A stretch of DNA of 64,000 bases from an uncultured Elusimicrobia bacterium. Lineage in GTDB: Bacteria > Elusimicrobiota > Elusimicrobia > 2-01-FULL-59-12. Below are positions 1-64,000 of this stretch, one piece after another. The stretch is taken from positions 800,001 through 864,000 of the forward strand of contig OY969767.1 of NCBI GenBank assembly GCA_963702895.1, given 5' to 3'. How positions within the stretch are numbered: the stretch's first letter is position 1; every line of letters begins with the position of its first letter. The position numbers and the translations under genes were made by a program. The notes beneath the pieces are model-generated. The model searched no databases and had not been told where the DNA came from. It saw nothing but the letters and a program-made list of their open reading frames with translations.

Positions 1-8
1 CAAAGTTT

Positions 9-2594
9 GTGCTTCATGAAACGGCAGAGTTTGGGATGAATGGTCAAAGCGTCAGCCATGAAGTCCTGGAAGAGAACGGGTTGGATGCCGATGGCGATTC
101 CAACATCACGCTCATGCAGCTCTATAAAAAGTTCTCTCAATTTATCCCGACGATCGAACAAGAACTGATTAATCATCATGGACGTCGTCAGGAAGCTGAA
201 TTCGCTATGAAGGCTTGGAAGTATATTCGCGAACAACGCCAAGAAGCCCCCGCTGATCCCGAGAAGCTCATAGAAACCAACGGGCCGCTAGACGAGCCTG
301 GTCGCCCAGCAAGACCCGATCTTCATATGGGAAATCTGACTCCTGAGGATATTAAGGTGATTAGTTCCTTCGCGCGGCGTAAGGGTCTAGTACCACAGAC
401 CGGTTTTCGCCCTGCGAGATTACAGGACTTAGAACCCATAGACCCCACTCGTTCTCCTGACGAAGCGGTTCGAGCTCATTTGAATGGATTTGTGATTACC
501 CAGTTCTTCGATGGCGGAAATGCAAGTCGTATGAAAAAAGGGTTAGCAAGTCGAGGGTTGAACAACGTCTTAACAGCAACAGAAAACCTAGCATTACATT
601 TCCTGCCGCCCGGAAAAGTCTTGGATGGAGTTCCAGATCCAATTTACTGGGGGGCCAGAACTCTCTTGCGCCTCAATCAATCGGTTCGGAAGTTGGCAAG
701 AAATAACCCTAAATACGGTGTTTCGGAGCTGCAGGCCTTAAAAAATCAGAGAATCATTCTCCATGTGAATGATCAAATGTTGCCATATATCGAGCAAGAT
801 TTACTTGACCACTATTTCTATGGGTTTGAACCAGAGAACATCTATATCCTGGTCAGTCGTACATATAACAAGCTGGTCTACGATGCTAAGTTAAAGTTGT
901 GGGTCCAAGGAAGAATGAATGAAGACCCTGACTCGCAGTCTGTGCTGGGCAACGGCACCCCCATCGAAATGTTGCTAGAGGACAGACAAGTTTATAATGC
1001 CTCCAGCCTCACGGGGCCGTTCCATATTCTGGAACCCAGCCTGTTAAGCCTCCTAAGGGCGCTCTATGAACAGGACCGTTACTCCGTTCAAGGATTAGTC
1101 CCTTATATTCGACAGGTCCGGATCAACAACATAAAGGCATGGGATCCTCAAGTCATAGAATTGGACCGTTCCGCTTTTATCATCGATCGAATTCGGCATG
1201 GAATAGGAAATGTCATAGAAATGGTGGAGAACCCTCCTCTGTATGATTCCGAAGATGAAAAACAAAAGGCTTTGCGTGGAGAATTGAAGCCTCAAAAAGG
1301 CGGTCTCCCTCAAGTCGTGATTGGCAAAGACCAGACCTATCTGATGGGGCCAGAAAAGCTTTCTTTGGCTGATCAAAAGAGCGATGCGGTGCAAACTGCC
1401 GGAGAAAAGGAGGCTTTGTCCCGAGAGGAACCTCCTATGCTCAATCTGATGGGGGGTGCTATGGGTTTGGAAGCACTCGCCGTAGCGCTTCCTAAACGAT
1501 TGGAGCCGGGATTTGTCCCTGGAAATGATCAGAGAGGAAATCTTCAATACATAGAAGGGCAATATGTCGTCTTGGAAATGACCCTGGATCTTGGGTTCCG
1601 CAGTTGCTTCTTTTATGTGCCAGGCGCTAAGCTGGAAGATTGGAAGGAAAGAAAATTGAGTCAGGACGACAAGGCTCGTGAAAAACTCGTCTTGATGAAC
1701 AGCGACAAGAAATTCCTCACACTGGCTGCTTATTATGGTTTTAATCCAGCACCCATTGCACAGCGTCACGGAGTGACTATCGAAGATTTAGTAAAGGAGC
1801 TGAGCGAATTCGAATCGAATGAGTACGGAATGGTCGATGTGAGATCTTCCAGAAGCCTGCTGGAAATAAGAGGCCGAGTTGTCGCCGCAGAGGCTATTTT
1901 GAAAGGAAGCACTTCGCCTTCTCCAGTCAACGGCGGTGCCCTGCGCCCCACCGAGGCGCACTGGTTTGCCGGGATCGCAGGAGCAGGCTTAGTCCTGGGA
2001 GCTCTGGTTCAGTTGCCTGTGATGCTCCTCGGCATCTTGGGCGCGTTTGCGGTCGCTGCAGCGGGTCAAGAAATCGCAGTTGTCTCGCGCGCTGTGGCAA
2101 CGCGTGATATCACGGTCCTCACATCTCAGCATCCCATCGCCTGGTATGACTTCACCACCCAGACCGAAGATGTTGAATCGGTACCGGCTATTGCGCGCGT
2201 CTTCGCTCACGCCCATGAGATGGCCAGGGCCTTGACCCAATCACGCGGTGCTGTGGCTCCTCGCTTGGTCGCTCCCTTGACGCTGCCTCTGGCGGTTTTG
2301 GATTACGCCGTGGCGGGTGTCTCTCATGGGATCAACCTGGCGCTTTCGAAGCTGACCCGTGGCCAGATCCCGGTTCCCGATCTGCAAATGTTGAAGAAGA
2401 TGAGGGACGAGCTGCCCAAAATTGAGCATCAGCTCGCTCCCACACGTCAAGCTTTAGCCCCACCTGCCAGCGGCGCATGGAAGAAGGTCTGGGCGGGCAT
2501 TCAAACACGGGCCGGCGCCGTCTGGAAGAACTCCAACGCCCGAACGGAAGCCGCTGAACTCGCCGCGCGAAGGGCTCTAACCACCGCCGCCTAA
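9..2594 (+). CDS. C-terminal part of a large protein (5' truncated by the window): UDP-sugar pyrophosphorylase (UDPGP/UAP)-like domain plus C-terminal membrane module
   Basis: Frame is open from the window edge. Motifs FFDGGNASR, YFYGFEPENIYIL, VLGNG, RINNI and QKGG occur in the order seen in UDPGP-type nucleotidyltransferases. Hydrophobic hairpin near the C-terminus; ends RRALTTAA. Confidence 0.6.
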   Translation: MLHETAEFGMNGQSVSHEVLEENGLDADGDSNITLMQLYKKFSQFIPTIEQELINHHGRRQEAEFAMKAWKYIREQRQEAPADPEKLIETNGPLDEPGRPARPDLHMGNLTPEDIKVISSFARRKGLVPQTGFRPARLQDLEPIDPTRSPDEAVRAHLNGFVITQFFDGGNASRMKKGLASRGLNNVLTATENLALHFLPPGKVLDGVPDPIYWGARTLLRLNQSVRKLARNNPKYGVSELQALKNQRIILHVNDQMLPYIEQDLLDHYFYGFEPENIYILVSRTYNKLVYDAKLKLWVQGRMNEDPDSQSVLGNGTPIEMLLEDRQVYNASSLTGPFHILEPSLLSLLRALYEQDRYSVQGLVPYIRQVRINNIKAWDPQVIELDRSAFIIDRIRHGIGNVIEMVENPPLYDSEDEKQKALRGELKPQKGGLPQVVIGKDQTYLMGPEKLSLADQKSDAVQTAGEKEALSREEPPMLNLMGGAMGLEALAVALPKRLEPGFVPGNDQRGNLQYIEGQYVVLEMTLDLGFRSCFFYVPGAKLEDWKERKLSQDDKAREKLVLMNSDKKFLTLAAYYGFNPAPIAQRHGVTIEDLVKELSEFESNEYGMVDVRSSRSLLEIRGRVVAAEAILKGSTSPSPVNGGALRPTEAHWFAGIAGAGLVLGALVQLPVMLLGILGAFAVAAAGQEIAVVSRAVATRDITVLTSQHPIAWYDFTTQTEDVESVPAIARVFAHAHEMARALTQSRGAVAPRLVAPLTLPLAVLDYAVAGVSHGINLALSKLTRGQIPVPDLQMLKKMRDELPKIEHQLAPTRQALAPPASGAWKKVWAGIQTRAGAVWKNSNARTEAAELAARRALTTAA

Positions 2595-2633
2595 AGCGAC
2601 CGTGGCAGAGTCAATAAAGGGCCCTCCAGTCAT

Positions 2634-2701
2634 ATGGGCCTATTGGTCCTGAATAATTAGCTTTTCGCTCTATTCATGCAAAGCTCTGATTACCCTATAC
2701 T
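2634..2701 (+). promoter_or_regulatory. Putative activator box (ATGGGCCTATTG) plus -10 TATACT upstream of the giant protein gene
   Basis: Box starts at 2634, TATACT at 2696-2701. The same 62-nt offset recurs at 9374 and 49686. Confidence 0.5.
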
Positions 2702-2780
2702 TTTCTATGCAAGCTCCCGTTCAGAAGTTGCGACGATGATCAATCGCCGGAACGATGGCGCATCTCAAAAGGAGAATCAC

Positions 2781-5700
2781 ATGGCACGTCCCTTCTTCAA
2801 CAAAGCCCAGCGCGAACGCTTCACCAAGGCCCTCAGCCTTACGCTTTGCCTTGCTTTCATTTTCAGCTCCTCGGTGACCCCGGCCGCAGCAAGCGTGGAA
2901 AACCCCGCCGCACAGGCGGAGTCCGCCCGCGTCGCCCAGTTGACGCCCCCCAGCGAGCTGGGGACCGTGGTGGACGCGCACATTGCGTCCCAAGATCTGA
3001 GTTCTCCGCTCGTCATCCATATCCAGGATCTGCACGCCAATTTCGATGTTCAAACCAAGATCGCCCGGCTCATCGAGTTCTACGATTCGCACCTCCCTCC
3101 CTATAAGGTAGCGGTGGAAGGCGCGGAAGGCCCGATCACCGCGACCCAATTGGGCAAAGTGTCTGACCGCGCTTTTAAGACCAAGGTCTGTGACCGCCTC
3201 ATGAAAAACGCCGAAATCACGGGAACGGAGTACTTCTCGATCGTGAATGGCAAACCCGACCTGCTGTGGGGCGTGGAAGACCATCGCTACCATGAGGCCA
3301 ACATTGCTCTATTCCGGTCTACCTATAAGGGTAAGCGCGAACTCGCTCGCGCCCTGGGCAAGCTCCAGGCGGAATTTGCCCCTATTAAACAGAAGGCCTA
3401 TTCTCGATCCATGCGCAGGCTGGACCGAAAGGCCGCAGCGTACGAGTCTGGAAAAATCGATATTGTGAAATACATCCGTGTTCTGGTGAAACAGGCTTCC
3501 AAGCAGGGTATCGATATCGCCGGTCGCTATCCCGAGATTGCCAAGTGGACCGGATACGCCAAAGCCGATCAATACGCGAACATGGACAAGCTCATGACTG
3601 AGCAAGCGGCCTTGTTGACAGAAGTCCAAACCAGCCTTGCTAAGACAGACCTGCAACGTAACATCGCCTCAACATCCGTTGAGCTGGATGTGCTTCGCCG
3701 TATGTTGACGGAAGAAGTCACAACGGAAGAGGTCCGGCATCTGGCTCCAGAGCTGTCACAGGTGGCCGGCCGGGCGCAGTTTCTCATGGATCAAGCTGGG
3801 GTTTCTTATGAAAAGCAGGGCGCGGCGGATCTCGTGAGCGCCAGCCTCGACTTTTATGCCGTGGCCTTGCTCCGCGATCAACATCTAACGGAAAATGCCT
3901 TAAAACTCATTCAAAGCCCGACCTCTAAAACCCACCATGTAATTTTAGTCGCCGGTGGGTTTCATACGCCGGGGATCACGAAGATCCTGAATCAAAAAGG
4001 TGTTTCCTACATCACCGTCGCGCCCAACGTCACAACCCACACTGCCAGGGACAAACAGCTTTATGTTGCCCGACTCATGGGACGGCATGGGGATCCGGAC
4101 GATATGGCTGCTGGAAATGACATGCTTTCGTGGATGCTCAATACGCCATTCGGTGAGTGGGTCGTGGCCAGGACAGCGCTTCGAACGGCACAGGCTGACA
4201 AAAACCCTCAGATGGCGCGTGAAGTAACGGATGTTTTCGGAGCTCAGACGGCCCTTGCCGTTAATCCGCCTCCCCGTGGGAAACTGCGCGACTACACGGG
4301 CGCGGGTAACACCTCGATTCATATAGCGCTCGATCGTGCAAGAGGTTTATTCTACAGTGACAAATCTGCGGCCGCGTTGCTCCTCTGGGAGCTCAGAGAC
4401 GACATTGCTCTGGCAATGAAATCGAATGATATCGTCCCTTTAATGGATAAATGGAATGAACGGTATCCCCTGAGCAGTGTCAGTGACCCAGGCGTTGATC
4501 TAATGCTGTCAGACCTTCCCCGGGCGTTCGAGGATGCCAACCTACTATTGAGTAGTCTCCCACCCGAGATTGTTGGAGAGGCTGCTTTGGCCATCGCAGC
4601 GCGTGTCCAAGCTGCTGCCGCAGCCAAACAACGAGAAGGAGCGGTGGCGAAACGCGTGACGGCAACAGTCCTGGAATACAATGTGGGTCATTTGTTCGGA
4701 GATGGAACCTTTACGCTCACCGACGCTGTGCTCGATGCCGCGCGTAAAGTTCTGCAGGAACTCAAAGACGCGGGAGTGATCAAAGACTTTGTGGTGAATG
4801 GGTTTGGGCAGGATCTTCACATGCAAATTAATACCTATGGCCGAGGAACGCAAGACCTAACAGTCCAAAGCGTGGGACTCAAAGCGGCACAAGCGGCTGT
4901 TCGAGCGGGTAAGGAGGCGGGCTTGCTGAGGCCGGTTACTTTGGACGATATTACGGCTGACTTCTTTGATCTGAATGCCGCGATGCAGGTTGAAGCCCTG
5001 TTGACACGTCATTCGGAGTTGCCTTTTACGGAACGTGGAGCCGAGCCGATCTCCGTTTCAAAGGCGATCGGAGGCGGAATTGGGTTCTTTAACCGCGCTC
5101 TGGTGAACCTCTATTTTTCCGAGAACGTGTCGGGACCTCGACTGGAAGGCGCCGGGGTCTTTTTTACCGTGGAAAGCGCTGCGGATATACGCGCGGGCAA
5201 CAAGAACCGCAAAGTCTATGTGTTTGGTGATACGCCTTCGTGGCCGGAAGACGGCATTGATTTAGTCCGCCCCAACAGCGACCGGCCTCTCCATGTGCGG
5301 AAAGATCAAATCGGGACGTTTAAGCAGATGTCCGTTCTGATTGGCGATCCTACGACGTGGGTTGTCACGGCCGTCTACGCGGCGCAGGGACGCATGGCGG
5401 AAAGCAAAGAGACAAGAGTGGAACCCATAGCGGTCGTTGGGGTGGAGCGTGTTTACCCGACCAACACGGCTATTCCAACGAGCCCGGTATTGATTGTTCG
5501 CGGACAAGGCGGCGCTCCGGCCATTGGGGAAACTCATATGGCCACGTCAAAGTTTTATTTTGGTCCTGGTGGTGACCACGAAGGGTATTACACGGGATTA
5601 CTTCCTGTAACGCTTGAACAGGCACGCTCGATGCCAGATACCCACATGGTGACCAAAGTCGCCACGTATCACTATCAATCGAAGAAAAAAGGTGAGATGC

Positions 5701-7853
5701 CTCACGGGGACATTTATGACCAAATGGCCGCCGACACAAAGGAGACGGTCGCCCTCCAAACCTCGGCCATGGGGCTCGTGCGCGAAGCAGCGGAGGTCGA
5801 CAACATGGTCCCCTTTATGACGACGGATGAGGCCGAGCGCCAAATGGCTCCTGTGCGCACACGCGTGGCCGATCGTTTCGAACCAGTGCCGGATTATAAA
5901 AAGGGCGAAAAGGATCCTAAAGTTGATAGCGCCAATGCCTTATCGAAGGGTCGCACGCTCTCCGATATCAAAGCGGATGCGGGCGGAAAAGTTGGGCATA
6001 CCGTGGTTCCGAGCTACTTTATTCCTGTGGCCGAAGCCAGTCTCCAGGCCGCCAAGGAAAGCGGTCTTATCGACGATTACAAGGTGTTCTATGCCGGTGA
6101 CGATCTGCACTTGCTCATCACGCATAATCACGGGATCGATAGCAGCATCGTTCATACATTAGCCTGGGAAACATTCATGCGGATTATTTGGGTGGCGAAA
6201 TCCTTGGAGGATAAATGGTATGGATTGGGTCAGGATTTCCCTAATATGCGCGGCCGCCCTGTACACCAAGACGCTAAACTCAATGATGCTTTCATGGCTC
6301 TCTTGAAGGAGAAGCTTCCTCGGGAGCAGTTGATGCAATGGGGTGTCTTGGAATACGCTTACAAGAACCAGACGCCCGTGCAAGGTGAAAGCCCGTTCTC
6401 GGGTAATGTGCAAGGTCAGGGACCTGGATTTGCCGAAATCAATATTCCCGATGAAGGTCCCGTGACCTTCGGTATTTTCGCCGCCGATAAAGCAGGTCCG
6501 GATGCTTTCAATGTTCCTTTGTGGTATGCCCTGCGCAAAGCGGCAGAAGAAGGAACCCTCTCAAGACAATTCGGCGATGTCATTGCCGAAGTCTGGGATA
6601 TTCATCATGCTCAACGCGGAGACTTTAGCTATGCTAACGAAAAGGCGACGCTTCAGGCCTTATTGGCTCCGACGCATCTGAACAGCGTGAAGCGGATCTG
6701 GCAGGCGGGTGCGTCACGGATCCTCGCGGCGCTCTCTGTTGAAAAGCTCGGAATCATCGCAGGGGGCGAATACGTTGGGAAGGACGACCCCGTCTTGATA
6801 GCGACGCCGGAGATCATTAAGGGGTTCTTTCAATTCGCGCGCGACCACTTCTACATGACCCAGGGCAACGCGCGCGGTTCGCATAACGCAGCTCCGAAGC
6901 CCCGCTCATTAAGAGATGGAATCGCAACCGTGAATAGCAAGCCGGTTCAGCTGGGACTGATGGTGCAAGTTGATGGAAAGAACGGTTTGATTGTCAAAGA
7001 TATGTTTGATGACCCAACCTTTCAGAACGCGTATGACCGAGTGGACCGGATCAATAAAGAAGTCTGGAATGCACAAGGCCTCTCCGGCGGGCTCGTCAGC
7101 GTTCCGGCAGCCCAGGTGGAAGCAAACTACCCACTCAGAAAAGAATTGGAGAAGATCACAGGCGAGAATTCACCACATGCAATCGCAACAACCGTGACGA
7201 CACGAGAGGTCTATAACCAGATCGCGGCCGCCAACCGGCCGATCCGGTCGCTGGCCTTCTTAGCTCTTGGCGTCGCCATGACCTTTTTCGGTCCGGTGAT
7301 GGCCGTTGTCGGGTCGATCTACGCGGCCTATCACCTGGTGGCGTTCGGTGCGGGAATGTTTCAAACTCACGGCAATCTCTTCGCCCGCGCGGCGACGCAC
7401 GACAACTGGAAGAACGTGAGTTTCGCGCTTTTTGGCGAGGAAGCGGCGCATGAAGGCCTTTCGCGGATTCCAATCGTCGGCGCCTGGTTGTCCGGCGATT
7501 TGAGAAGCACGGTCCCCGCCAACCGGCGAGTCCTCGGAGCCTTGGCCGGGGCTTGGGATGAAACGTTTGGCGAAGTGTTCAGTAACGCCGTAGCGCCGTT
7601 GCTGATGCTCACGGCCGCTCTAAGCGCTCTCCTCGTGCGGCCGATCGTCAACCGGGGTCTGGTGCCCGACGCCCGGATCAATTCAGGTCTGGTGGGCGGC
7701 ATCGAAGCTCTCAGTCAAGCAAAGGCAATGCTAATGGACCTCACACAGCTTACGGAATGGGCCATTCAGTCCCTCAGGAACGCGGGTGTAAGTGCGAGAG
7801 AAATTGAAGCGATCCAGCAACGTGGCCGACAGGCGATTCTTCGGGCGGCCTGA
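2781..7853 (+). CDS. Giant (~1690 aa) secreted/membrane protein: signal peptide, HIQDLH...GGFH N-terminal domain, one degenerate and one intact class V FBP aldolase/phosphatase domain, C-terminal TM module
   Basis: AGGAG RBS at 2770-2774 before ATG 2781; hydrophobic leader. FBPA/ase motifs IKADAGGKVGH, AGDDLHL, YGLGQD, FSGNVQG, ADKAGP, GEYVGKDDPV, RGSH. Confidence 0.8.
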   Translation: MARPFFNKAQRERFTKALSLTLCLAFIFSSSVTPAAASVENPAAQAESARVAQLTPPSELGTVVDAHIASQDLSSPLVIHIQDLHANFDVQTKIARLIEFYDSHLPPYKVAVEGAEGPITATQLGKVSDRAFKTKVCDRLMKNAEITGTEYFSIVNGKPDLLWGVEDHRYHEANIALFRSTYKGKRELARALGKLQAEFAPIKQKAYSRSMRRLDRKAAAYESGKIDIVKYIRVLVKQASKQGIDIAGRYPEIAKWTGYAKADQYANMDKLMTEQAALLTEVQTSLAKTDLQRNIASTSVELDVLRRMLTEEVTTEEVRHLAPELSQVAGRAQFLMDQAGVSYEKQGAADLVSASLDFYAVALLRDQHLTENALKLIQSPTSKTHHVILVAGGFHTPGITKILNQKGVSYITVAPNVTTHTARDKQLYVARLMGRHGDPDDMAAGNDMLSWMLNTPFGEWVVARTALRTAQADKNPQMAREVTDVFGAQTALAVNPPPRGKLRDYTGAGNTSIHIALDRARGLFYSDKSAAALLLWELRDDIALAMKSNDIVPLMDKWNERYPLSSVSDPGVDLMLSDLPRAFEDANLLLSSLPPEIVGEAALAIAARVQAAAAAKQREGAVAKRVTATVLEYNVGHLFGDGTFTLTDAVLDAARKVLQELKDAGVIKDFVVNGFGQDLHMQINTYGRGTQDLTVQSVGLKAAQAAVRAGKEAGLLRPVTLDDITADFFDLNAAMQVEALLTRHSELPFTERGAEPISVSKAIGGGIGFFNRALVNLYFSENVSGPRLEGAGVFFTVESAADIRAGNKNRKVYVFGDTPSWPEDGIDLVRPNSDRPLHVRKDQIGTFKQMSVLIGDPTTWVVTAVYAAQGRMAESKETRVEPIAVVGVERVYPTNTAIPTSPVLIVRGQGGAPAIGETHMATSKFYFGPGGDHEGYYTGLLPVTLEQARSMPDTHMVTKVATYHYQSKKKGEMPHGDIYDQMAADTKETVALQTSAMGLVREAAEVDNMVPFMTTDEAERQMAPVRTRVADRFEPVPDYKKGEKDPKVDSANALSKGRTLSDIKADAGGKVGHTVVPSYFIPVAEASLQAAKESGLIDDYKVFYAGDDLHLLITHNHGIDSSIVHTLAWETFMRIIWVAKSLEDKWYGLGQDFPNMRGRPVHQDAKLNDAFMALLKEKLPREQLMQWGVLEYAYKNQTPVQGESPFSGNVQGQGPGFAEINIPDEGPVTFGIFAADKAGPDAFNVPLWYALRKAAEEGTLSRQFGDVIAEVWDIHHAQRGDFSYANEKATLQALLAPTHLNSVKRIWQAGASRILAALSVEKLGIIAGGEYVGKDDPVLIATPEIIKGFFQFARDHFYMTQGNARGSHNAAPKPRSLRDGIATVNSKPVQLGLMVQVDGKNGLIVKDMFDDPTFQNAYDRVDRINKEVWNAQGLSGGLVSVPAAQVEANYPLRKELEKITGENSPHAIATTVTTREVYNQIAAANRPIRSLAFLALGVAMTFFGPVMAVVGSIYAAYHLVAFGAGMFQTHGNLFARAATHDNWKNVSFALFGEEAAHEGLSRIPIVGAWLSGDLRSTVPANRRVLGALAGAWDETFGEVFSNAVAPLLMLTAALSALLVRPIVNRGLVPDARINSGLVGGIEALSQAKAMLMDLTQLTEWAIQSLRNAGVSAREIEAIQQRGRQAILRAA

Positions 7854-7912
7854 GCCTCTTGCCCCTTCGATCTGATGCCTGCGCGAGCCGAGCGGCTCCC
7901 GGGTCATCGCAC

Positions 7913-7947
7913 GAGATCCTCGTCGAAAGACGGGGATTTCTTGTTTT
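7913..7947 (+). terminator. Rho-independent terminator
   Basis: GAGATCCTCGTC-GAAA-GACGGGGATTTC stem followed by TTGTTTT, downstream of the giant gene. Confidence 0.7.
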
Positions 7948-7953
7948 AGGGGG

Positions 7954-9341
7954 GAGTTCTTGTCAAATGTACTGGAAATAGGGCAACGCCCCTTTCGTTG
8001 AATGTCTCTTAGGCCGCGACCTCCAGCTTCTCTCTTTCCACAAATAGTACTTCAACCAATTCCGGCTTTGCGATCGGCTTCCAGAACTGCGCTAAACGCT
8101 CAATGACCTTGTAGACGAATGCCACGCCTGTTCGGGATTTCTGGAACCGGCGCACGACTCGCGTCCGCAACCGCACTCCCGCGAAGACCGACTCAATCGG
8201 ATTGCTCGTCTTCAAATGGACCCAGTGCTCCTTCGGAAAGTCGAAGTACCTCAGCAACGTGTCATGATCCTTGCGCACACAAGCCGCAGCCTTCGGATAG
8301 CGAATTTCAAGATCCTCAGCCAACAAGGCCAACTGGTTCTCCGCGTCTTCGCGGCGCTCCGCCTGATAGGCCACCCGCAGGCGATTGAGGACTTCATCCT
8401 GCTTAGCCTTCGGCACTTTATCCACGACGTTGCGCATCTTGTGCTTCCAACACCGTTGATCCTTCGCCGAGGGATACACCTCTGCCACCGCCTCCCAGAG
8501 CCCTCCGATCCCGTCGCCGATGACCAACAGCGGAGCAGGCATACCGCGCTCCGCGACCCCTCTCCAGATTTCCTTCCAGGAATCCCGGCTCTCCCGGTAG
8601 CCTTCCATCAGCGCGATCAGTTCCTTCTGGCCTTTCGCGTTGACGCCCACCAGAACCAGAAGCGCTGTGTTCTCTTTTTCCAGCCCCGCTTTTAAATACA
8701 CGCCGTCTGCCCAGACATAGGCGTAACGCGTCTCCGATAGGTCCCGGCGACTGAACGTAGCCAGGTCCGACTGAAACTTCGCCGATAGACGCAGGATCGT
8801 GCTGGCTGATAAGGTGGCTCCATCCCCGATCAGTGCTCGCAACGCCGGCTCAAAGTCCCGACTCGAGAGTCCCTCCAGGTACAGCCGCCGGAATAACTCC
8901 TCGACCCCTTCCGTCCGCCGCTGGTAGGGCCGCAAGATGCTCGACTCAAACTCGCCTCCGTCCACCTGGGGCACCGATAGCTTCAGCCCCGCCCCCAACA
9001 CCGTCACCTTCCGCTCCCGCGTTCCGTTCCGATAGCCTTTCTCCAGATTCTTCGCCCGTTCATAGCGCCGACGCTCTAAATACATCGTCACTTCTTCTTC
9101 CAGGGCCTCCACCAGCATCTTGCGCGCTCCTTCACGGGCCAGATAATCCACCATGCTCTCGCCTTTGTGCTGAGTCCCTTTCTCGTTTACAATGGTTTCC
9201 ATAACGGCGTCTCCTTTTCGTTTATTGTCCGCTCGAACGGACAGGTTTGTGTGTTTCAACGAAAGGGTACGCCGTTTCTATTTCCTAAGGCAAATCCTTC
9301 CTTGCCTTAAAACCTATTTCCAGCACTTTTGATGGTAACTC
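7954..9341 (-). mobile_element. IS256-family insertion sequence, copy 1 (1388 bp)
   Basis: Imperfect TIRs GAGTTCTTGTCAAATGTACTGGAAATAG / GAGTTACCATCAAAAGTGCTGGAAATAG; 9-bp target duplication TTTAGGGGG (7945-7953, 9342-9350). Confidence 0.95.
8009..9202 (-). CDS. IS256 (Mutator-family) DDE transposase
   Basis: YVWADGVY, IGDG, QRCWKHK and TSNPIES motifs; ATG at 9202 with AGGAG RBS (ORF extends to 9259). Confidence 0.95.
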   Translation of the reverse strand: METIVNEKGTQHKGESMVDYLAREGARKMLVEALEEEVTMYLERRRYERAKNLEKGYRNGTRERKVTVLGAGLKLSVPQVDGGEFESSILRPYQRRTEGVEELFRRLYLEGLSSRDFEPALRALIGDGATLSASTILRLSAKFQSDLATFSRRDLSETRYAYVWADGVYLKAGLEKENTALLVLVGVNAKGQKELIALMEGYRESRDSWKEIWRGVAERGMPAPLLVIGDGIGGLWEAVAEVYPSAKDQRCWKHKMRNVVDKVPKAKQDEVLNRLRVAYQAERREDAENQLALLAEDLEIRYPKAAACVRKDHDTLLRYFDFPKEHWVHLKTSNPIESVFAGVRLRTRVVRRFQKSRTGVAFVYKVIERLAQFWKPIAKPELVEVLFVEREKLEVAA

Positions 9342-9447
9342 TTTAGGGGGGCTGTATGAGGCCCACAGACGCGATGGGACCTTTGGGACGAGATTTATGG
9401 CCATAAGACGGATGGATTGCACGGGAAGAAAGTGACATCCTCATGGT

Positions 9448-9861
9448 ATGAACACGCCATCCTCCAAGACCCATCAGGCCACGATCGTCGTGATTGACGA
9501 TGATTTCGGCATCCGAGAATCCGTCAAAGACATGCTCGCCCTCGAAAACTGGGACTGCGTGATGGCGGAATCCGGCAAAGAAGGCCTGGAACTCATCAAA
9601 GCCCTGAAACCGGAGCTGGTCGTGGTGGACCTTCAGCTTCCGGACATGTCCGGCTTTCATCTTTGCAAGAGGATTAAGCGTGACCCCGCGATGCGCGAGA
9701 CGCCGATTGTCATCATCACAGGGCGCTTTACGGAGCTGCAGGACAAAATTCAGGGATTTGAGTTTGGCGCCGATGAATACTTTTATAAGCCGTTTGAACC
9801 GGCCTTCTTTATCTCGAAAATACGGAGCATTTTGAGGGGGCTGGCGACGAAGGCGGCGTAG
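9448..9861 (+). CDS. Single-domain response regulator (receiver)
   Basis: VIDDD, VVDLQLPDMSG, ITG, GADEYFYKPF. Confidence 0.9.
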   Translation: MNTPSSKTHQATIVVIDDDFGIRESVKDMLALENWDCVMAESGKEGLELIKALKPELVVVDLQLPDMSGFHLCKRIKRDPAMRETPIVIITGRFTELQDKIQGFEFGADEYFYKPFEPAFFISKIRSILRGLATKAA

Positions 9862-10030
9862 GGAACGTCAACGGCAAACGGCGTCCCCGCGCTGAGTCTC
9901 TGCGGGGACAGTCCCGCGACCTTTAAGAAATAGGATGCGGGACGACAATCGAAAATAGACAATAGACAATTTCTGTGGTGGGGGAAAAAGACGCTTCATT
10001 GCCTGGGACAGGCTATCAAGCGTCTTTTTT
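9860..10030. repeat. Cassette-boundary repeat copy A, interrupted by a double-hairpin element at 9884-9942
   Basis: First 24 bp identical to 11534-11557, then AAATAGA heptamers, GTGGTGGGGGAAAA and an AAAAGACGC...GCGTCTTTT hairpin. Confidence 0.8.
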
Positions 10031-10060
10031 ATGGGTGCATGGCCATCCAATCAAATGAAA

Positions 10061-10888
10061 TCAGGAAGGAGGCTGCTCCGGCAGCAGTTTCTTGAAGACG
10101 GCGGGAAAGTCTTTGAGCCACCGCAGATCGGAGGGATCTTCCAGAAACGGCCGCAAATCCTTGGTCAATGAGCCGGTGTCCAGCGCTGTGACTTTTTTTT
10201 CGATCTTGGCGAGGACCTCTTGCCAGCTCCGACACGTGATGTTTTGTTTCTTTGATTGCGCCAGCCCATTCTGGAAATAAGCAAGATTGCCGGCGACACG
10301 CTGGGAAAGAAACCAGATCAGATCATAGTAATCCCTCCCGCGTTCATAAGGCCTCAGAAGGATCGCCAAGGCCTTCCCCGCAAAGAGCGTGGGCAGGTCG
10401 TACTTGAGGACCGGAAACAACTCGTTCATGCGGGCGACAAAATGGGTTTCCACCACGCCGCGCGCGGGCGGCCGGACATCGACTTCCAGCTTGATGGAGA
10501 GCTTTTGATTAGGAGGAAGTGTCAGTCCGACCCTTTCGGGGAGGCCGCCGATACGAATAAAGGCTTTCTGGACGACCTTATCTTCCGAGAAGTTGCCGCT
10601 CACATCATACCCCAGCCGGGCGAGGTCTTTGAGGGCGGAGGCGTGCAAGTCCCTCATCGAGTAGCGGGCGTTTTTCTTAAGGAGTGAAAAATCGAGATCT
10701 TCCGAGTAGCGTCTGAGCTGATGGCAAATCCGCAGGCAGGTCCCCCCCTGAAAGGCGAGCGAAGCCCCCGTGGGGGTATTGAACACAGAGCGCAGGACCA
10801 CCAGTTGCAGGTATTCGCGGCAAAAGTTCCACTTTTCCAGCTCGGAGGCTGGGGCAGCGGCCTTCAGCAGATCAAGCAGTTTTTGCAT
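10061..10888 (-). CDS. abiEii: AbiEii-family nucleotidyltransferase toxin (type IV TA)
   Basis: FQGGTCLR..HQLRRYSEDLDFS, KLEVD, AGKALA and RGRDYYDL motifs; ATG 10888 with AAGGA RBS. Confidence 0.9.
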   Translation of the reverse strand: MQKLLDLLKAAAPASELEKWNFCREYLQLVVLRSVFNTPTGASLAFQGGTCLRICHQLRRYSEDLDFSLLKKNARYSMRDLHASALKDLARLGYDVSGNFSEDKVVQKAFIRIGGLPERVGLTLPPNQKLSIKLEVDVRPPARGVVETHFVARMNELFPVLKYDLPTLFAGKALAILLRPYERGRDYYDLIWFLSQRVAGNLAYFQNGLAQSKKQNITCRSWQEVLAKIEKKVTALDTGSLTKDLRPFLEDPSDLRWLKDFPAVFKKLLPEQPPS

Positions 10889-11465
10889 AATCCTTGAGGC
10901 TTTCCCAAAGGGCCAAGACCCGACTCCCAGGATAGGGTTTGACGAGCTTGTCTCCTCGTTTCCAATCCAGGCCCTTGAGGTTTTGGAAGCGCGCTTCTCT
11001 CCAGAAGGATTTTTCCGTTTTGAGCGAATGACCCCGGAGATAGAAGTAGTCGAGGAGCGCTTTTTCCGGTTCAGCGAGGAGCCGGCTCGAATCATAGCCG
11101 AAAAAGAGGCCCGTTTGAATATGATGAAAGTGAAAACGTCCCCAGGGTGTTTGAAAAGACCGTGGAGGGCGCGTGGTGACGAGTGTTGTTTCAAAAGGAA
11201 CATCGGGCACCAGACCATGCTGGTTCAGGGCGGTCTCCATGCTGATGTAGGCAGGAGCATAGAGCGCGAGGATTCTCTCTGGTAATGAGCAGTGCCGTCC
11301 GGGAAAGGCATACACCTCGCGCCGGATTCTCTGAAGATGGCCGGCTTTGACCCAGCGGTGAAGGTTGAGCCGCAGGCCTTGAGCGTTTTCCCGGGTCGTG
11401 AGGAGCGCCTCTCGGAAGGAAAAGGCCGATTTCTTCATCAAGGCTTCAAACGCGCTGTATTTCAT
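10872..11465 (-). CDS. abiEi: AbiEi-family antitoxin (wHTH plus C-terminal domain)
   Basis: LHRWVKAGHLQRIRREVY, AYISMETALNQHGLVP, AEPEKALLDYFY; overlaps the toxin start. Confidence 0.85.
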   Translation of the reverse strand: MKYSAFEALMKKSAFSFREALLTTRENAQGLRLNLHRWVKAGHLQRIRREVYAFPGRHCSLPERILALYAPAYISMETALNQHGLVPDVPFETTLVTTRPPRSFQTPWGRFHFHHIQTGLFFGYDSSRLLAEPEKALLDYFYLRGHSLKTEKSFWREARFQNLKGLDWKRGDKLVKPYPGSRVLALWESLKDYAKTA

Positions 11466-11467
11466 AA

Positions 11468-11501
11468 TTACGTTAATTATCATAAATGATAATTAACGTA
11501 A
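11468..11501. promoter_or_regulatory. Perfect 16-bp inverted repeat, putative AbiEi autorepression operator
   Basis: TTACGTTAATTATCAT-AA-ATGATAATTAACGTAA directly upstream of the antitoxin ATG. Confidence 0.8.
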
Positions 11502-11533
11502 ATGGAAGGGGGGATGCGCGACGGGGGCGGAGC

Positions 11534-11643
11534 AGGGAACGTCAACGGCAAACGGCGATAATAGAAAATAGAAAATAGACCATTTGAGTGGTGGGGGAAA
11601 AGACGCTGGGTTGCCTGCGGAAGGCGAAAAGGCGTCTTTTTTA
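11534..11643. repeat. Cassette-boundary repeat copy B (uninterrupted)
   Basis: Homologous to 9860-10030; abuts the stop codon of the four-helix-bundle gene. Confidence 0.8.
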
Positions 11644-11994
11644 TTTCTGTGTCTGAATGAGGCGCGTGATCATTTTGCCAATCAAATCGAGGTCTCCTTT
11701 CAGTCGCGGATAGTCCTCTGCACGAATCAGGCCATGCTGAACGGCGAATTGCAGGTGTGTGACGCATTCATTGGTTGATCCTCGTGACACCCAAAAGAAT
11801 TGTTTCCGATCGCCGATGTGCCACCGGCCAGACCCCTCAGCCAAATTTGCAGGAATCGACATGACCGCTCTGCGGAATTGGTCGCAGAGGACGGGGTTTC
11901 GACTTCGGGGTGCCTTTTCGAGGGATTGGAGAATTTCCGTAGCAAATGACATGCTTTTCTTGTAAACGCGCATCTCCTCAAACAAAAAGCCCAT
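11641..11994 (-). CDS. Four-helix-bundle protein (23S rRNA IVP/Avd-like family)
   Basis: FEEMRVYKKS, DQFRRAVMSIPANLAEGSGR, SRGSTNEC signature. Confidence 0.9.
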   Translation of the reverse strand: MGFLFEEMRVYKKSMSFATEILQSLEKAPRSRNPVLCDQFRRAVMSIPANLAEGSGRWHIGDRKQFFWVSRGSTNECVTHLQFAVQHGLIRAEDYPRLKGDLDLIGKMITRLIQTQK

Positions 11995-12042
11995 ACATCC
12001 CTTAGATGCAAAAACCTCGAAAATATTCACGATTCATTTAAC

Positions 12043-12377
12043 ACGGCATACGGCGAAAATAGACAATAGAAAATAGTGGTTCCAGGCTTTTTTACGGCAT
12101 CCGGCGCGCGGGTTGATCTTTCAGGGTCGCTGTATGCGTAGAGAAAACGTCAAAGGCAAACGGCGAAAATAGAGAATAGAAAATAGTAGTTCCAGGCTTT
12201 TTTTCCGGCATCCGGCGCGCGGGTTGATCTTTCAGGGTCGCTGTATGCGTAGAGAAAACGTCAAAGGCAAACGGCGAAAATAGAGAATAGAAAATAGTAG
12301 TTCCAGGCTTTTTTTCCGGCATCCGGCGCTATTGTCTATTTTCTATTTTCGCCGTATGCCGTAAAAAAAGCCTGGAA
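12043..12377. repeat. About 2.5 tandem copies of a 110-111-bp unit enclosed by a 21-bp perfect inverted repeat
   Basis: Units start at 12051, 12161 and 12272. ACGGCATACGGCGAAAATAGA (12043-12063) is the reverse complement of 12342-12362. Confidence 0.9.
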
Positions 12378-12475
12378 GAGGGAGGGGGTTTCTTCCAGGC
12401 TAAAGTGGGTATTCAATTGTATTTCTGAGCTCTGAGTTTAAAACTCTGAGAGAACAGATCAGAACTCAGAGAGCC

Positions 12476-12625
12476 CTACTGGTAACACGGCGGCGCTTCT
12501 TCCATCCTTCGGCTGATGACTTCGCGAATGCCGCAGCGCGTACAAATCAAGTCATAGCCTTCCAAGAGTATGTCCAAAACCGCCATGGGACTGCCGCATC
12601 GACGACAAACGCCGTAGGTCTGCAT
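12476..12625 (-). CDS. Small (49 aa) Zn-ribbon protein, absent from the ORF track
   Basis: Manual translation MQTYGVCRRCGSPMAVLDILLEGYDLICTRCGIREVISRRMEEAPPCYQ; two CxxC; AAGGGGG RBS. Confidence 0.65.
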   Translation of the reverse strand: MQTYGVCRRCGSPMAVLDILLEGYDLICTRCGIREVISRRMEEAPPCYQ

Positions 12626-12827
12626 AACGCCCCCTTGCGTAATGCTTGCCATCACTCCAAGGGTAGCGACTTTGTGTTACGCCAGTGTTACTCGAATGTA
12701 AAAGTCGTGTAACGTAAGAGTTGTTAACCTTCCTCCGTCGAGGATCGGGAGGGGTCGCCGTTACAAGGGCCCTCGGGTGGGCCGGTCTTGACCCCGAGAT
12801 CCGTGCCCAGGAAGGCGAAGTCTGAGG

Positions 12828-13232
12828 CTAGCGTCGAGCGGAAATCTTCTTCAGTGTGTCCCAGCTGTCCAAAACGTCCTGAGACGTGCGCAGGGAGCGT
12901 TTCTTGAGGAGCTTCCGGTGCTCGCGTGTGTACCCGAAGACGTGGGGGTGTCGGAGGGTGAGTTTGCGGATGAGGGTCCTGATCACATGGTCGATCGTGA
13001 AACGGCCCTTTTCTTTGGCGAGTTGGGCATGGAAAACAACCTGCAAGAGCAGGTCGCCCAGCTCTTCTTCCATGTTGCGGTAATCCTTTTTGTGGACGGA
13101 CTGCTTGAATTCCCGGGCCTCCGCGAAGAGGTATTTCAATAGACTGGCGTGGGTTTGTTTGCGGTCCCACGGGCAGCCCTTGGGGGACCTGAGCCGGGCC
13201 ATCACCTGAACCAGTTTTTGAAAGGAAGTCAT
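12828..13232 (-). CDS. mazG: MazG-family nucleotide pyrophosphohydrolase (single domain)
   Basis: RLRSPKGCPWDRKQT, EEELGDLLLQVVFH, RHPHVFG. Confidence 0.85.
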   Translation of the reverse strand: MTSFQKLVQVMARLRSPKGCPWDRKQTHASLLKYLFAEAREFKQSVHKKDYRNMEEELGDLLLQVVFHAQLAKEKGRFTIDHVIRTLIRKLTLRHPHVFGYTREHRKLLKKRSLRTSQDVLDSWDTLKKISARR

Positions 13233-13293
13233 AAGCTGTTCACGAAGAGTGCGAATTGTATAAAATCTTCCATGTTTTACCGGGTGTTCTTGT

Positions 13294-13685
13294 GGACTGG
13301 TGGCGTCCCGTATCCTGTATACGCTAAGGACGGGACAGTCCCGCGGCGTAAGCACGTAGGTGCGCGGGACGGAACTGGCATACGCTTTCTAGCGTATGAT
13401 GTTTAGAGGCGGTTTGGTGGACTGGTGGCGGAATTGGCATACGCGTACGGCTCAGGACCGTATTCCGAAAGGATTGCGGGTTCAACTCCCGCCCAGTCCA
13501 CCAAACCGCCTCAATATTTTAAGCCTACGGCTCAGGACCGTATTCCGAAAGGATTGCGCCCGCCACGACTTCGCGGCGGGCGTCCGCCGAGACTTAGTGG
13601 CGGCCGGGTTCATCCCCACGCAACGCGCAGGGATAGTCCCACCCCGTAAGGGCAGAGGAAGGTGGGACAACTCCCGCCCAGTCCA
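13294..13685 (+). pseudogene. Split, hairpin-interrupted outer tRNA-Leu(CAG) copy surrounding the intact tRNA
   Basis: Pieces 13294-13305, 13372-13385, 13526-13558, 13607-13612 and 13670-13685 concatenate to a near-exact copy of 13419-13500. Confidence 0.8.
13419..13503 (+). tRNA. tRNA-Leu(CAG)
   Basis: GGACTGG/CCAGTCC acceptor, TACGG-CTCAGGA-CCGTA anticodon arm, long variable arm, GGTTCAACTCC, encoded CCA. Confidence 0.95.
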
Positions 13686-13715
13686 CTGGAGCACTTTTAA
13701 AACACTGGACTTCGC

Positions 13716-14192
13716 ATGAAACCGAAAGCTCCCGCGCCTCCTCCGGCGATCTCCAACCGCAAGGCCCGTCATGACTATCACATCCTGGAAACCTATGAGG
13801 CGGGCATCGCCCTGAAGGGGCCCGAAGTAAAATCCCTGCGCAACGGCAAAGCCAGCCTCCAGGACTCTTTCGCCCGCGTGGAGAAGGGCGAAGTACTTCT
13901 TTACAACATGCACATCAACCCTTATGCTTTTACGCACCACACGGATTTAAGCCCCACAAGGTCGCGCAAACTCCTGCTTCATGCGCAGGAGATTAAAAAA
14001 CTCACCGGGCGGGTTCAAGAGAAGGGATTGACGCTCGTGCCTCTGGAAGTCTTCTTCAACGGAAAGGGGATCGCCAAGGTGAGCCTCGCGCTCGCCAAAG
14101 GCAAGCTCGCACCGGACCGCCGCGACGACATCAAGAAGCGGGACCTCGAACGCGAAGCCCGCAGGGACTATCGAGCCAGGACAAAGTTTTAG
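13716..14192 (+). CDS. smpB: SsrA-binding protein SmpB
   Basis: NRKARHDYHILETYEAGIALKGPEVKSLR, RSRKLLLH. Confidence 0.97.
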   Translation: MKPKAPAPPPAISNRKARHDYHILETYEAGIALKGPEVKSLRNGKASLQDSFARVEKGEVLLYNMHINPYAFTHHTDLSPTRSRKLLLHAQEIKKLTGRVQEKGLTLVPLEVFFNGKGIAKVSLALAKGKLAPDRRDDIKKRDLEREARRDYRARTKF

Positions 14193-14263
14193 ATAGAATG
14201 ATTCCAGTTCGTGCGGAGGGATGAGTGAGCAGCTTGGGCCTGCTCTCAAATAATGTATTGTGC

Positions 14264-14350
14264 GGAGAGATGGCCGAGCGGTTGAAGGCGCCGCTCTCGA
14301 AAAGCGGTAGGGGTGCAAGCTCCTCGTGGGTTCGAATCCCACTCTCTCCG
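14264..14350 (+). tRNA. tRNA-Ser(CGA)
   Basis: GGAGAGA/TCTCTCC acceptor, CCGCT-CTCGAAA-AGCGG, long variable arm, GTTCGAATC; CCA not encoded. Confidence 0.95.
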
Positions 14351-14417
14351 CAGAATGCACCGAGAAGCAGGCCAACGAACCCTCACGCTCATCTCAGGAG
14401 GGGAAAGATAGAAGGAT

Positions 14418-16355
14418 ATGAAACGACTTTTTAAAATCTTATCGATCATCTTGGCCATTGTGCTTGGGCTGCTTGTGGCGGCGAGCGTCGCGCTTCGGAT
14501 CTTCTTGCCGCCCGAGAAGGCCAAGGCCCTCGTGCTCAAGCACCTGAGCGAGCAGCTCAGGCGTGAGGTGGAGGTCGGTTCGGTGTCCGTGGGCGTGTTT
14601 TCGGGCCTTCAGATCTCCAAACTCAAAATCTCGGAATCCCCCACCTTTGCCAAGGGGACATTTTTGTCCAGCGAGCTCTTTACACTTCAAGTCGCGCTCC
14701 TTCCCCTCCTGTCGAAACAGGTGATCGTCCGTCAAGCCGTTCTGAAAGAACCCACCGTGACGATCCTCCGAATGGCGGACGGTAAAACATTCAATTTCTC
14801 AGACCTGACCAAGACGGTCCAGCCAACGCCGCCGGGCCAAAAGTCCACGGACGCCGGCGCGAACAAACCGTCAGAAAAGGGAACGCCCTTTGTCTTTGTC
14901 GTGTCGCACGCGGAAATCGCCCGCGGCGCCTTGCATTTTGTGGACCGATCACCGGCCAAGCAAAGCGTCGACATCGAACCCTTCGATCTCAAGCTCAAGG
15001 GGGTCAGCTTAACCGATCCCTTCAGCCTGAAGATGGGGCTTCGCGTGAAATATAGAGGGTCCGATCTCGGCATTCGTTTGGGCGGCAAAGCGAACCTCAA
15101 GGAGAGCAGTTTCCATATTTCCGAGGGCTCTCTGAGCTCCGGCGCGGCCCACGTCACGGTCTCCGGTCTCCTCAGCCAACTCCAGTCAGCACAACCGGTC
15201 TTCAAGCTGCACCTTCAGACCAATGACGTCCCCATCCAGGACCTTCTTCGGTTCGTGCCGTCTGCTCTGCCGAAGGGGGTTGTCCTCGATGGGACCACGC
15301 GGCTGGCCGTCGACCTTTCGGGGACAACGGACACGCAGCAGTTCGCCTCGAAATGGACGGGTACGGGCCTGCGCATCGCCAAGGGAGAAGATTTCCAAAA
15401 GCCCGTGGGTGTACCCCTGGAGCTGACCCTCCTCGGTGACCGGGCGGCTTCGGGGGCCATCCAGCTCAAGATGATGAACGCGAAGATTTCAAACAATACG
15501 CTCGCCGGGTCCGGCACCTATGAGCCGCGCGGTCAGGATGCCCAGATCCATTTCAGCTTCAAAGGCGTCGGTTGGTCCGTTCAGGATTTGGCCACGATGT
15601 CGCCCGCGATCGTCCCTTTCCAGCCTTCCGGGACCCTTTCCTTTGATGGTCGCGCGACCGGCCGGCTGAGCGCCCCCCAAACCAGCCTTCACACAGCGGC
15701 CAAGATCAAACTGGGAAAGATCCAGCACCCTTATTACGAAGGCCAGGGGCTCGAGATGGACTGGGACCTCTCGAACGTAACGCCCGAGCTGTCCAAAGTC
15801 TCGGGTCTGGTCCATCTCACGCAAGGCCCCGGCAAAATCCTCCAGCTGGATAAACTTGCTGCGAGCTCCCGTGCGGGGAAGATCGCGCTCCTGCCGCTTG
15901 AGTCTCTGGCGAAACTTCAAAAGAAGGGCGTGCTCCAGCAAGTCAACCTTCCTTCGCTGCAGTCGATTCCTTTCGATTCCATCGTTGGAGATTACGCTCT
16001 GAAAAATGGCGATATGGAGATTAAACGATTCGATCTCGTCGGCCAAGACCTCAGTGTCCAGACCCGGGGCCATGTGGGTTTGGCAGGAGCGCAACCGGTC
16101 CAGATGAAGGTCGCGCTCAAGCTCGCTCCTGATGCCGTGGGTGGCACGTTGGGGGCGTTGATCCGGGATGAAACAGGCCGACCCACGGTCAAGTTCACGG
16201 CGTCCGGAACCCTCTCCGATCCTAAGGTGAAATGGGACTTGGATGATACAGGCAAGAAGGCGCTCCAGCAGGCGGGGCAAGAACTGATGAAGAACAAGGA
16301 TGTCCAGAAAGCCGTGGATGATATCCAAAACACACTCAAGGGCATCTTCCGATAA
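14418..16355 (+). CDS. AsmA-family protein
   Basis: N-terminal anchor, AsmA-like N domain (GKTFNFSDL), C-terminal PFDSIVGDY...GTLSDPKV. Confidence 0.75.
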   Translation: MKRLFKILSIILAIVLGLLVAASVALRIFLPPEKAKALVLKHLSEQLRREVEVGSVSVGVFSGLQISKLKISESPTFAKGTFLSSELFTLQVALLPLLSKQVIVRQAVLKEPTVTILRMADGKTFNFSDLTKTVQPTPPGQKSTDAGANKPSEKGTPFVFVVSHAEIARGALHFVDRSPAKQSVDIEPFDLKLKGVSLTDPFSLKMGLRVKYRGSDLGIRLGGKANLKESSFHISEGSLSSGAAHVTVSGLLSQLQSAQPVFKLHLQTNDVPIQDLLRFVPSALPKGVVLDGTTRLAVDLSGTTDTQQFASKWTGTGLRIAKGEDFQKPVGVPLELTLLGDRAASGAIQLKMMNAKISNNTLAGSGTYEPRGQDAQIHFSFKGVGWSVQDLATMSPAIVPFQPSGTLSFDGRATGRLSAPQTSLHTAAKIKLGKIQHPYYEGQGLEMDWDLSNVTPELSKVSGLVHLTQGPGKILQLDKLAASSRAGKIALLPLESLAKLQKKGVLQQVNLPSLQSIPFDSIVGDYALKNGDMEIKRFDLVGQDLSVQTRGHVGLAGAQPVQMKVALKLAPDAVGGTLGALIRDETGRPTVKFTASGTLSDPKVKWDLDDTGKKALQQAGQELMKNKDVQKAVDDIQNTLKGIFR

Positions 16356-16729
16356 TGCTCAAAAAAATATTAATTGTGGATGATGACCGACTTCTGGTCG
16401 ATTCCTTGAAGGATTATCTGGAAGATTGTGGGTATGAAGTTTTAACAGCCTATGATGGCGCGGGAACACCCGAACTGGTCCGCACCCATCTGCCCGCGCT
16501 GATTATCCTGGATGTCGATATGCCCGTGGTGAATGGAATCCAGACGCTACAGAAATTACGCATGGATCCCGCAACGTGTCGTATCCCGGTCATTCTCATG
16601 ACTGGCGTCGCTTCCGCGCAGGTCTATCCCGCCATCGCATCGATGCCGATGGTTTCACACATCAAGAAGCCGATCGAACCCGAAGATCTTCTCTCCGTCG
16701 TAAAATACTACGTCCCCTCTCCTCATTAA
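16355..16729 (+). CDS. Single-domain response regulator
   Basis: KKILIVDDD, ILDVDMPVVNG, KP; TAATG coupling to the upstream gene. Confidence 0.9.
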   Translation: MLKKILIVDDDRLLVDSLKDYLEDCGYEVLTAYDGAGTPELVRTHLPALIILDVDMPVVNGIQTLQKLRMDPATCRIPVILMTGVASAQVYPAIASMPMVSHIKKPIEPEDLLSVVKYYVPSPH

Positions 16730-16914
16730 GCTGACTTGAACGAGTAAGGAAGCTGGGATGATCCCCTCCATCCGAGTCACTCCCCGCCGCCCGAAGAGAG
16801 GACGGAACAGAGCTGAATCGGTATAATACGCCCCTCGGTCGCTCCCGTTCCTTTTAGAATAGGGATGCGGGACGCCGGCCAAACTTCAGGCAAGGCGATC
16901 GCTGTGGTCTTGAT

Positions 16915-17001
16915 GGAGAGATGCGAGAGCGGTTGAATCGGCTCCCCTGGAAAGGGAGTAGGGGTGAAAGCTCCTCGAGGGTTCGAATCCCTCTCTCTCC
17001 G
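16915..17001 (+). tRNA. tRNA-Ser(GGA)
   Basis: GGAGAGA/TCTCTCC acceptor, CTCCC-CTGGAAA-GGGAG, long variable arm, GTTCGAATC. Confidence 0.95.
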
Positions 17002-17187
17002 CTGAGACCATCGTGCGGGCGCGTGACACACATCCGTAGCGTCCGCCTGACTTGAGGTGGGAGTCGCCGGGTGTGTGGCGCTCCCCGCCACTCCATCTCA
17101 AGACAGCATGCGAGGATCCCTCCGCTGGAGGGGCCTGTTGTAGGTAGTTTGTATAATGAGCACCGATTTCGGTTTTGGAATGTTGCT

Positions 17188-17277
17188 GGGGGTGTAGCTC
17201 AGCTGGGAGAGCCTCGCCAGACTACAGGCGAGCCCGCCGGCTGTCTGGCGGGGGTCGCCGCGGCGACAGGTCGCCGG
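17188..17277 (+). pseudogene. Truncated chimeric tRNA-Ala copy with double-hairpin insert
   Basis: GGGGGTGTAGCTCAGCTGGGAGAGC, then hairpin pair, GTCGCCGCGGCGAC and AGGTCGCCGG; no T-loop or 3' acceptor strand. Confidence 0.75.
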
Positions 17278-17313
17278 CGTAGGGTGTTTCAGGAGCAATT
17301 TTTGGGAGTTGGT

Positions 17314-17602
17314 GGGGGTGTAGCTCAGCATATGAAAGAAGGCGCGTTGCTGGGGGTGTAGCTCAGCTGGGAGAGCGCATCGTTCGCAACGATGAGGTCG
17401 CCGGTTCGATCCCGGTCACCTCCAGCAACGCGCTTCATTTGGGAGAGCCTCGCCAGACTACGGCGAGCCCGCCGGCTGTCTGGCGGGGGTCGCCGCGGCG
17501 ACAGGTCGAGGGTTCGTCCCGCATTCTTAGACTCTTACGATGCGGGACAGTCCCAACCCATAAGGATGGAGGAAGGTGGGACGAGCCCCTTCACCTCCAC
17601 CA
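17314..17602 (+). pseudogene. Split outer tRNA-Ala-like copy surrounding the intact tRNA-Ala
   Basis: Pieces 17314-17329, 17440-17448, 17488-17516 and 17584-17602 give a cloverleaf with G3:U70 and CCA but a collapsed anticodon loop. Confidence 0.75.
17352..17424 (+). tRNA. tRNA-Ala(CGC)
   Basis: GGGGGTG/CACCTCC acceptor with G3:U70, CATCG-TTCGCAA-CGATG, GGTTCGATCC; CCA not encoded. Confidence 0.95.
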
Positions 17603-17629
17603 ACTCCCCGTCTATTTCCAAATTCATCT

Positions 17630-19381
17630 ATGAGCTATCAAGTTCTTGCGCGTAAATATCGGCCTCAAACTTTTGAGGAAATCGTTGGCCAGGCGCACGT
17701 GGCCACGACGCTTGCCAATGCGCTCAAAAACCAGAAGGTCGCCCATGCCTACCTCTTCTCCGGGCCGCGCGGCGTCGGCAAGACCACCACCGCCAGGATC
17801 CTTGCGAAGGCCCTGAACTGCGTCAAAGGCCCAACCCCCGTTCCCTGCAATCAATGCGATTCCTGTCAGCGCATCGCGCAGGGGCAGGAGATCGTGGATG
17901 TGCTTGAAATTGATGCGGCCTCCAACCGCGGCATTGAGGAAATCCGCGAGCTCCGCGAGAACGTCCGGTACGCGCCGGCCCGCAGCCGGTTTAAGGTTTA
18001 CATCGTGGACGAGGCGCATCAGATCACCCATGACGCCTTCAACGCTTTTTTGAAAACGCTGGAGGAGCCGCCGGAGCACGCCATTTTTGTGCTGGCGACC
18101 ACGGAGTACCAGAAAATCCCCGCCACGATCCTCTCGCGCTGCCAGCTTTTTCGGTTCAAACGGGTCTCCGCAGAAGATATTTCCAAACACCTCGAAAAAA
18201 TCCTGGGCCGTGAAAAAATCACGTATGAAAGCGCTGCCCTTTCCCGGCTGGGACGTGCCGCCGGAGGGTCCCTGCGCGACGCGTTAAGCCTCCTGGATCA
18301 GGCGCTCGCGTATGCTTCGGGCGCGCTCTCGGCCAAACAGGTGGAAATGCTCTTGGGTTTTTTGCCGGAGGAATTTTTGGTGGGTTTTGTGTCCGCCCTT
18401 CTTGAGCGCAAGCCAGCGGGGATCCTCGAATGGGTGAAGCAGCTGGTGGAGGAGGGATGGGATATCCCTCAGTTTGTGCGAGACTTCAGGGAATTCTTAC
18501 GGCAGTCTTTGGTCGATCAACTTGGATCGTCCGACGCCCCACGCTCGACGTCAGACGTCGCACGCCGCACGTCGGAGGAGCTCTTGATCGCGGGGCGTTC
18601 CGTTTCTCTTCCGGAAGTTCTCCACATGATCAAAGTGATGGGGCAGTGCGTGGACGAAATGCGTTGGAACGACAACCCGCGCCTCGTCCTGGAACTCTAC
18701 AGCCTGCGACTGACGCAGCCGTTTGTGGACGCCGGTGTGTTGCTCAAGAGAATTGAAGAACTTGAGGAGAAGAGTGGCGTATCGGAGTATCGGAGTACCG
18801 GAGTATCGGAGTCACAGCCCAGTAGCGTAACGGAGTACCAGGGTACCGGCGTCCCGGGGTCACAGCCCAATAACGTAACGGAGTATCGGAGTGCCGGAGT
18901 ATCGGAGTCACGCCAAGGCCGTGACCCCGTGACCCCGTTACGCCGATACCCCGATACTGCTGTTACCCCGACACCCCGACACCCCGACACTCCGTTACAG
19001 GCCTCCGCCTCTGAATTGTGGAAGCGCCTGCTGGCTGAACTCTGGAAGAAGCCGACGGTCGCTTCCCATATGGAACGAGCGGCGCTCAAATCCGCGACGG
19101 ACAAAGTGTGGGTCATCGAGTTTGCGGACGCTTTTGCGCTGTCGACCATGGAGCGAAACAAAGTGTTTTTAACCGAGACGCTCGCGGTCCTGGCGGGACA
19201 GGCTCTTGAGCTGCGTCTTGTCCAAGGGGCTCCGGACCAGAGAGAACGGGATGACGCGACGGTAGTCGTGCCGTCTCCCGCTTCGGAAGGGCGTCCGGTT
19301 GTGGAGCAGAACGCTCATGTCCAAAAGGTTCTGGGTGTTTTTAAGGGGCGCGTTCGGGAGGAGGAGCGGCCTGCATCATGA
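17630..19381 (+). CDS. dnaX: DNA polymerase III subunit gamma/tau
   Basis: MSYQVLARKYRPQTF, GPRGVGKTT, EIDAASN, DEAH, SRCQ. Confidence 0.97.
   Translation: MSYQVLARKYRPQTFEEIVGQAHVATTLANALKNQKVAHAYLFSGPRGVGKTTTARILAKALNCVKGPTPVPCNQCDSCQRIAQGQEIVDVLEIDAASNRGIEEIRELRENVRYAPARSRFKVYIVDEAHQITHDAFNAFLKTLEEPPEHAIFVLATTEYQKIPATILSRCQLFRFKRVSAEDISKHLEKILGREKITYESAALSRLGRAAGGSLRDALSLLDQALAYASGALSAKQVEMLLGFLPEEFLVGFVSALLERKPAGILEWVKQLVEEGWDIPQFVRDFREFLRQSLVDQLGSSDAPRSTSDVARRTSEELLIAGRSVSLPEVLHMIKVMGQCVDEMRWNDNPRLVLELYSLRLTQPFVDAGVLLKRIEELEEKSGVSEYRSTGVSESQPSSVTEYQGTGVPGSQPNNVTEYRSAGVSESRQGRDPVTPLRRYPDTAVTPTPRHPDTPLQASASELWKRLLAELWKKPTVASHMERAALKSATDKVWVIEFADAFALSTMERNKVFLTETLAVLAGQALELRLVQGAPDQRERDDATVVVPSPASEGRPVVEQNAHVQKVLGVFKGRVREEERPAS
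18779..18998. repeat. In-frame octamer-based repeat (three 48-nt units plus inverted octamers) in the dnaX linker
   Basis: GTATCGGA-type 8-mers followed by CCGATACY/CCGACACC 8-mers. Confidence 0.8.
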
Positions 19382-19977
19382 TCGGCATGGCATCCTCTCT
19401 TGAACAGTTAAGGCAGCGCCTCGCGCTCCTCCCCAATGTCGGGCCTAAAATGGCGGAGCGGCTCGCTCTTTATCTCTTGCGCGCGCCGGACCACGAGGTC
19501 CAGGCGCTGGTACGGTCCCTGGAAGAGGCCCGGCGGCACATCCACTATTGTCCTATCTGCTATACCTACACCGAGGAAACGCCTTGCTGGATTTGCGCCG
19601 ACGTCACCCGGGACGCGCAGCTCATTTGTGTGGTGGAACATCCGCCCGATGTGGACGCGATTGAGAAGACGAAGGCTTTTCGCGGACGCTATCACGTTCT
19701 CCACGGGGCGCTCTCGCCTTTGGACGGGATTGGCCCGCAGGAATTGAAGATCGCCGAACTCTTAAAGCGCGTTCAGGCGGAGGACATTCGGGAAGTCATC
19801 ATCTCGACGGATCCAACGCTCCCTGGCGAGACCACCGCAACTTACTTGGCAGAGAAAATCCATCCCTTTGGCGCGCGCGTGACCCGCATCGGGTATGGCG
19901 TGCCGATGGGGGGCGATATCGAATACACGGATGAGCTCACGCTCACGCGCGCGCTCGAAGGCCGCCGCGACATCTAG
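19378..19977 (+). CDS. recR: Recombination mediator RecR
   Basis: LPNVGPKMAERLA, C4 zinc finger, YHVLHGALSPLDGIGP Toprim. Confidence 0.97.
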   Translation: MIGMASSLEQLRQRLALLPNVGPKMAERLALYLLRAPDHEVQALVRSLEEARRHIHYCPICYTYTEETPCWICADVTRDAQLICVVEHPPDVDAIEKTKAFRGRYHVLHGALSPLDGIGPQELKIAELLKRVQAEDIREVIISTDPTLPGETTATYLAEKIHPFGARVTRIGYGVPMGGDIEYTDELTLTRALEGRRDI

Positions 19978-19984
19978 AAACAAC

Positions 19985-20066
19985 GGCAGAAACGAGAGAA
20001 GAGAAGCGAGAGAAGAGAGACGACGATGGGCTCTGTGCTCTCGCTTCTCGTTTCTTGCTTCTGCTG
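19985..20066. repeat. Heptamer-repeat hairpin between convergent genes (possible bidirectional terminator)
   Basis: GAGAAGC/GAGAGAA arm paired with a CTCTCGCTTCTCGTTTCTTGCTTCT arm. Confidence 0.6.
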
Positions 20067-20076
20067 CAGGGTTCGC

Positions 20077-21426
20077 TTAGAGGGCAGAGAGAAGTTCGGG
20101 GGATCTGGGGCTGGTGACCACGGCCGTTGCGGGACCCTCGTCCTCGGGGAGCGCGTCGAACGGTCGTTCGACCGTGCGCACGGATTTGGCCTTGGTCTTA
20201 AAACTGGGTCGGATGACGCCGACGTGCGGCCAACCTAAGAGGGCGCGATTCTTTTCTTCGAGCCCAAGGTCCACAATCTGTCCCTGCTGGAAGGTCATGA
20301 GCCCCCGGTCTTCAGGGTCAAACCGATACCCTTGTGCCTGCAAGATGTTCCAATCCTGGTGCGTCGCGCCCAGGCCGTGCAAGATCTCGTGCATCAGGAC
20401 CAGCGGCTCGAACTTCGAAGCGGAGAGTTGAATGATCCCATCTCCCATATACGCCGCTTCGTCTTCAGAGGAAGTCCGGTAGTCGATCAGAACGACGAAG
20501 GCTTCCCCGGAGAGCTTGTAGAGTTGAGGAAGGGTGTGGACATAGACCCTGGAGGTCAGAAGATGGCCGCCGGAGGAGGCGGGATCCATATCGCCTTCGG
20601 AGATGTAAAGTGTCTCCACGCCCAGGAAGCTCAGGGAGAACTCACTCCCGCTGATGTAATCAAAGCCGCGATTCATCTCTGCGACTTGTTCTTCAAAATA
20701 AAGATCGCTTTCATGCAGGCCGGCCAGCATCGGTCGACGCAGCTGGCCGCTGGGACGCGCCGGAATGAGTTTAAAGAAACGGATCGGGACGTGGCTTTGC
20801 TTGCTCCAATGACGCAGACTGTCCGGAACGGAAGCGGTGAAAATGGACTTGCCGATGGGACCGTTCATTCTTTCCAAGTTTGACAGATGCTTTTGGAGAA
20901 ACTGAATGCTGCGCACATCCGTTTCAAAGCGCGTCCCGGGAACGCCATCGGCAGCGTAGAGCACAAGCCAATCGTCGACCACAGTCCGCGCGGAGCGAAA
21001 CAGGCCCTTGGCAAGAAGCGCCTGGACGCGAATTTCGAGGAGCTTCAAGTCCCGCAAGAGATCCCTTTCTGGACCTGAAGCGGCCGCGGTCGCGCGGAGG
21101 ACATCGTTGTATTTCCCCGCTCGAAGGAGAAGCTCAAAAAGTTTAAAATCGATCGCGCGGCCGGCGCCTGGTTCCGGGCGCATCTGCCGATACTGCTGAA
21201 GGGCCTCGTCGTAGCGGTTGGCGTTCATCAACAGGTGGATGAGCTGTTGCCTGGCGGGAGCTGTCACCGCGTGGGTAGGATAGGCCTGGGTGAGACGCTT
21301 CAGGATCGCGATTTTTTCAGGCACAGAAACGTAATCGCGGGCCATGCTCAGGAACTGTTCCGGGGTATACGGTGTTACGGCCATAAAGGAAGCGGCCAAA
21401 AGACATGTTAGACGAGAGGGGGGCAT
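20077..21426 (-). CDS. Secreted protein with helical N-terminus and metzincin-type Zn-peptidase motif
   Basis: Signal-like N-terminus; HEILHGLGATH (HExxHxxGxxH) followed by a GLM Met-turn-like segment. Confidence 0.65.
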   Translation of the reverse strand: MPPSRLTCLLAASFMAVTPYTPEQFLSMARDYVSVPEKIAILKRLTQAYPTHAVTAPARQQLIHLLMNANRYDEALQQYRQMRPEPGAGRAIDFKLFELLLRAGKYNDVLRATAAASGPERDLLRDLKLLEIRVQALLAKGLFRSARTVVDDWLVLYAADGVPGTRFETDVRSIQFLQKHLSNLERMNGPIGKSIFTASVPDSLRHWSKQSHVPIRFFKLIPARPSGQLRRPMLAGLHESDLYFEEQVAEMNRGFDYISGSEFSLSFLGVETLYISEGDMDPASSGGHLLTSRVYVHTLPQLYKLSGEAFVVLIDYRTSSEDEAAYMGDGIIQLSASKFEPLVLMHEILHGLGATHQDWNILQAQGYRFDPEDRGLMTFQQGQIVDLGLEEKNRALLGWPHVGVIRPSFKTKAKSVRTVERPFDALPEDEGPATAVVTSPRSPELLSAL

Positions 21427-21599
21427 GTTTGAGATGGGTGTATCGCCCGTCGAAGGTGGACACAAGTAACTTATTTGTAAAATGGTGCCGCATCCCTCTA
21501 TATCGAATTTTCGATGGGAAAACGCGGCACCACCCCGGCATGTTGTAAGCCGGGGTCTATCGAGAGAAATGATGGATCCCCAGCTTACAACCGCGGGGG

Positions 21600-22229
21600 A
21601 TGACGGAAGAGGTCAGGACCATGGAACAACAGATCAAGATTACGGCTGAAATCCTTCAGCACGACCCGTCCGGTTGTCGATTTATCGTCGAGAGGGCTGT
21701 TCTGCCCAAGGGCTTTGCGCGCTTCCGTGATCCCGACAGGGCCAAGGGATCGCCCTTGGTGGAAAGACTCTTTGCCATCGACGGTGTGATGGGCGTGATG
21801 GTTCAAGAAAATGAAATCACGGTCACCCATCGCTTGCCGGTGGATTGGCGCATCACCGGGCCCCTGGTGGGAGCCGCGATACGGACGCATCTCGAAACAG
21901 GGCAGCCCGCCGTGTCGGAAGAAGCCCTGAAGAGCGCTCCCGAAGAAGACGTTCTCCGTCAAAAAGTGCAGAAGTTCCTCGATGAAAACATTAACCCCGC
22001 GGTGGCCTCCCATGGGGGCTTCATCTCGCTGCTCGATGTTCGAGACAAGGACCTCTTTATTCAGATGGGGGGTGGATGTCAGGGATGCGGGATGGCCAAT
22101 GTGACGCTTCGCGAGGGCGTTGAAACAGCCATCCGCCAAAATTTCCCTGAAGTCGGCAAAATCCTGGACATTACGGACCACACCTCCGGCGAAACTCCCT
22201 ACTACACCAATCGCTATCCAGAAAGATGA
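21600..22229 (+). CDS. nfuA: NifU/NfuA-family Fe-S carrier (Nfu_N plus NifU_C)
   Basis: SPLVERLFAIDGV; INPAVASHGG; GGCQGC. Confidence 0.88.
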   Translation: MTEEVRTMEQQIKITAEILQHDPSGCRFIVERAVLPKGFARFRDPDRAKGSPLVERLFAIDGVMGVMVQENEITVTHRLPVDWRITGPLVGAAIRTHLETGQPAVSEEALKSAPEEDVLRQKVQKFLDENINPAVASHGGFISLLDVRDKDLFIQMGGGCQGCGMANVTLREGVETAIRQNFPEVGKILDITDHTSGETPYYTNRYPER

Positions 22230-22266
22230 TTGATATCAAAACATACTCATAAATAGATATGAAAAA

Positions 22267-22291
22267 ATACATGACATGTCGTGTCATGTAT
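22267..22291. promoter_or_regulatory. IscR type-1-like Rrf2 operator upstream of sufB
   Basis: ATACATGACA-TGTCG-TGTCATGTAT palindrome overlapping an AT-rich promoter (TATACT 22296-22301). Confidence 0.7.
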
Positions 22292-22316
22292 GTGTTATAC
22301 TGATCTATCTTGATTT

Positions 22317-23756
22317 ATGGCTAATGAAGCGTTAGAGCACATCGCCAGCCAGGAGTATAAGTGGGGGTTTACCTCCGAGATTGAGTCCGATGTGGTGCAG
22401 GCCGGCCTCAACGAGGAGGTCATCCGGTTTATTTCCGCTAAGAAAAAGGAGCCCGCGTGGCTTCTGGACTGGCGCTTGAGAGCTTTTGAGATCTGGAAGA
22501 CCATGAAGGAGCCGCACTGGGCCAATATCACCTACCCCCCGATCGATTACCAGGCCATCCGCTATTATGCTGCCCCCAAACAGAAAGCGGTTCCCAAGAG
22601 TCTCGAAGAGCTCGATCCGGAAATTCGCCGCACCTTTGAAAAGCTCGGTATTTCGCTCCAGGAGCAGGAAAGACTCTCCGGCATCGCGGTGGACGCCGTG
22701 CTCGACAGCGTCTCCGTCGCGACCACTTTCAAAGATAAGCTCAAAGGGTTGGGCATCCTCTTTTGCTCCTTCTCCGAGGCCGTCCGCGAGCACCCGGACC
22801 TCGTACGCCAGCACCTGGGCACGGTCGTTCCCCAGGGAGACAACTTCTTCGCCGCGCTCAACTCGGCTGTTTTTACGGACGGCTCCTTCTGCTACATTCC
22901 GAAAGGGGTGCGCTGCCCGATGGAGCTCTCCACCTATTTTCGAATCAACGCTTCCGAGACGGGCCAGTTCGAACGCACCCTGATTGTCGCGGAGGAAGGG
23001 GCCTCCGTCAGCTATCTCGAAGGCTGCACGGCGCCCAGGCGCGATGAAAACCAGCTCCATGCGGCCGTTGTCGAGCTGGTGGCCATGGACCATGCGCAAA
23101 TCAAATATTCCACGATCCAGAACTGGTACCCGGGGGACAAGACGGGCAAGGGCGGCATCTTCAACTTCGTGACCAAGCGCGGGCTTTGCAAAGGGATCAG
23201 TTCCAAAATCTCCTGGACGCAGGTGGAGACGGGCTCCTCGATCACCTGGAAATACCCGAGCTGCATTCTGAAGGGTGATCACTCGACAGGCGAGTTTTAT
23301 TCCGTGGCCCTTGCCGCTAATTATCAGCAGGCCGATACCGGCACCAAGATGATCCACGTGGGCAAGAATACGCGGAGCACCATCATCTCCAAAGGCATCT
23401 CCGCGGGGCATGGACAGAACAGTTATCGCGGCATGGTGAAGATTCTGGCCGGCGCCACAGGAGCGCGCAACTACTCCCAGTGCGACTCGCTTCTGATGAG
23501 CCCCACCTGCGGCGCGCATACCTTTCCCAATATCGACGTGCAGGAGCCTACGGCGCAGATGGAACATGAGGCCACGACGTCGAAGATCAGCGAGGACCAG
23601 CTCTTCTACGCCAAGAGCCGCGGCATCCCGACGGAAGACGCCGTGGGAATGATCGTGAACGGATTCTGCAAGCAGGTGTTTCGAGAGTTGCCTATGGAGT
23701 TTGCTGTGGAGGCGCAAAAACTATTGAGTCTCAGTTTAGAGGGGACGGTCGGATAG
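22317..23756 (+). CDS. sufB: Fe-S cluster assembly protein SufB
   Basis: [33 protein letters not shown]. Confidence 0.97.
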
Positions 23757-23758
23757 AC

Positions 23759-23870
23759 TCCTTCTCCCGGCGGATGCGACGGGAGAAGGGTGGGATGAGG
23801 GCGCGGGCCCTCACCCGGCCGCTGAGCATCGGGCGGCCGCCCTCTCCCACCTGACGGCGGGAGAGGGGAG
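23759..23870. repeat. REP-like composite palindrome (CTTCTCCC..GGGAGAAGG / CCCTCACCC / CTCTCCC..GGGAGAGG)
   Basis: Nested GC-rich inverted repeats; related copy at 54958-55055. Confidence 0.75.
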
Positions 23871-23888
23871 AAAACAAAGGAAACGTTT

Positions 23889-24650
23889 ATGTTAGAAATC
23901 AATAATCTGCACGCCTCTGTGGGTGAAAAACCCATTCTGAAAGGCATCACCCTGAACGTCAAGAAGGGTGAAGTCCATGCCATCATGGGCCCCAACGGGT
24001 CCGGGAAGTCGACGCTCGCCAATGTCCTCTCCGGACGAGAGGGCTATACCGCCACGGCGGGGCAGGTTCTCTTGGAGGGGGAGGATCTCCTCAAGCTCAC
24101 CCCCGAAGAGCGCGCGGTCAAAGGAGTCTTTCTCGCCTTCCAGTATCCCGTGGAGATCCCCGGTGTGACCAACAGCTACTTCATGAAGACAGCGCTCAAC
24201 GCCATTCACAAGGCCCGCGGCGAAAAGGAAATCGACGCGATCGACTTTCTGAAGATCATCAAGGAAAAAGCCAGGCAGGTGGAGATGCCCGAAGGCATGC
24301 TCACCCGCTCCGTGAACGAGGGGTTCTCGGGCGGCGAGAAGAAACGCAATGAAGTTTTGCAAATGACGATTCTCGCGCCCAAGCTCTGTGTCATGGACGA
24401 GACCGATTCAGGGCTCGATATTGACGCCCTGCAGGTGGTCGCCCGGGGCATCAACGCGATGCGCTCTGCCGAGCGCGCCTTTATCGTGGTGACCCATTAC
24501 CAGAGACTCTTGAATTATGTCCAGCCTGATTTTGTGCACGTTCTTTCCGGCGGTCGGATCGTGAAATCCGGCGGCAAGGAACTGGCCCATGAGCTGGAGA
24601 AGAAAGGCTATGGCTGGGTCACGGGAGACCCCGCTCAGGAGATCGCCTGA
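23889..24650 (+). CDS. sufC: Fe-S cluster assembly ATPase SufC
   Basis: GPNGSGKST, FQYPVEIPGV, FSGGEKKRNE, DETDSGLD. Confidence 0.97.
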   Translation: MLEINNLHASVGEKPILKGITLNVKKGEVHAIMGPNGSGKSTLANVLSGREGYTATAGQVLLEGEDLLKLTPEERAVKGVFLAFQYPVEIPGVTNSYFMKTALNAIHKARGEKEIDAIDFLKIIKEKARQVEMPEGMLTRSVNEGFSGGEKKRNEVLQMTILAPKLCVMDETDSGLDIDALQVVARGINAMRSAERAFIVVTHYQRLLNYVQPDFVHVLSGGRIVKSGGKELAHELEKKGYGWVTGDPAQEIA

Positions 24651-25478
24651 ATGAGAAGCGCCACCACCCATCTGAGTTTTCTGCCGGCGACGGCACCCGT
24701 GCGCGTCGCAGAAAAAGATGGTGTCGTCCATCTCACGGTACCGCAGGGCGAACAGGTCACTTTGGTCGAGAAATTTCAGCGGAGAGACCCGGAACCCTAT
24801 CGCACAGAGTCCCGGATCGCGCTTCGAATTGAAGAGGGCGCACGTGTGAAGCACTACAAACTTGTTTTGGAAGGATCGCATGCCGATCATCAATCGTCCC
24901 TTGAAGTCGAAGCGGGGCGCCATGCGGCCTTCTATTCCAATGTGTTCTTGATGGGCGGGGAGCATGTGCGCAACACGATCCAAGTCCATCTGGCCGGCGA
25001 GTACGGGGCATGTCAACTCAACGGTCTTTATGTCGGGCGCGGTCAGCAAAACATCGAAACGCACACCCTCATTGACCATCAGAAACCGCACGGGACAAGC
25101 CATGAGTTCTATAAAGGGATCTTGGACGATGAGGCGCAAGGCACCTTCGACGGACTGATCGTCGTCGCGAAAGAAGCCCAAAAAACAGATTCCGCCCAAA
25201 TCAACAAGAATCTCCTGCTCTCCCCGAGGGCCAAGGCGCACTCGTTGCCGGAGCTCAAAATCTTCGCCCACGATGTGAAATGCAAGCACGGTTCGACCAT
25301 CGGTCAGTTGGACGAGCAACAGCTTTTCTACTTACGCTCACGCGGCGTGGCTTTCCACGAGGCGAGGCGTCTGCTCATCAATGCTTTCGCCAGCGAGATG
25401 ATCGAGCTCGTGGAAATCGATGAGCTCAAGGCGGCTTTACTCCCATGTCTGAACTTCACGACCTCTATCAGGAAGTAA
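24651..25478 (+). CDS. sufD: SufD, N-terminally short (275 aa)
   Basis: AQKTDSAQINKNLLLS, PELKIFAHDVKCKHG, LFYLRSRG. Confidence 0.88.
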   Translation: MRSATTHLSFLPATAPVRVAEKDGVVHLTVPQGEQVTLVEKFQRRDPEPYRTESRIALRIEEGARVKHYKLVLEGSHADHQSSLEVEAGRHAAFYSNVFLMGGEHVRNTIQVHLAGEYGACQLNGLYVGRGQQNIETHTLIDHQKPHGTSHEFYKGILDDEAQGTFDGLIVVAKEAQKTDSAQINKNLLLSPRAKAHSLPELKIFAHDVKCKHGSTIGQLDEQQLFYLRSRGVAFHEARRLLINAFASEMIELVEIDELKAALLPCLNFTTSIRK

Positions 25479-25897
25479 TACTGGACCATAGCCGGCACCC
25501 GCACAACTACCGTGCGATGACGGACGCCACACGCCAGGCCGAGGGGTATAACCCCCTCTGCGGGGACCAAGTCACCGTTTATTTGAAACTCCACGGAGAC
25601 CGTATTGAAGAGGTCAGTTTTCAGGGGAACGGCTGCGCCATCTCGAAATCCTCCGCCTCGGTTATGACTGACTTGGTCCAAGGACGGTCCAAACAGGAAG
25701 CGGCGGCCCTTTTTGAAAAATTTCGCCAGCTCGTCACGGGCGAGAACCCACCTCCCGAAGACCCCACGGATAAAATGGCGATCTTTGCCGGGGTCTCGGA
25801 ATTTCCCGCTCGCGTCAAATGCGCGGTGCTCGGCTGGCACACGCTTCGCTCGGCGCTTGAAGAAAAGAAAGGGCAGGTCAACACCGAATCGCTATGA
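25445..25897 (+). CDS. sufU: SufU (SUF NifU-family) protein
   Basis: LYQEVILDH, NPLCGD, GCAIS, RVKCA. Confidence 0.95.
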   Translation: MSELHDLYQEVILDHSRHPHNYRAMTDATRQAEGYNPLCGDQVTVYLKLHGDRIEEVSFQGNGCAISKSSASVMTDLVQGRSKQEAAALFEKFRQLVTGENPPPEDPTDKMAIFAGVSEFPARVKCAVLGWHTLRSALEEKKGQVNTESL

Positions 25898-26454
25898 GCG
25901 TCAAAGACCCGGTTAAAGTCTCACGCGATCTGGAAGTGGTCCAAATCCCGGAAGGGTTGAAGGTCCGACTCATCCGAGGAACATCGGTGCGCCTGACCCA
26001 GGCCTTGGGTGACACTTTTACGGTGGTGACGGAATACGGGACGATGGTCCGGGTTTCGGGGCAGGATGCCGATGCCATCGGCGAGGCGCCCCTGGGTCCG
26101 GTGACCGTGTCGAACCCGGTCACGGACGCCCCTCAAAGCGCAGACGAACTCCAAGCACGCGTTTGGGAGGCGCTTCGGGGCGTGTATGATCCCGAAATCC
26201 CGGTCAATGTTGTGGAGCTGGGTCTGGTTTACGCCAACGATGTCACAGCCCTCGCCGAAGGCGGATACCAAGTCCATGTCAAACTGACGCTCACCGCGCC
26301 AGGCTGCGGTATGGGCCCCGTGATGCAGGCTGACGCGGAGCGCCGCATGAAAGCCATCCCCGGTGTCAAGGCGGCACAGGTCGAACTCGTGATTGATCCG
26401 CCCTGGAACGCCTCCATGATGTCGGAGGCGGCACGATTACAGTTAGGCCTTTAA
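25894..26454 (+). CDS. sufT: SufT-like (DUF59) Fe-S assembly protein
   Basis: TQALGDTFTV N domain; YDPEIPVNVVELGLVY; TLTAPGCGMG. Confidence 0.88.
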   Translation: MSVKDPVKVSRDLEVVQIPEGLKVRLIRGTSVRLTQALGDTFTVVTEYGTMVRVSGQDADAIGEAPLGPVTVSNPVTDAPQSADELQARVWEALRGVYDPEIPVNVVELGLVYANDVTALAEGGYQVHVKLTLTAPGCGMGPVMQADAERRMKAIPGVKAAQVELVIDPPWNASMMSEAARLQLGL

Positions 26455-26782
26455 GCCGCCTCCGCCGCGCGCCTCCAGCTGGGCCTCTAAGACAGCCCAT
26501 CCCTGCTTTGCTTTCGATGGTGGGCCTGAAGGGCTTCCCAAATAATCCGATAAGCCACCCCTGACGTCATCCCCCGCGGCCGTCAGCGGGGGATCCATCG
26601 ACGGCCTTGGTGTAGGTGTTGGTGGCGGGATCGAAGACGAAGGGTTTCACTTATTGGGTGAAAAATGAGGGGTCAACACAGGAGGCTTTGAAAAAGGGTG
26701 CAGCGCGTGATTTTACAGCGACGCGCAGAGGCAATAAAATACCTCGCAAGCCAGAGTGGAATCTGAACTGCGAGGTGCTTTT

Positions 26783-28102
26783 ATGTTACTGAAGAACTTG
26801 GACGTATACAAGGTCTCGACGACGGATCAAGCGGTGACGAGTTTTGCAGGGCTGCCGTTGTTGTTGGGGACGGCACGGAGCCTGGGGTTGGAGGAGCGGC
26901 TCAATGCGCTGCCGGTGAAGGAGCGGGCGCGGGGATACGATCCTGCCGAGAGTATTTTGGGGTTGATGGGATCGATCCAGGCGGGCGGGGAAGCGCTCGA
27001 AGACATCGGGCTGCTGCAAGGGGACGAGGGGATACGGCGCTTGCTGGGGGATTTTCCGGCAGCGAACACGTTGGGCGAATTTCTTCGGCGTTTTGGGCGC
27101 AAGACGATTCATGGGTTGGGATGGGTCCAGCTCAAGACGGCGGCGAAGGTGATCCGGGCCTGCGAGCTGTCTATTGTGACGATCGATATCGACGCTTATT
27201 TTTTGGAGTCACAGAAGGAAGGCGTCTTGATGAATTACGATGGACTGGAAGGGTATTGTCCGGTGATGGTCAGTTGCGCGGAGCTGAAGATGCCGCTGGC
27301 CGGGGCGTTTCGGGCAGGCAATGCGAGCCCGATGGCGAACCTGGCGAGTTTGTTGCGGCGGGTCTTGCGGCAGTTTTCCGGTTTGCGGATGAGGGCGCGC
27401 TCAGACAGCGCGGGGTATCAGGCGAAGGTGGTTCGGGAATTGGATCGGGCCGGGGTGGACTTCACCATCACGGCGCGCAAGGATGATGCCGTTTTGGAAG
27501 CGATTCGGTCGATTCCGGAGAAGGCCTGGAAGAAGTACAACTCGCCGGTCTATCCCCATAAGGGATCTGAGATTGCCGAGACGGTGCATGCTTTTGGGGA
27601 GGCGGACAAGGATATCGCCGCATTTCGGTTGGTCGTGGTGCGCTGGCAGCAGGAGCCGCAAGGCGAGCTTTTCGATAAGGAGCACTTTGAATACCATGCG
27701 GTGGCGACGCGGTTCACATGGGAACCGGGATTGGTTCTGCAATTTCACCGTAACCGGCAGGATGGGTCGGAGAACGTGAACCGGGAGATGAAGAGCGAGG
27801 GTGGGTTTGGATTATCCAAGCTGCCGTGCCGGGATTTTATGGCCAATGCCGCCTATTTCCAGATCGCGATGTTGGCGTCGGTGGTCACGGCAGCCTTCAA
27901 GCATTTGGTTCTGCCGAAAGCCTGGCAGAGCTTCACGATCCAGACGCTGCGGCACCGGCTGATCCGCTTGGCCGGGACAGTGTGCCGGAAGTCGCGCTAT
28001 CTGTGGTTAAAGATTCCGGAAAACTACCCGTTCCGGCGGGTTTTTGAAGAGGCGCGCTATGGCGTGTTGGGGCTGTCTGTGGTGATCGCGTCTACCGGTT
28101 GA
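26783..28102 (+). mobile_element. IS1380-family transposase (element ends not confidently defined)
   Basis: TIDIDA, RARSDSAGY, HRNRQDGSENVNREMK, NAAYFQI, TLRHRLIRLAG; G-rich coding strand unlike its neighbours. Confidence 0.88.
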
Positions 28103-28366
28103 TTGACGGGACGGCGACACCGAAGGCATCGACGGAGGGAAAGAACCGAACAGAGGGTCGGAGCGGCGAAAACTGCCGCAAAAGGCCGACAATTGATCAG
28201 ACGGTAGTCTGAACCGCCTCCGAGGGAAGCCAAGGGTACCCGAAGCAGGCGAGAAACCTGGTCGCCGCGGCGACCGAGCGGTGAAAAATTGGGACCTATG
28301 TGTGGCCTACGTCAAAACGCAGCGCTGCAGAAAATTACCGGAGCTTTTGGGAGGGCTTCCTGCTGT

Positions 28367-28395
28367 TTGACACTCCACAACAGGCAATGTAGAAT
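28367..28395 (+). promoter_or_regulatory. Sigma70-type promoter
   Basis: TTGACA-17 nt-TAGAAT just before the PilZ gene ATG (28406). Confidence 0.75.
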
Positions 28396-28405
28396 TCACT
28401 CCACG

Positions 28406-28762
28406 ATGGTCCTCGATACAGAGCATTCCCAGGAAAGACGTCAACTCAAGCGTGTCACCATCAAACTTCCGGTCACTGTCGAAGGGATCGGGGTCAACAA
28501 GTTCACCTGCGAGACCCTCAACCTCCATGAGCAGGGAATGGCGGTCACGTCCACCACGTTTTTGACCGAGGGCACGAAAGTCCAGGTCGCGATTGCCTTT
28601 CCGCGTTCCCAGATCGTGATCGATGCGATGGTGGCCTGGTCAACAGCGCTCAACATTATGGCGCTCAAACCCACGCGGTGTGCCATTGGATTTAAGTTCT
28701 CCGTCGCCTCATCCAAAGACATCGCCGCGATCAAGCGGTTTGTCCGCAACCACAAAGATTAG
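28406..28762 (+). CDS. PilZ-domain protein
   Basis: ERRQLKR (RxxxR) and NLHEQG (D/NxSxxG-like) motifs; VAWS; GFKF. Confidence 0.75.
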   Translation: MVLDTEHSQERRQLKRVTIKLPVTVEGIGVNKFTCETLNLHEQGMAVTSTTFLTEGTKVQVAIAFPRSQIVIDAMVAWSTALNIMALKPTRCAIGFKFSVASSKDIAAIKRFVRNHKD

Positions 28763-29828
28763 TTCCCTCTTTTCTCTTTTCGCCCTTCTCCCTTCTCTCT
28801 TCGGCACTCCGGCGACGCCTGCGCCCGAGCCGCCCGTGGTCACCGTCTTGTGCTATCACACCTTTGGCTTGTCCCTCGAGACGCCCTATAACGTTTCCAG
28901 CCGTCGTTTCGAGGATCAGATGCGCTACTTGGCCGTGCAAAAAATCCCGGTCATTTCTCTTGCTCAATTCCTGGAACATCAGCAAAACCACACGCCTTTG
29001 CCGGAGCGCTCCGTCCTCATCACCATCGACGATGGCTACAAGACGGCCAAGACGGTCGCCTGGCCGATCCTGAAAAAGTACGGCCACCCCTTTACGCTCT
29101 ATGTCTATCCCCACGCCATCAGCCGATACCCCTCCTCTCTCACCTGGGAGGACCTGCAGGCGATGGCCCAAGAGGGGGTCTCGGTCCAAAGCCATTCCTT
29201 GACACATCCCCTGCTCACCCATCCCGGTCAGCCGATGAGCCGTCCGGCGTACGTCGCTTGGATCGATCGGGAATTAGGCGAATCGAAAGAACTTCTGGAG
29301 TCCCATCTCCATCAGCCGGTGACGTCCCTCGCCTATCCTTACGGTGGTTATGATGAGTTGGTCGTCGAAAGGGCGCAACAGGCCGGCTACCGCACAGCCT
29401 TCACTTGCGTGGATGGCAATATCACAGGTCGTATGGACCCCCTGAAGCTGGCGCGCCGTCTCGTCTTTCGGAAAACGTCTTTGAAAACCTTTGTTCAATA
29501 TTTTCAGCCCAAGCCTATCGAGCTGAGCGACTTGTCGCCTCGGGACGGTGAAAGGACACAGCACATTCCGCAGGAAATCCGCGCCAAAATCCAGAATTTG
29601 CAGGATATCATTCCCGAATCCGCCCAAATCCTCGTAGACAAATTGGGGAAGGATTGGCACGTCGCGCCCATCGATCCTAAAACAGGCGAGATGCGATTTG
29701 TGATGTCTCAGAGCAACCGGACAGGCTACCATTACGTGAGTCTCGTCGCTCGCGACCGCCGCAACCCTTCTTTCCAGCGAGAAGCATCATGGCTTTTTAT
29801 AGTCAAGCAAAACGCATCTAAAAGATAG
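28740..29828 (+). CDS. Secreted polysaccharide deacetylase (NodB/CE4); start uncertain
   Basis: VLCYH, ITIDDGY, SHSLTHP, AYPYG. Confidence 0.85.
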   Translation: MSATTKISSLFSLFALLPSLFGTPATPAPEPPVVTVLCYHTFGLSLETPYNVSSRRFEDQMRYLAVQKIPVISLAQFLEHQQNHTPLPERSVLITIDDGYKTAKTVAWPILKKYGHPFTLYVYPHAISRYPSSLTWEDLQAMAQEGVSVQSHSLTHPLLTHPGQPMSRPAYVAWIDRELGESKELLESHLHQPVTSLAYPYGGYDELVVERAQQAGYRTAFTCVDGNITGRMDPLKLARRLVFRKTSLKTFVQYFQPKPIELSDLSPRDGERTQHIPQEIRAKIQNLQDIIPESAQILVDKLGKDWHVAPIDPKTGEMRFVMSQSNRTGYHYVSLVARDRRNPSFQREASWLFIVKQNASKR

Positions 29829-29837
29829 CAATATTCA

Positions 29838-29862
29838 ATTCTTGATAGATTAAGTCATGTAT
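29838..29862. promoter_or_regulatory. Second IscR-like operator, upstream of the Rrf2 gene
   Basis: ATTCTTGATAGATTAAGTCATGTAT overlapping TTGATA-17-TATCCT; right half GTCATGTAT identical to that of the sufB box. Confidence 0.65.
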
Positions 29863-29882
29863 GGTATCCTATTAGCCATCCG

Positions 29883-30350
29883 ATGATGCAAATTAGCTCA
29901 AAGACGGAGTATGGACTTCGCTGCCTCTTGCGCTTGGCCCGAGAAGCAGAAGGCGAAGCCTTGTCCATCACGGAAATCTCCAAGTCCGAACATGTGCCCA
30001 AGCAATTCGCTCAACAGATTTTGCTTCAACTTCGGCGCGCCGGGATCGTGCGGAGCCTCCGCGGCACCGAAGGGGGGTTCGCCCTGGCGGACCAACCCGC
30101 AAGAATCACCTTGGCTCAGATCGTCCGGGTGCTCGAAGGAGCCCCTTTTCAGGACACCTGCGATCATTTCAATAAGCGTGTGGATTGCGGCCACCAGGGA
30201 AGCTGCAGCATCCGGCCCATCTGGCAGATCATCGCCCGCCGGCTTTGGCAGGCGCTGGATCGTATTTCTCTGGCGCAGCTGGTGGCGGATGAGAAGACGG
30301 TCGGCGAGAAACTGGAAATGGATTTGCCTTTTTTGAGGTTCCAAGTATGA
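29883..30350 (+). CDS. Rrf2-family regulator, IscR-like (three Cys)
   Basis: SSKTEYGLR, SLRGTEGGF, C..C..C in the C-terminal region. Confidence 0.9.
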   Translation: MMQISSKTEYGLRCLLRLAREAEGEALSITEISKSEHVPKQFAQQILLQLRRAGIVRSLRGTEGGFALADQPARITLAQIVRVLEGAPFQDTCDHFNKRVDCGHQGSCSIRPIWQIIARRLWQALDRISLAQLVADEKTVGEKLEMDLPFLRFQV

Positions 30351-30375
30351 GGTCTCACCCTCCCAACGGATACGA

Positions 30376-31194
30376 ATGAAGACGCAGAATCCCTTTAGCC
30401 GAGCCTCGGTCCTGAGGCTCTCGGAGTCCGTCCAGGAACCTGGCTGGATGGTCGATCTGCGTGTTTCGGCTTGGGAAGCTTATGAGTCGTCCGACGTCCA
30501 ACGTCCGACGTCGATCGGCCTCTCCGCTTACGCTGAGCCCCCGAGCGAGTCTGTTCCCAGCCACCAGTGGCCGCGTGACTTGAAAGACGTCATCGAAGAA
30601 CGCGGGGATGAAGAAGGTCTGATTATCCAGCGTGATGCCACCGTTCTGTCGCGCTCGATGACCAAAGAGCAAGCCAAGCGAGGTGTCTTGTTCATGGATT
30701 TGAATACCGCGGTGCGTGAGGTGCCGGAACTGGTCCAGCGCTACTTGGCCCGTCAATTGGGGAGCGAGGACCCCTTTGCGGCACTCAGCACGGCTTTTTG
30801 GAAGGGGGGGACGTTCCTCTTCGTTCCAGCGCATGTTGAGATTGAGCTCCCTTTTCATACCTGCTACTGGATGACGACTCCTCATGCGGCCGTCTTTCCG
30901 CGCACCTTGCTCATTGCCGAGCGCGGAAGCCAGGTCTCCTTCCTGGATGATTTCTTGTCCTTGGACTGGGACCAAGAGGCTCTGGCGATCAGCGCGGTCG
31001 AACTTTATGTCCAAGAAGTGGCCCGCGTGAACTACCGGCAACTTCATCATTGGGGGCGGGGCGTCCGGCACGAGAACCGGCAGGTGTCGAGCGTCGCACC
31101 CTCGGGGATGCTGGACGCACGCCACACGAAGGAGCCGCGCCCCGCGATGTCGCTGGAGCGGGCCGCTCTGCTCTACCCCGAGGTGCGCGCATGA
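30376..31194 (+). CDS. SufB/SufD-family protein, N-terminal half only
   Basis: EPGWMVDLRVSAW, GVLFMDL..AVRE.PEL, FAALSTAFW.GGTF, FPRTLLIAE; lacks the C-terminal LFYL.SRG region. Confidence 0.7.
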   Translation: MKTQNPFSRASVLRLSESVQEPGWMVDLRVSAWEAYESSDVQRPTSIGLSAYAEPPSESVPSHQWPRDLKDVIEERGDEEGLIIQRDATVLSRSMTKEQAKRGVLFMDLNTAVREVPELVQRYLARQLGSEDPFAALSTAFWKGGTFLFVPAHVEIELPFHTCYWMTTPHAAVFPRTLLIAERGSQVSFLDDFLSLDWDQEALAISAVELYVQEVARVNYRQLHHWGRGVRHENRQVSSVAPSGMLDARHTKEPRPAMSLERAALLYPEVRA

Positions 31195-32429
31195 TCGATC
31201 CCGCGAAGATCCGCCAAGATTTCCCGATCCTCTCGCGAAAAGTGCACGGGAAGCGCCTCGTGTATCTGGATAACGCTGCGACGACGCAGAAGCCGCTCGC
31301 CGTGATCGAAGCGGAAGCCCGTTATTACACGGAATCGAACGCCAACATTCATCGTGGCCTTCACACTTTAAGTGAAGAAGCCACAGCCCAATACGAAGGG
31401 GTACGCCGGAAGATCGCGGCCTGGATTGGCGCGCCCGCGACCGAAAGCATTGTCTTCACGCGCGGCACCACCGAAAGCATCAACCTCGTGGCCCAGAGCT
31501 GGGGGGGAAAATTTCTGAAGGCAGGCGATGAGATCTTGCTGTCAACCGTTGAACATCACTCCAATCTCATTCCCTGGCAGAGGGTGGCACAGGCGACCGG
31601 AGCGAGGCTCCACTTTCTGCCCCTGAGGGCCGATGGGCTCCTCGATTTAGCTTCCGTCGACAAGGCCCTTTCAGGCCGGACGAAGCTCCTCGCCATCACG
31701 GCCATGTCGAATGCTCTAGGGAGTATATTCCCTGTCCAGGAGATCACCCGCAAGGCGCACGCCGCGGGGGCCAAGGTCCTCATCGACGGGGCACAGTCGG
31801 TGCCGCATCTCGAGACACGGGTGGTCGAGCTGGGATGCGATTTTCTCGCCTTTTCCGCGCACAAGATGCTTGGCCCCACCGGGGTGGGCGTGCTTTACGG
31901 GCGTCCTGAACTTCTGGATGCCATGGATCCTTATCAGGGTGGTGGGGACATGATCCTGGAAGTGTGGCGTGAGCGAGCCAGCTGGAATGAGCTTCCTTGG
32001 AAGTTTGAGGCGGGCACTCCCAACATTGCGGGCGTCATCGCTTTTGGCGCGGCGCTCGACTATCTGGGCAGGATCGGGATGTCCGATGTTCGCAAGCACG
32101 AACAGGAGCTTACCGCCTACGCGCTCAAGGCGCTGACCAGCGATCCCCACATCCAACTCTATGGGCCGCCGGGGGCCCATCAGCGAGGAGGGGTGATCTC
32201 CTTCAACTACGGCACCATTCACCCCCACGACATCGGCACCCTTCTTGATCAGGATGGGGTGGCCATCCGGGCAGGACATCACTGCTGCCAGCCCCTCATG
32301 CGAGATTTGGGCATCAGCGGGACCGCTCGAGCCAGTTTCTATATTTATAACAGCCAAGAAGACGTCGACGCTCTGGTGGCCTCCTTGCGCAAGGCGGCGG
32401 CTCTGTTTTCGGGTGTCTCATCCTCGTGA
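31191..32429 (+). CDS. sufS: Cysteine desulfurase SufS
   Basis: YLDNAATTQKP, SAHKMLGPTG, RAGHHC; ATGA overlap with the upstream gene. Confidence 0.96.
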   Translation: MIDPAKIRQDFPILSRKVHGKRLVYLDNAATTQKPLAVIEAEARYYTESNANIHRGLHTLSEEATAQYEGVRRKIAAWIGAPATESIVFTRGTTESINLVAQSWGGKFLKAGDEILLSTVEHHSNLIPWQRVAQATGARLHFLPLRADGLLDLASVDKALSGRTKLLAITAMSNALGSIFPVQEITRKAHAAGAKVLIDGAQSVPHLETRVVELGCDFLAFSAHKMLGPTGVGVLYGRPELLDAMDPYQGGGDMILEVWRERASWNELPWKFEAGTPNIAGVIAFGAALDYLGRIGMSDVRKHEQELTAYALKALTSDPHIQLYGPPGAHQRGGVISFNYGTIHPHDIGTLLDQDGVAIRAGHHCCQPLMRDLGISGTARASFYIYNSQEDVDALVASLRKAAALFSGVSSS

Positions 32430-32526
32430 CATTTCACAGCTGGATCGTGTACAATTCGACCACAAAGGCGCCCTCCTGCGAGTCCAGGTTTTCCGGCGGT
32501 CTTAATACCATAAGGAGCACAAGAGA

Positions 32527-34314
32527 ATGAAAAGAAAGACAGTTTCGGTTTGGGTTGGCGGTGCGGCAGGAGACGGCATTGCGTCCGTGGGCGAGTCGCT
32601 CGCCAAAATTTTCGCCCGCAACGGGCTCCATGTCTACGCCTACAACAGCTATCAATCCGTCATTCGCGGCGGGCATGTTTGGTGGCAGATGCGCGCGGGG
32701 TCCGAGAAAGTCTATACCCAGCCGGAAAATTGTCATCTGTTGATCGCCTTAAACCAGGACACCATCGACCAGCATGCCTTAGGCGTCGAAAAGGGAGGGG
32801 GCATCCTCTTTAATGCGGACAAACTTCAGGTCCGCCCGGAACACCTGGTGAACGGCATCCAAAGCATGGGCCTGCCGATGAGCAAGCTCGCGAAGCTCCC
32901 GATCATGCAAAACACCGTGGCGACCGGCGCCTTTATGTACCTCACGGGACTGCCCGTGGAGTCCCTGGAGAAAGCTCTTCAGGAGCGCTTCGGCAAAAAG
33001 AAGCCTGAAGTGGTCCAGCCGAACATCGATGCGGCCCGGGCCGGTTACGACTTCGCGAAGCAAAATTGGACGAATCTGGGCCTCGGTCTTGAACTGTCCA
33101 AAACGCAACGCTTGGTGATGACGGGCAACCAGGGTTTTGCGGTCGGAGCGCTGGCTGCCAATTGCAAATTCTTCTCCGCCTATCCCATGACCCCGGCCTC
33201 TTCCATCATGCACTTCCTTGCGCCCAACGGGCCCAAGCATGGCATGGTGATGAAGCAGTGCGAGGACGAAATCGCTTCCATGAACATGGCGGTGGGGGCT
33301 GGCCAGATGGGCGTTCGGACCATGACGGCCACCTCGGGTGGCGGGTTCGCCCTGATGACCGAAGCGGTGGGGCTTGCCGGGATGCTGGAAACCCCGGTGG
33401 TCGTCGTGAATGTTCAGCGTGGTGGCCCTTCCACGGGGCTCCCGACCAAAACGGAACAGGCAGACCTCTTCCAGATTTACGGGGCCGGTCAAGGTGATTT
33501 TCCGCGCGTGATCCTGGCGCCGCAGACCATTGAGGATGCCTACTACACGACGGTGGAGTCCTTTAACCTGGCGGAGCGCTATCAGTGCCCGGTCCTTCTT
33601 CTGTCCGACTTGATGCTCTCGGAGCACACCGAGACCGTGGACGGGCTCGATCTTCACGTGCGTGTCGATCGCGGCGATGTTCTGATGGAATGGAAAGGCG
33701 ATAAGCCCTACCTCCGGTATCAAGACACCCCGACCGGCATCTCGCCGCGCATCTATCCCGGAACGCCCCATGCGACCTACGTGTCGCCGTCGGATGAGCA
33801 CAACGAGCGCGGGGAAGTGATCTCGGACGTTTTCACGGATCCCGCCATGCGCAAGAAGATGATGGAAAAGCGCATGCGCAAAATGGAGTACGCGAAAAAA
33901 GAGCTCTCCAAGCTCTTCCCGGTGAAGCTCGAAGGCCCGGCCCATGCCGATGTGACCCTGGTGGGCTGGGGTTCGACCTATAACCTGCTCAAGGCCCTTC
34001 AGCGGCGCCTCGAGGAAGAGGGCACCACCGCCAACATCCTCATGATCAAGGTCATCGCGCCGTTTCTCTCTGAGGACGTGTTCGCGGTCCTGAGCAAAGC
34101 CAAGCGGCCCATCATCATCGAAAACAATTTCACGTCCCAGATGGCCCGTCTCATCCGTATGGAGACCGGTTTCACCATCAAAGACCGGATCTTAAAATAT
34201 GACGGCGAGCCGTTTCCGGCCGGTCTGGCGTACCGTGAGATCAAGAACATTCTTTCCAGGAAGAACAGCGCTGCCGAAGCGGGAGATGTGGTCCGTGTCG
34301 GCGCCGCTGTCTAG
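32527..34314 (+). CDS. 2-oxoacid:ferredoxin oxidoreductase alpha subunit (gamma-fused), copy 1
   Basis: GGAAGDG, YPMTPAS, EDEI, QRGGPSTGLPT. Confidence 0.93.
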   Translation: MKRKTVSVWVGGAAGDGIASVGESLAKIFARNGLHVYAYNSYQSVIRGGHVWWQMRAGSEKVYTQPENCHLLIALNQDTIDQHALGVEKGGGILFNADKLQVRPEHLVNGIQSMGLPMSKLAKLPIMQNTVATGAFMYLTGLPVESLEKALQERFGKKKPEVVQPNIDAARAGYDFAKQNWTNLGLGLELSKTQRLVMTGNQGFAVGALAANCKFFSAYPMTPASSIMHFLAPNGPKHGMVMKQCEDEIASMNMAVGAGQMGVRTMTATSGGGFALMTEAVGLAGMLETPVVVVNVQRGGPSTGLPTKTEQADLFQIYGAGQGDFPRVILAPQTIEDAYYTTVESFNLAERYQCPVLLLSDLMLSEHTETVDGLDLHVRVDRGDVLMEWKGDKPYLRYQDTPTGISPRIYPGTPHATYVSPSDEHNERGEVISDVFTDPAMRKKMMEKRMRKMEYAKKELSKLFPVKLEGPAHADVTLVGWGSTYNLLKALQRRLEEEGTTANILMIKVIAPFLSEDVFAVLSKAKRPIIIENNFTSQMARLIRMETGFTIKDRILKYDGEPFPAGLAYREIKNILSRKNSAAEAGDVVRVGAAV

Positions 34315-34328
34315 AAGGAGATCCCCCC

Positions 34329-35183
34329 ATGGCTGATGTCGCGGTTTTTAAATCGGAAGTAAAACCAGACTGGTGTCCCGGATGCGGAGATTTCGGTGTC
34401 CTGAACGCTCTTCAGAAAGCCTGTGCCGATCTCAACCTTAATCCCCACGAGGTGATGGTGGTCTCGGGTATCGGATGTTCTTCCAACCTGCCGGGCTTCT
34501 TTAATTCCTACGGCCTGCATACGCTGCACGGCCGCTCGGTTGCGGTCGCCCAAGGGGCCAAATTCGGCAACCACGCCATGACGGTCATTGCCGCTGGCGG
34601 TGATGGGGATGGCTACGGGATCGGGGTGGGGCATTTTATTCACGCGATTCGCCGCAACATGGACATGACCTATATCGTCATGGATAACCAGATCTACGGT
34701 CTTACGACGGGACAGACGTCTCCCACGACCGAGCGCATGACGAAGACCAAATCAACGCCCACGGGCAGCCTGGAGAACGCGCTCAATCCGCTTGCTCTTT
34801 CCCTTGCCGGTGGAGCCTCCTTTGTCGCGCGGGGTTTCTCCGGTGAGCCTATGCATCTGGCGGAGATCATGAAGAAGGCCATCCAGCACAAGGGTTTTTC
34901 GCATATCGATGTGTTCAGCCCCTGCGTGACCTACAACAAGACCAACACCTATCCCTTCTTTAAGCAGCGCGTCTATAAGCTCGAGGACGAAAAACATAAC
35001 ACGCTGGATTTTGAGGCGGCAATGAAAAAGGCCTACGAATGGGGCGACCGGATTCCCATCGGCGTGTTTTACGCAAAGGAGCGACCCGTTTATGAGGACG
35101 GCGAGACGGCCATGATGGCCGGCCCGCTCGCCAAGCAACCCTTTAGACAGCTCGATCGTTCCATTCTTAATGAGTTCGTCTGA
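34329..35183 (+). CDS. 2-oxoacid:ferredoxin oxidoreductase beta subunit, copy 1
   Basis: WCPGCGD, SGIGCS, GGDGD, YGLTTGQ. Confidence 0.93.
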   Translation: MADVAVFKSEVKPDWCPGCGDFGVLNALQKACADLNLNPHEVMVVSGIGCSSNLPGFFNSYGLHTLHGRSVAVAQGAKFGNHAMTVIAAGGDGDGYGIGVGHFIHAIRRNMDMTYIVMDNQIYGLTTGQTSPTTERMTKTKSTPTGSLENALNPLALSLAGGASFVARGFSGEPMHLAEIMKKAIQHKGFSHIDVFSPCVTYNKTNTYPFFKQRVYKLEDEKHNTLDFEAAMKKAYEWGDRIPIGVFYAKERPVYEDGETAMMAGPLAKQPFRQLDRSILNEFV

Positions 35184-35199
35184 GTCGTAAGGAGGCTCT

Positions 35200-35520
35200 A
35201 TGATCACGGTGACCCCGGGCGCCGTTTCAGAAGTGAAGCGGCTTCTTTCCAAGGAAAATAAACCAGAAATCGGCTTACGCGTTGGCATACGCGCCGGTGG
35301 TTGTTCGGGCTTCTCCTATGTGCTTGGCTTTGATTCAGCGCAGGCCGAAGACAACATCCAGGAGATCGAGGGGATCAAAGTCCTGATCGATTCCAAGAGC
35401 GTGCCCTATTTGAACGGTACGGAGCTGGACTATCAAGACGGTCTCCAAGGCAAGGGTTTCACGTTCCATAACCCCAACGCCACCAAGAGCTGTGGCTGCG
35501 GCGAGTCTTTTTCAGTCTAG
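35200..35520 (+). CDS. iscA: IscA/HesB A-type Fe-S carrier
   Basis: GGCSGFSY, CGCGESF. Confidence 0.93.
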   Translation: MITVTPGAVSEVKRLLSKENKPEIGLRVGIRAGGCSGFSYVLGFDSAQAEDNIQEIEGIKVLIDSKSVPYLNGTELDYQDGLQGKGFTFHNPNATKSCGCGESFSV

Positions 35521-35525
35521 CCGGC

Positions 35526-35780
35526 ATGGAGATTGTTGACCCGCGTGAGCTTCTCTCGGGCGGGATGTTCCGGGAAAACCCCTTCCGCGAAGCGATCCAG
35601 GCCTACGATTGGCAGAAGCTGAAGGGCAAACACGTTCTGATTCAGGGGTGTCCTAGTCCGCTTCCCATTTGGGCCTATCTGATGATTATGTCGGAGCTTC
35701 TTCCTTATGCGAAGTCGATCAGCTACGGCGAATTAAAATCCCCTCTTACGGTCTTGGGGAGTTTGGGGGATGCTTCATAA
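35526..35780 (+). CDS. Small protein, DUF2480-like
   Basis: RE..FRE....DW....GK.V.I.GC...P.WAY.M pattern; operonic position. Confidence 0.55.
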   Translation: MEIVDPRELLSGGMFRENPFREAIQAYDWQKLKGKHVLIQGCPSPLPIWAYLMIMSELLPYAKSISYGELKSPLTVLGSLGDAS

Positions 35781-35784
35781 TTTT

Positions 35785-36870
35785 ATGGTTCAAAACGACG
35801 CCATTTTAGAGGCCCTTGGGAAAGTTCAGGAACCTGAACTGCACAAGGACCTCGTGACGCTCAACATGATCCGGGACCTGGAGGTCGAGGGAGGGGCGGT
35901 TCGGTTTACCCTCATGTTGACCACGCCCGCTTGTCCTTTGAAAGACAAGATGAAGCAAGAAGCTGAAGAAGCGGTCCGGCGTGTGCCAGGCGTACGGTCC
36001 GTTGAGATTCAGCTTTCCGCAGAAGTGAAGACGAACTCCCGGCTGAGCGAAAACGCGAAACTTCCCTCCGGCCTTAAAAATATTCTTGCGGTGGCGAGCG
36101 GCAAAGGGGGGGTGGGGAAAAGCACGGCATCCGTCAATCTTGCCGTCTGCCTCCAGAAGAGCGGTGCGAAGGTCGGGCTTCTCGATGCCGACATCTATGG
36201 GCCGAACATCCCCATGATGATGGGGCTCCCCGAAGAGCGTCCCGCCGTGAATGACCAGGGAGAGCTGATCCCCTTTGAGAAGTACGGTGTGAAGGTGATC
36301 TCCCTTGGATTTCTCGTCGACCCCGGCAAGCCCGTCATCTGGCGGGGACCCATGCTCCATGGGGTTATTCGACAGTTTTTAACCAGCGTCGCCTGGGGAG
36401 AGCTCGATTACCTGGTGGTGGATCTTCCGCCGGGAACGGGAGACGCCCAGCTGAGTTTGGTGCAGACCGTGCCCTTGTCGGGCGCGGTCATCGTCACAAC
36501 ACCTCAGGCGGTCGCGCTCTCGGATGTGCGCCGGTCGATCGGGATGTTTCGCGAGGTGCGTGTTCCGGTGCTCGGAATTATCGAAAACATGGCAGGACTC
36601 GATTGTCCGCATTGTCACCAACACATCGACCTCTTTAGCGGTCAGGGCGGCCAAACGTTGAGTGAAGAATACGAGGTCCCGCTTTTGGGCCAGGTGCCCT
36701 TTGATCCGGCCATCGGTCAGAGTGGAGACCAGGGCGTGCCCGTAACGCTCGCCAAGCCAGAGTCCGCCCAGGCAAAAGCATTCCAGAGCGCCGCCGCCTG
36801 GGTGGCGGCGCGCGTCAGCGTTTTGAACGCCGAAACCGAGAACACCAAGCCTCTAATTTCTGTCAGTTAG
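35785..36870 (+). CDS. apbC: Mrp/ApbC Fe-S carrier ATPase with DUF59 N-terminus
   Basis: LTTPACP, SGKGGVGKST, DADIYGP, DLPPGTGD, CPHC. Confidence 0.93.
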   Translation: MVQNDAILEALGKVQEPELHKDLVTLNMIRDLEVEGGAVRFTLMLTTPACPLKDKMKQEAEEAVRRVPGVRSVEIQLSAEVKTNSRLSENAKLPSGLKNILAVASGKGGVGKSTASVNLAVCLQKSGAKVGLLDADIYGPNIPMMMGLPEERPAVNDQGELIPFEKYGVKVISLGFLVDPGKPVIWRGPMLHGVIRQFLTSVAWGELDYLVVDLPPGTGDAQLSLVQTVPLSGAVIVTTPQAVALSDVRRSIGMFREVRVPVLGIIENMAGLDCPHCHQHIDLFSGQGGQTLSEEYEVPLLGQVPFDPAIGQSGDQGVPVTLAKPESAQAKAFQSAAAWVAARVSVLNAETENTKPLISVS

Positions 36871-39152
<2,282 letters not shown>

Positions 39153-39155
39153 ACC

Positions 39156-40601
39156 ATGCTCACGATTACGCTCGTCGATGCCAAGAAATGGAAAGGGAAG
39201 GGCGAGACGCTGGCACGCTTTGTTTATGAAGAGGAGGCGCCCGCCCTCGCGAAGGAAGACGGATTCAAAGCTCAGGAGCTGGAAACGTTTCTTTATCGTC
39301 CGAAAGACGCGAGGCCCGCGCAACGGGTCCTTCTGATTGGTCTAGGCAAGAAAAAGGAATTTTCCAATGAGGTGTTGCGGCGGGCCGCCTCCAAAGTGCT
39401 GCGTGTGGCCGAGTCCTTGGACCTCAAGAAACTTCATGTCTCGGCGCTCGAACAAGCCTCCTGGGGGCCGGCTCAGGCGCAGGAATTTCAGGCTTTTTGC
39501 GAGGGCCTTTATCTGGCGGCCTATCGATACGACAAGCACAAGACGCCCTCCGCGGACAAGCCAAAGCCTGTGGAAGAGGTGGTCGTGACATTGGAGCAGC
39601 AGGGTGTGGCGGCCAAAATGGCCCTGCGCAGGGCCAAGCTCTACAGCCAGGCGACGATGCTGGCGCGCGATTTGATCAATGAGCCGCCCAGCCGTATGAA
39701 CCCGGAGCGGCTGGCCCAAGAGGCCAAAAAAATCCAGACGGCCGCCCTTACGGTAAAAGTTTACGAGACCCAAGATCTCCAGAGACTCGGGATGGGTGCC
39801 ATCCTGGGCGTTGGCGCCGGCGGCGCGGTGCCCCCGCGCTTTGTGGAAATCATTTATAAGCCTTCCGGGAAGGCGAAGAAAGTGCTTGCGCTGGTGGGCA
39901 AGGGGATCACGTTTGATTCGGGCGGGCTCTCTCTCAAACCGGCCCAGTCGATGGAAACCATGAAGGACGATATGTCCGGCGCGGCCGCGGTGCTGGCTGT
40001 GATGAGCGTTCTGCCGGAGCTTGCACCATCCCTCGAAGTGCGGGGGTATCTGGCGATCGCCGAGAATATGCCCGGCGGACGCGCCCAAAAACCCGGAGAC
40101 GTTCTCAAAGCCTACAACGGCAAGACGATCGAGGTCCTGAACACAGACGCGGAAGGCCGGCTCGTGCTTGCGGATGCTCTTGCCTACGCTTGTTCGAAGA
40201 AACCGGACGTTGTGATGGATATCGCGACCCTCACGGGGGCTTGTGTGGTCGCACTCGGTCACCGGATCTCCGCCGTCATGACCAATACGCCCAAACTTTT
40301 TTCGGAGCTTAAGGCGGCGGGTGAAGCGGCAGGTGAGAAGTTCTGGGAACTTCCGCTCGACAAGGATTATCAGGCGGACGTAAAGAGTAAATTGGCAGAT
40401 GTCCAAAATATTGGCAAGCGGCGCGGGGAGGCCGGCACCATCATCGGTGGACTCTTTCTGCAGGAGTTTGTGGATGGCCGACCTTGGGTCCATATCGATA
40501 TCGCAGGGCCTTCTTGGACCGATGCGGACCAGCCCTATTGCCCCACGGGGGGAACAGGGCATCCTGTGAGAACGTTGCTACACTATATTGAAAGTCTGTG
40601 A
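39156..40601 (+). CDS. pepA: Leucyl aminopeptidase (M17)
   Basis: GKGITFDSGG, MKDDMSG, NTDAEGRL. Confidence 0.95.
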   Translation: MLTITLVDAKKWKGKGETLARFVYEEEAPALAKEDGFKAQELETFLYRPKDARPAQRVLLIGLGKKKEFSNEVLRRAASKVLRVAESLDLKKLHVSALEQASWGPAQAQEFQAFCEGLYLAAYRYDKHKTPSADKPKPVEEVVVTLEQQGVAAKMALRRAKLYSQATMLARDLINEPPSRMNPERLAQEAKKIQTAALTVKVYETQDLQRLGMGAILGVGAGGAVPPRFVEIIYKPSGKAKKVLALVGKGITFDSGGLSLKPAQSMETMKDDMSGAAAVLAVMSVLPELAPSLEVRGYLAIAENMPGGRAQKPGDVLKAYNGKTIEVLNTDAEGRLVLADALAYACSKKPDVVMDIATLTGACVVALGHRISAVMTNTPKLFSELKAAGEAAGEKFWELPLDKDYQADVKSKLADVQNIGKRRGEAGTIIGGLFLQEFVDGRPWVHIDIAGPSWTDADQPYCPTGGTGHPVRTLLHYIESL

Positions 40602-40623
40602 AGAAAGAGAAAGGAACCCTACC

Positions 40624-42354
40624 ATGGAAATGACCGGCGCCCAAATCGTGTGTGAAGTCTTGAAACGCGAGGGTGTGGAAGTCGTCTTCGGCATTCCTGG
40701 CGGGTCCAATCTCCCGCTCAACGATGCCCTGGGACAATCGGGCCTGCGCTTTGTGCTCACGCGCCACGAACAGGGCGCCTCCCATATGGCCGATGGCTAT
40801 GCCCGTTCGACGGGCAAGACCGGGGTGTGTTTTGCCACCTCCGGCCCCGGCGCGACGAATCTGGTGACGGGACTGGCGACTGCCAACATGGATTCCATTC
40901 CGGTGGTCGCGATCACGGGCCAGGTCCGTACCGATGTGATTGGTTCGGATGCCTTCCAGGAAGCCGATATCACGGGCATCACGCGCCCCATCACCAAACA
41001 TAATTTTCTCGTCAAGGATGTCCGCGATCTGCGCCGGGCGCTTCAGGAGGCGTTTCATATCGCCGGCTCGGGCCGGCCCGGTCCCGTGCTGGTCGATATC
41101 CCGGTGGATGTTCAGCGCGCTAAAACTGAATACGATTGGGAAGACACCATCGAAATCCGCTCATACAAGCCAACCGTCAAGGGCCATCCCGGCCAGATCA
41201 AGAAGGCGGCGGAGCTCATCAAGGGGGCCAAACGGCCCCTGCTGTATGTGGGTGGCGGCATCATCCTCTCAGGCGCTTCCGAGGCGCTCCGCAAGCTGGC
41301 GGAAAAAGCCGACATCCCCGTGGCCTGGACGCTGATGGCCAACGGCGCTTTTCCTCCCGATCATGACCTTCATCTCGGGCCGCTCGGCATGCATGGCAAG
41401 TACAGCACGAATATCGCCATGCAGAAGTGCGATCTTTTGATCGCCGCGGGATCGCGCTTTGATGACCGAGTCACAGGAAAGCTCGAGGCCTTCTCGCCTC
41501 ATTCCAAGAAAATCCACATCGACATTGACCCCGCGAATATTTCGAAGAGCGTCCACGCGCATTGCCCGGTCGTGGGGGACCTCAAGCATGTGCTGAGCGA
41601 ACTCGCGGAGTCGGTGCCGAAACTCGACCACAGCGCCTGGATCAAAGAGGTGAAGCGCTGGGACGAGGAAAACCCCCTCACGTATAAGAAGGACAGTATC
41701 GTTCGGCCGCAATACGTGATCGATGAGCTTTGCCGCCTCACGAAGGGGGAGGCGATCGTATCCACCGGCGTGGGACAGCACCAGATGTGGGCCATGCAGT
41801 GGTATCAGGCGAAAAAACCCCGGCACTTTCTCACCTCCGGAGGGCTCGGCACGATGGGCTATGGCTACCCGGCCGCGCTGGGCGCCAAGTTTGGCAACCC
41901 GGACAAGATCGTCGTGTGCATCGATGGCGATGGCTCTTTTCAAATGACGGCCTCCGAACTGGCCACGGCGACGATGGAAAAGTGCCCGGTGCTCGTCATC
42001 ATCCTCAACAATTACTTTCTCGGGATGGTGCGGCAATGGCAGGAGCTTTTCTACGACAAGCGCTTTGCCTCCATCTGCTTAACGGCGGGAGCCGGCAAGC
42101 CGAAAAAGGACACCAAATTCAACCCCAAGGACCTCGCCTATATTCCGGATTTTGTGAAGCTCGCGGAAGCCCAAGGAGCGCTGGGACTGCGCGTCACGAA
42201 AAAGGATGAAGTCACCCCTATGCTCGAGCGCGCTCTTAAAGAGGTGAAGCACCGCACGGTCGTGATGGACGTCTATATCAACCCGGAGGAAAAGGTGTTT
42301 CCGATGGTTCCCGCCGGCAAGGGTCTGGACGACATCATTGTGGATATGGCATAA
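40624..42354 (+). CDS. ilvB: Acetolactate synthase large subunit
   Basis: RHEQGA, TSGPGATN, GQHQMW, SGGLGTMG, GDGSFQM. Confidence 0.94.
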   Translation: MEMTGAQIVCEVLKREGVEVVFGIPGGSNLPLNDALGQSGLRFVLTRHEQGASHMADGYARSTGKTGVCFATSGPGATNLVTGLATANMDSIPVVAITGQVRTDVIGSDAFQEADITGITRPITKHNFLVKDVRDLRRALQEAFHIAGSGRPGPVLVDIPVDVQRAKTEYDWEDTIEIRSYKPTVKGHPGQIKKAAELIKGAKRPLLYVGGGIILSGASEALRKLAEKADIPVAWTLMANGAFPPDHDLHLGPLGMHGKYSTNIAMQKCDLLIAAGSRFDDRVTGKLEAFSPHSKKIHIDIDPANISKSVHAHCPVVGDLKHVLSELAESVPKLDHSAWIKEVKRWDEENPLTYKKDSIVRPQYVIDELCRLTKGEAIVSTGVGQHQMWAMQWYQAKKPRHFLTSGGLGTMGYGYPAALGAKFGNPDKIVVCIDGDGSFQMTASELATATMEKCPVLVIILNNYFLGMVRQWQELFYDKRFASICLTAGAGKPKKDTKFNPKDLAYIPDFVKLAEAQGALGLRVTKKDEVTPMLERALKEVKHRTVVMDVYINPEEKVFPMVPAGKGLDDIIVDMA

Positions 42355-42362
42355 GGAGCCCT

Positions 42363-43316
42363 ATGGCCGAACTCTACGACATCATCGTGGTCGGCGCCGG
42401 TCCGGGGGGCCTAGCGGCGGGTCTTTACGGCGCGCGCGCCAAGCTCAAGGTCGTGGTCCTCGAGAAGGAGCTTCCCGGCGGCCAGATCAATAAGACAGGC
42501 GTGATTGAGGACTATCCGGGATTTGCCTCGATTGACGCCAGAGAGCTCGCGGAACGCATGGCCAACCACGCCAAAGAGGCGGGGACTCCGATTCTTTCCA
42601 CGAACGCCACAAGCCTTCGCAAGAAAGGCGATCTCTTTGAAGTGGAAACGTCCGAAGGCGTCCTCCAGGGCAGGGCGGCGATTGTCGCCACAGGCGGCAG
42701 CCCCAACTATTTAGGCTGTAAAGGGGAAAAAGAATTCTGGACCAAAGGCGTGAGCTACTGCGCGATCTGCGACGGCCCCCTGCCGATTTTCCGAAACAAA
42801 CCCATGGTGGTGGTGGGCGGCGGCGACGCGGCGCTGGAGGAGGGCGTCTATCTCACCAAATTCGCGTCCAAAGTCTATCTCGTTCACCGGCGGGAGGAAT
42901 TCCGTGCCTCCCGTATCGTTCAGGAACGGGCGCGGCAAAACCCCAAAATAGAATTTGTGCTCAACGCCACAGTGGCTGAGGTGGGCGGTTCTGATCTTCT
43001 GGAATGGGCGGACATCAAGCATGTGAAGACGGGTCAGATCACCCGTTATCCCGTGAACGGGTTGTTTGTCTATATCGGCTTTAAGCCCAACAGCGATATC
43101 GTCAAAGAACCGCTCAAAAAGGACGCTCTCGGTTACATCCTGACGAATCAAAATATGCAGACCTCGATTCCGGGGCTTTTCGCGGTCGGTGATGTGCGCC
43201 AGCAGCTCACGCGGCAGATCACCAACGCCGTCGGTGACGGGACCACCGCGGCGGTCGCGGCCGAAAAATATATCCATGGAACCTTGCAGACAACGCCGGT
43301 GGGCGCCGGTCTCTAA
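42363..43316 (+). CDS. trxB: Thioredoxin reductase
   Basis: GAGPGG, GVSYCAICDG, GGGDAA, AVGDG. Confidence 0.94.
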   Translation: MAELYDIIVVGAGPGGLAAGLYGARAKLKVVVLEKELPGGQINKTGVIEDYPGFASIDARELAERMANHAKEAGTPILSTNATSLRKKGDLFEVETSEGVLQGRAAIVATGGSPNYLGCKGEKEFWTKGVSYCAICDGPLPIFRNKPMVVVGGGDAALEEGVYLTKFASKVYLVHRREEFRASRIVQERARQNPKIEFVLNATVAEVGGSDLLEWADIKHVKTGQITRYPVNGLFVYIGFKPNSDIVKEPLKKDALGYILTNQNMQTSIPGLFAVGDVRQQLTRQITNAVGDGTTAAVAAEKYIHGTLQTTPVGAGL

Positions 43317-43322
43317 CAGGGA

Positions 43323-45083
43323 GTGGCTGGAATGAAAGACATCCTGATTCGTATCGGCGGTGAAGGCGGCGAAGGGGTCATCAGCTGCGGCGAGATGCTG
43401 ACCACGGCCCTTGCCCGCTCTTCCTATGAGGTGTACACCTTCCGTACCTACCCGGCAGAAATCAAAGGCGGTCCGGCTATGTTCCAGGTCCGCGCCAGCG
43501 ACGGTCCCGTCCTTTCACAGGGCCAGATGGCGGATCTGCTCGTGGCGTTCAATGAAGAAGCCTGGCAGCTTCACGGCAACACCCTCCGACCGGATGGCCT
43601 TCTGGTCTATGATCCGGCCCTCTCGAAACCAGAAGGCGCCTTTGAATCTTACCCTGTGCCACTGGACGACATCACGGTCAAGATCGTCAAATCCAAGCTT
43701 GGGAAAAACGTCGTGGCCCTGGGAGCATGCGCCAAAATCTTAGGGATGTCGATGGATCTGCTCCAAGAGATGGTGAAAGAGCGTTTTGCTAAAAAGGGTG
43801 AAGCGGTGCTGGGGAAGAACCTGGAAGTGCTCAGAGCGGGCTATGACTTCATTGAGAAGCACCCCTTCAAAAAGGCCCTCCCGAAGTTTGATGCGACGAA
43901 GTCGCCCATCAAGCGGATCGTGATGTCGGGCAACGAGGCGCTTTCGATTGGAGCGATTTCCGCTGGTTGCCGTTATTTCGGCGGCTACCCTATTACGCCC
44001 GCCTCGGATATCCTGGAATTCATGGATAAGGACCTTCCCAAATTTGGTGGATGCGTGGTCCAGACCGAAGACGAGATTTCAGCGCTTGCCTCCGTCATTG
44101 GGGCTTCCTATACAGGTAAAAAAGCGATGACCGCGACCTCCGGCCCGGGTCTTGCCCTTATGGTGGAGCTCTTAGGACTGTCCGCCATGTCCGAGATCCC
44201 CTGCGTGGTCGTCGATGCCCAGCGCGCGGGCCCCAGCACCGGCATGCCGACCAAGAACGAACAGGGCGATCTGAATCTGGCGGTCTATGGTGCTCATGGG
44301 GATGCGCCTCGTATTGTGCTTGCTCCGGGAGATGTCGAAGAAAGTCTCTATTACATGATCCAGGCCTTTAACCTCTCAGAAAAATACCAATGTCCCGTGG
44401 TCTATCTTACGGATCAGTCGCTGGCGCACCGTACCCAGACATTTCCATGGCCTGATTTCAAGAAGGTCCCGCTCCTCAACCGAGAGCTTCCAACGGACAA
44501 GGACCTCCGTGAAGGCTATGTTCGTTTTAAGATGACCGAAACCGGCATCTCACCCATGGCCCTGCCTGGGATGGAAGGCGGGTGCTACGCCGCGACAGGT
44601 CTTGAGCATTCTGAAAAAGGCTCCCCCAACTTTACTCCGAAGATGCACGCTCAGATGTCAGCCAAACGCGCCAAAAAGATTGAAGTGTGCTCCAGGGAAA
44701 AAGGGTTCACGGCCCGCTTCGGCGCCCCCCAGGCCAAGATCGGTATCGTGGGGTGGGGCTCGACCCAAGGGGCCCTCCGTGAAGGCGTCAACCTGGCGGC
44801 GAAGGAGGGGATCCCGGTCGCGCACCTTCAGGTGAAGATGATCTATCCATTTCCCGAGGCGGACCTCCAGGAGTTCTTAAGCTCCGTGGAGCAGGTCATC
44901 GTCGCGGAACTGAACTTTAGCGGCCAGTACAATCAACTGTTGCGCTCCCATTTCCTCGTCCCCACGATCGCCCTGACCAAGTGCGAGGGTTTACCTTTTT
45001 ATGCCGAAGAAGTTCTGGACAAAATTAAGGCTGTGGCCTCCGGATCCGTGAAGCCTCTGGCTGGAGCGGTCCTGGCGCGATAG
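43323..45083 (+). CDS. 2-oxoacid:ferredoxin oxidoreductase alpha subunit, copy 2
   Basis: GGEGGEG, YPITPAS, EDEI, QRAGPSTGMPT. Confidence 0.93.
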   Translation: MAGMKDILIRIGGEGGEGVISCGEMLTTALARSSYEVYTFRTYPAEIKGGPAMFQVRASDGPVLSQGQMADLLVAFNEEAWQLHGNTLRPDGLLVYDPALSKPEGAFESYPVPLDDITVKIVKSKLGKNVVALGACAKILGMSMDLLQEMVKERFAKKGEAVLGKNLEVLRAGYDFIEKHPFKKALPKFDATKSPIKRIVMSGNEALSIGAISAGCRYFGGYPITPASDILEFMDKDLPKFGGCVVQTEDEISALASVIGASYTGKKAMTATSGPGLALMVELLGLSAMSEIPCVVVDAQRAGPSTGMPTKNEQGDLNLAVYGAHGDAPRIVLAPGDVEESLYYMIQAFNLSEKYQCPVVYLTDQSLAHRTQTFPWPDFKKVPLLNRELPTDKDLREGYVRFKMTETGISPMALPGMEGGCYAATGLEHSEKGSPNFTPKMHAQMSAKRAKKIEVCSREKGFTARFGAPQAKIGIVGWGSTQGALREGVNLAAKEGIPVAHLQVKMIYPFPEADLQEFLSSVEQVIVAELNFSGQYNQLLRSHFLVPTIALTKCEGLPFYAEEVLDKIKAVASGSVKPLAGAVLAR

Positions 45084-45091
45084 GAGAGCCG

Positions 45092-45934
45092 ATGTCCCAT
45101 ACCACAACAGACTATAAATCGGAAGTCAAAATCACCTGGTGCCCAGGGTGTGGCGATTTTGCCGTTCTGAACGCCCTCTATCAGGCACTGGTCACGATGG
45201 ATTTGGACCCGAAGAACGTCGTAGTGGTCTCCGGGATCGGCTGTTCCGGGCGGCTTCCTATCTTTGTGAATTCTTACGGTTTCCATGGTGTCCATGGCCG
45301 CGTGCTTCCCACGGCCATGGGTGTGAAGATCGGCAATCCCAAGCTCACCGTCATTGCGGTTGGCGGGGATGGCGATGGGTTGGCCATCGGCGGCGGTCAC
45401 TTCCCGCACGCCGCGCGACGCAATATCGACATCACCTACATCATGCTTGACAACAACATCTATGGCCTGACCAAGGGTCAAGCCTCCCCGACCACCCTTC
45501 AGAGCTTCCAGGGGAAGTCGAGTCCTTATGGAGTCTCAGAAGAAAACCTGAACCCGATTGCACTGGCCCTGGCCTATGACGTATCGTATGTCGCACGGGG
45601 CTATTCCGGGCAGCTCAAGCATTTGTCGGATCTCATGGTTGATGCGGTCAATCACAAAGGGTTTTCATTCGTTCATACATTGTCCCCGTGTGTGGTATTT
45701 AACGACACCTATAAGTATTATGGGAAGAAGGTTACGCCGATCGCGCCCTATGAGAATTCATCCAGCAAAATGAGAGCGTTGCAATTGTGGCAGGACAAAG
45801 AGCATATTTTTCTCGGAACGTTCTACAAGGACGAGACACGCCAAACTTTCAACGAGCGTCTTCGTGATATCATTGGACAATTCCCTCGCGATGATGAAAA
45901 ATACTTTAGGGAGCTCCTGAACCGGTACGCCTAA
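45092..45934 (+). CDS. 2-oxoacid:ferredoxin oxidoreductase beta subunit, copy 2
   Basis: WCPGCGD, SGIGCS, GGDGD, YGLTKGQ. Confidence 0.93.
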   Translation: MSHTTTDYKSEVKITWCPGCGDFAVLNALYQALVTMDLDPKNVVVVSGIGCSGRLPIFVNSYGFHGVHGRVLPTAMGVKIGNPKLTVIAVGGDGDGLAIGGGHFPHAARRNIDITYIMLDNNIYGLTKGQASPTTLQSFQGKSSPYGVSEENLNPIALALAYDVSYVARGYSGQLKHLSDLMVDAVNHKGFSFVHTLSPCVVFNDTYKYYGKKVTPIAPYENSSSKMRALQLWQDKEHIFLGTFYKDETRQTFNERLRDIIGQFPRDDEKYFRELLNRYA

Positions 45935-46794
45935 TGATCAATCGCTTACGAACATCTCTTCCGAACGTTTTCATACTCTCCGTTCTACTCTCTATTCTCC
46001 CGCGACCTCTTCCCGCGGAATCCGACGCCGCGGTGCTGATCTTGACAGCCCATGGTGATCGGGCGTGGAAAAATAACGTGAAGCAGGCTGTGAAGGCGGC
46101 CCAACTGGCTTATCCCACGCGCATCTACTATGGGGCGGCGGACACCACGGCGGGCCGCGCTCAGCTGCAGGAGGTCCTTGAGACTTTGGAAAGCGGCGGG
46201 GCCAATACGATCTATGTGGTGCCCCTGGTCGTGTCCAGTTATTCCGAGATTGTCCGCCAGTGGAAGTATCTTCTCGGGGTCGACGTTCAACCCGGCTTCA
46301 TGAATAATCCACTGTTCCCGTTGCGTAAGCGTTCGGCGATACGATTTCTCGAGCCTCTTAATGATTCAGCCGTGGTCGTGGAAATCCTTCTCGATCGCGC
46401 GCATGAAATCAGCGCATCACCGGACAAGGAGAGCCTCATTCTCGTCTCGCGCGGCGCCCGAGACCACTCGGACAATGACCGCTGGCTGCAGATTTTACGG
46501 AGCCTTTCCGGCCGTTTGAAAGAACGCGGAGGGTATAAGACGGTGGAAGCGGTCACCCTTCGCGATGATGCCCCGCCCGAGACCCGGCAGAGAGCTGTGG
46601 AATACCTTCGTGGGCGTGTGCGTGCTGCCGAGCAGGCAGGCACCCGGGCGCTGGTCGTGACCCTCCTTCTCTCGCAGGGGGGAATTGAACACCGCATCGG
46701 ACTTGAACTGCGAGGTTTGACCTACGCTTTCAATACCAAAGCGCTCCTCCCTGATGCGCGTATCTCCGAGTGGATCCGCAGTCAAATCCCGTAA
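45934..46794 (+). CDS. Secreted CbiX/SirB chelatase-like protein
   Basis: Signal peptide; LILTAHG, IYVVPL.VSS.S, TLRDDAP; two-lobed chelatase-like layout. Confidence 0.55.
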   Translation: MINRLRTSLPNVFILSVLLSILPRPLPAESDAAVLILTAHGDRAWKNNVKQAVKAAQLAYPTRIYYGAADTTAGRAQLQEVLETLESGGANTIYVVPLVVSSYSEIVRQWKYLLGVDVQPGFMNNPLFPLRKRSAIRFLEPLNDSAVVVEILLDRAHEISASPDKESLILVSRGARDHSDNDRWLQILRSLSGRLKERGGYKTVEAVTLRDDAPPETRQRAVEYLRGRVRAAEQAGTRALVVTLLLSQGGIEHRIGLELRGLTYAFNTKALLPDARISEWIRSQIP

Positions 46795-46813
46795 TTGCAC
46801 AAGGACGACAAAA

Positions 46814-47374
46814 GTGAATTATTGTAAGACCGTCTGGAATGATTCGGCCGCGTTGCTCAAGGGTCTCGCCTTGACGTTCCGATACATGTTTCAGCCGAAG
46901 GTCACCCTCCAATACCCGAAACAAAAAGCTACCATGGCCGAGCGTTTTCGGGGGATGCTCACCTTCCATATCGACGAGTGCATCGCCTGTGACCTGTGTG
47001 TCCGGGCCTGTCCCTCCAATTGCATTGCCTTGGAGAGCGTGCGCAACGAGGCCGGTAAAAAAGTGATCCAGAATTACACGATTGATTTCGGCAAGTGCAA
47101 CTGGTGCCGGCTTTGCGAAGAAGCTTGCCCCACCAACCCCAAGTCGGTCCATCACACCCTGGCGTATGAAGTGATGTTTACCTCTCGAGATGATTTCAAA
47201 ATCACCTGGCTCAAGGATGCCCAGGGGAGGCCGCTCGTGCCGGTCAATGCCGCCGGCAAGCCCATGGAACCTTGGACGGACGTGCCTGAAAAGCATCTTT
47301 CAGTCGGTGTTGGAGCCCACCAAGCTCCTCCTTCCATCAAAGCGGCCGACGCTTTCATTTCGCCTGCTCACTAA
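46814..47374 (+). CDS. NuoI-like 2x[4Fe-4S] ferredoxin subunit
   Basis: VTLQYP..RFRG, CIACDLCVRACP, CNWCRLCEEACP. Confidence 0.85.
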   Translation: MNYCKTVWNDSAALLKGLALTFRYMFQPKVTLQYPKQKATMAERFRGMLTFHIDECIACDLCVRACPSNCIALESVRNEAGKKVIQNYTIDFGKCNWCRLCEEACPTNPKSVHHTLAYEVMFTSRDDFKITWLKDAQGRPLVPVNAAGKPMEPWTDVPEKHLSVGVGAHQAPPSIKAADAFISPAH

Positions 47375-47381
47375 TCAAGAC

Positions 47382-48323
47382 ATGAAATATCGTCCTCTTG
47401 GTTCCACGGGCCTGCAAGTCTCCGAGATCGGTTTCGGAGCCTGGGCCATTGGCGGAAATCAATATGGAAACAGCTATGGTCCTGTGGAGGATGAAGAATC
47501 CCTCCGTGCGATCGCACAGGCGGTTGACGCGGGCTGTAATTTCTTTGATACCGCAGATTGTTACGGCCACGGCCATAGCGAGGAACTGCTTGGCCAGGCC
47601 CTCCGAGGCCGTCGACGCGATGTGATTCTTGCGACCAAGGGAGGGAGCGATTTTTACCATCAACCGCCACGGCTTAATTTTTCAGAAGCCCATCTCAACT
47701 TGGCGGTGGAGCAAAGCCTCAAGCGCCTGAAGACGGACTTCCTTGATCTCTACCAGCTGCACAACCCTCCTTTTAGCCTTATTGAAGGAGGGCGGATCTT
47801 TGAACCGCTCGAAAAGCTCAAAGAGCAGGGGAAGATACGTTTCTACGGCATTTCGATTCACGACCCTCAAGAGGGGCTCCTCGCCATGAAGATCGGCAAA
47901 CCCTCGACCCTACAGGTCACGTATAACGTTTTGCGAAGAGTCGCCGCGGAAGAGTTATTCCCAAGAGCGGTGGCATCTGGTGTTGGCATCATTGCCCGGG
48001 AGCCCCTGGCCAATGGGTTTTTGACCGGCAAATACACAAAGGATTCGGTCTTTCCCGTAGGAGATATTCGCCACCAGTGGCCATCGAAGTATCAAGCGCA
48101 GATTGTTGCTCAGGCGGAATCATTCAAGAAAACACTTGACCAGAACCTGACAACTCTTGCCCAGGCTGCCATACGATTTGTGCTGTCAAAACAAGCTGTT
48201 TCTGTTGTGATCCCGGGGTGCAAAACAGTCCAGCAAGTGGAGGAAAACTTCAGGTCTGCGCAATCGGAGTTACCATCAAAAGTGCTGGAAATAGGTTTTA
48301 AGGCAAGGAAGGATTTGCCTTAG
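47382..48323 (+). CDS. Aldo/keto reductase; last 18 codons supplied by IS256
   Basis: VSEIGFGAW, FDTADCYG, DLYQLH, VIPG. Confidence 0.9.
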   Translation: MKYRPLGSTGLQVSEIGFGAWAIGGNQYGNSYGPVEDEESLRAIAQAVDAGCNFFDTADCYGHGHSEELLGQALRGRRRDVILATKGGSDFYHQPPRLNFSEAHLNLAVEQSLKRLKTDFLDLYQLHNPPFSLIEGGRIFEPLEKLKEQGKIRFYGISIHDPQEGLLAMKIGKPSTLQVTYNVLRRVAAEELFPRAVASGVGIIAREPLANGFLTGKYTKDSVFPVGDIRHQWPSKYQAQIVAQAESFKKTLDQNLTTLAQAAIRFVLSKQAVSVVIPGCKTVQQVEENFRSAQSELPSKVLEIGFKARKDLP

Positions 48324-49654
48324 GAAATAGAAACGGCGTACCCTTTCGTTGAAACACACAAACCTGTCCGTTCGAGCGGACAATAAACGAAAAGGAGACG
48401 CCGTTATGGAAACCATTGTAAACGAGAAAGGGACTCAGCACAAAGGCGAGAGCATGGTGGATTATCTGGCCCGTGAAGGAGCGCGCAAGATGCTGGTGGA
48501 GGCCCTGGAAGAAGAAGTGACGATGTATTTAGAGCGTCGGCGCTATGAACGGGCGAAGAATCTGGAGAAAGGCTATCGGAACGGAACGCGGGAGCGGAAG
48601 GTGACGGTGTTGGGGGCGGGGCTGAAGCTATCGGTGCCCCAGGTGGACGGAGGCGAGTTTGAGTCGAGCATCTTGCGGCCCTACCAGCGGCGGACGGAAG
48701 GGGTCGAGGAGTTATTCCGGCGGCTGTACCTGGAGGGACTCTCGAGTCGGGACTTTGAGCCGGCGTTGCGAGCACTGATCGGGGATGGAGCCACCTTATC
48801 AGCCAGCACGATCCTGCGTCTATCGGCGAAGTTTCAGTCGGACCTGGCTACGTTCAGTCGCCGGGACCTATCGGAGACGCGTTACGCCTATGTCTGGGCA
48901 GACGGCGTGTATTTAAAAGCGGGGCTGGAAAAAGAGAACACAGCGCTTCTGGTTCTGGTGGGCGTCAACGCGAAAGGCCAGAAGGAACTGATCGCGCTGA
49001 TGGAAGGCTACCGGGAGAGCCGGGATTCCTGGAAGGAAATCTGGAGAGGGGTCGCGGAGCGCGGTATGCCTGCTCCGCTGTTGGTCATCGGCGACGGGAT
49101 CGGAGGGCTCTGGGAGGCGGTGGCAGAGGTGTATCCCTCGGCGAAGGATCAACGGTGTTGGAAGCACAAGATGCGCAACGTCGTGGATAAAGTGCCGAAG
49201 GCTAAGCAGGATGAAGTCCTCAATCGCCTGCGGGTGGCCTATCAGGCGGAGCGCCGCGAAGACGCGGAGAACCAGTTGGCCTTGTTGGCTGAGGATCTTG
49301 AAATTCGCTATCCGAAGGCTGCGGCTTGTGTGCGCAAGGATCATGACACGTTGCTGAGGTACTTCGACTTTCCGAAGGAGCACTGGGTCCATTTGAAGAC
49401 GAGCAATCCGATTGAGTCGGTCTTCGCGGGAGTGCGGTTGCGGACGCGAGTCGTGCGCCGGTTCCAGAAATCCCGAACAGGCGTGGCATTCGTCTACAAG
49501 GTCATTGAGCGTTTAGCGCAGTTCTGGAAGCCGATCGCAAAGCCGGAATTGGTTGAAGTACTATTTGTGGAAAGAGAGAAGCTGGAGGTCGCGGCCTAAG
49601 AGACATTCAACGAAAGGGGCGTTGCCCTATTTCCAGTACATTTGACAAGAACTC
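48267..49654 (+). mobile_element. IS256-family insertion sequence, copy 2 (1388 bp)
   Basis: Same TIRs and identical transposase protein to copy 1; 8-bp target duplication CGCAATCG (48259-48266, 49655-49662). Confidence 0.95.
48406..49599 (+). CDS. IS256 transposase
   Basis: Translation identical to the copy at 8009-9202. Confidence 0.95.
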   Translation: METIVNEKGTQHKGESMVDYLAREGARKMLVEALEEEVTMYLERRRYERAKNLEKGYRNGTRERKVTVLGAGLKLSVPQVDGGEFESSILRPYQRRTEGVEELFRRLYLEGLSSRDFEPALRALIGDGATLSASTILRLSAKFQSDLATFSRRDLSETRYAYVWADGVYLKAGLEKENTALLVLVGVNAKGQKELIALMEGYRESRDSWKEIWRGVAERGMPAPLLVIGDGIGGLWEAVAEVYPSAKDQRCWKHKMRNVVDKVPKAKQDEVLNRLRVAYQAERREDAENQLALLAEDLEIRYPKAAACVRKDHDTLLRYFDFPKEHWVHLKTSNPIESVFAGVRLRTRVVRRFQKSRTGVAFVYKVIERLAQFWKPIAKPELVEVLFVEREKLEVAA

Positions 49655-49759
49655 CGCAATCGCCTTCCGAGGTCTCTCCCTAGCCATAGGTCCTTTGACC
49701 TTGAAAATATGGCCTTCCCGACCATGGCTTTCTCCTTCTGGAACCCGTAGAATTTAGCG

Positions 49760-50341
49760 ATGAAATCATTCCGGTGGCCGTGGCTTATCTTGTGCTTGCT
49801 TATTTTTTCGGTAGGCGCCCTGCCTTTGCGAGGGGCGTCGGATTCGGTCCTTTCGCCGGGCTTCGCCCTGGATCCCGCCACGAAGACCTTGTCTGAAATT
49901 AGAGCCGCCGAACGCAGAAAGATACCTTTGGAAGTCTATCTCAAAGCTTCTCCAAAATATGATGTCCACGGCCCCATCGAAATCACCGTGATCCTTACGA
50001 ATCTTTTTAGCACGCCGCTCTTGTTGAACAGTCGGATGCTCGTCAACCACGAGCGCCTGCAGGGTGAGCTTTCCTTTCGGGTCACAGGCCCCGATGGACA
50101 ACGGGTCGACATCAGAAGCCTCGTGACGCCGCTCTCGATCCGTGACGAAGATTTCGTGATACTGGAACGCGGGGAATCCATTCAGCGCACCCTTGATCTG
50201 TCTGACACCTTCGGCATCAAGCGGAAGGGGATCTATCAGATCCGGGTCTGCTATCACAATGAAGTCGATTACGTGGCGGAAGGTCACCGGGCCTGGAAAG
50301 GCCGCGTGTGGTCGGAGCCTGTCGAGCTTCAAGTCCTCTAG
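49760..50341 (+). CDS. Secreted hypothetical protein (beta-rich)
   Basis: Signal peptide; L..GESI...LDL...F.....G.Y pattern; TAGAAT just upstream (leaderless-type start). Confidence 0.6.
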   Translation: MKSFRWPWLILCLLIFSVGALPLRGASDSVLSPGFALDPATKTLSEIRAAERRKIPLEVYLKASPKYDVHGPIEITVILTNLFSTPLLLNSRMLVNHERLQGELSFRVTGPDGQRVDIRSLVTPLSIRDEDFVILERGESIQRTLDLSDTFGIKRKGIYQIRVCYHNEVDYVAEGHRAWKGRVWSEPVELQVL

Positions 50342-50354
50342 AGTGACTTGACAG

Positions 50355-51278
50355 GTGGCCTCCCCAATCAGTAAAACGTTGCCCATGGTGGATAGCAGTC
50401 CCCTCCCCGCCTTATCTCTCGAGCAAATTCCCCTCGGCTATATCTACACCTCCCCGCACCAAATGCGACGGCACTTTGACCTGTCCGCCTTAAAAGAATT
50501 GGCCGATTCCATGAAGCAAGAAGGACTGATCCAGCCCATCACCGTCCGCAAGGTCGGGAGCGCCTATGAGCTCGTTGTGGGAGAGAGGCGCTTAAAAGCC
50601 GCCAAAATGCTCAAGTGGGAAACGATCGATGCTCGTGTCATCGATATTAGTGACGAAGACGCCGCGGTGAAGGGGTTGATTGAAAACCTCCAGAGAGTGG
50701 ATTTATCGCCCATCGAAGAGGCCCGTGGGTATAAACAACTGGTGGAGCAGCCCTATGAGCTGACCCAGGGAGCGATTGCTCAACGGGTGGGGAAGTGTCA
50801 GGCCGCGATTGCTCGATGCCTTGCGCTCTTGGAGCTCCCGCAGGAGATCCAAGATCTTATACCTCGGGGCATCATCACGGAAAGCCATACCCGTTCCCTT
50901 CGCAAGATCCCCGATCGCGCCAAACAGGTGTCGCTTGCCCGCAAAGCCCATCGGGAAGGCTGGACGACCAAGCAAACGGAGCGACAAGTGCATCAACTGC
51001 TCAAAGAAATGGGTGTCCGTGTGAAGCAGCGTGAGACCCAAGCGGCTTTTAGTCCTGAGGATCCACTGGCGAAGCTTTGGGAGCATGTCCATCAAACGGC
51101 GGACCAGACGGGCGTCCGAGTCGTCGCGGTGCGCTACCGTAAGCGTGGAAAATGGTCGCTGGAGCTTGAGACCGGAAAAGCCGGTGATCCCAAAACGGCG
51201 TTCGCGGATTTCTTTGCGCGACTCGGACAAATACTCAACGGTCCCATCCCCAACGATCTCCCTTCAACTCCGAAATAA
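50355..51278 (+). CDS. ParB/Spo0J-family protein (no adjacent parA)
   Basis: GLIQPITVR, VVGERRLKA, ENLQRVDLSPIEEA, HTH. Confidence 0.88.
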   Translation: MASPISKTLPMVDSSPLPALSLEQIPLGYIYTSPHQMRRHFDLSALKELADSMKQEGLIQPITVRKVGSAYELVVGERRLKAAKMLKWETIDARVIDISDEDAAVKGLIENLQRVDLSPIEEARGYKQLVEQPYELTQGAIAQRVGKCQAAIARCLALLELPQEIQDLIPRGIITESHTRSLRKIPDRAKQVSLARKAHREGWTTKQTERQVHQLLKEMGVRVKQRETQAAFSPEDPLAKLWEHVHQTADQTGVRVVAVRYRKRGKWSLELETGKAGDPKTAFADFFARLGQILNGPIPNDLPSTPK

Positions 51279-52428
51279 CAGAACGCAGGGCCTTTTCCAA
51301 TCGTTTCGGTTGGCTTGCGAAGCTCAGCACGAGATGCCTTCCCGGCATCGCGTAGAAATAGCCAGGGTGGAGGAGGATGTGGTGCTTCTCCAGCACACGG
51401 CAGGCGAGCTCTTCCTCATCCAAACGCATGGCCCGAAGCGGGAGGGTCATAAAAAATCCGCCTTCGGCCGGGCTGGCCTGAAGGAGATGGGCCGCGAGGT
51501 CCCTCCTCTCTTTGAGCTTCTTGAAATAGGAATGCTGAAATCGTCGGCTCTCGCTCAAGAGCGACGGCAGCGCCGCCTGCGCCATCTCGTTCACGGGTAA
51601 AAAGGTATCCGAGAACATCTCGAGTGCCCTGATACTTTTTTTGACCAACGAGGGGTCACCGCTCACAAGAATCCATCCAATCTTAAGCCCTGGCAGTGCC
51701 AGCATCTTGGAGAGACCGTTGAGCGTAAAGACCAGGGGGGCCCGGGTCTTGGCGGGTCGGGGAAGTGGATGCTCGGTATAGACGAAAGGTGAAAACACTT
51801 CATCCGAGATGACCGCCAGATGATGGCGTCCCGCGAGTTCGCCCAAGGCGCGTACTTCCTCATCCGTCGCGACCGCACCGGTTGGGTTGTGGGGGGAAAT
51901 CAGGATCACGGCCCGAGTCCTCGCCGTGATGCTTGCCTCCATTTGATCAAAGTCGATGGCCCACCGGAGACCCTCACGGAGTCGATAGGGCACGAGTTTC
52001 ACCTGCGAGATCTCCGCGATCGCGTCGAAGAGCGGATAGGAGGGAGCTGGCACCAGGATCTCATCGTGAGGATTGGCCAGGACCTTCAAGACGTACCAAT
52101 AGGAGATGCTGGTTCCGGGGGTGAGGAGGAGATGATCTTCCTGCGTTGGGAGTCCCTCCCGTCGATAAAATTGGCTGATCGCTCGTCTCGCTTTGGGATG
52201 GCCCATCGGTTCGGGCTGGTAGGTTCGTGTTTGACGCGTCGCGCGCGCGAGGACTCTGCGAAGAATGGTTTCCGGGAACTGAATTTCATGAGCCGTGACA
52301 TTGCCTGATGTGAGGTCTAAGATGTTCGTCTTCTGCCTTAGAAGTCGCTCACGCAGCGCATACAAGCGGTTCTGGGGCGCATTGAACTGGTGGCTAAGGG
52401 TCGAAAGCTCGATCATGCAGGTGCTCAT
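51235..52428 (-). CDS. PLP-dependent aminotransferase class I/II
   Basis: SPHNPTG, ISDEVF, NGLSKMLALPGLKIGW. Confidence 0.88.
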   Translation of the reverse strand: MSTCMIELSTLSHQFNAPQNRLYALRERLLRQKTNILDLTSGNVTAHEIQFPETILRRVLARATRQTRTYQPEPMGHPKARRAISQFYRREGLPTQEDHLLLTPGTSISYWYVLKVLANPHDEILVPAPSYPLFDAIAEISQVKLVPYRLREGLRWAIDFDQMEASITARTRAVILISPHNPTGAVATDEEVRALGELAGRHHLAVISDEVFSPFVYTEHPLPRPAKTRAPLVFTLNGLSKMLALPGLKIGWILVSGDPSLVKKSIRALEMFSDTFLPVNEMAQAALPSLLSESRRFQHSYFKKLKERRDLAAHLLQASPAEGGFFMTLPLRAMRLDEEELACRVLEKHHILLHPGYFYAMPGRHLVLSFASQPKRLEKALRSVISELKGDRWGWDR

Positions 52429-52638
52429 CGTACTATCTGAGGATGGCCATCTCCAATTCACAACAAGAGTCAAGGGCGGAGACAGCATGGAGCAAACTCA
52501 TCAAGAGGCAGGGACAGCCCCAAGCATGCCTCCGAAATTTGCCGTCTGCTCCTGGGGATGTCTCCATCGCAGGGCGTCTGCGCCGTGCGTCGTTTCCGGG
52601 GTGCCGCTTCCCGCTTAAATAATGTATAAAGTCGCCTG

Positions 52639-53748
52639 ATGTCCGAAAAAACCAACCGTCTCCTTTCCCTCGATGTCTTCCGCGGAATGACCATTGCGGC
52701 GATGATTCTTGTGAACAGTCCCGGTAACGAAACGGCCTATGCGCCGCTCGAGCACGCCGCGTGGCACGGCCTTACGCCCACCGATCTCATCTTTCCTTTT
52801 TTTGTCTTCATCGCGGGGGTCTCTCTCGTTTTCTCCTTGAGGAGGCGGCTCGAACAAGGGGAAAGCCGACAAGCCCTGCTCGTTCAAGTCGTCAAACGCA
52901 CACTCATCCTTTTTGGACTGGGGCTCTTGCTGAACGGTTTTCCACACTACAATCTTGCCGTCATTCGCATTCCAGGTGTTTTGCAGCGGATTGCCATCTG
53001 CTACTTCTTTGGCGCCCTTTTCTATCTTTGGACCAACATCTCTGTGCAGATTGCGGCGGTCTGTGCGCTCTTAGGTGGATACTGGTGGATGCTCACACAC
53101 CTCCAAACCCCCGGTTTTCCAATAGGCGATTTAACGACGGAAGGGAACTTTGCGGCCTACATCGACCGGGCCATCTTTGGCGCCCACCTCTATCGACCCG
53201 TCTATGATCCGGAAGGTTTCTTGAGCACCCTCCCCGCCATCGCGAGCGGCCTCTTAGGCAATCTGGCTGGCTACTGGCTTTCAAGCCCTGGAGCACCCGA
53301 GCGCAAGGTCACAGGGTTCTTACAATCCGGGTTTGTGTTTCTCTTGGCCGGTTGGAAATGGGGCCAATTCTTTCCCTTGAACAAGGCCCTCTGGTCCAGT
53401 TCCTACGTCCTCCTGTCCACGGGCTGGGCGCTCGTCGTCTTTGGGGTCGTCTATGGACTCGTGGAAATCAAGGGTTGGAAGAAGTGGTCCAAGCCTTTTG
53501 AAATCTTGGGCAAAAACGCCGTCGCGCTCTATGTGTTGCACATCTTATTCCTGAAGCTTCAGAACCTTTGGCACATGCCCAGGCTTGACGGGACGCCCGG
53601 CAATCTGCGGCTTTTCCTTTCGGACCATCTCTTTCGTCCGTTCCTGAGCGCTCAGAACGCTTCCCTGGCCTACGCCCTCGGCTATACCCTCCTGTGGCTG
53701 GCCTTCTTCTGGTACTTGTACCGTCGCAAAGTGTTTATTCGCATATAG
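52639..53748 (+). CDS. HGSNAT/NagX-like membrane acyltransferase
   Basis: RLLSLDVFRG, DLIFPFF, GVLQRIA, DPEGFLST, NKALWSSSY. Confidence 0.85.
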   Translation: MSEKTNRLLSLDVFRGMTIAAMILVNSPGNETAYAPLEHAAWHGLTPTDLIFPFFVFIAGVSLVFSLRRRLEQGESRQALLVQVVKRTLILFGLGLLLNGFPHYNLAVIRIPGVLQRIAICYFFGALFYLWTNISVQIAAVCALLGGYWWMLTHLQTPGFPIGDLTTEGNFAAYIDRAIFGAHLYRPVYDPEGFLSTLPAIASGLLGNLAGYWLSSPGAPERKVTGFLQSGFVFLLAGWKWGQFFPLNKALWSSSYVLLSTGWALVVFGVVYGLVEIKGWKKWSKPFEILGKNAVALYVLHILFLKLQNLWHMPRLDGTPGNLRLFLSDHLFRPFLSAQNASLAYALGYTLLWLAFFWYLYRRKVFIRI

Positions 53749-53794
53749 TAAAATACGCTTCCATCAGAAAAGTAAACGCTGAAAGGACCGTGTT

Positions 53795-54946
53795 ATGGTG
53801 TTAAGTCAGGAAGAAATCCTGCGATACAGCCGTCATTTGATGATGCCCGAGGTGGGTGTTGAAGGCCAGGAAAAGCTCAAAAAAGCGAGTGTTTTGATTA
53901 TGGGTTGTGGTGGCCTGGGTTCTCCCTTGTCCATTTATCTGGCGGCGGCAGGGATAGGGCGGCTGGGCTTAGTTGATTCTGACCTGGCCGATTTGACCAA
54001 TCTCCAGCGACAGGTGGCTTTCGGCACAAAGGATGTGGGCCGGCCCAAAGTCGAGGCCACCCAGGACCGCATCGGTTCCATCAACCCGAACGTCCAGGTC
54101 ACCCCCTACCGGACCAAACTCTCGTCTGAGAACGCCCTGGGCATCTTGCAAGAATACGACGTCATCATCGATGGAACCGATAATTTCCCAAGCCGCTACC
54201 TCATCAACGATGCCTGTGTCTTACTCAAGAAACCCAATGTGTATGGGAGTGTGTTTCGCTTTGAGGGTCAGGCGACCATCTTCTGGGGTGAAAAGGGGCC
54301 CTGTTACCGCTGTCTTCATCCGGAACCACCCTCGCCGGGGATGGTGCCATCCTGTGCCGAAGGCGGCGTGCTGGGGATTTTGCCGGGCACGATCGCTCTC
54401 ATTCAGGCGACCGAGGCCATCAAGTTGATCTTGGGCAAAGGCGAACCGCTCATCGGTCGTCTCCTTCTTTACAATGCGTTGGACATGAAGTTTCGAGAAG
54501 TGAAGCTCCAGAAGGACCCGGAATGCCCCGTGTGCGGCAAACATCCGACCGTCACGCATCTCATCGATTACGAGCAGTTTTGCGGTATGGCCCTCGGGCA
54601 GGAACAAGCCCCCGCGCGCGCCCACGGCATCGCTGAGATCACAGCCCGGGAGCTTAAGGTCAAGATGGATCGAAAGGACAAGTTTCTCCTTGTGGATGTC
54701 CGGGAACCGCAGGAGTATCAACTCGCCAAGATCCCCGGCGCCAAGCTCATCCCCCTCGGGGAGGTGGCCCAGCGCGCGCGGGAGCTGGATCGCGCTGATG
54801 AGATTGTGGTCCATTGCCGGTCGGGTGCTCGCAGCGCCCAGGCGATCGAGGAGCTTCAAAACCTTGGTTTTACGCGCTTGAAGAACCTCAAAGGCGGCAT
54901 CCTCGCGTGGTCTCAGGATGTCGATGCTTCGGTGCCTCAGTATTGA
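53795..54946 (+). CDS. moeB: MoeB/ThiF adenylyltransferase-rhodanese fusion (MoeZ-like)
   Basis: RYSRH, GCGGLG, NLQRQ, CYRC, CPVC, HCRSGARS. Confidence 0.9.
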   Translation: MVLSQEEILRYSRHLMMPEVGVEGQEKLKKASVLIMGCGGLGSPLSIYLAAAGIGRLGLVDSDLADLTNLQRQVAFGTKDVGRPKVEATQDRIGSINPNVQVTPYRTKLSSENALGILQEYDVIIDGTDNFPSRYLINDACVLLKKPNVYGSVFRFEGQATIFWGEKGPCYRCLHPEPPSPGMVPSCAEGGVLGILPGTIALIQATEAIKLILGKGEPLIGRLLLYNALDMKFREVKLQKDPECPVCGKHPTVTHLIDYEQFCGMALGQEQAPARAHGIAEITARELKVKMDRKDKFLLVDVREPQEYQLAKIPGAKLIPLGEVAQRARELDRADEIVVHCRSGARSAQAIEELQNLGFTRLKNLKGGILAWSQDVDASVPQY

Positions 54947-54957
54947 TTGGCGAACAT

Positions 54958-55055
54958 CACCCTCTCCCGGCGTAAGGCGGGAGAGGGCAGGGTGAGGGCA
55001 ATGCCTTTCAGGTGCCCTCATCCCGACCTTCTCCCACCGCAGGTGGGAGAAGGAG
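54958..55055. repeat. REP-like composite palindrome, same family as 23759-23870
   Basis: CCCTCTCCC..GGGAGAGGG, GGGTGAGGG..CCCTCATCC, CCTTCTCCC..GGGAGAAGG. Confidence 0.75.
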
Positions 55056-55089
55056 GAACTTCTCATTAAATCGAACGTTTATAGGGCAT

Positions 55090-55713
55090 ATGCCCGCACT
55101 TATGGAACCTCCAGCCTCTAACAAGACAATCTTCGAGCAGCAGGCGCTCAAATATCTCGATGAGCTCTTCGCCTCGGCTGTGCGCATGACCAAAAACAAA
55201 CAGTTGGCCGAAGACCTTTTAAGCGAAACCTACACCAAGGCCTGGAAGGCTTTCGGAAGCTTTGAGCAGGGCACGAACCTCCGGGCCTGGCTCTACAAAA
55301 TTCTGACCAACACGTATATCAATCAATACCGCCACAAACAGCGCTCGCCCTTGATGGTGGAACTCGACAAGCCGCAAAACCCTGACTCAAGCGCGGGCGG
55401 TGATCTCTATGACCGGATCCTCGGGGCAAGCCCCAACCCGTTTGATTACCCCGACCAAGCTCTGGCCAATCGAATCCTGGGCCAGGACCTCAAGAAAGCG
55501 ATTGATGAACTCCCCGATGAGTTTCGGATGGCGGTCATCCTCTCGGATGTCCAGAATTTCTCCTATCAGGAAATCGCTGATATCTTATCGGTCCCGATTG
55601 GCACGGTGCGCTCCCGCCTTTGGCGTGGGCGGAGGCTCCTCCAGAAGGCGCTCTGGAAGCAGGCGGTCGAGTCCGGTCTCGTCAAAGAAAAAGAGGGGGA
55701 GGCTGCTTTATGA
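55090..55713 (+). CDS. ECF sigma factor, SigR/SigH-like
   Basis: AEDLLSETY, GTNLRAWLYKILTNTYIN, FSYQEIA..PIGTVRSRL. Confidence 0.9.
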   Translation: MPALMEPPASNKTIFEQQALKYLDELFASAVRMTKNKQLAEDLLSETYTKAWKAFGSFEQGTNLRAWLYKILTNTYINQYRHKQRSPLMVELDKPQNPDSSAGGDLYDRILGASPNPFDYPDQALANRILGQDLKKAIDELPDEFRMAVILSDVQNFSYQEIADILSVPIGTVRSRLWRGRRLLQKALWKQAVESGLVKEKEGEAAL

Positions 55714-55940
55714 ACTGTGAAGAATGGTTTGAGCGCCTTTACCAGATCTTGGATCGCGATCTCGATGAGTCTCTTTGGCTGGACCTCGAGCGCCATATGA
55801 GAGCGTGTCGCCCGTGCCTGGAGCGCTTTGAGTTTGAAAAGCGGATCCAAGACCATCTCAAGAAATCCTGCTGTGAAGAGACCTGCACGGAATCCATCCG
55901 GGTCCGCATCCGGGCCATCATCGAAGAGTCCCAGGATTAG
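55710..55940 (+). CDS. Zinc-binding anti-sigma factor (zf-HC2, RsrA-like)
   Basis: MNCEE...HMRACRPC (HxxxCxxC); ATGA overlap with the sigma gene; no TM. Confidence 0.88.
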   Translation: MNCEEWFERLYQILDRDLDESLWLDLERHMRACRPCLERFEFEKRIQDHLKKSCCEETCTESIRVRIRAIIEESQD

Positions 55941-55943
55941 CGG

Positions 55944-56777
55944 GTGCTGTTTCTTTACCAATCGCTGCAATTTATTTTCAAGTATGCAATTCCCTCCGCG
56001 GCCCGGTATAAGACCGCCCGGATTTTGGCACGTCTTGTCTATGGCCTGAATTTCTCCCGTCGGCAAGTCCTGGTCCGAAATCTTGAGCCTCTGGTGGGGC
56101 CGACGCGCGCGAAGGTGGTGGCGCCGCAGCTTCTTGCCAACTTCGCCATGACCTCGGTCGATTTCTTTTGCCCGCGCGGGGAGCTTCTTCGAAACCTGCA
56201 GGTCGACCATGCGGAAATTGTCGACACGACCTTAAAGCGGTTCAAGAAGGTCATCTTGGTGACGGCGCATATCGGCAATTGGGAATTGGGGATGAATTAT
56301 TTGTTCAACAAAGGGTACCCGATGACGGGGCTCTACGCGCTCTACCGTGAAGATTCTGTGGTCCGCTGGATTCTCGGACAGCGCGAGAAGAGCGTGCAAT
56401 GGATCCCAGCGAGCCGTGGCGCGGCGCAGGACTGTCTCCAGGCTCTTGAGAACGGTCGGCTCCTCGCGCTTGCGGCCGATATCCCTTTTGGCGAAAAAGG
56501 GAGGCTTGTGCCCCTGGCGAAGGGTTGGACGCGTATGCCTCTAGGCCCTTGGTTTGTGGCCGCTCGCGCTCAGGCCGCTGTCATCCCGGGTTTTATCCTG
56601 CGGCAGCGACCTGGCTTCTACCGCTTGACCTTTTATGATCCGATCCTCCCAGCGTCCGGTCTCTTGCGCAGGGAAGTCCTTCGCATGCAGGACCATTTTC
56701 GAGTTCAGTTTGAACGCGCTCTCCTCATCAATCCTGAACAGTGGGGCGTTCTCCACCCTTATTGGGAAAGAACATGA
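55944..56777 (+). CDS. Lipid A/lysophospholipid acyltransferase family protein
   Basis: TAHIGNWE, LALAAD, PEQW. Confidence 0.8.
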   Translation: MLFLYQSLQFIFKYAIPSAARYKTARILARLVYGLNFSRRQVLVRNLEPLVGPTRAKVVAPQLLANFAMTSVDFFCPRGELLRNLQVDHAEIVDTTLKRFKKVILVTAHIGNWELGMNYLFNKGYPMTGLYALYREDSVVRWILGQREKSVQWIPASRGAAQDCLQALENGRLLALAADIPFGEKGRLVPLAKGWTRMPLGPWFVAARAQAAVIPGFILRQRPGFYRLTFYDPILPASGLLRREVLRMQDHFRVQFERALLINPEQWGVLHPYWERT

Positions 56778-59065
56778 AGAGGGGCCGTCTCTGGCTTTGG
56801 CTTCTGTCTGCTTGTCTGGCGACGGGTCTTTTGCTGGCCGGAATCACCCTCTATTTTCTTCTTCGAGAACGAAACACGCTCTCAAACCTTCTCCGTTCGG
56901 AGTCCGTCCCCGCTTCCACCACCATCTATAGCCGCTTCTTGGACCTCCAGCCTGGGGATCGGCTGAGCCGTGAGCGCGTCACACGATGGCTTGAGATGCT
57001 CGGTTACAAGCGCATCGCAGGGGTTCCTCAAGAACCGGGATCCTTCGCGGCCGATGGGTCTTCCCTCATCATCTTTACACGTTCCTTCGCCTATCCGGAC
57101 AAGGACTACCCCGCGCAACGGATGCGTATGGAGTTTTCGAGCGGAAAGCTGGAGCAGCTGAAGGCCCTCTCTGGCGACGCCAACTTGGCGGCTTGGCGGC
57201 TTGAACCCGGGGTGCTCGCCGAATGGGAGGCTTACGCGAAGTCCCCCAAAATGCGCGTTCGGGTGGCGGAACTCCCGCCGCATGTGCCGCGCGCGGTTCT
57301 CGCCATGGAAGATAAACGCTTTTATCAACATGGCGCCTTTGATCTTTTTGGCATCGCGCGCGCCTTATGGGTGAACCTGCGCCACGCGTCACTCCAGCAG
57401 GGGGCCAGTACCATCACGCAGCAGCTCGCCCGTTCCATCTTTCTGGACGTGCGCCGGACGTGGCGGAGGAAATTCCTCGAGGCCATTCTCGCGGGTTATC
57501 TCGAGATCCGCTATTCCAAGTCGCAGCTCTTGGAGATGTATCTGAATCAGGTGTATTGGGGGCAGGACGGCGCGAAGTCGCTCATCGGAATGGAAGCGGC
57601 CAGCCAGTCGCTCTTCGGCAAACCCGCGCGAAAGATGACCGTGGCTGAAAGTGCGATGTTGGCGGGGATGCTTCAATCCCCGCGCCGCTACTCTGCGCGG
57701 CATTCGCCCGCTCTCTCGGAAGAGCGCAAACGACTCGTGCTCGGCCTCATGCGGGACCAGGAATTTATTTCTGAAGAGCAGTACAGAACAGCGCTGTATG
57801 AAAAAATCTTCCTCGCACCTCAGAAAGAGGCCAGTTCTTCTTCGTATTTTCTCGCCCGGCTGCGGGCCGACCTTTCCGAGCACTATGAAATGACCGCCCT
57901 CTTAAACCAGGGCTGGCGCATTTTCACGACGCTGGATCCCCTGCTGCAGAAGGAGGCGGTCGCGGCGGTCCCCTCACGCCCCCCTCTGCCCAAGGCGGAG
58001 GGTGTGGCCCGAAGGATGGCGAGTGAGGGTCCGCAAACGGGCTTGGTGGCCCTTGATCCACGCTCGGGCGCGGTACGTGCGTGGGTGGGAGGGACCCATT
58101 TTCTGACCCATCCGTTCGACCATGTTTCCGAGGCAAAACGCCAGCCGGGCTCCGCGTTTAAACCCTTTGTGGCGCTGGCTGCGCTTGATAGCCAAGAGGT
58201 CACTTGCGCGACGCTCCTCGAAGACTTGCCGCTGACGCTCAAGGGCCAGACAGGTCCCTGGAGTCCGAAGAATTACGACCGACAATATCGCGGGGAAGTT
58301 TCACTTTGGGAGAGCCTCGTCCATTCCATGAATGTTCCCATGGTGCGTCTGGCCATGCGCGTCGGGATTGGGAGCGTCATCGAAGTGGCAAGCCGCGCCG
58401 GGATCACGAGTCCCTTGCGTGAGGATCTCTCGCTTGCCCTGGGATCTTCTGAGGTTTCGCTCCTGGAGCTGACGAGTGCCTACGGTGTGTTCTCCAGCGG
58501 TGGCAAACGGATCGTTCCTTACAGTGTGGAGTCGATCGTCACACGGGAGGCTCGACTCATCGAGGCCCATCGTGACATGACAGCGCCGGCCTTTCGTCCG
58601 CAGGTGGTTTATCTCGTGACGTGGATGCTCTCTGCTGTCCTCGAAGAGGGGACAGGTCGCGCCTCCCGGACGATGGGATTTGCGCTGCCGGCGGCGGGCA
58701 AAACCGGAACATCGGAAAATTACCACGACGCGTGGTTGATTGGCTACACGAGCGTCCTTTTGAGCGGCGTCTGGGTCGGACATGACTTGCCCAAGCCTTT
58801 AGGAAGATCCTCCGCCAGCATCGCGCTGCCGATCTGGGTTGAGTTTATGAAAAGGGCATCGGTCTTGGACGCGCCGGAAGCTTTCTCGGAGCCAGAAGGT
58901 CTCGTGTGGAAAACAATTGACCCCCTCTCGGGCCTGCTCAGGCGCACCGGATGTTTAAAGAGGCGAAAAATGTTATTTCTGCGGGGGACGGAACCCACCC
59001 AGGATTGTCCGGCGCATGCCGGCGGGATCAAGGGGTTCTTTGATCGTTGGCGGGCGAAAACGTGA
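56774..59065 (+). CDS. Class A penicillin-binding protein (PBP1B-like)
   Basis: EDKRFY.H, GASTITQQL, YLN.VYWG; QPGSAFKP, SMN, KTGTS. Confidence 0.92.
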   Translation: MKRGRLWLWLLSACLATGLLLAGITLYFLLRERNTLSNLLRSESVPASTTIYSRFLDLQPGDRLSRERVTRWLEMLGYKRIAGVPQEPGSFAADGSSLIIFTRSFAYPDKDYPAQRMRMEFSSGKLEQLKALSGDANLAAWRLEPGVLAEWEAYAKSPKMRVRVAELPPHVPRAVLAMEDKRFYQHGAFDLFGIARALWVNLRHASLQQGASTITQQLARSIFLDVRRTWRRKFLEAILAGYLEIRYSKSQLLEMYLNQVYWGQDGAKSLIGMEAASQSLFGKPARKMTVAESAMLAGMLQSPRRYSARHSPALSEERKRLVLGLMRDQEFISEEQYRTALYEKIFLAPQKEASSSSYFLARLRADLSEHYEMTALLNQGWRIFTTLDPLLQKEAVAAVPSRPPLPKAEGVARRMASEGPQTGLVALDPRSGAVRAWVGGTHFLTHPFDHVSEAKRQPGSAFKPFVALAALDSQEVTCATLLEDLPLTLKGQTGPWSPKNYDRQYRGEVSLWESLVHSMNVPMVRLAMRVGIGSVIEVASRAGITSPLREDLSLALGSSEVSLLELTSAYGVFSSGGKRIVPYSVESIVTREARLIEAHRDMTAPAFRPQVVYLVTWMLSAVLEEGTGRASRTMGFALPAAGKTGTSENYHDAWLIGYTSVLLSGVWVGHDLPKPLGRSSASIALPIWVEFMKRASVLDAPEAFSEPEGLVWKTIDPLSGLLRRTGCLKRRKMLFLRGTEPTQDCPAHAGGIKGFFDRWRAKT

Positions 59066-60179
59066 AAGGTTCATCAAGGTAAAGGGCCGCTTCCCGATGC
59101 AGGCCCCAGAGATCCGGGCCGGTCATGGCACGACGGTATTCGACCAGCGCTTTCTCACGCTCTGCTTTCAAATCATAGATCTGCCCCAGGCGCAGCCTCG
59201 CAAAACTCACCCAGCGGCTCTTGGCATCTGTTTCCGCGATGATCTTTCGCATCTGTTTCTCCGCGTCCTCCAGGTCATGCTTCCCAAAGAATTCCGCGAC
59301 CCCCAGGCCATAGCGAGCGGGGGAAGTATAGTGCTTCGTAAACCACGGGATTTCGCTCTCTGCGTTTTTCAGGAAACGCTCCGCTTCCGGGATCATCTTC
59401 TCCCAGGCCTTCATGGTGTAGAGAACGCTGACCTTGATGAGGTGCATGACGGGGCTTTTCGGAAATTCCTTGTGAAGCGCTTCGGCAATGGTCAGGGCCT
59501 TTTCAGGAGTGTTTTCTTCGCTGGTATAAATTTCAATTAAAAAACACATGGCTTCCACCCTGGCATGTTCACCTTTTTCGATAGCGAGCTGGAGTTCCGA
59601 GAGGCCGCGCTCTTTGTCGCCGCCAATGAGCATGGCGGCCAGGACCGCCTGAATGCCGGAAAGCGTATCGGTGTAATAGTCATAGATGCCTAACCCCAGG
59701 TAAGCGTCGTAAAGTTCGGGGTCGAGCTTGATCGCTTGCTTGAGCATTTTGTGGCCGCGCTTGCCAGCGAAGTAGGCGCTGACCCATTCTTCTTGGATCA
59801 CCAGCCACCGTCCCCAGAGACCTTCGGCGCCACCCCAATAGAGAGAGGCTTTCGCCTGCACCCGTGGATCCGAGGAAGAGTCGTAGAGCTTCTTCGCCAC
59901 GGCGATCGTGCGCTGAGCATTCTCTTCGAGTCTGGTTTTGATCTCCGGAAGGTCGTATTCGATTTCCTGGGCCAGATGCCACCAATCCGTTGCGGTCAGG
60001 TAAAAATACCCGGCGGGATCGTCAGGGTTGGCGCGAACATAAGCATCAAAACTTTCGCGGGCTTTCTCGTACTGTGCGTGGTAGAGCCACTCCAGGCCTT
60101 GCTGGATGGTCCCTTCGGCGTGCAAAGGCGCCCCCGCCAAGGTCAAAACTCCAATACCAGTAAAGATCAAACGCTTCAT
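59028..60179 (-). CDS. Secreted TPR-like helical protein
   Basis: Signal peptide; AIKLDPELYDAYLGLGIYDYY TPR-like segments. Confidence 0.7.
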   Translation of the reverse strand: MKRLIFTGIGVLTLAGAPLHAEGTIQQGLEWLYHAQYEKARESFDAYVRANPDDPAGYFYLTATDWWHLAQEIEYDLPEIKTRLEENAQRTIAVAKKLYDSSSDPRVQAKASLYWGGAEGLWGRWLVIQEEWVSAYFAGKRGHKMLKQAIKLDPELYDAYLGLGIYDYYTDTLSGIQAVLAAMLIGGDKERGLSELQLAIEKGEHARVEAMCFLIEIYTSEENTPEKALTIAEALHKEFPKSPVMHLIKVSVLYTMKAWEKMIPEAERFLKNAESEIPWFTKHYTSPARYGLGVAEFFGKHDLEDAEKQMRKIIAETDAKSRWVSFARLRLGQIYDLKAEREKALVEYRRAMTGPDLWGLHREAALYLDEPFTFSPANDQRTP

Positions 60180-60309
60180 GGAGACCAGAAGATAACAAGA
60201 GAAGCTTCGTGATGCAAGGTCACGGTGTCCTCAGGTCGTCGATCACAGGTCCTCCAATGTGATTTTTCGATTGGGGATGCCGTAGGCAAAGCGAGACTCG
60301 CTTGGCGCG

Positions 60310-61470
60310 CTATTCGTTATTCAGGTTGACGAGGAATTTTTCGATCTCAGCGGAGTCCCACTCGGCGGAACCCGCATGGCGCAGGGCAACGGCCCCCGTT
60401 TTCGATACGATAAAGGTCGTGGGTAGGCCTCCGACGCGATAAACGCTGGAAGGCTTTGGTGCGCCGATGTAGAGGGGAAGATCCAGCCCACTTTTCGCGA
60501 CGTAGGATTGAATAGGCGCCGCGTTTTCATTTGAAATGCATGCGAAGAGGATGGACGTGTTCTTCATTCGAGCATAGAGACGGGCAATGCTCGGCATTTC
60601 GGCTTTGCAGGGTCCGCACCAGGTCGCCCAGAAATTCAAAAAAAGGACACGGCCTTTATAATCTTGCAGAGAAACCGTGTTTCCGGTGAGTGAACGCAGA
60701 TCAAGATTGTAGGCATCGGGGGAAGCGGCCTCCGGCGCCGAAGGCTTCGCTCGGGGAGGGACGGAGGAAGGGGGAATGCGAACCGTCTCCACGATCGAAC
60801 CGGGTTGGTAAAATCGAAGATCCGGTGCGTTGCTCGAAAAGGCGGCGTCGCCGTGAAGCGCGGCCAGGCGGTGATTGAACTCGGCAAAGGCGGCTTCCCC
60901 GGTGGCGCAATTGGCGGCGCGCAGGAGGGGCGTCGCTTCCTCCGCTTCCTTCCGAATCCTCTCGATGTGCTGTTTGTGTTGATCTGCGAGCGCGCGGATT
61001 TGATAGGACCACCATTGCTTGGCCTCATCGGTCGCCTGCGACATGGCCTGCCATCGCGGCATCAGAATTGTAATATCGGCTTGAATGGACGACTGAGAGA
61101 AACCGCAGGCCTTGTCGGTGGGGCCGCCTTTATAGAGCATCATTTGATAAGACGTGACCGCTGGCGCACCCTGGCGCTGGGTTCCGAAGGTGTCTAAGCT
61201 TGCCGCGAGCTCTTCGGGTGTATTTCCGTAAATGTCGTAGTATTCAACCATCGCGCCGGTGATCAGGGTTTGGGCTGATACGGGTTCTGGCACGAGCTCA
61301 CGGGTCCAGGGCGAAGCCATGGTATCGACTTCGGAGTCTTGGGTTGTTGTGCGAAGCGCTTGCCCAGGGGCTTGCCTGGGGCTTTTCCGGTGATGGTGGG
61401 CGAAGGCGACCAGCACGAGGATTCCCGTGAACACCAAAAGCCCCAAGTTTCTCAAGAGCTTATAGGGCAC
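60310..61470 (-). CDS. Membrane-anchored DUF922-like plus TlpA thioredoxin fusion
   Basis: YYDIYGNTPEEL, ITILMPRW; C-terminal LNFWATWCGPC, GLPTTFIV. Confidence 0.7.
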   Translation of the reverse strand: MPYKLLRNLGLLVFTGILVLVAFAHHHRKSPRQAPGQALRTTTQDSEVDTMASPWTRELVPEPVSAQTLITGAMVEYYDIYGNTPEELAASLDTFGTQRQGAPAVTSYQMMLYKGGPTDKACGFSQSSIQADITILMPRWQAMSQATDEAKQWWSYQIRALADQHKQHIERIRKEAEEATPLLRAANCATGEAAFAEFNHRLAALHGDAAFSSNAPDLRFYQPGSIVETVRIPPSSVPPRAKPSAPEAASPDAYNLDLRSLTGNTVSLQDYKGRVLFLNFWATWCGPCKAEMPSIARLYARMKNTSILFACISNENAAPIQSYVAKSGLDLPLYIGAPKPSSVYRVGGLPTTFIVSKTGAVALRHAGSAEWDSAEIEKFLVNLNNE

Positions 61471-61619
61471 GATTCGTCATTCTTTCATCTTTTTCCATAA
61501 GGGGCAAATCAGCCTTCCCTGATCTGGTGTTGACCACGTCGGGAGAACTTGGGATAATACGGCCTATTCGTTAACGCCTAGGGCGTTTTTTTTATTTCTA
61601 TTTTCTCCGAGGGAATTTC

Positions 61620-62683
<1,064 letters not shown>

Positions 62684-62684
<1 letters not shown>

Positions 62685-63124
62685 TGCAAAGAACCTGCAT
62701 CTTGGCCAAACCGGACGCCGTTTGTAAGAGCGTGGTCGGGGCTGTGGTGGCGAAACTCGAGCAGGCGGGCCTTCGGCTGCGGGCGATGAAGATGACGCGT
62801 CTGTCGGTCCAGCAAGCGGAAGAGTTTTACCAGGAGCATCACGGAAAGCCGTATTATGGGCCGCTCATCCGCTTCATCACGTCAGCGCCCCTCGTGGCCA
62901 TGGTGTGGGAGGGCGAAGAAGCGATCGCGCGGGCGCGGACGGTGATGGGTGTGACCAATTCTCCCGATGCGGCCCCTGGAAGCATACGCCGTGAGTATGG
63001 CACGAATAACCGCTACAATGCGGTGCACGGGTCCGATTCAGCCGCTTCGGCGGAGCGCGAGATCAAGTTTTTCTTCAAACCAGAAGATATTTTCACGTAC
63101 AACGATAACGACTGGAAGGTGTAG
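62684..63124 (+). CDS. ndk: Nucleoside diphosphate kinase
   Basis: KPDAV, PGSIR, NAVHGSDS. Confidence 0.95.
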
Positions 63125-63126
63125 CT

Positions 63127-63339
63127 ATGGCCAATCCAAAGAAACATCACAGCGCCGCGAGGCGAGATAAGCGAAGAGCCAACTGGAAACGCCTGGAACT
63201 TCCCGGCTTCTCCAAGTGCGCGCAGTGCGGGACGCTCCACATCCCTCATCGCGTCTGTCCGGGCTGCGGCTTTTATAAGGGCCAGCTCGTGGTCGCGGTG
63301 GCTGAAAAGAAGAAGAAGGGCGAAGAAGGTCAGTCCTAA
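63127..63339 (+). CDS. rpmF: 50S ribosomal protein L32
   Basis: MANPKKHHS.ARRDKRR, CAQC, HRVCPGCGFY. Confidence 0.95.
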   Translation: MANPKKHHSAARRDKRRANWKRLELPGFSKCAQCGTLHIPHRVCPGCGFYKGQLVVAVAEKKKKGEEGQS

Positions 63340-63345
63340 TCTTTC

Positions 63346-64000
63346 GTGACCCAGCGCATTCGCATCGCGGTTGACGCCATGGGAGGGGACCACGGACCGG
63401 GTCCCAATCTTGAAGGGGCCGTCGAGGCCTCCCGCAGGCTCGGCCATGAGATCCTGCTCGTGGGTTTCCCCGATGTGCTCGAACGAGAGCTCTCGCGCCT
63501 GAGGGCCTCCGATCTGCCGATCCGCATTGTTCCCAGCGATTCGGTGGTGACCATGGAGGACAGCCCGGCTGCGGGCTGCCGCCAAAAGCCGAATTCATCG
63601 ATCATGGTCGCGGCACGGCTTGTGGCGGACAAGCAGGCAGACGCTCTTGTCTCCGCCGGCAACTCCGGAGCCACGATGGCCGCGTCGCTGTGGCATCTTC
63701 GACGATTGCCACACGTGTCGCGCCCGGCGATCACCACCTTTCTCCCCACGCTCACCGGTTTTTGCGCGCTCACAGATGCCGGCGCCAACGTCGACTGCAA
63801 ACCCAAGCATCTGCTGCAATTTGCTCTCATGGGCCGGCAAGTCATGAAGGCGGTCTTTGGGCGGCACACGCCGAAGGTCGGCATCCTTTCCATCGGCGAA
63901 GAGCCGTCCAAGGGCAATGAGCTCACGCTCGCCTCAGCGGAGCTTATGAAAAAGCATGTTCCCAACTTCATCGGCAATGTGGAAGGACGGGACATCCCGA
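63346..64000 (+). CDS. plsX: Phosphate acyltransferase PlsX (3' truncated by the window)
   Basis: Manual translation VTQRIRIAVDAMGGDHGP...SAGNSGA...RPA...DAGANVD...GNVEGRD; follows rpmF. Confidence 0.92.
   Translation, partial: MTQRIRIAVDAMGGDHGPGPNLEGAVEASRRLGHEILLVGFPDVLERELSRLRASDLPIRIVPSDSVVTMEDSPAAGCRQKPNSSIMVAARLVADKQADALVSAGNSGATMAASLWHLRRLPHVSRPAITTFLPTLTGFCALTDAGANVDCKPKHLLQFALMGRQVMKAVFGRHTPKVGILSIGEEPSKGNELTLASAELMKKHVPNFIGNVEGRDIP

Follow-up and report, generated by a model that had tools for sequence, protein, structure and literature searches.

Adjacent Elusimicrobia genes share a predicted TIKI-like head and belong to a family with exchangeable sugar-phosphate enzyme cargo

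Genes 1 and 2, located at the start of the window (the whole 64,000-nucleotide stretch of Elusimicrobia DNA that was analysed), encode members of a protein family in which a common frame is retained and the enzyme cargo is exchanged between relatives. The frame consists of a signal-peptide-like leader, a predicted TIKI-like head and a C-terminal alanine motif. Our leading interpretation, held tentatively and at a little less than an even chance, is that these proteins are exported and that the head would cut or release the sugar-phosphate enzyme onto the sugar phosphates of a partner. The observations that speak for it are the shared leader and head, the swapped cargo, the terminal motif, the intact catalytic motifs in both cargoes and the loss of cysteines.

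Locus and gene borders

The host genome is a single contig of 2.72 Mb. Genes 1 and 2 are the last two of an array of five long plus-strand ORFs (4,068, 12,887, 3,012, 1,529, and 1,725 codons); an IS256 element comes next, and a Tad locus lies ~8 to 14 kb upstream of the array. The two long plus-strand ORFs ending at 2594 and 7853 were found as given in the preliminary description, which, however, let gene 1 begin at position 9. Its start is 1,995 nt upstream of the window, so that its leader and TIKI-like head, arranged as in gene 2, are outside the window. ATG 2781, with an AAGGAG site in front, is most likely the start of gene 2. Full-length relatives of gene 1 are P0002, P0003, P0034, P0039, L068, and L076, and P0047 (= L173) is a full-length orthologue of gene 2 with 60 to 61% identity. 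The promoter scan of the locus gave no promoter.

Table 1. Features of genes 1 and 2 (window positions)
Feature	Position	Strand	Remarks
Gene 1, window part	3..2594	+	Full ORF 1,529 aa, contig 798005-802594
Small domain with HExxE motif, gene 1	3..329	+	aa ~667-775; in relatives at 23-38% identity
UDP-sugar pyrophosphorylase (UAP/UGPase/USP) fold, gene 1 cargo	330..1799	+	aa 776-1265
Gene 1 tail: hydrophobic hairpin, (H/E)ExxH-like motif, APL hydrophobic helix	1956..2324	+	Gene-1 subfamily only; 9 members, none from gene 2
Gene 1 terminal helix, Ala-Ala end	2556..2594	+	Family-wide C-terminal motif
Gene 2	2781..7853	+	1,690 aa from ATG 2781; frame open from 2676
Signal-peptide-like leader, gene 2	2781..2894	+	Basic, hydrophobic, small-residue end; hydropathy rule only
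Predicted TIKI/ChaN/Ere-like head, gene 2	2928..4115	+	Model pLDDT 88.5; D118, H120, E148, R400, H430 (numbering from 2676)
FBP aldolase/phosphatase copy 1	4638..5945	+	E 4e-14 to ST0318; retains ERxxEP and the RxQxG loop but has lost the catalytic motifs
FBP aldolase/phosphatase copy 2	5946..7154	+	E 1.8e-38 to 1umg, PF01950; has all catalytic motifs but a deletion of the RxQxG loop
Gene 2 tail: hydrophobic hairpin, EExxH, APL helix	7242..7646	+	Distant kin of module in two upstream giants
Gene 2 terminal helix, Ala-Ala end	7815..7853	+	Family-wide C-terminal motif
Terminator-like hairpin closing the array	7913..7940	+	Pattern match only; 10 sites vs 11.5 by chance

Head domain and exchange of cargo

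The N-terminal domain recognised earlier in gene 2 by its QDLH, VEG, GVED, and GGFH motifs is present there and also in gene 1, the two heads of ~400 amino acids (aa) matching each other with a blastp E value of 2e-52. In a structure search (VIA wide, 48,161 chains) with a model built from 32 sequences, the five best matches were all TIKI-fold proteins with Z scores of 8.8 to 7.7, namely, ChaN (2g5g; Z 8.8, rmsd 5.9, 182 aligned), BcR136 (2qgm; Z 8.0, rmsd 3.7, 149 aligned), HopBA1 (5t09; Z 8.0, rmsd 3.7, 163 aligned), EreC (6xcq; Z 7.9), and BcR135 (2rad; Z 7.7), and the best unrelated row scored 7.2. Because these five agree, and despite the moderate scores, the head is predicted to have a fold closest to that of ChaN, HopBA1, and Ere (TIKI), with a parallel beta-sheet core and flanking helices. 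The top Foldseek rows, 2rad and 3b55, were at E values of 0.017 and above, without significance. The head profile had no match among PDB sequences, and the ChaN family PF04187 reached 14.7 bits against a cut-off of 27.7, with 1 of the 32 members matched (E 0.032).

Five residues (D/E, H, E, R, and H) were all kept in the 98 fully covered heads among 100 matched, and the TIKI active-site set of two histidines, two acidic residues, and one arginine is therefore represented in the heads. Their order is that of RRSP E3900, H3902, E3930, R4001, and H4030, as mapped by order and secondary structure and not by superposition. The likeness to the TIKI superfamily (ChaN, BcR135/136, EreC, HopBA1, and RRSP) comprises the parallel-sheet core and the acidic-x-His, Glu, Arg, and His residues, which agree in their order and in the type of structural element that carries them, as far as described for RRSP in the accessible part of PMC6254334. 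However, the heads differ in having a large helical insert and an Asp at the position of the first Glu of RRSP, and they start chains of a thousand residues, occur in many copies per genome, and score far below the Pfam ChaN cut-off.

Heads were identified in 77 of 251 genomes of the phylum and in 10 of 11 genomes of the family, in many copies. The headed ORFs range from several hundred to over 12,000 codons and carry the head at their N-terminal start. Two stand-alone genes made up of leader and head are syntenic across the family and do not have the terminal motif; the stand-alone heads measure 337 and 351 aa. No cut motif was apparent by eye just behind the head, and a conserved cut site at that place was dropped as a candidate. 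DnaX (window position 17576), which matched via a repeat insert only, was also dropped as a headed protein.

The proposal of a modular family with swappable enzyme cargo held. L069, from a genome of the same family, is the best match to the gene 1 head (64%) and the second best to the gene 1 tail (49%) but gives no match to the HExxE domain or to the cargo of gene 1; since it keeps head and tail around another middle, exchange of cargo within the frame is shown. The L069 middle resembles fucose pyrophosphorylase (Atlas 0.91), which is a lead only. Among 90 headed proteins, 80 of the 100 head pairs with at least 45% identity share less than 30% of their bodies. Paralogs with other cargo, sought by profile as had been suggested, were found with many cargo types: Pfam families in 50 headed ORFs include PGM, PGI, malate synthase with isocitrate lyase, aldose epimerase with GHMP kinase, PPDK, inositol monophosphatase, PP2C, and Lon, and 26 of the 50 had no Pfam family at an E value of 1e-5. 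Central metabolism is strongly represented in the cargo of the family, by PGM, PGI, TIM, PPDK, and isocitrate lyase together with malate synthase.

Enzyme cargo of genes 1 and 2

The UDP-sugar pyrophosphorylase-like domain noted in gene 1 is borne out by profile, Foldseek, and VIA comparisons. HMMER with the gene 1 cargo collected 44 other proteins, and the profile of these homologues matched UDP-GlcNAc pyrophosphorylase 2yqc in the PDB (E 3.5e-8). The cargo model (pLDDT 91) matched UGPase 1z90 in Foldseek (E 9e-13) and AGX2 in VIA (Z 26.1, rmsd 3.8, 358 aligned). The glycine-loop, G(H/N)G, RIN(D/N), KGG, and D(F/W)K motifs are in place, with roles that we take to be those known for the UDPGP family, and by the model the cargo is a domain of UDP-sugar-pyrophosphorylase fold with intact catalytic motifs. 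It shares this fold over ~350 residues, together with matching motifs, with the eukaryote-type enzymes (UAP/AGX, UGPase, and USP), whose family is presumably PF01704, but identity is only 10 to 14%, there is no Pfam match, and the domain is fused in carriers or found in small leader-bearing proteins. Pfam gave no family for gene 1 and no UDPGP family in the 41 homologues scanned; a word-index search returned no homologue of the cargo, single-sequence PDB searches returned nothing for the gene 1 or L069 cargo, and the HExxE domain had no Pfam or NCBIfam match. Domains of the gene 1 cargo type occur alone, in orthologous carriers, and in other long proteins, where PGM, hexokinase, or GT5 accompanies them. 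The cargo was rightly described as less GC-rich than the tail (GC3 of 0.48 versus 0.65); the head has a GC3 of 0.76, and the 5th percentile of the genome is 0.56.

The FBP aldolase/phosphatase (FBPA/P) domains reported in gene 2 are present as two copies, of which only the second is intact. Gene 2 matched FBPase_3 with an E value of 2e-73 and PF01950 with 247.9 bits (cut-off 25), whereas it reached 240.6 bits against the equivalog NF041126, which describes the single-domain enzyme and has a cut-off of 520. Copy 2 keeps the catalytic motifs KADxGxxxGH, GDD, GQD, GN, ADK, YVGKDD, and RGSH and shows a five-residue gap relative to 1umg after GKDDPV. Copy 2 is like the bifunctional FBPA/P (PF01950, NF041126; 1umg and 3t2b) in its catalytic motifs, but gene 2 differs in being a tandem of a dead and a live copy with the RxQxG loop in the dead copy only, placed behind a leader and head, in a cargo without cysteine.

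In FBPA/P, this loop binds the substrate of the neighbouring subunit. This division is constant among double enzymes: all 59 dead copies carry the loop and none of the 59 live copies does, while 18 of 19 rows scored as single-domain have it in place. Judged from these sequences, the dead copy of gene 2 likely acts as a partner subunit of the live copy within one chain. The papers searched yielded nothing on the neighbour-subunit loop or on a tandem form of FBPA/P. The pair is also common as a stand-alone enzyme of about 850 to 900 aa, with 41% identity to the gene 2 cassette, in Acidobacteriota, Binatia, Desulfobacterota-type, Poribacteria, and other genomes, which rules it out as a form exclusive to exported proteins; the motif rule for double enzymes missed 12 of 70 loci. 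PF01950 occurs in 6 of 401 genomes of the phylum, the other five having single-domain proteins, and was not found in 5 genomes of the same family. Of the two FBPA/P trees, the first was built without Acidobacteriota-type rows, and the second drew on 9 fused and 4 canonical rows and on 13 of the 50 stand-alone ones, and its long branches meet.

C-termini, export and possible role

A similar C-terminal module of ~230 aa had been described for both genes, together with a common targeting tail. The two C-termini do not align: blastp of the ~230-aa tails gave an E value of 2.5, a profile of the gene 1 tail (7 homologues) had no match in gene 2 at E < 10, and profile-profile comparison gave a probability of 7 to 14% and scores of 22.7 to 24.7 against control maxima of 18.4 to 18.8 (60 membrane segments), which is marginal at best. 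The shared 230-aa tail was rejected on these three comparisons, a failure of the C-termini to align having been named beforehand as a refuting outcome, and the gene 2 orthologue P0047 has retained neither the RAVATRD/RAATHD nor the AHE match. The gene 2 tail is distantly related to the module of the two upstream giants (hhalign probability 76%, E 2.4e-5, score 35; control maxima 16.6 to 18.8). What the two genes do have in common is the end R-x-A-(L/I)-x-x-A-A, so the idea of a common tail stands for the last ~12 residues and not for the 230-aa module.

Among 73 closed long headed ORFs of other genomes, which were picked by head score and length and not by their ends and include kin that are not independent, Ala is the last residue in 58, and 56 have the end [A/S/Q/N]-A (AA, 32; SA, 11; QA, 8; NA, 5), compared with 60 of 1,084 ordinary genes with a length of at least 300 aa. 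Position -5 of the terminal helix is usually hydrophobic. Of the 15 exceptions, 2 have assembly gaps, 2 end in QQ, and 1 ends in AG, and most of the remaining ones look like frameshift read-through. A profile of six headless leaders, the seeds having first been noticed through their ends, identified five more genes at E < 0.3, all five ending in AA or SA.

The description of the two products as exported proteins is supported, though indirectly, by leaders and by cysteine loss. All leader calls rest on a hydropathy rule, by which the signal peptide reported for gene 2 appears as a signal-peptide-like leader, as in gene 1, and a leader-like stretch is present in 70 of 78 headed ORFs. Sugar-phosphate enzymes of these types are normally cytoplasmic. 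Mature gene 1 and gene 2 products have 2 cysteines in 1,494 residues and 1 in 1,650, where about 16 and 17 would be expected; the share in 498 cytoplasm-like proteins is 1.05%. Fused double FBPA/Ps are without cysteine in 9 of 9 cases and have a leader in 7 of the 7 with a closed 5' end, although the nine fall in about four lineages and are not independent, whereas all 50 stand-alone double enzymes have cysteine and none has a leader; the stand-alone enzymes are cysteine poor too (0.39%). Similarly, the 4 leader-bearing stand-alone UDPGP-like proteins lack cysteine and the 8 others have 1 to 8. These sequence patterns suggest that the carriers are likely to take enzymes out of the cytoplasm. 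The nearby Tad pilus was ruled out as a dedicated export route by its distribution: RcpC is present in all 79 genomes of family f8, none of which has a head, and was not found in f11 (0 of 5), f6 (0 of 2), or f16 (0 of 1), all three of which have heads.

Hydrophobic segments were found in both genes near the C terminus only, and from head to tail no hydropathy window reaches 1.7 in either gene. Since no such segment separates leader and cargo, Sec would quite probably export head and cargo, and the C-terminal segments would hold the chain. The head might act on the chain as a processing endopeptidase, and the terminal helix might direct sorting or processing, which we consider possible but somewhat doubtful. 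Against the leading interpretation, the fold match of the head is moderate, and esterases and a haem binder are also among the TIKI-fold proteins. An attached host or prey cell would, as we think slightly favoured, supply the substrates, namely, fructose-1,6-bisphosphate, triose phosphates, UTP, and sugar-1-phosphates. The cargo appears surplus to the producer because its genome has stand-alone genes for TIM, a class I aldolase-type protein, and Pfk and six NTP-transferase matches, and because of the lack of PF01950 in the same-family genomes. However, class II aldolase, class I FBPase, and GlpX had no match in the genome, which leaves gene 2 as its only recognised FBPase, and the lack of a class I or GlpX enzyme counts against pure surplus for the gene 2 phosphatase.

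This position of gene 2 also favours a quite improbable alternative in which the leader either anchors the protein in the membrane or is bypassed, the cargo is tethered in the producer cytoplasm, and the Ala tail works as a degradation tag of the ssrA kind. ALAA is the end of the tmRNA tag of this genome, genes 1 and 2 both end in AA, an S41 peptidase gene is present, and 10.64898/2026.06.07.730766, in its accessible part, keeps a tethered reading for TM-only giants. On the other hand, cysteine loss tracks the leader, 24 of the 56 matching ends are SA, QA, or NA and not AA, and the stand-alone aldolase-type and Pfk genes exist, the Pfk carrying residues that we take to be those of the reversible PPi type. 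The same leaders and cysteine counts would fit exported enzymes that serve the producer alone, by salvage of sugar phosphates or synthesis of UDP-sugars in the periplasm or at the surface and without any partner, and other family members carry SLT, LysM, and glycosyltransferase domains. Nevertheless, UTP and fructose-1,6-bisphosphate are not expected outside the cytoplasm unless a cell lyses or leaks, and rapid cargo turnover fits conflict or host adaptation better than housekeeping, making service to the producer alone unlikely.

Injection, with the hairpins inserted in the partner membrane and the cargo active in the partner cytoplasm in the manner of MARTX, is favoured by the many cargoes in the family that depend on ATP, SAM, UTP, or targets in the cytoplasm (Lon, DnaJ, PP2C, sigma-70 region 4, and methyltransferases), and the TIKI relatives HopBA1 and RRSP are delivered effectors. 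A hydrophobic segment lies within the last 300 aa in 19 of 21 same-family Ala-ending ORFs, but a C-terminal one occurs in 0 of 14 ORFs of the other class, and no such segment follows the head in 5 of 63. Tad, a candidate delivery machine, does not co-distribute, and cysteine loss indicates passage through or residence in an outer compartment and not injection, so we regard injection as rather unlikely. Returning to export with release onto a partner's sugar phosphates, its broadest form would be an Elusimicrobiota frame (leader, self-processing TIKI protease head, and Ala-helix signal) that places captured central-metabolism enzymes in or against a host cell and re-routes its sugar phosphates, with oligomeric enzymes carried as single-chain dead and live pairs and cysteines lost to survive export; in this full form it is doubtful.

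Exported glycolytic domains as a general idea have already been published for the giant proteins of Omnitrophota. The accessible part of 10.1101/2023.11.21.568195 places TIM, FBPase, aldolase, and PGM in their predicted extracellular regions, with secretion or pilus genes nearby, and gives the N termini as generally without identifiable domains; multi-enzyme SP+TM giants are defined in 10.64898/2026.06.07.730766, where "Tiki" and "motif" are absent from the main text. Elusimicrobiota are rich in huge proteins (PMC11573180, accessible part), and no mention of giant or large proteins was found in the accessible parts of 10.1101/765248 and PMC11257099. The literature searched gave no description of a TIKI head or terminal motif for such proteins, and the bioRxiv supplements may hold annotations. 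Genes 1 and 2 resemble the archaeovorins and "multi-enzyme metabolic cluster" giants, as described in the parts of these sources available, in combining a leader, hydrophobic segments, and cytoplasm-type enzymes. However, the hosts differ (Omnitrophota versus Elusimicrobiota), and the giants have 10 to 147 thousand aa, whereas genes 1 and 2 encode only 1.5 to 1.7 thousand, with one cargo each and two or three hydrophobic segments. Archaeovorins are defined by 30,000 aa or more, numerous TM segments, a SecA-like domain, and sugar-metabolism domains behind an export leader; the products of genes 1 and 2, with 1,529 and 1,690 aa, two hydrophobic regions each, and no SecA family match, have only the last of these.

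The multi-enzyme giants of Omnitrophota and Elusimicrobiota raise the questions of what they do and on which side of the membrane they act, and they are too large to express. A natural cytoplasmic control is provided by the stand-alone double FBP aldolase/phosphatase. Genes 1 and 2 encode shorter proteins of this kind with one cargo each, and since they combine a head predicted to be catalytic, a putative terminal signal of 12 residues, and enzymes that can be assayed, they make export, self-cleavage, and cargo activity directly testable.

Cargo-type enzymes

The double FBP aldolase/phosphatase also occurs as a stand-alone protein of ~850 to 900 amino acids in Acidobacteriota, Binatia, Desulfobacterota-type, Poribacteria, and Latescibacterota genomes, where the dead copy precedes the live copy and loop loss is complementary. 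A literature search turned up no paper on this stand-alone form. Small UDP-sugar-pyrophosphorylase-like proteins (P0016, P0018, P0023, and P0026) are stand-alone as well, with a leader and without cysteine. One headed protein unites both enzymes of the glyoxylate shunt, with a malate synthase and an isocitrate lyase domain.

Coordinates of features (G000:C1, the single 2.72-Mb contig of the source genome; L, fetched loci)
Feature	Coordinates	Locus
Stand-alone double FBP aldolase/phosphatase	e.g., L253:4001-6676; L200:1415-4096	L253-L313; L200
Malate synthase plus isocitrate lyase	L080:181-5676	L080
Stand-alone leader-head gene	G000:C1:272097-273152	L018
Stand-alone leader-head gene	G000:C1:2368884-2369897	L017
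Headless family members	G000:C1, e.g., 93226-100263, 222921-228947, 1401941-1427876	
FlgD-Ig/T9SS-like C-terminal domain	G000:C1:725015-727143, 274459-277514, 2189054-2232109	
IS256-family transposase	window 8009-9259 (immediately past the array)	
dnaX	window 17576-19381	
Two 740-aa ORFs	G000:C1:698365-702806	L138

Surroundings of the array

A repeat element forms in-frame insertions within coding sequences, among them dnaX and those of several heads, and its peptide is present in at least 24 of 2,066 genes. Just upstream of the Tad locus lie two adjoining 740-aa ORFs, neither of which had a Pfam match.

Leader-head genes, headless members, and putative C-terminal sorting

Both stand-alone leader-head genes are conserved and syntenic across the taxonomic family of the source genome. 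One is flanked by pfk, a class I aldolase-type gene, PilT-like ATPases, and a cNMP-binding gene, and the other neighbors a gene for a 625-aa secreted protein. Headless members have a leader that is conserved among them and a short F-x-x-Q-A-L motif, and they share the Ala-ending tail with the headed proteins; the stand-alone leader-head proteins are candidates for processing them in trans. Apart from this tail, the proteins with a FlgD-Ig/T9SS-like domain, two of which adjoin PorV-like or barrel-like genes, constitute a putative second C-terminal sorting system.

What the first reader, a model, noticed from the sequence alone, without database searches (positions are those of the whole stretch)
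7954..49714. Both IS256 copies inserted at the same distance from the same promoter motif - possible guided targeting
Seen: the target duplications differ (TTTAGGGGG, 9 bp; CGCAATCG, 8 bp) and the IS orientations are opposite, yet in both cases exactly 23 nt separate the downstream TSD end (9350; 49662) from ATRGGWCCTTTG-N10-TATGGCC (9374; 49686). Known: IS256 elements make 8-9-bp duplications and are generally regarded as having low target specificity. Inference: insertion is positioned by a host factor bound to the motif, or by the DNA bend it makes, sparing the downstream promoter. Only two cases are visible here.
Basis: partly seen in the sequence, partly recalled or inferred. Interest (0 to 1): 0.75.

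Follow-up and report, generated by a model that had tools for sequence, protein, structure and literature searches.

The report
Transposon homing to one regulator's promoters
A jumping gene of a family thought to land at random inserts almost only a fixed short distance upstream of one rare class of promoter, probably by docking on the host regulator bound there, which leaves the promoter intact.

Summary
Confirmed and extended. The genome holds 9 copies of this IS256-family element. All 9 end 30-32 nt upstream of the same rare motif (about 28 sites in 2.7 Mb), in either orientation, with unrelated 7-9-bp duplications. In metagenomes, 9 of 11 relatives with two flanks do the same: 31-34 nt, or 20-22 nt (one helical turn closer) in one subclade.

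The motif is an activator-type promoter: two tandem 18-bp dyads, a fixed -10 box, no -35 consensus, often heading giant genes. It matches the DosR/DevR layout. The genome encodes a DosR-like regulator with the same base-reading residues, and its presence tracks the motif across the phylum.

I found no RNA guide or pseudo-end. Targeting is shown; the regulator's identity and a transposase-regulator contact are inferred. A second Mutator-like element sits at the same promoters (2 of 2 copies). Known precedent: ISLre2/TnGBS at sigma-A promoters, where IS256 was called random. The scan had not noted this element before; it noted an analogous habit in archaeal IS6.

The parts
7954..9341 (-). IS256-family element, copy 1 (1388 bp; imperfect terminal inverted repeats, about 24 bp conserved); left end faces the promoter
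8009..9202 (-). Transposase of copy 1, 397 aa; inferred DDE triad D166/D230/E337 and C(2)H at C251/H254
   Evidence: NCBIfam NF033543 301.7 bits, cut-off 150 (identical copy); invariant columns
7945..7953 (+). 9-bp target duplication, far copy
9342..9350 (+). 9-bp target duplication, promoter-side copy
9360..9365 (+). Upstream half-site (motif positions -14 to -9)
9374..9413 (+). Tandem dyad boxes 1 (9374-9391) and 2 (9396-9413), inferred activator sites centred near -65.5 and -43.5
9436..9441 (+). -10-like hexamer at the fixed position (motif 63-68)
9448..9861 (+). Downstream gene: single-domain response regulator receiver
48267..49654 (+). IS256-family element, copy 2; right end faces the promoter; lies in the last codons of the upstream aldo-keto reductase gene
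48406..49599 (+). Transposase of copy 2 (397 aa)
48259..48266 (+). 8-bp target duplication, far copy
49655..49662 (+). 8-bp target duplication, promoter-side copy
49686..49725 (+). Tandem dyad boxes 1 (49686-49703) and 2 (49708-49725)
49748..49753 (+). -10 hexamer TAGAAT
49760..50341 (+). Downstream 193-aa gene of unknown family; the promoter of a homologue (54% over 113 residues) is hit by relative L106
2620..2701 (+). Unoccupied promoter of the same class (half-site 2620-2625, boxes 2634-2673, -10 at 2696-2701); a homologue's promoter is hit by relative L111
2676..7853 (+). Giant 1725-codon reading frame with FBPase_3-like stretches, driven by that promoter class

Best explanation
This element belongs to a distinct clade of IS256-family transposases that targets one class of activator-dependent promoter in one bacterial family (probably Elusimicrobiota). 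SHOWN: insertion is positional, with the duplication centred 25.5-28 nt upstream of box 1 (about -101), or 16-17 nt in one subclade; either orientation occurs; the cut site has no consensus; the promoter is left whole. INFERRED (strong): the motif is a pair of tandem binding boxes for an orphan NarL/DosR-type response regulator (G000:713646-714380) that activates sigma-70 transcription of giant, probably secreted proteins. INFERRED (moderate): the transposase, loaded with the circular copy-out/paste-in intermediate, docks on the promoter-bound regulator or on the regulator-polymerase complex and integrates at arm's length upstream. This gives the element a safe landing site.
For: 9 of 9 genome copies at 30-32 nt. 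With a matrix from 19 empty sites only, 8 rank 4-27 of 5.4 million; the ninth scores 2.8 but still peaks at offset 31. 0 of 32 copies of eight other repeat families in the same genome score above 3.7 within 300 nt. 9 of 11 two-flank relatives score 20.7-48.7. The offset follows the tree: the monophyletic subclade uses 20-22, one helical turn less. Two copies landed at the normal offset inside the end of another element, so the local sequence does not matter; one landed in coding sequence. Each part of the promoter is conserved separately: box 1 at 9 of 9 sites, box 2 at 8 of 9, the -10 more weakly. Dev-box layout: 18-bp boxes, G5 and C7 essential, tandem at -42.5/-63.5 (PMC3177182 passages); here G5 is 0.97 and C7 0.94 conserved. 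The regulator's best PDB hit is DevR, E 3.6e-36, with K179/K182/N183 equivalents kept. The motif pattern is found in 30 of 226 genomes with the regulator and 3 of 174 without (read by hand).
Against: No binding data for regulator-motif or regulator-transposase. No extra targeting domain is visible; the clade differs mainly in a shorter C-terminal end modelled as a helix, at modest confidence (mean pLDDT 66). Motif-regulator co-occurrence is among kin, and most regulator-bearing genomes (196 of 226) show no match to this family-tuned pattern; the reversed control pattern hit 8 genomes. Within the family, G004 and G007 carry the regulator but have 1 and 0 matches, while G001 and G002 (73% complete) have many matches and no regulator found. 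2 of 11 two-flank and 3 of 3 one-flank relatives show no strong motif; 6 of the 11 have non-matching duplications and may be assembly chimeras. Box 2 is poor at one occupied site (score -13.2).
Confidence: 0.6

Rival explanations
1. No direct protein contact: the bound activator (or activator plus RNA polymerase) bends and exposes DNA upstream, and the transposase prefers that shape.
For: DosR dimers distort DNA by about 40 degrees (PMC13486717 passage). ISCth4 integration is sensitive to target topology (PMC7780238 passage). The one-turn shift and 1-2 nt slack fit a phased DNA surface.
Against: Other IS families in the same genome ignore these sites (0 of 32). Any bent promoter should then be used, yet only this class is hit. 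The offset is inherited with the transposase lineage.
Confidence: 0.18
2. The transposase reads the box sequence itself through one of its DNA-binding domains and cuts at a fixed distance.
For: Needs no host factor. The five bases just inside the terminal repeat of this element resemble the start of box 1, at a distance matching the 6-8-bp circle spacer.
Against: Targets match repeat positions 5-24 worse than random DNA (mean -52.6 versus -40.2), and positions 25 onward are not conserved in the clade. 645 genome positions have a box 1 as good as the weakest occupied one, yet occupied sites keep box 2 (8 of 9) up to 70 bp from the cut.
Confidence: 0.14
3. The targeting is real but the motif is bound by a different host protein, or the tether is an RNA polymerase subunit as proposed for TnGBS.
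For: Motif and -10 box are locked in spacing, so they cannot be fully separated. Only the GerE/LuxR family was surveyed for candidates.
Against: General sigma-70 promoters are not used. At one site the position-63 hexamer is degenerate and a better one lies 6 nt further, yet the offset from box 1 is unchanged. Of two GerE-type regulators over cut-off only one has the DosR-type helix.
Confidence: 0.07
4. Random insertion filtered by selection, or an RNA guide encoded by the element.
For: Insertions upstream of promoters are harmless. Non-coding ends of 139 and 56 nt exist.
Against: Chance per insertion is about 3e-5; for the 7 copies outside the window about 3e-32. Selection does not give a 3-nt window. 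Shared words between element ends and flanks (5-10 nt) are like random (mean 7.2, 95th percentile 9, measured for the 5' end). No Rfam match near its cut-off.
Confidence: 0.01

Closest known systems
TnGBS/ISLre2 (p-MULT 3) and ISKra4 group (p-MULT 4); PMC3942029 (abstract, passages and the Discussion section read)
   Same: Mutator-type DDE transposases that insert at a fixed distance upstream of promoters; proposed tether to the transcription machinery; near-symmetric ends allow both orientations.
   Different: Those insert 15-17 bp upstream of the -35 of general sigma-A promoters. This clade scores as IS256 proper (p-MULT 1, reported there as apparently random), targets a single regulon lacking a -35 consensus, and inserts near -101 or -91.
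IS256 family / ISCth4 (PDB 6XG8; PMC7780238, passages read)
   Same: Organisation, terminal repeats, 7-9-bp duplications, catalytic motifs; profile hit E 2.3e-39.
   Different: No promoter-class targeting is described in the passages read.
DosR/DevR regulon promoters (PMC3177182 passages; PMC13486717 abstract and passages)
   Same: Tandem in-phase 18-bp dyads, essential G5 and C7, proximal box near -43, NarL-type regulator with the same three base-reading residues.
   Different: Box period is 22 rather than 21 bp; there is an extra upstream half-site; different phylum and targets (giant proteins); binding not tested here.
Ty3 (TFIIIB/TFIIIC-tethered integration), as cited in PMC3942029; Tn5053-type res hunters and H-NS-directed insertion (recalled, no call)
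   Same: Insertion positioned by a DNA-bound host protein.
   Different: Different enzymes and host factors; none involves a signal-dependent bacterial activator, as far as I recall.

Membership tests
IS256 family (p-MULT 1) | Transposase above family cut-off | tested here: met
   NF033543 283-304 bits versus cut-off 150 for 4 of 4 clade members tested; PF00872 247.9 bits
IS256 family (p-MULT 1) | DDE triad with C/D(2)H motif | tested here: met
   D166, D230, E337, C251, H254 invariant in 18 sequences; roles assigned by motif
IS256 family (p-MULT 1) | Single ORF, terminal inverted repeats, about 8-9-bp duplication | tested here: met
   Duplications 8 bp (5 copies), 9 bp (3), 7 bp (1); 18 ends for 9 copies
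IS256 family (p-MULT 1) | Circular copy-out/paste-in intermediate | not testable with these tools
   Only low-depth contigs were available; no joints seen
IS256 family (p-MULT 1) | Apparently random target choice (descriptive trait) | tested here: not met
   9 of 9 at one motif; this is the variant trait
ISLre2/TnGBS/ISKra4 promoter-targeting groups | Transposase belongs to these groups | tested here: not met
   Only IS256, ISH6 and IS1249 models hit at E 0.001, the last two far below cut-off
ISLre2/TnGBS/ISKra4 promoter-targeting groups | Insertion 15-17 bp upstream of a sigma-A -35 box | tested here: not met
   No -35 consensus in the column profile; element end lies 92-94 nt before the -10 position
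ISLre2/TnGBS/ISKra4 promoter-targeting groups | Aspartate signature between domains N1 and N2 | not tested
   No reference sequences were fetched
DosR/DevR-type promoter | Two or more tandem in-phase 18-bp dyads with conserved G5 and C7, proximal box near -42.5 | tested here: met
   start sites are inferred from the -10 position
DosR/DevR-type promoter | NarL-type regulator with K179/K182/N183 equivalents and phospho-acceptor Asp | tested here: met
   (K182, K185, N186, D55 invariant in 26 orthologues)
DosR/DevR-type promoter | Regulator binds the boxes and activates transcription | not testable with these tools
   needs footprint or expression data
RNA-guided insertion (bridge/seek RNA type) | Element-encoded RNA complementary to targets | tested here: not met

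The most novel reading that the evidence does not exclude
The transposase binds a specific two-component response regulator directly. Insertion would then be aimed at one regulon and gated by that regulator's phosphorylation, that is by the cell's signalling or life-cycle state. A small change in the transposase moves the landing site by one helical turn, and a second, distant Mutator-type element has converged on the same promoters. This would be a natural, regulator-tethered minimal integrase in bacteria.
Probability: 0.4. Interest if true: 0.9.

Novelty: new variant of a known kind. Interest (0 to 1): 0.8.

Why it matters
It runs against the reported randomness of IS256-family insertion for a whole clade, and extends promoter targeting from general sigma-A promoters to the promoters of one regulon. 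The proposal that Mutator-type transposases are tethered by transcription proteins is still a model in PMC3942029. Here it becomes testable with two small soluble proteins and a 100-bp DNA, with a natural one-turn variant to map the arm. It also reveals a candidate master regulator and promoter code for giant genes in an uncultured lineage, and hints at a compact integrase that could be retargeted through a DNA-binding partner.

Tried and rejected
Reads: 4 of 5 listed runs were laid, all low-depth contigs; no usable new junctions; no RNA holder listed. The clade transposase was not found in 40 relatives or 400 phylum genomes searched, and its end pattern was not found in 11 order genomes; most are fragmented assemblies. 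Viral contigs: 15 end-pattern matches, none with the transposase; none for the second element. Pseudo-end and RNA-guide models rejected. My first idea that two of the nine loci were a segmental duplication was wrong: they share a second element, not host genes. Autoregulation: no motif near the regulator gene in the family loci (best 6.8). Distant IS256 relatives (38-42% identity; 42 copies from five multi-copy genomes, out of 80 loci) show no match (best 5.0). This control is weak because those hosts are other phyla, and I did not search them for other motifs. The one distant relative of the second element (35%) shows no motif. Literature: searches listed nothing describing this clade, promoter or regulator; subscription papers are mostly missing, and the supplementary tables of PMC3942029, which list individual sites, were not read.
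Full report
OBSERVATION. The two window elements (7954-9341 minus, 48267-49654 plus) are identical 1388-bp copies with 9-bp and 8-bp duplications as described. It has no other match in the window at up to 3 mismatches; 0.01 are expected. The transposase is IS256 proper: NF033543 at 301.7 bits against a cut-off of 150, with ISH6 and IS1249 far below theirs.

ALL COPIES IN THE GENOME. The genome (2,724,539 bp, one contig, 57% G+C) holds 9 full copies: 5 identical, 1 at 89% and 3 at 87%. There are exactly 18 ends, so no fragments. All 9 have the motif on one side, starting 30, 30, 31, 31, 31, 31, 31, 32 and 32 nt from the element end, or 21-24 nt from the duplication. The left end faces the motif in 4 and the right end in 5. 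Duplications are 7-9 bp with no consensus. Leave-one-out matrices rank the held-out site 1-137 among 5.4 million positions. A matrix from 19 empty sites ranks 8 occupied sites 4-27; the ninth scores only 2.8 but its best offset is still 31. The empty sites were first found with a matrix from the occupied ones, so leave-one-out is the cleaner test. With about 28 sites and a 3-nt window, chance is 3e-5 per insertion. Of 32 copies of eight other repeat families in this genome, none scores above 3.7 within 300 nt. One copy lies in the last codons of an aldo-keto reductase gene.

RELATIVES. Of 80 metagenome loci returned, 17 (66-93% identity) form with the genome's variants one clade with 100% support and a long stem. 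About 70 protein clusters at 63% identity or more belong to it, with a gap down to 49%. Eleven loci have two usable flanks, and 9 carry the motif with scores 20.7-48.7: offsets 20, 20, 20, 21, 21, 21, 22 in one monophyletic subclade, and 31 and 34 outside it. The other two (L107, L114) have only weak matches near 30-33. Three one-flank loci show no strong match, and three lack flanks. Only 5 of the 11 have matching duplications; the rest may be assembly chimeras. Duplication centres lie 25.5-28 nt upstream of box 1 in the genome and 16-17 nt in the subclade, a difference of about one helical turn. Promoters of homologous genes are hit independently in different organisms: L106 at the window 49760 gene, L110 and L105 at the gene after copy 2632611, and L111 at the window 2676 gene, whose promoter at 2634 is empty here.

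THE MOTIF. Refinement gives 31 hits against 2 in the reversed genome. A -10 hexamer (TAnnnT) appears at fixed positions 63-68, outside the training columns, and there is no -35 consensus. The core reads as two imperfect 18-bp dyads, ATRGGNC-N4-GNCCYAT, 22 bp apart, centred near -65.5 and -43.5 if position 63 is -12, with a further half-site at -14 to -9. Of the 28 sites used, 13 head reading frames of 1200 codons or more; the genome has 43 such frames (itself counts 12, missing one whose first start codon lies upstream of the motif). The 11 of these scanned against Pfam are mostly mosaics with scattered enzyme, HEAT/TPR and HTH domains. The motif recurs in 9 of 10 family genomes with no control hits there. 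The host is probably Elusimicrobiota: the top Atlas cluster for the regulator is mostly that phylum, an earlier scan note says the same, and long genes are reported in that phylum (bioRxiv 2023.11.21.568195, passages).

CANDIDATE HOST FACTOR. The layout recalled DosR/DevR, which I then checked. Dev boxes are 18 bp, tandem and in phase, with G5 and C7 essential, and one promoter has them at -42.5 and -63.5 (PMC3177182, passages). Here G5 and C7 are among the most conserved columns (0.97, 0.94). The genome has two GerE-type regulators over cut-off. One, with no kinase beside it (G000:713646-714380), has DevR as best PDB hit (E 3.6e-36) and keeps the three residues that read the box in DosR (PMC13486717, passage); the other does not. 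Orthologues are 73-93% identical in 8 of 10 family genomes; the two misses are 73% complete. Across 400 phylum genomes the pattern occurs in 30 of 226 with the orthologue and 3 of 174 without (read by hand). The reversed control hit 8 genomes, kin are not independent, and most hits in one exception (G368) are the end of a repeated element. Against: G004 and G007 have the regulator but 1 and 0 matches. Binding is inferred, not shown.

A SECOND ELEMENT. Two occupied loci looked duplicated but instead share another IS: a 375-aa zinc-ribbon DDE protein with weak Mutator, ISH6 and IS256 hits below cut-off. Both of its copies end 8 nt before box 1 with 7-bp duplications, between the half-site and box 1, and its terminal repeat restores the half-site. 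The IS256 variants then inserted into that repeat at 31 and 32 nt. So the nine insertions are at nine distinct loci, local sequence does not set the site, and a second family appears to use the same promoters (n = 2 only). This element was found after the control and is not among its 32 copies.

MECHANISM. Shown: positional, orientation-free, sequence-independent insertion that spares the promoter, with an offset inherited along the transposase tree. A pseudo-end model was attractive because the distances match the 6-8-bp circle spacer (PMC7780238, passages), but targets resemble the terminal repeat less than random DNA does. No guide-like complementarity or RNA family was found. Reading box 1 alone would allow 645 sites, yet box 2 is kept at 8 of 9, which points to the assembled protein-DNA complex. 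I favour docking on the bound regulator or the regulator-polymerase complex (0.6) over bend capture (0.18), direct readout (0.14) and another factor (0.07). The clade's clearest difference from relatives is a shorter C-terminus lacking their conserved tail motif, modelled as a helix (mean pLDDT 66). It differs between the two subclades and is a candidate arm; this is speculation.

COMPARISON. PMC3942029 (abstract, passages and Discussion read; supplements not read) reports fixed-distance insertion upstream of sigma-A promoters for ISLre2/TnGBS and some ISKra4, proposes a polymerase tether, and states that IS256 insertions appeared random. The present clade works like those elements but is not one of them, and its target is a single regulon. 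Searches listed no description of it. The scan's index had no look-alike sequence and one analogous, unchecked note on archaeal IS6.

VERDICT. Real, strong and replicated targeting; a new variant of a known kind; interest 0.8.

Noticed in passing
G000:2241868-2244545 and 2504150-2506830 (L307, L308, L309, L311; coordinates approximate, each interrupted by an IS256 copy): Second, unclassified Mutator-like IS with an N-terminal zinc ribbon; both copies end 8 nt before box 1 of the same promoter class; about 14 close protein relatives exist.
   Followed up: partly
window 2610-2625; G000:1417220: Two empty promoters carry a 14-16-nt stretch like the second element's right end before the half-site; possibly scars, or a native motif that the element mimics.
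   Followed up: no
G000:713646-714380 (L218:961-1695): Orphan DosR-like regulator found in 226 of 400 phylum genomes, confined to certain families; candidate master regulator of giant genes.
   Followed up: partly
window 9436-9450 and 49748-49762: The start codon lies 6 nt after the -10 hexamer at both promoters, suggesting leaderless transcripts.
   Followed up: no
window 26537-28351: IS1380-family element, one of 7 identical copies with 7-bp duplications, not linked to the motif.
   Followed up: partly
window 9844-10032, 11518-11644, 12043-12377: Family of intergenic direct and inverted repeats with purine-rich heptamer runs, including two near-identical 111-nt units.
   Followed up: no
window 17182-17508: tRNA-Ala (17351-17426) with duplicated 5-prime fragments upstream and a 47-nt repeat, like an integration scar.
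   Followed up: no
window 18765-18988: Runs of 8-bp tandem repeats inside or opposite reading frame 17576-19381.
   Followed up: no
L271-L276, L278, L279 (G368): A repeated element in another family begins right after a four-base A-rich target and starts with a sequence matching the tandem-box pattern.
   Followed up: partly
L207:195-8069: A 2625-aa giant protein contains sigma-70 region 4, histidine phosphatase and aldo-keto reductase domains together.
   Followed up: no

Follow-up and report, generated by a model that had tools for sequence, protein, structure and literature searches.

Several described systems share features with the locus studied here. The T4 nuclease SegB cuts the sequence GGTTCRANTCC, leaves 2-nt 3' overhangs, and spreads or amplifies tRNA regions in T-even phages (PMC2330249, PMC13096335). 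Ssn nucleases (cd10448) are small GIY-YIG proteins tied to NTS/SRM hairpin repeats, at which they cut single-stranded DNA, and single strands only (PMC11893778); tRNA is not mentioned in that paper. RAYTs are the transposases that mobilise REPINs, which are inverted doublets (PMC3337134, PMC3733652). Integrating elements can split a tRNA gene and leave behind a working copy together with a fragment (10.1101/2022.07.05.498093), and archaeal intron-containing or split tRNA genes lie in pieces that can be joined on paper by removing paired inserts and that are spliced at bulge-helix-bulge motifs into a working tRNA (PMC3218864). We found no account of self-nested bacterial tRNA genes in the full texts searched, a set with few subscription papers and no supplements; the supplements of PMC11893778 (genes near repeats) lie outside that search and could bear on novelty. 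The nested tRNA genes described below are real, widespread in their lineage and absent from the papers searched, and the mechanism that we propose for them is plausible.

The window analysed is a stretch of 64,000 nucleotides from an uncultured Elusimicrobia bacterium (source genome G000; other G numbers denote related genomes), and it contains four tRNA genes. One of these, tRNA-Leu(CAG), lies between a divergent mazG (12828-13232, minus strand; Pfam MazG, E 6e-26) and smpB (13716-14192, plus strand; Pfam SmpB, E 6e-57), both outside the nest, which spans 13272-13702; no terminator-like site was found between the nest and smpB. Both ARAGORN and Rfam called a single tRNA-Leu(CAG) at 13419-13503 on the plus strand with its CCA encoded, the sole CAG gene of this single-contig, 98% complete genome, and Rfam reported nothing but tRNA above gathering score at the locus. 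Upstream, the window also carries a Mutator-family (IS256-type) transposase (8009-9259), an AbiEi/AbiEii type IV toxin-antitoxin pair (10061-11483), and a four-helix-bundle gene (Pfam 23S_rRNA_IVP; 11641-12350) with short tandem AATAGA-type repeats and a direct repeat of ~117 nt on its flanks.

Around the intact gene, on the same strand, lies an older copy of it in five blocks. Two precede the intact gene, at 13294-13305 (tRNA positions 1-12; 12/12 identical) and 13370-13385 (positions 11-26; 15/16, with T16C), and three follow it, at 13526-13558 (positions 28-60, with the anticodon and variable arm; 33/33), 13605-13612 (positions 59-66) and 13668-13686 (positions 65-83, without CCA; 19/19). 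The intact gene thus sits between positions 26 and 28 of the outer copy, and position 27 is unmatched. A predicted sigma70-like promoter match (13239-13266; 1 site vs 0.2 expected) precedes the outer copy, whose leader (13272-13293) is predicted to pair with 13685-13702 (duplex -11.1 kcal/mol), a segment that takes in the trailer (13687-13702). Three inserts interrupt the outer blocks: 64 nt in the D stem with CG duplicated (13306-13369; fold -33.2 kcal/mol), 46 nt with CG duplicated, formed by an inverted CGCCAC hairpin doublet with CG at its centre and belonging to a 99-copy family (13559-13604), and 55 nt in the T loop with CA duplicated (13613-13667). Where an initial annotation of this DNA had seen three hairpin inserts, each proved to be a pair of hairpins bounded by a 2-nt duplication. 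By eye, arms resembling insert 1 occur at Leu(UAG), Phe and Val loci of relatives, and a relative of insert 3 (32/38) lies in the T loop of a dead tRNA-Ala copy (17544-17581).

The intact gene and its arms form a cassette. Its left arm (13386-13418; 33 nt) begins with a 7-bp fold-back on the 5' end of the outer copy (13379-13385/13392-13398) and continues with 13 nt that pair with 13500-13512, and its right arm spans 13504-13525 (22 nt). As the annotation had claimed, the acceptor stem is extended into a perfect 20-bp helix (13406-13425/13493-13512), made of 7 bp of acceptor stem and 13 bp of flank, the latter also pairing the discriminator and CCA of the intact tRNA. The complementary flanks that it had assigned to the outer copy were likewise paired in a fold of the whole region (z = -8.64; 0/100 shuffles equally good). 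With the cassette and all three inserts removed in silico, ARAGORN called the outer copy as tRNA-Leu(CAG), differing from the intact gene at 4/85 positions (16, 27, 84 and 85; CCA missing), whereas no call was made when only the cassette was removed. The locus reached a spliced-alignment score of 55.1, whereas the highest score among 188 random flanks was 17.2. The nested structure is thereby confirmed as it stands in the assembly sequence.

We consider the chance that the nest is an assembly artefact to be close to negligible. Both the inserts and the arms consist of unique sequence, a variant of its own marks the outer copy, and the same layout recurs in genomes that were assembled independently; at Ala(CGC), three genera share homologous arms. 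Set against this, no public sequencing run covered the nest (at most 0.11 of its words matched, all of them tRNA or smpB pieces of other organisms), and we found no metagenome contig spanning the whole of it.

We next compared the locus with tRNA genes split by integrating elements. Between mazG and smpB there was no integrase-sized frame, both ends of the outer gene remain in register around an insert of ~140 nt, and the expected repeat of a single tRNA end, distal to an element with an integrase, was not seen; the whole gene is replaced, and nests elsewhere reach a depth of three, at Arg(GCG). The annotation's view that this is not ordinary prophage or ICE integration is supported. No nuclease gene or clear remnant of one was found at the Leu(CAG) locus. 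A reading of the left arm as the remnant of a nuclease gene start was dropped, its sole basis being one ATG-TTT.

Another alternative is that the nest is a functional RNA, its outer copy being spliced or folded into a second tRNA or serving as a processing scaffold. The outer blocks are almost unchanged (1 substitution across 82 nt, the three inserts notwithstanding), and the whole region is predicted to fold as nested helices. However, no tRNA splicing endonuclease was found in this 98% complete genome (PF01974, 0 matches, with matches in 4 archaeal controls), an intact gene is present, and the outer copy lacks both CCA and position 27. Nests are absent at Leu(CAG) in same-genus relatives, and break points and inserts vary between genera. 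We also considered whether the flank helix stops the inner gene pairing wrongly with the two halves of the outer copy, but blocking this extension left the predicted acceptor pairing unchanged. We therefore regard a functional nest as most improbable, and the processed nested transcript yielding a second tRNA, one of two origins offered by the initial annotation, was not borne out.

Nesting is not confined to Leu(CAG). A survey of tRNA loci for ordered nesting, as the annotation had suggested, found it at 11-15 of the 47 tRNA genes in this closed genome and in three related genera besides. Of these 47 genes, 25 outscored all 188 nulls (two of them only via a neighbouring tRNA gene), 15 have a 5' part upstream and a 3' part downstream, and 11 are nested under a stricter 110-nt test; about a quarter of the tRNA genes of this genome are nested in a broken older copy. 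Among relatives, with counts drawn from the 30 best tRNA loci per genome, nested genes numbered 8/33 in G007, 4/34 in G006, 1/35 in G004 and 0/33 in G037, where one gene appears nested by eye despite the automatic count. Across the 193 tRNA genes examined, 21 had fragments on both sides, and the breaks in 8 of these were in register within 2 nt, against 2.4 expected (P=0.0008; kin are not independent in this or any other count given here). The automatic call placed the other 13 out of register, some of them being mis-picks of the rule.

Cassette anatomy recurs at these loci as well. A flank helix of at least 6 pairs was present at 12/15 nested genes, compared with 9/32 other genes (P=0.0014), and in 37/2162 swapped-leader controls. 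Cassette arms are mostly 15-35 nt, and inner flanks are unlike those of the resident gene at Leu(CAG) and most nests. The insert at Glu(UUC) consists of a single ~30-bp hairpin whose loop is the tRNA. Intact Leu(UAG) genes of four genera appear, by eye, as the tips of repeat hairpins like insert 1, and at Ala(CGC) the arms shared among three genera are found at differing break points. In the window, tRNA-Ala(CGC) forms a second nest (17187-17605; break 17|18), accompanied by an additional 5' fragment whose hairpins match those of the 3' part. Here the hairpins lie in a fragment without a cassette, so damaged fragments can predate a cassette or travel with it. The 35 nt after the additional fragment may be a deleted nuclease gene; by eye, both their start and their end are like those at the L180 locus. 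Also in the window, tRNA-Ser(GGA) (16843-17090) has a paired leader and trailer, an insert-1-type hairpin upstream and CGCC hairpins downstream, and is perhaps a decayed nest.

Part of this material fits a different account, in which two separate one-ended events, such as small circles integrating one via the 5' end and another via the 3' end in attL/attR fashion, produced the two halves and then lost their cargo. One-sided tRNA-fragment loci are common in the source genome (10/47), tandem 3' stubs occur at Gln, Phe and Val, nuclease loci often have fragments on one side or overlapping ones, and integrating elements are known to leave tRNA fragments (10.1101/2022.07.05.498093). The 13 nests called out of register and the overlapping fragments at several nuclease loci fit separate one-ended duplications and to that extent weigh against the nuclease model developed below. 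On the other hand, in-register breaks exceed chance, with 26|28 at Leu(CAG), and the left and right arms pair with each other (13/13 here, ~30 bp at Glu(UUC)), which would not be expected of unrelated elements. Nor do one-ended events fit an inner gene that is wholly foreign, as in G006. We judge this account unlikely. The tandem arrays of tRNA 3' ends lie behind Gln(CUG), Phe and Val(GAC) (G000:C1:2455000-2455470, 1598600-1599030 and 1171100-1171690), and those at Gln and Phe carry doublets in their T loops.

To distinguish resident from incoming copies at Leu(CAG), we compared the locus with its relatives. Five of them (G002, G003, G004, G005 and G010) have a plain single Leu(CAG) gene; in G007 a 3' stub accompanies the gene, and a doublet lies in the T loop of that stub. 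The promoter-like motif 5' of the outer copy also precedes the plain gene of G002, and in a soil contig (one contig, depth 3.5) the shared promoter stretch is joined by a short leader to a tRNA with the exact sequence of the inner gene, without any nesting. Since this motif is shared with the plain gene of G002 and the soil contig, the outer copy is in the ancestral place and, on this comparison, is the resident gene. The unit of promoter plus tRNA (13239-13702) is inverted relative to smpB among genomes, lying on the same strand as smpB in G000 and G010 and on the opposite strand in G002, G003, G004, G005 and G007.

The closing stem is not specific to nests. Leader and trailer of the plain gene pair in 5/6 relatives, as they do for both copies in the source genome, with different letters each time, which points to a leader-trailer helix as a trait of the Leu(CAG) gene in this family, and to an inner gene that arrived with flanks unlike those of the resident. 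Compared with the five relatives that have a plain gene, both copies have a longer D loop and the same T-loop variant, two derived states that indicate a donor from the same lineage or a close relative. We rejected a stricter reading of these states as self-copying, because a tRNA identical to the inner gene occurs in three soil contigs, with other flanks in at least two, and a close relative would be an equally good donor.

A clearer case of replacement was found at Leu(UAG) of G006. Here 77/83, 78/83 and 75/84 positions of the dead outer copy agree with the genes of G000, G007 and G009, whereas the inner gene matches them at only 62, 63 and 60 positions and its own outer copy at 62/83. By these identities, the resident Leu(UAG) of G006 is replaced from inside by a foreign tRNA. 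Together, the in-register breaks, the plain alleles at the outer position and this foreign replacement uphold the part of the annotation's interpretation in which a stem-closed tRNA copy was inserted into the same gene; damage to the outer copy of Leu(CAG) may have preceded that insertion, as in the rescue that the annotation proposed, or followed it.

The other part, RNA templating, was not supported. Under that alternative, the precursor tRNA, leader-trailer helix included, would have been copied by reverse transcription, or have acted as a template itself, in the filling of a break in the gene that encodes it. In size, cassettes roughly match a precursor, and the source genome holds three 507-aa reverse transcriptase frames; these are near-identical, probably belong to group II introns, and lie at G000:C1:230277, 463860 and 1962540. 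But the inner flanks differ from those of the resident, which a copy of the gene's own transcript would have kept, the inner gene of G006 is foreign, and no reverse transcriptase was found in G004, G006 or G007, which are 95-98% complete and all contain nests. RNA templating is thus very unlikely.

We then examined the hairpin inserts as a family. The family of insert 2 comprises 99 inverted doublets in the source genome, 84 of them distinct, so that two inverted palindromes form a repeated family at a REPIN-like ~100 copies per genome (PMC3337134, PMC3733652). Half of the distinct doublets (42/84) lie at most 700 nt from a tRNA, stretches that make up 2.1% of the genome. Among the 25 doublets whose gap is 6 nt, 20 show a duplication of the flanking dinucleotide together with its reverse complement at the centre, giving the patterns CG-CG-CG or CA-TG-CA. 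Of the 37 mapped inserts, which include tandem copies, 20 lie behind GTTCR and 30 behind CG or CA. The T-loop form of the pattern occurred at 7 loci in 185,579 genomes, all in Elusimicrobiota. The simplest reading of these doublets would be a break with a 2-nt stagger, the addition of a hairpin onto each end, and rejoining via the mirrored bases; a copy taken from a donor site with that context would produce a similar pattern. A regular expression for a second repeat class was too loose to be used (72 matches, mostly chance), and CGCCAC doublets also occur inside NTS-type hairpins elsewhere in the genome.

The layout of inverted hairpin doublets would also suit REPINs (PMC3337134), the doublets and the hairpin-closed tRNA genes both having been moved by a RAYT, or by another HUH (Y1) transposase, that has since been lost or acts from elsewhere. 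Y1 genes occur in 9/10 relatives. HUH enzymes are, moreover, able to join DNA. However, the source genome holds only a broken Y1 frame of 89 aa, and none of the 20 Y1 flanks inspected, out of 29 loci in relatives, shows these repeats, other terminal repeats being visible there by eye; no RAYT flanked by these repeats was thus found. The repeats adjoin GIY-YIG genes instead. They further differ from REPINs in that half of the copies are at tRNA genes, the 2-nt duplication is mirrored at the centre, and a tRNA gene can be the hairpin tip. Movement by such a transposase therefore appears quite unlikely.

The genes that do accompany these repeats encode small GIY-YIG proteins. Six of the nine short GIY-YIG genes in the source genome are in tRNA loci, none at Leu(CAG), and those at other tRNA loci encode single domains under 150 aa (for example, 79 aa; Pfam GIY-YIG, E 8e-18). 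Members of the tRNA-associated clade in this genome include a 79-aa protein encoded at G000:C1:1700934-1701170 (minus strand) and two proteins at the Asn locus. Proteins of this clade are single domains of 76-90 aa, chromosomal, with UPF0213 and SLX1 proteins as their nearest solved structures, and Tyr5, Arg26, His30 and Glu62 are invariant in a 7-row alignment. A profile built from seven tRNA-associated proteins matched 65/201 genomes of the phylum, and 18/29 of the best outside hits, with the profile's own sequences excluded, lie no more than 500 nt from a same-strand tRNA. Of the 42 proteins scoring at least 70 bits, the seven profile members included, 32 are at most 300 nt away from a tRNA; 26 have fragments, 15 are nested and 24 have CGCC hairpins, compared with 11, 4, 2 and 3 of the 40 proteins below 70 bits. 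The flanks of a few proteins with high scores are of another kind. Only 13 of 44 distant metagenome relatives were beside a tRNA, and 3 were nested, in a contig scan that used a single protein query and reached relatives only 35-58% identical. No match to the profile was found in G004, which nevertheless has nested genes.

A recurrent cassette was apparent at these loci, consisting of a 5' fragment, a hairpin replacing the anticodon arm, the nuclease gene, the intact tRNA and a 3' fragment. Seven of the nuclease genes use the TAG at tRNA positions 8-10 as their stop codon. At L191 an intact cassette adjoins gene-less deletion derivatives, and at L180 a cassette lies behind the tail of an earlier one. 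Several loci have overlapping 5' and 3' fragments (L226), and often a fragment is present on one side only. In one subclade, 5/5 rows lie beside tRNA-Ala (quick tree, support 80). A separate GIY-YIG subclade with a different hairpin family was observed at tRNA-Gln(UUG) in three genera (L178, L179 and L190). Other small GIY-YIG genes (L244, L257, L258 and L270) are bounded by short inverted repeats of their own and, by eye, are apparently inserted in four-helix-bundle genes as further IS-like GIY-YIG elements.

These proteins share with Ssn nucleases a small single-domain GIY-YIG gene and a hairpin repeat family of its own, a combination proposed to be mobile-element-like (PMC11893778). Yet in a quick tree on 88 columns, in which SsnA is not among the rows, the tRNA-associated proteins form a 54-row clade apart from 11 NTS-flanked proteins of these genomes (support 98/99) and apart from housekeeping GIY-YIG proteins. 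NTS-like flanks were found at 10/11 of the NTS-flanked proteins, 0/11 of which lie beside a tRNA, and at only 3/42 proteins of at least 70 bits, so the tRNA-associated proteins did not group with an SsnA-type clade having NTS/SRM flanks. The repeats described here also carry another motif and lie inside tRNA fragments, and Ssn-type single-strand cutting would not, by itself, give a 2-nt stagger. Two Ssn-like GIY-YIG genes with NTS-type hairpin flanks are present in the source genome (G000:C1:543339-543560 and 554279-554500).

SegB offers a second set of parallels. It too is a GIY-YIG gene among tRNA genes (PMC2330249) that spreads or amplifies itself together with neighbouring tRNA genes (PMC2330249, PMC13096335); its target holds a T-loop motif, which it cuts to leave 2-nt 3' overhangs, and the scars seen here, 20/37 mapped inserts behind GTTCR and the 2-nt duplications, may reflect a similar cut. 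In contrast, SegB belongs to phages and acts by homologous recombination, through which its region is converted or amplified in tandem, with no gene nested in a split copy, no hairpin doublets and no replacement inside the target. A tblastn search of 50,697 phage records with the nuclease gave 2 weak, unannotated hits (38-42% identity) and no T4-like segB, so that neither SegB homology nor a phage location was found beyond these, and a plasmid collection gave 2 weak hits with no carrier identified. The system at tRNA genes resembles, in its workings, a cross of SegB homing and Ssn-repeat elements, but it lacks a defining property of each.

Taking these observations together, we propose that breaks made by a nuclease in tRNA genes are patched with hairpin-closed DNA, whole tRNA genes included, a reading to which we give a probability of roughly 0.55. 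The Leu(CAG) locus would then most likely be a scar left by a very small selfish element that cuts DNA, targets tRNA genes and deposits a spare copy. In this model, small single-domain GIY-YIG nucleases of the tRNA-associated clade would cut tRNA genes at conserved motifs, namely behind the T-loop GTTCR and at CG/CA in the D stem and at arm junctions, probably leaving 2-nt staggered ends. The breaks would be patched by hairpin-closed DNA, mostly a pair of short hairpins, one per broken end. Because GIY-YIG enzymes are hydrolases, a joining step by host enzymes must be assumed. Sometimes the patch would be an entire tRNA gene, closed by the helix of its leader and trailer, and a nuclease gene might or might not come with it. 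Where the broken gene is needed, a patch would be retained only if it brought an intact tRNA of that kind; the old gene would remain as two halves around the patch and, being unselected, gather hairpin pairs at its remaining sites, three of them here. The new inner gene could be targeted again, giving deeper nests. Ordinary end-processing would release the working tRNA from a long precursor, and the outer copy would yield no tRNA. The donor may be a sister copy or DNA taken up from a relative, uptake being possible given that ComEC is present in the genome.

A more general proposal, tentative and on balance doubtful, is that this represents a form of mobile DNA without transposase or recombinase, in which an 80-residue GIY-YIG protein makes the break, hairpin caps mirror the overhang and rejoining proceeds via two bases. 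Whole tRNA genes would be movable because a tRNA gene with paired flanks can act as a capping hairpin; as such hairpins they would move between lineages and replace their cognates from inside, recursively, with nuclease subclades specific to particular kinds of tRNA.

If the nuclease reading is true, tRNA genes would be repeatedly broken and replaced from inside across whole bacterial lineages, and foreign tRNAs would be swapped in at a native promoter, although tRNA genes are usually regarded as the part of a chromosome that is most stable and vertically inherited. It would add a large family of very small site-specific nucleases and make a sharp biochemical prediction, a cut behind GTTCR or CG/CA with a 2-nt stagger. 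It would also supply a candidate mover for palindromic repeat families without a known transposase; CGTC repeats are described as lacking one (PMC3733652). For annotation, such loci give false calls of intron-containing tRNAs and contain repeats that break short-read assemblies.

Follow-up and report, generated by a model that had tools for sequence, protein, structure and literature searches.

A tRNA-Ala(CGC) gene nested in the remains of an older copy: a probable scar of a selfish GIY-YIG nuclease and palindrome module in Elusimicrobia

In the window (the whole stretch of DNA that was analyzed, 64,000 nt of an Elusimicrobia genome, here G000), an intact tRNA-Ala(CGC) gene lies inside the interrupted remains of another copy, referred to as the outer shell. 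The shell is probably what remains of an older tRNA-Ala(CGC) gene, now dead, after the action of a selfish module that resides in tRNA genes and consists of a single-domain GIY-YIG nuclease gene and palindromic units of ~14–23 nt. RecR of this genome is 77–86% identical to RecR of Elusimicrobiota genomes and 53% at most to the others listed. The link between nuclease and inserts is a positional association in the genomes compared. In the proposed course of events, the nuclease would be supplied in trans by an intact copy at tRNA-Ala(GGC) and would cut tRNA genes in their loops; each 3' end would gain a palindromic unit, which would snap back and copy the overhang (X), and the two ends would be rejoined through X and its complement. 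Only chromosomes that kept or captured an intact tRNA copy would survive, which would account for spare genes beside or inside wrecked ones, and later inserts would accumulate in the wrecked copy. The nested, arm-swapped locus is real, recurrent and apparently undescribed in print; in the literature consulted (mostly non-subscription papers) no description of nested or arm-swapped tRNA genes with this repeat was found.

Coordinates of the features are given in Table 1. The four outer pieces were joined by script and gave a 73-nt cloverleaf with paired acceptor (7 bp), D and T stems, G3:U70 and CCA; this cloverleaf, G3:U70 and encoded CCA included, had been proposed in the initial annotation, and its coordinates proved exact. 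Also confirmed were the palindrome at the anticodon-arm position of the outer copy, the intact tRNA-Ala(CGC) without CCA set in the D-loop inside an inverted repeat (ARAGORN, Rfam and a perfect 10-bp repeat), the pairing of the outer flanks, and a chimeric third copy, earlier placed at 17188-17277. Two shell inserts, of 39 and 67 nt, are additions to that description; the 39-nt insert has no spacer and no target duplication. The palindrome of the shell has a 2–4 nt loop, compared with the 7-nt anticodon loop of a functional tRNA, and ARAGORN at a lowered threshold assigned the joined shell a 2-nt 'anticodon' and no isotype. A reading of the CGC within the palindrome as an anticodon relic was rejected, the identical 14-mer being found in Ala(GGC), Arg(GCG) and Pro shells. 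The third copy runs in the order inner-type leader, tRNA nt 1–25, hairpin pair, palindrome, variable loop and 5' T-stem of the inner allele. No other tRNA-Ala in the genome is specific for GCG codons than the inner gene. The + strand from tRNA-Ser to dnaX has no frame of at least 100 aa, hence no integrase gene. The interval separating tRNA-Ser(GGA) from the left arm (window 17003-17150) contains more GC-rich hairpins, their loops resembling those of the units, and an IS256 family transposase is found on the minus strand at window 8009-9259, with no connection to the shells seen.

Table 1. Features of the tRNA-Ala(CGC) locus (window 16915-19381; positions are those of the window).
Feature	Position	Strand	Basis or remark
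tRNA-Ser(GGA)	16915..17002	+	ARAGORN and synteny; upstream neighbour, used to recognize the orthologous locus in other genomes
TATAAT hexamer, candidate -10 box preceding every copy	17152..17157	+	similar hexamer in relatives
Putative module left arm ('third copy')	17182..17277	+	sequence parse; truncated after inner-allele 5' T-stem
40-nt hairpin pair in left arm	17213-17252
Palindrome in left arm	17254-17267
Outer leader	17304..17313	+	perfect 10-bp inverted repeat with 17599-17608
Outer shell nt 1–16: 5' acceptor strand (G3), 5' D-stem	17314..17329	+
110-nt D-loop insert: long hairpin with the intact tRNA as loop	17330..17439	+	without target duplication
Inner cassette: 10-bp inverted repeat around tRNA	17342..17433	+	perfect repeat, 17342-17351 / 17424-17433; common to two other genera, one compensatory change
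Intact tRNA-Ala(CGC), no encoded CCA	17352..17424	+	ARAGORN, Rfam 64.4 bits
Outer shell nt 17–25: remaining D-loop, 3' D-stem	17440..17448	+
39-nt pair of inverted ~20-nt palindromic units	17449..17487	+	between nt 25 and 26
14-nt palindrome in place of anticodon arm (nt 27–43)	17489..17502	.	generic repeat-family member
Outer variable loop, 5' T-stem, T-loop to nt 57	17503..17516	+	apparent older allele, equals working allele of relative G006
67-nt T-loop insert (hairpin pair)	17517..17583	+	long hairpin 17517-17547, spacer CAG 17548-17550, long hairpin 17551-17581, duplicated CG 17582-17583
Outer T-loop remainder, 3' T-stem, 3' acceptor strand (U70), discriminator, CCA	17584..17602	+
Outer trailer	17599..17608	+	encoded CCA inside repeat, paired with outer leader
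dnaX (DNA polymerase III gamma/tau)	17630..19381	+	NCBIfam; downstream neighbour

Of 11 genomes of the family, 9 showed the tRNA-Ala(CGC) locus. A full shell is present in three of the nine, two of them with CCA, and the nesting in G006 and G007 is the same as in the window. G010 has an upstream partial copy only, and the other five (G001 and G003, of the same genus as the window, and G004, G005 and G009) have a plain gene with CCA and no shell. This patchy occurrence (3/9, and none in two congeners) supports the interpretation as a scar. The three genera with a shell share 83–85% RpoB identity. Their D-loops are broken after nt 16, 19 and 21, each exact or within 1 nt, and the inner repeat is retained in all three with one compensatory change; a second short helix of different sequence lies below it. 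In G006, where the shell was read over two overlapping contig ends, the acceptor stem and G3:U70 are intact, the T-arm is unbroken and CCA is present, and shell and working gene both carry the T-arm of the window's outer copy. The G007 shell lacks CCA, and its T-arm is the alternative one, identical to that of the working gene in this genome. Because its T-arm equals the working allele of a relative, the outer copy here is taken to be an older tRNA-Ala(CGC) allele, and shells usually follow the resident allele. RpoB and DnaX trees (G001 is without rpoB) did not resolve the branching of the family, nor with it the order of gain and loss of the shell.

Lack of conservation in relatives and an assembly chimera had been named in the initial annotation as findings that would speak against a functional shell. 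Conservation was found to be partial: the nesting is present in two other genera, but the shell is missing from 5 of 9 genomes, and the CCA and 5' piece are not kept throughout. A chimera is unlikely because the same nesting occurs in these two genera and because tRNA-Ser, the outer leader, the outer 5' piece and the inner cassette, the last lying ~90 nt farther away than it does in the window, are also found together on a 6.8-kb contig from a public DNA run unrelated to this genome. That contig spans the outer 5' part and the inner cassette, not the outer 3' part, and hints at one more layer. The stretch itself is contained in none of the public sequencing runs (best share 0.11). Reads of an RNA run compared with the locus fell on tRNA bodies only, a coverage that carries no information on transcription.

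The usual layout of the module at the locus is a left arm (tRNA nt 1 to ~56, arm swapped), a nuclease gene, an intact tRNA in inverted-repeat flanks, and a right arm (nt ~16 to 76) with the same swap of the anticodon arm for a palindrome. At the Ala(CGC)-dnaX locus of G038, L179 and L182, a GIY-YIG frame of 80–90 aa lies just upstream of the intact tRNA; in G038 the left arm (nt 1 to ~56) precedes the nuclease and the right arm (nt ~15 to 73) follows the tRNA, both with the identical 14-mer of the window. The module with its nuclease gene was found at Ala loci of G196, G446, G013, G030, G001 and G006, in the order left arm, nuclease, tRNA in G196, G446, G013, G001 and G006. Right arms carry CCA in L182, L195 and G030 and are without it in G007, G038 and L179. 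Both arms are kept at the window locus and the nuclease gene is absent; in relatives, this gene begins immediately after the point matching the left-arm truncation (17277). As the loci of relatives show the nuclease between the arms, the third copy is read, by this comparison, as the left arm, and the outer 3' piece as the right arm, of a module that lost its nuclease gene.

The tRNA-linked GIY-YIG frames are 79–92 aa long and single-domain, comprising the catalytic domain only, with palindromic units nearby; their best solved-structure matches are UPF0213 proteins and SLX1. In G000, 5 of 9 PF01541 matches lie within ~550 nt of a tRNA gene, and the copies include an intact 79-aa frame beside tRNA-Ala(GGC) (G000:C1 ~1700930-1701170, minus strand), another at Ala(TGC) that is interrupted by a stop, and a further two at Asn. 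The tRNA-Asn locus (G000:C1:1813050-1813800) holds two tandem units of a GIY-YIG gene and a tRNA-Asn 3' fragment with a T-loop pair, in which the GIY-YIG frame enters the tRNA fragment and stops inside the palindrome. In a tree whose metagenome rows were picked by palindrome, the tRNA-linked proteins fell outside the clade flanked by CGTC repeats (99/97 for that clade), and their own branch was weakly supported. The CGTC-flanked clade is presumably Ssn. Two GIY-YIG genes of G000 with CGTC-type palindromes on both sides (G000:C1:543300-543600 and 554200-554550) are probable Ssn/SRM modules.

A single GIY-YIG match, not near a tRNA, was found in each of the genomes poor in the repeat (G004, G009 and G010). 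The correspondence of nuclease and repeat is imperfect, since few tRNA-linked nuclease genes accompany the many repeats of G005 and G007, and in G006 several such genes occur along with few hairpin pairs. The swapped-arm pattern was found in 8 of 393 genomes of the class, over five families, one of the eight resembling a chance match, and in 28 metagenome stretches, several of them duplicates, 22 with a tRNA gene within 500 nt; viral contigs gave no match.

Palindromes of ~20 nt form 84 inverted pairs in G000, compared with 0 in one order-3 Markov control genome, and 41 of the 84 lie within 800 nt of a tRNA gene. The window's 14-mer has 10 copies in G000 and is present in other isotypes and genomes; at five other G000 shells (Ala-TGC, Ala-GGC, Thr-GGT and Arg-GCG twice) the arm is likewise swapped for one unit. 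Among 301 genomes of the phylum, of which only two were further members of the family, 2 contained the T-loop pair pattern. A kissing interaction of the loops within a pair was considered and rejected, as the loops do not covary (by eye). Near-identical 507-aa reverse transcriptase frames occur three times in G000, none of them near the locus. The RNase P RNA gene (G000:C1:1392100-1393000) contains long hairpins of 7–8-nt tandem units, a separate repeat family, and a small bacterial SRP RNA model had no match in the genome.

That recurrence of the nested architecture points to a mechanism, as had been argued from the window's Leu and Ala loci, was borne out genome-wide. Exact self-fragments of at least 10 nt were found within 700 nt of 34 of 47 tRNA genes (a count that includes a few neighbouring tRNAs), compared with 82 of 960 random windows, and tRNA-Glu(TTC) (G000:C1:1666490-1666960) has three nested layers, every one of them enclosed by a separate long inverted repeat. 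At Gln, Phe and Val, tRNA ends are arrayed in tandem. The Leu(CAG) shell (window 13295-13690) carries four inserts, has retained its anticodon loop and has lost CCA, and stem-breaking changes were seen in Pro-GGG, Pro-CGG and one Gly-GCC stub. Intact tRNA genes for every isotype, a true tmRNA, SmpB and two matches to the CCA-adding or poly(A) polymerase family are present in G000; with this full tRNA set and these polymerase family matches, neither the shell nor its CCA is needed for tRNA supply. A tRNA-Met(CAT) 3' stub (G000:C1:1396380-1396480 and L138) is common to G000 and G007; its paired T-stem is unlike either working allele, and the unit stems are conserved with diverged loops. The tRNA-Arg of G000 has anticodon GCG, with no ACG copy.

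Leader and trailer pair perfectly past nt 72 over exactly 10 bp in 16 of the 30 tRNA genes with at least 6 bp (from G000, G007, G004 and other loci, after removal of one duplicate), and a 10-bp stem of this kind is present in the outer shell as well. This length may be a processing feature of the lineage, because an un-nested tRNA-Ala(GGC) in the repeat-poor G009 has a flank nearly identical to that here. Snap-back as the source of the 10-bp flank repeats was not established, as a repeat-poor genome also has such stems (5/33 vs 13/46).

Junctions of the hairpin pairs follow the order X, unit, reverse complement of X, inverted unit, X, where X (0–4 nt) follows the target. Pairs with a 2-nt spacer obeyed this rule in 26 of 31 cases in G000 and in 13 of 13 at G007 tRNA loci (7 CA/TG, 6 CG/CG), and where there is no spacer there is no target duplication. 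The rule also held for spacers of 1 nt (6/6), 3 nt (18/19) and 4 nt (16/17), classes made up largely of copies of amplified repeat mosaics and so not independent. A long class, selected on a CAG or TAG spacer and including the T-loop insert of the window, obeyed in 7 of 7 cases with one extra (bulged) A in the spacer; two inserts of the Leu(CAG) shell belong here (CG with CAG, CA with TAG). Pair partners are combinatorially assorted and rarely clonal. At orthologous sites the unit pairs differ and the spacer accords with the local allele: the tRNA-Glu(CTC) spacer reads CG in G000 but TG in G007, each matching its own T-loop allele, which indicates that the spacer is set by the target. The junction rule suggests, as its simplest account, that cut ends are capped by snap-back; this would also explain why the units are inverted, why partners assort freely and why the outer base pairs are perfect.

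The same selfish origin could also have operated with hairpin pairs as preformed single-stranded dumbbell circles, in which the spacer pairs with X (peel-and-paste, IS200/IS605 or RAYT). Integration of a closed dumbbell as a single strand would yield the same string of X, unit, reverse complement of X, unit and X, the bulged-A spacer resembles a guide, and REP dimers with heterologous partners are described in the available text of PMC3733652. We regard this route as unlikely. A single weak PF01797 match (E 1e-4, 89-aa frame) was the only sign of a Y1 transposase or RAYT in G000, with no intact one, partners are combined freely and are seldom clonal, and the unit pairs differ between orthologous sites while the spacer keeps to the local allele.

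A different reading takes the shell as a selected tRNA-like RNA: after RNase P cuts, the paired halves would form an alanylatable acceptor helix acting as a decoy or mimic. We consider this improbable. It would fit the intact acceptor stem, G3:U70, D-stem and CCA in the window and G006, the CCA-bearing right arms of L182, L195 and G030, the retention of the structure over three genera with a compensatory change, the candidate promoter upstream of all copies, and the recurrence of leader-trailer stems of exactly 10 bp, outer shell included. The locus fold is strong (z = -8.3; none of 100 shuffled sequences folded as well), but the predicted structure lacks the outer D-stem, and in it the bases of the interrupted outer T-loop are paired into an extended helix. 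Judged as a functional tRNA, the shell has acceptor stem, G3:U70 and CCA and is without an intact D-loop/T-loop elbow. Its CCA lies within the 10-bp flank repeat and is missing from the right arms of G007, G038 and L179 and from the window's Leu(CAG) shell; no shell exists in 5 of 9 family genomes, other shells have stem-breaking changes, and a genuine tmRNA is encoded elsewhere in the genome. The earlier suggestion of a tmRNA-like mimic or decoy was thus not upheld, given the generic palindrome, the broken T-loop, the CCA and 5' piece inconsistently kept among relatives, congeners without a shell, and the true tmRNA and SmpB.

A search of the window with Rfam at gathering score, which had been proposed to exclude known ncRNAs, gave three tRNAs only, with no other ncRNA and no intron family. 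Neither ARAGORN nor Rfam detected a tmRNA in the window, and a tag frame and pseudoknots are missing from the shell. A scan of the locus for promoters and terminators found no full promoter site and no terminator. The outer shell is probably co-transcribed with the inner tRNA and then discarded during processing. If it were charged, it would be a new tRNA mimic, for which the evidence is thin.

It is very improbable that the inserts are small introns excised from RNA, with the shell maturing into a tRNA-like molecule. They do sit in loops at exact positions, and the spacer can pair with either copy of X in the manner of a splice guide. However, no intron family was matched, an intact gene exists for every isotype, so that the shell is not the sole source of tRNA-Ala(CGC), and removal of the inserts still leaves no anticodon loop. 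Inserts in reading frames are mostly frame-keeping. Because hairpin pairs avoid long reading frames (7 of 101, vs 61% of the genome) and 5 of these 7 keep the frame, removal at the RNA level is unlikely. One 45-nt hairpin pair (G000:C1:1102486) is read in frame within a 2631-codon reading frame. Group I intron ends were also tried as a reading of the inserts and rejected, as there was no model match and the pieces are plain hairpin pairs. An assembly artefact, or enzyme-free slippage or template switching at GC-rich palindromes, might produce the tandem arrays at Gln, Phe and Val but is hardly credible given the same nesting in two other genera and an unrelated run, base-exact arm swaps, a spacer rule that holds across genomes, and repeated linkage to one nuclease group.

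Against the preferred reading, the dead older copy left by a nuclease and palindrome module, several points must be set. Neutral decay alone, without recent transfer or ongoing conversion, would not account for a shell that persists in three genera, with a compensatory change in the inner repeat and a second short helix below it. The D-loop break points differ (nt 16, 19, 21) yet each is near-exact, and snap-back does not account for the bulged A in the spacers of the long class. There is no nuclease gene at the window locus, and nuclease and repeat content are mismatched in G005, G006 and G007. As a wider and more tentative proposal, which we hold to be possible rather than probable, this would be selfish DNA without a transposase: a tiny GIY-YIG nuclease would open tRNA genes, and snap-back units would build inserts in place from the target; the same machinery would swap anticodon arms to the base and nest spare tRNA genes, and the host would become dependent on the cassette tRNA.

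The locus bears on the means by which short palindromic repeats can spread in the absence of a transposase. tRNA genes supply a known pre-insertion sequence, so the junctions are visible to the base, and the rule that the spacer is the reverse complement of the duplicated target is directly testable in vitro or on a plasmid. For annotation, the presence of identity elements in a tRNA-like shell, in Elusimicrobiota or genomes like them, is not enough to call it a new RNA.

Among known systems, the tRNA-like domain of tmRNA has a G3:U70 acceptor stem, CCA and no anticodon loop. The shell differs in having no tag frame or pseudoknots, in its broken T-loop and in not being conserved. Integrative elements that enter tRNA genes leave an intact gene and displaced fragments, with the T-loop and anticodon loop as entry sites; here, in contrast, there is no integrase, both 5' and 3' parts are displaced, the fragments are modified, and the copies follow the resident allele.

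REP, REPIN and BIME sequences, in the available text of Di Nocera et al. (2013; PMC3733652), are likewise short palindromes that occur as singles and inverted (hetero)dimers, mostly intergenic and sometimes translated. The units here differ from REP/RAYT in that no GTAG or CGTC tag was present at their foot, no intact RAYT was found, the tRNA bias is strong (41/84), and the spacer depends on the target; the terms 'target site' and 'duplication' do not occur in the main text of PMC3733652.

SegB of phages T4/T6 is described as cutting tRNA genes at a T-loop motif and leaving 2-nt 3' ends (PMC2330249, in the text available), and as driving tRNA-gene amplification (PMC13096335, in the text available). 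With its GIY-YIG gene within tRNA clusters, it is the closest system in target and end geometry. It is a phage protein with a 666-bp frame that, so far as these texts describe it, works through homologous recombination, whereas the frames here are ~80 aa, catalytic domain only and chromosomal, and the products of the module carry palindromic inserts and swapped arms.

The Ssn family with its NTS/SRM repeats is described in the available text of Chenal et al. (2025; PMC11893778) as small single-domain GIY-YIG genes flanked by a hairpin repeat that has many copies elsewhere, an IS-like layout. SsnA is stated there to bind its own hairpin repeat as single-stranded DNA and to cut beside it, and the repeats are linked to small GIY-YIG nucleases, with no insertion chemistry described in that text. 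A single-domain GIY-YIG protein of <150 aa with a flanking hairpin repeat was found at related loci, the gene being absent at the window locus. The tRNA-linked proteins differ in falling outside the CGTC-flanked clade and in having another repeat, and neither arm swap nor nested gene appears in the available text of PMC11893778, whose main text does not contain the word tRNA. The locus thus falls outside the definitions of tRNA, tmRNA, RAYT-REP, SegB and integrase islands; by analogy, it would work like a module of the Ssn/SRM type aimed at tRNA genes, the known system closest to it in layout.
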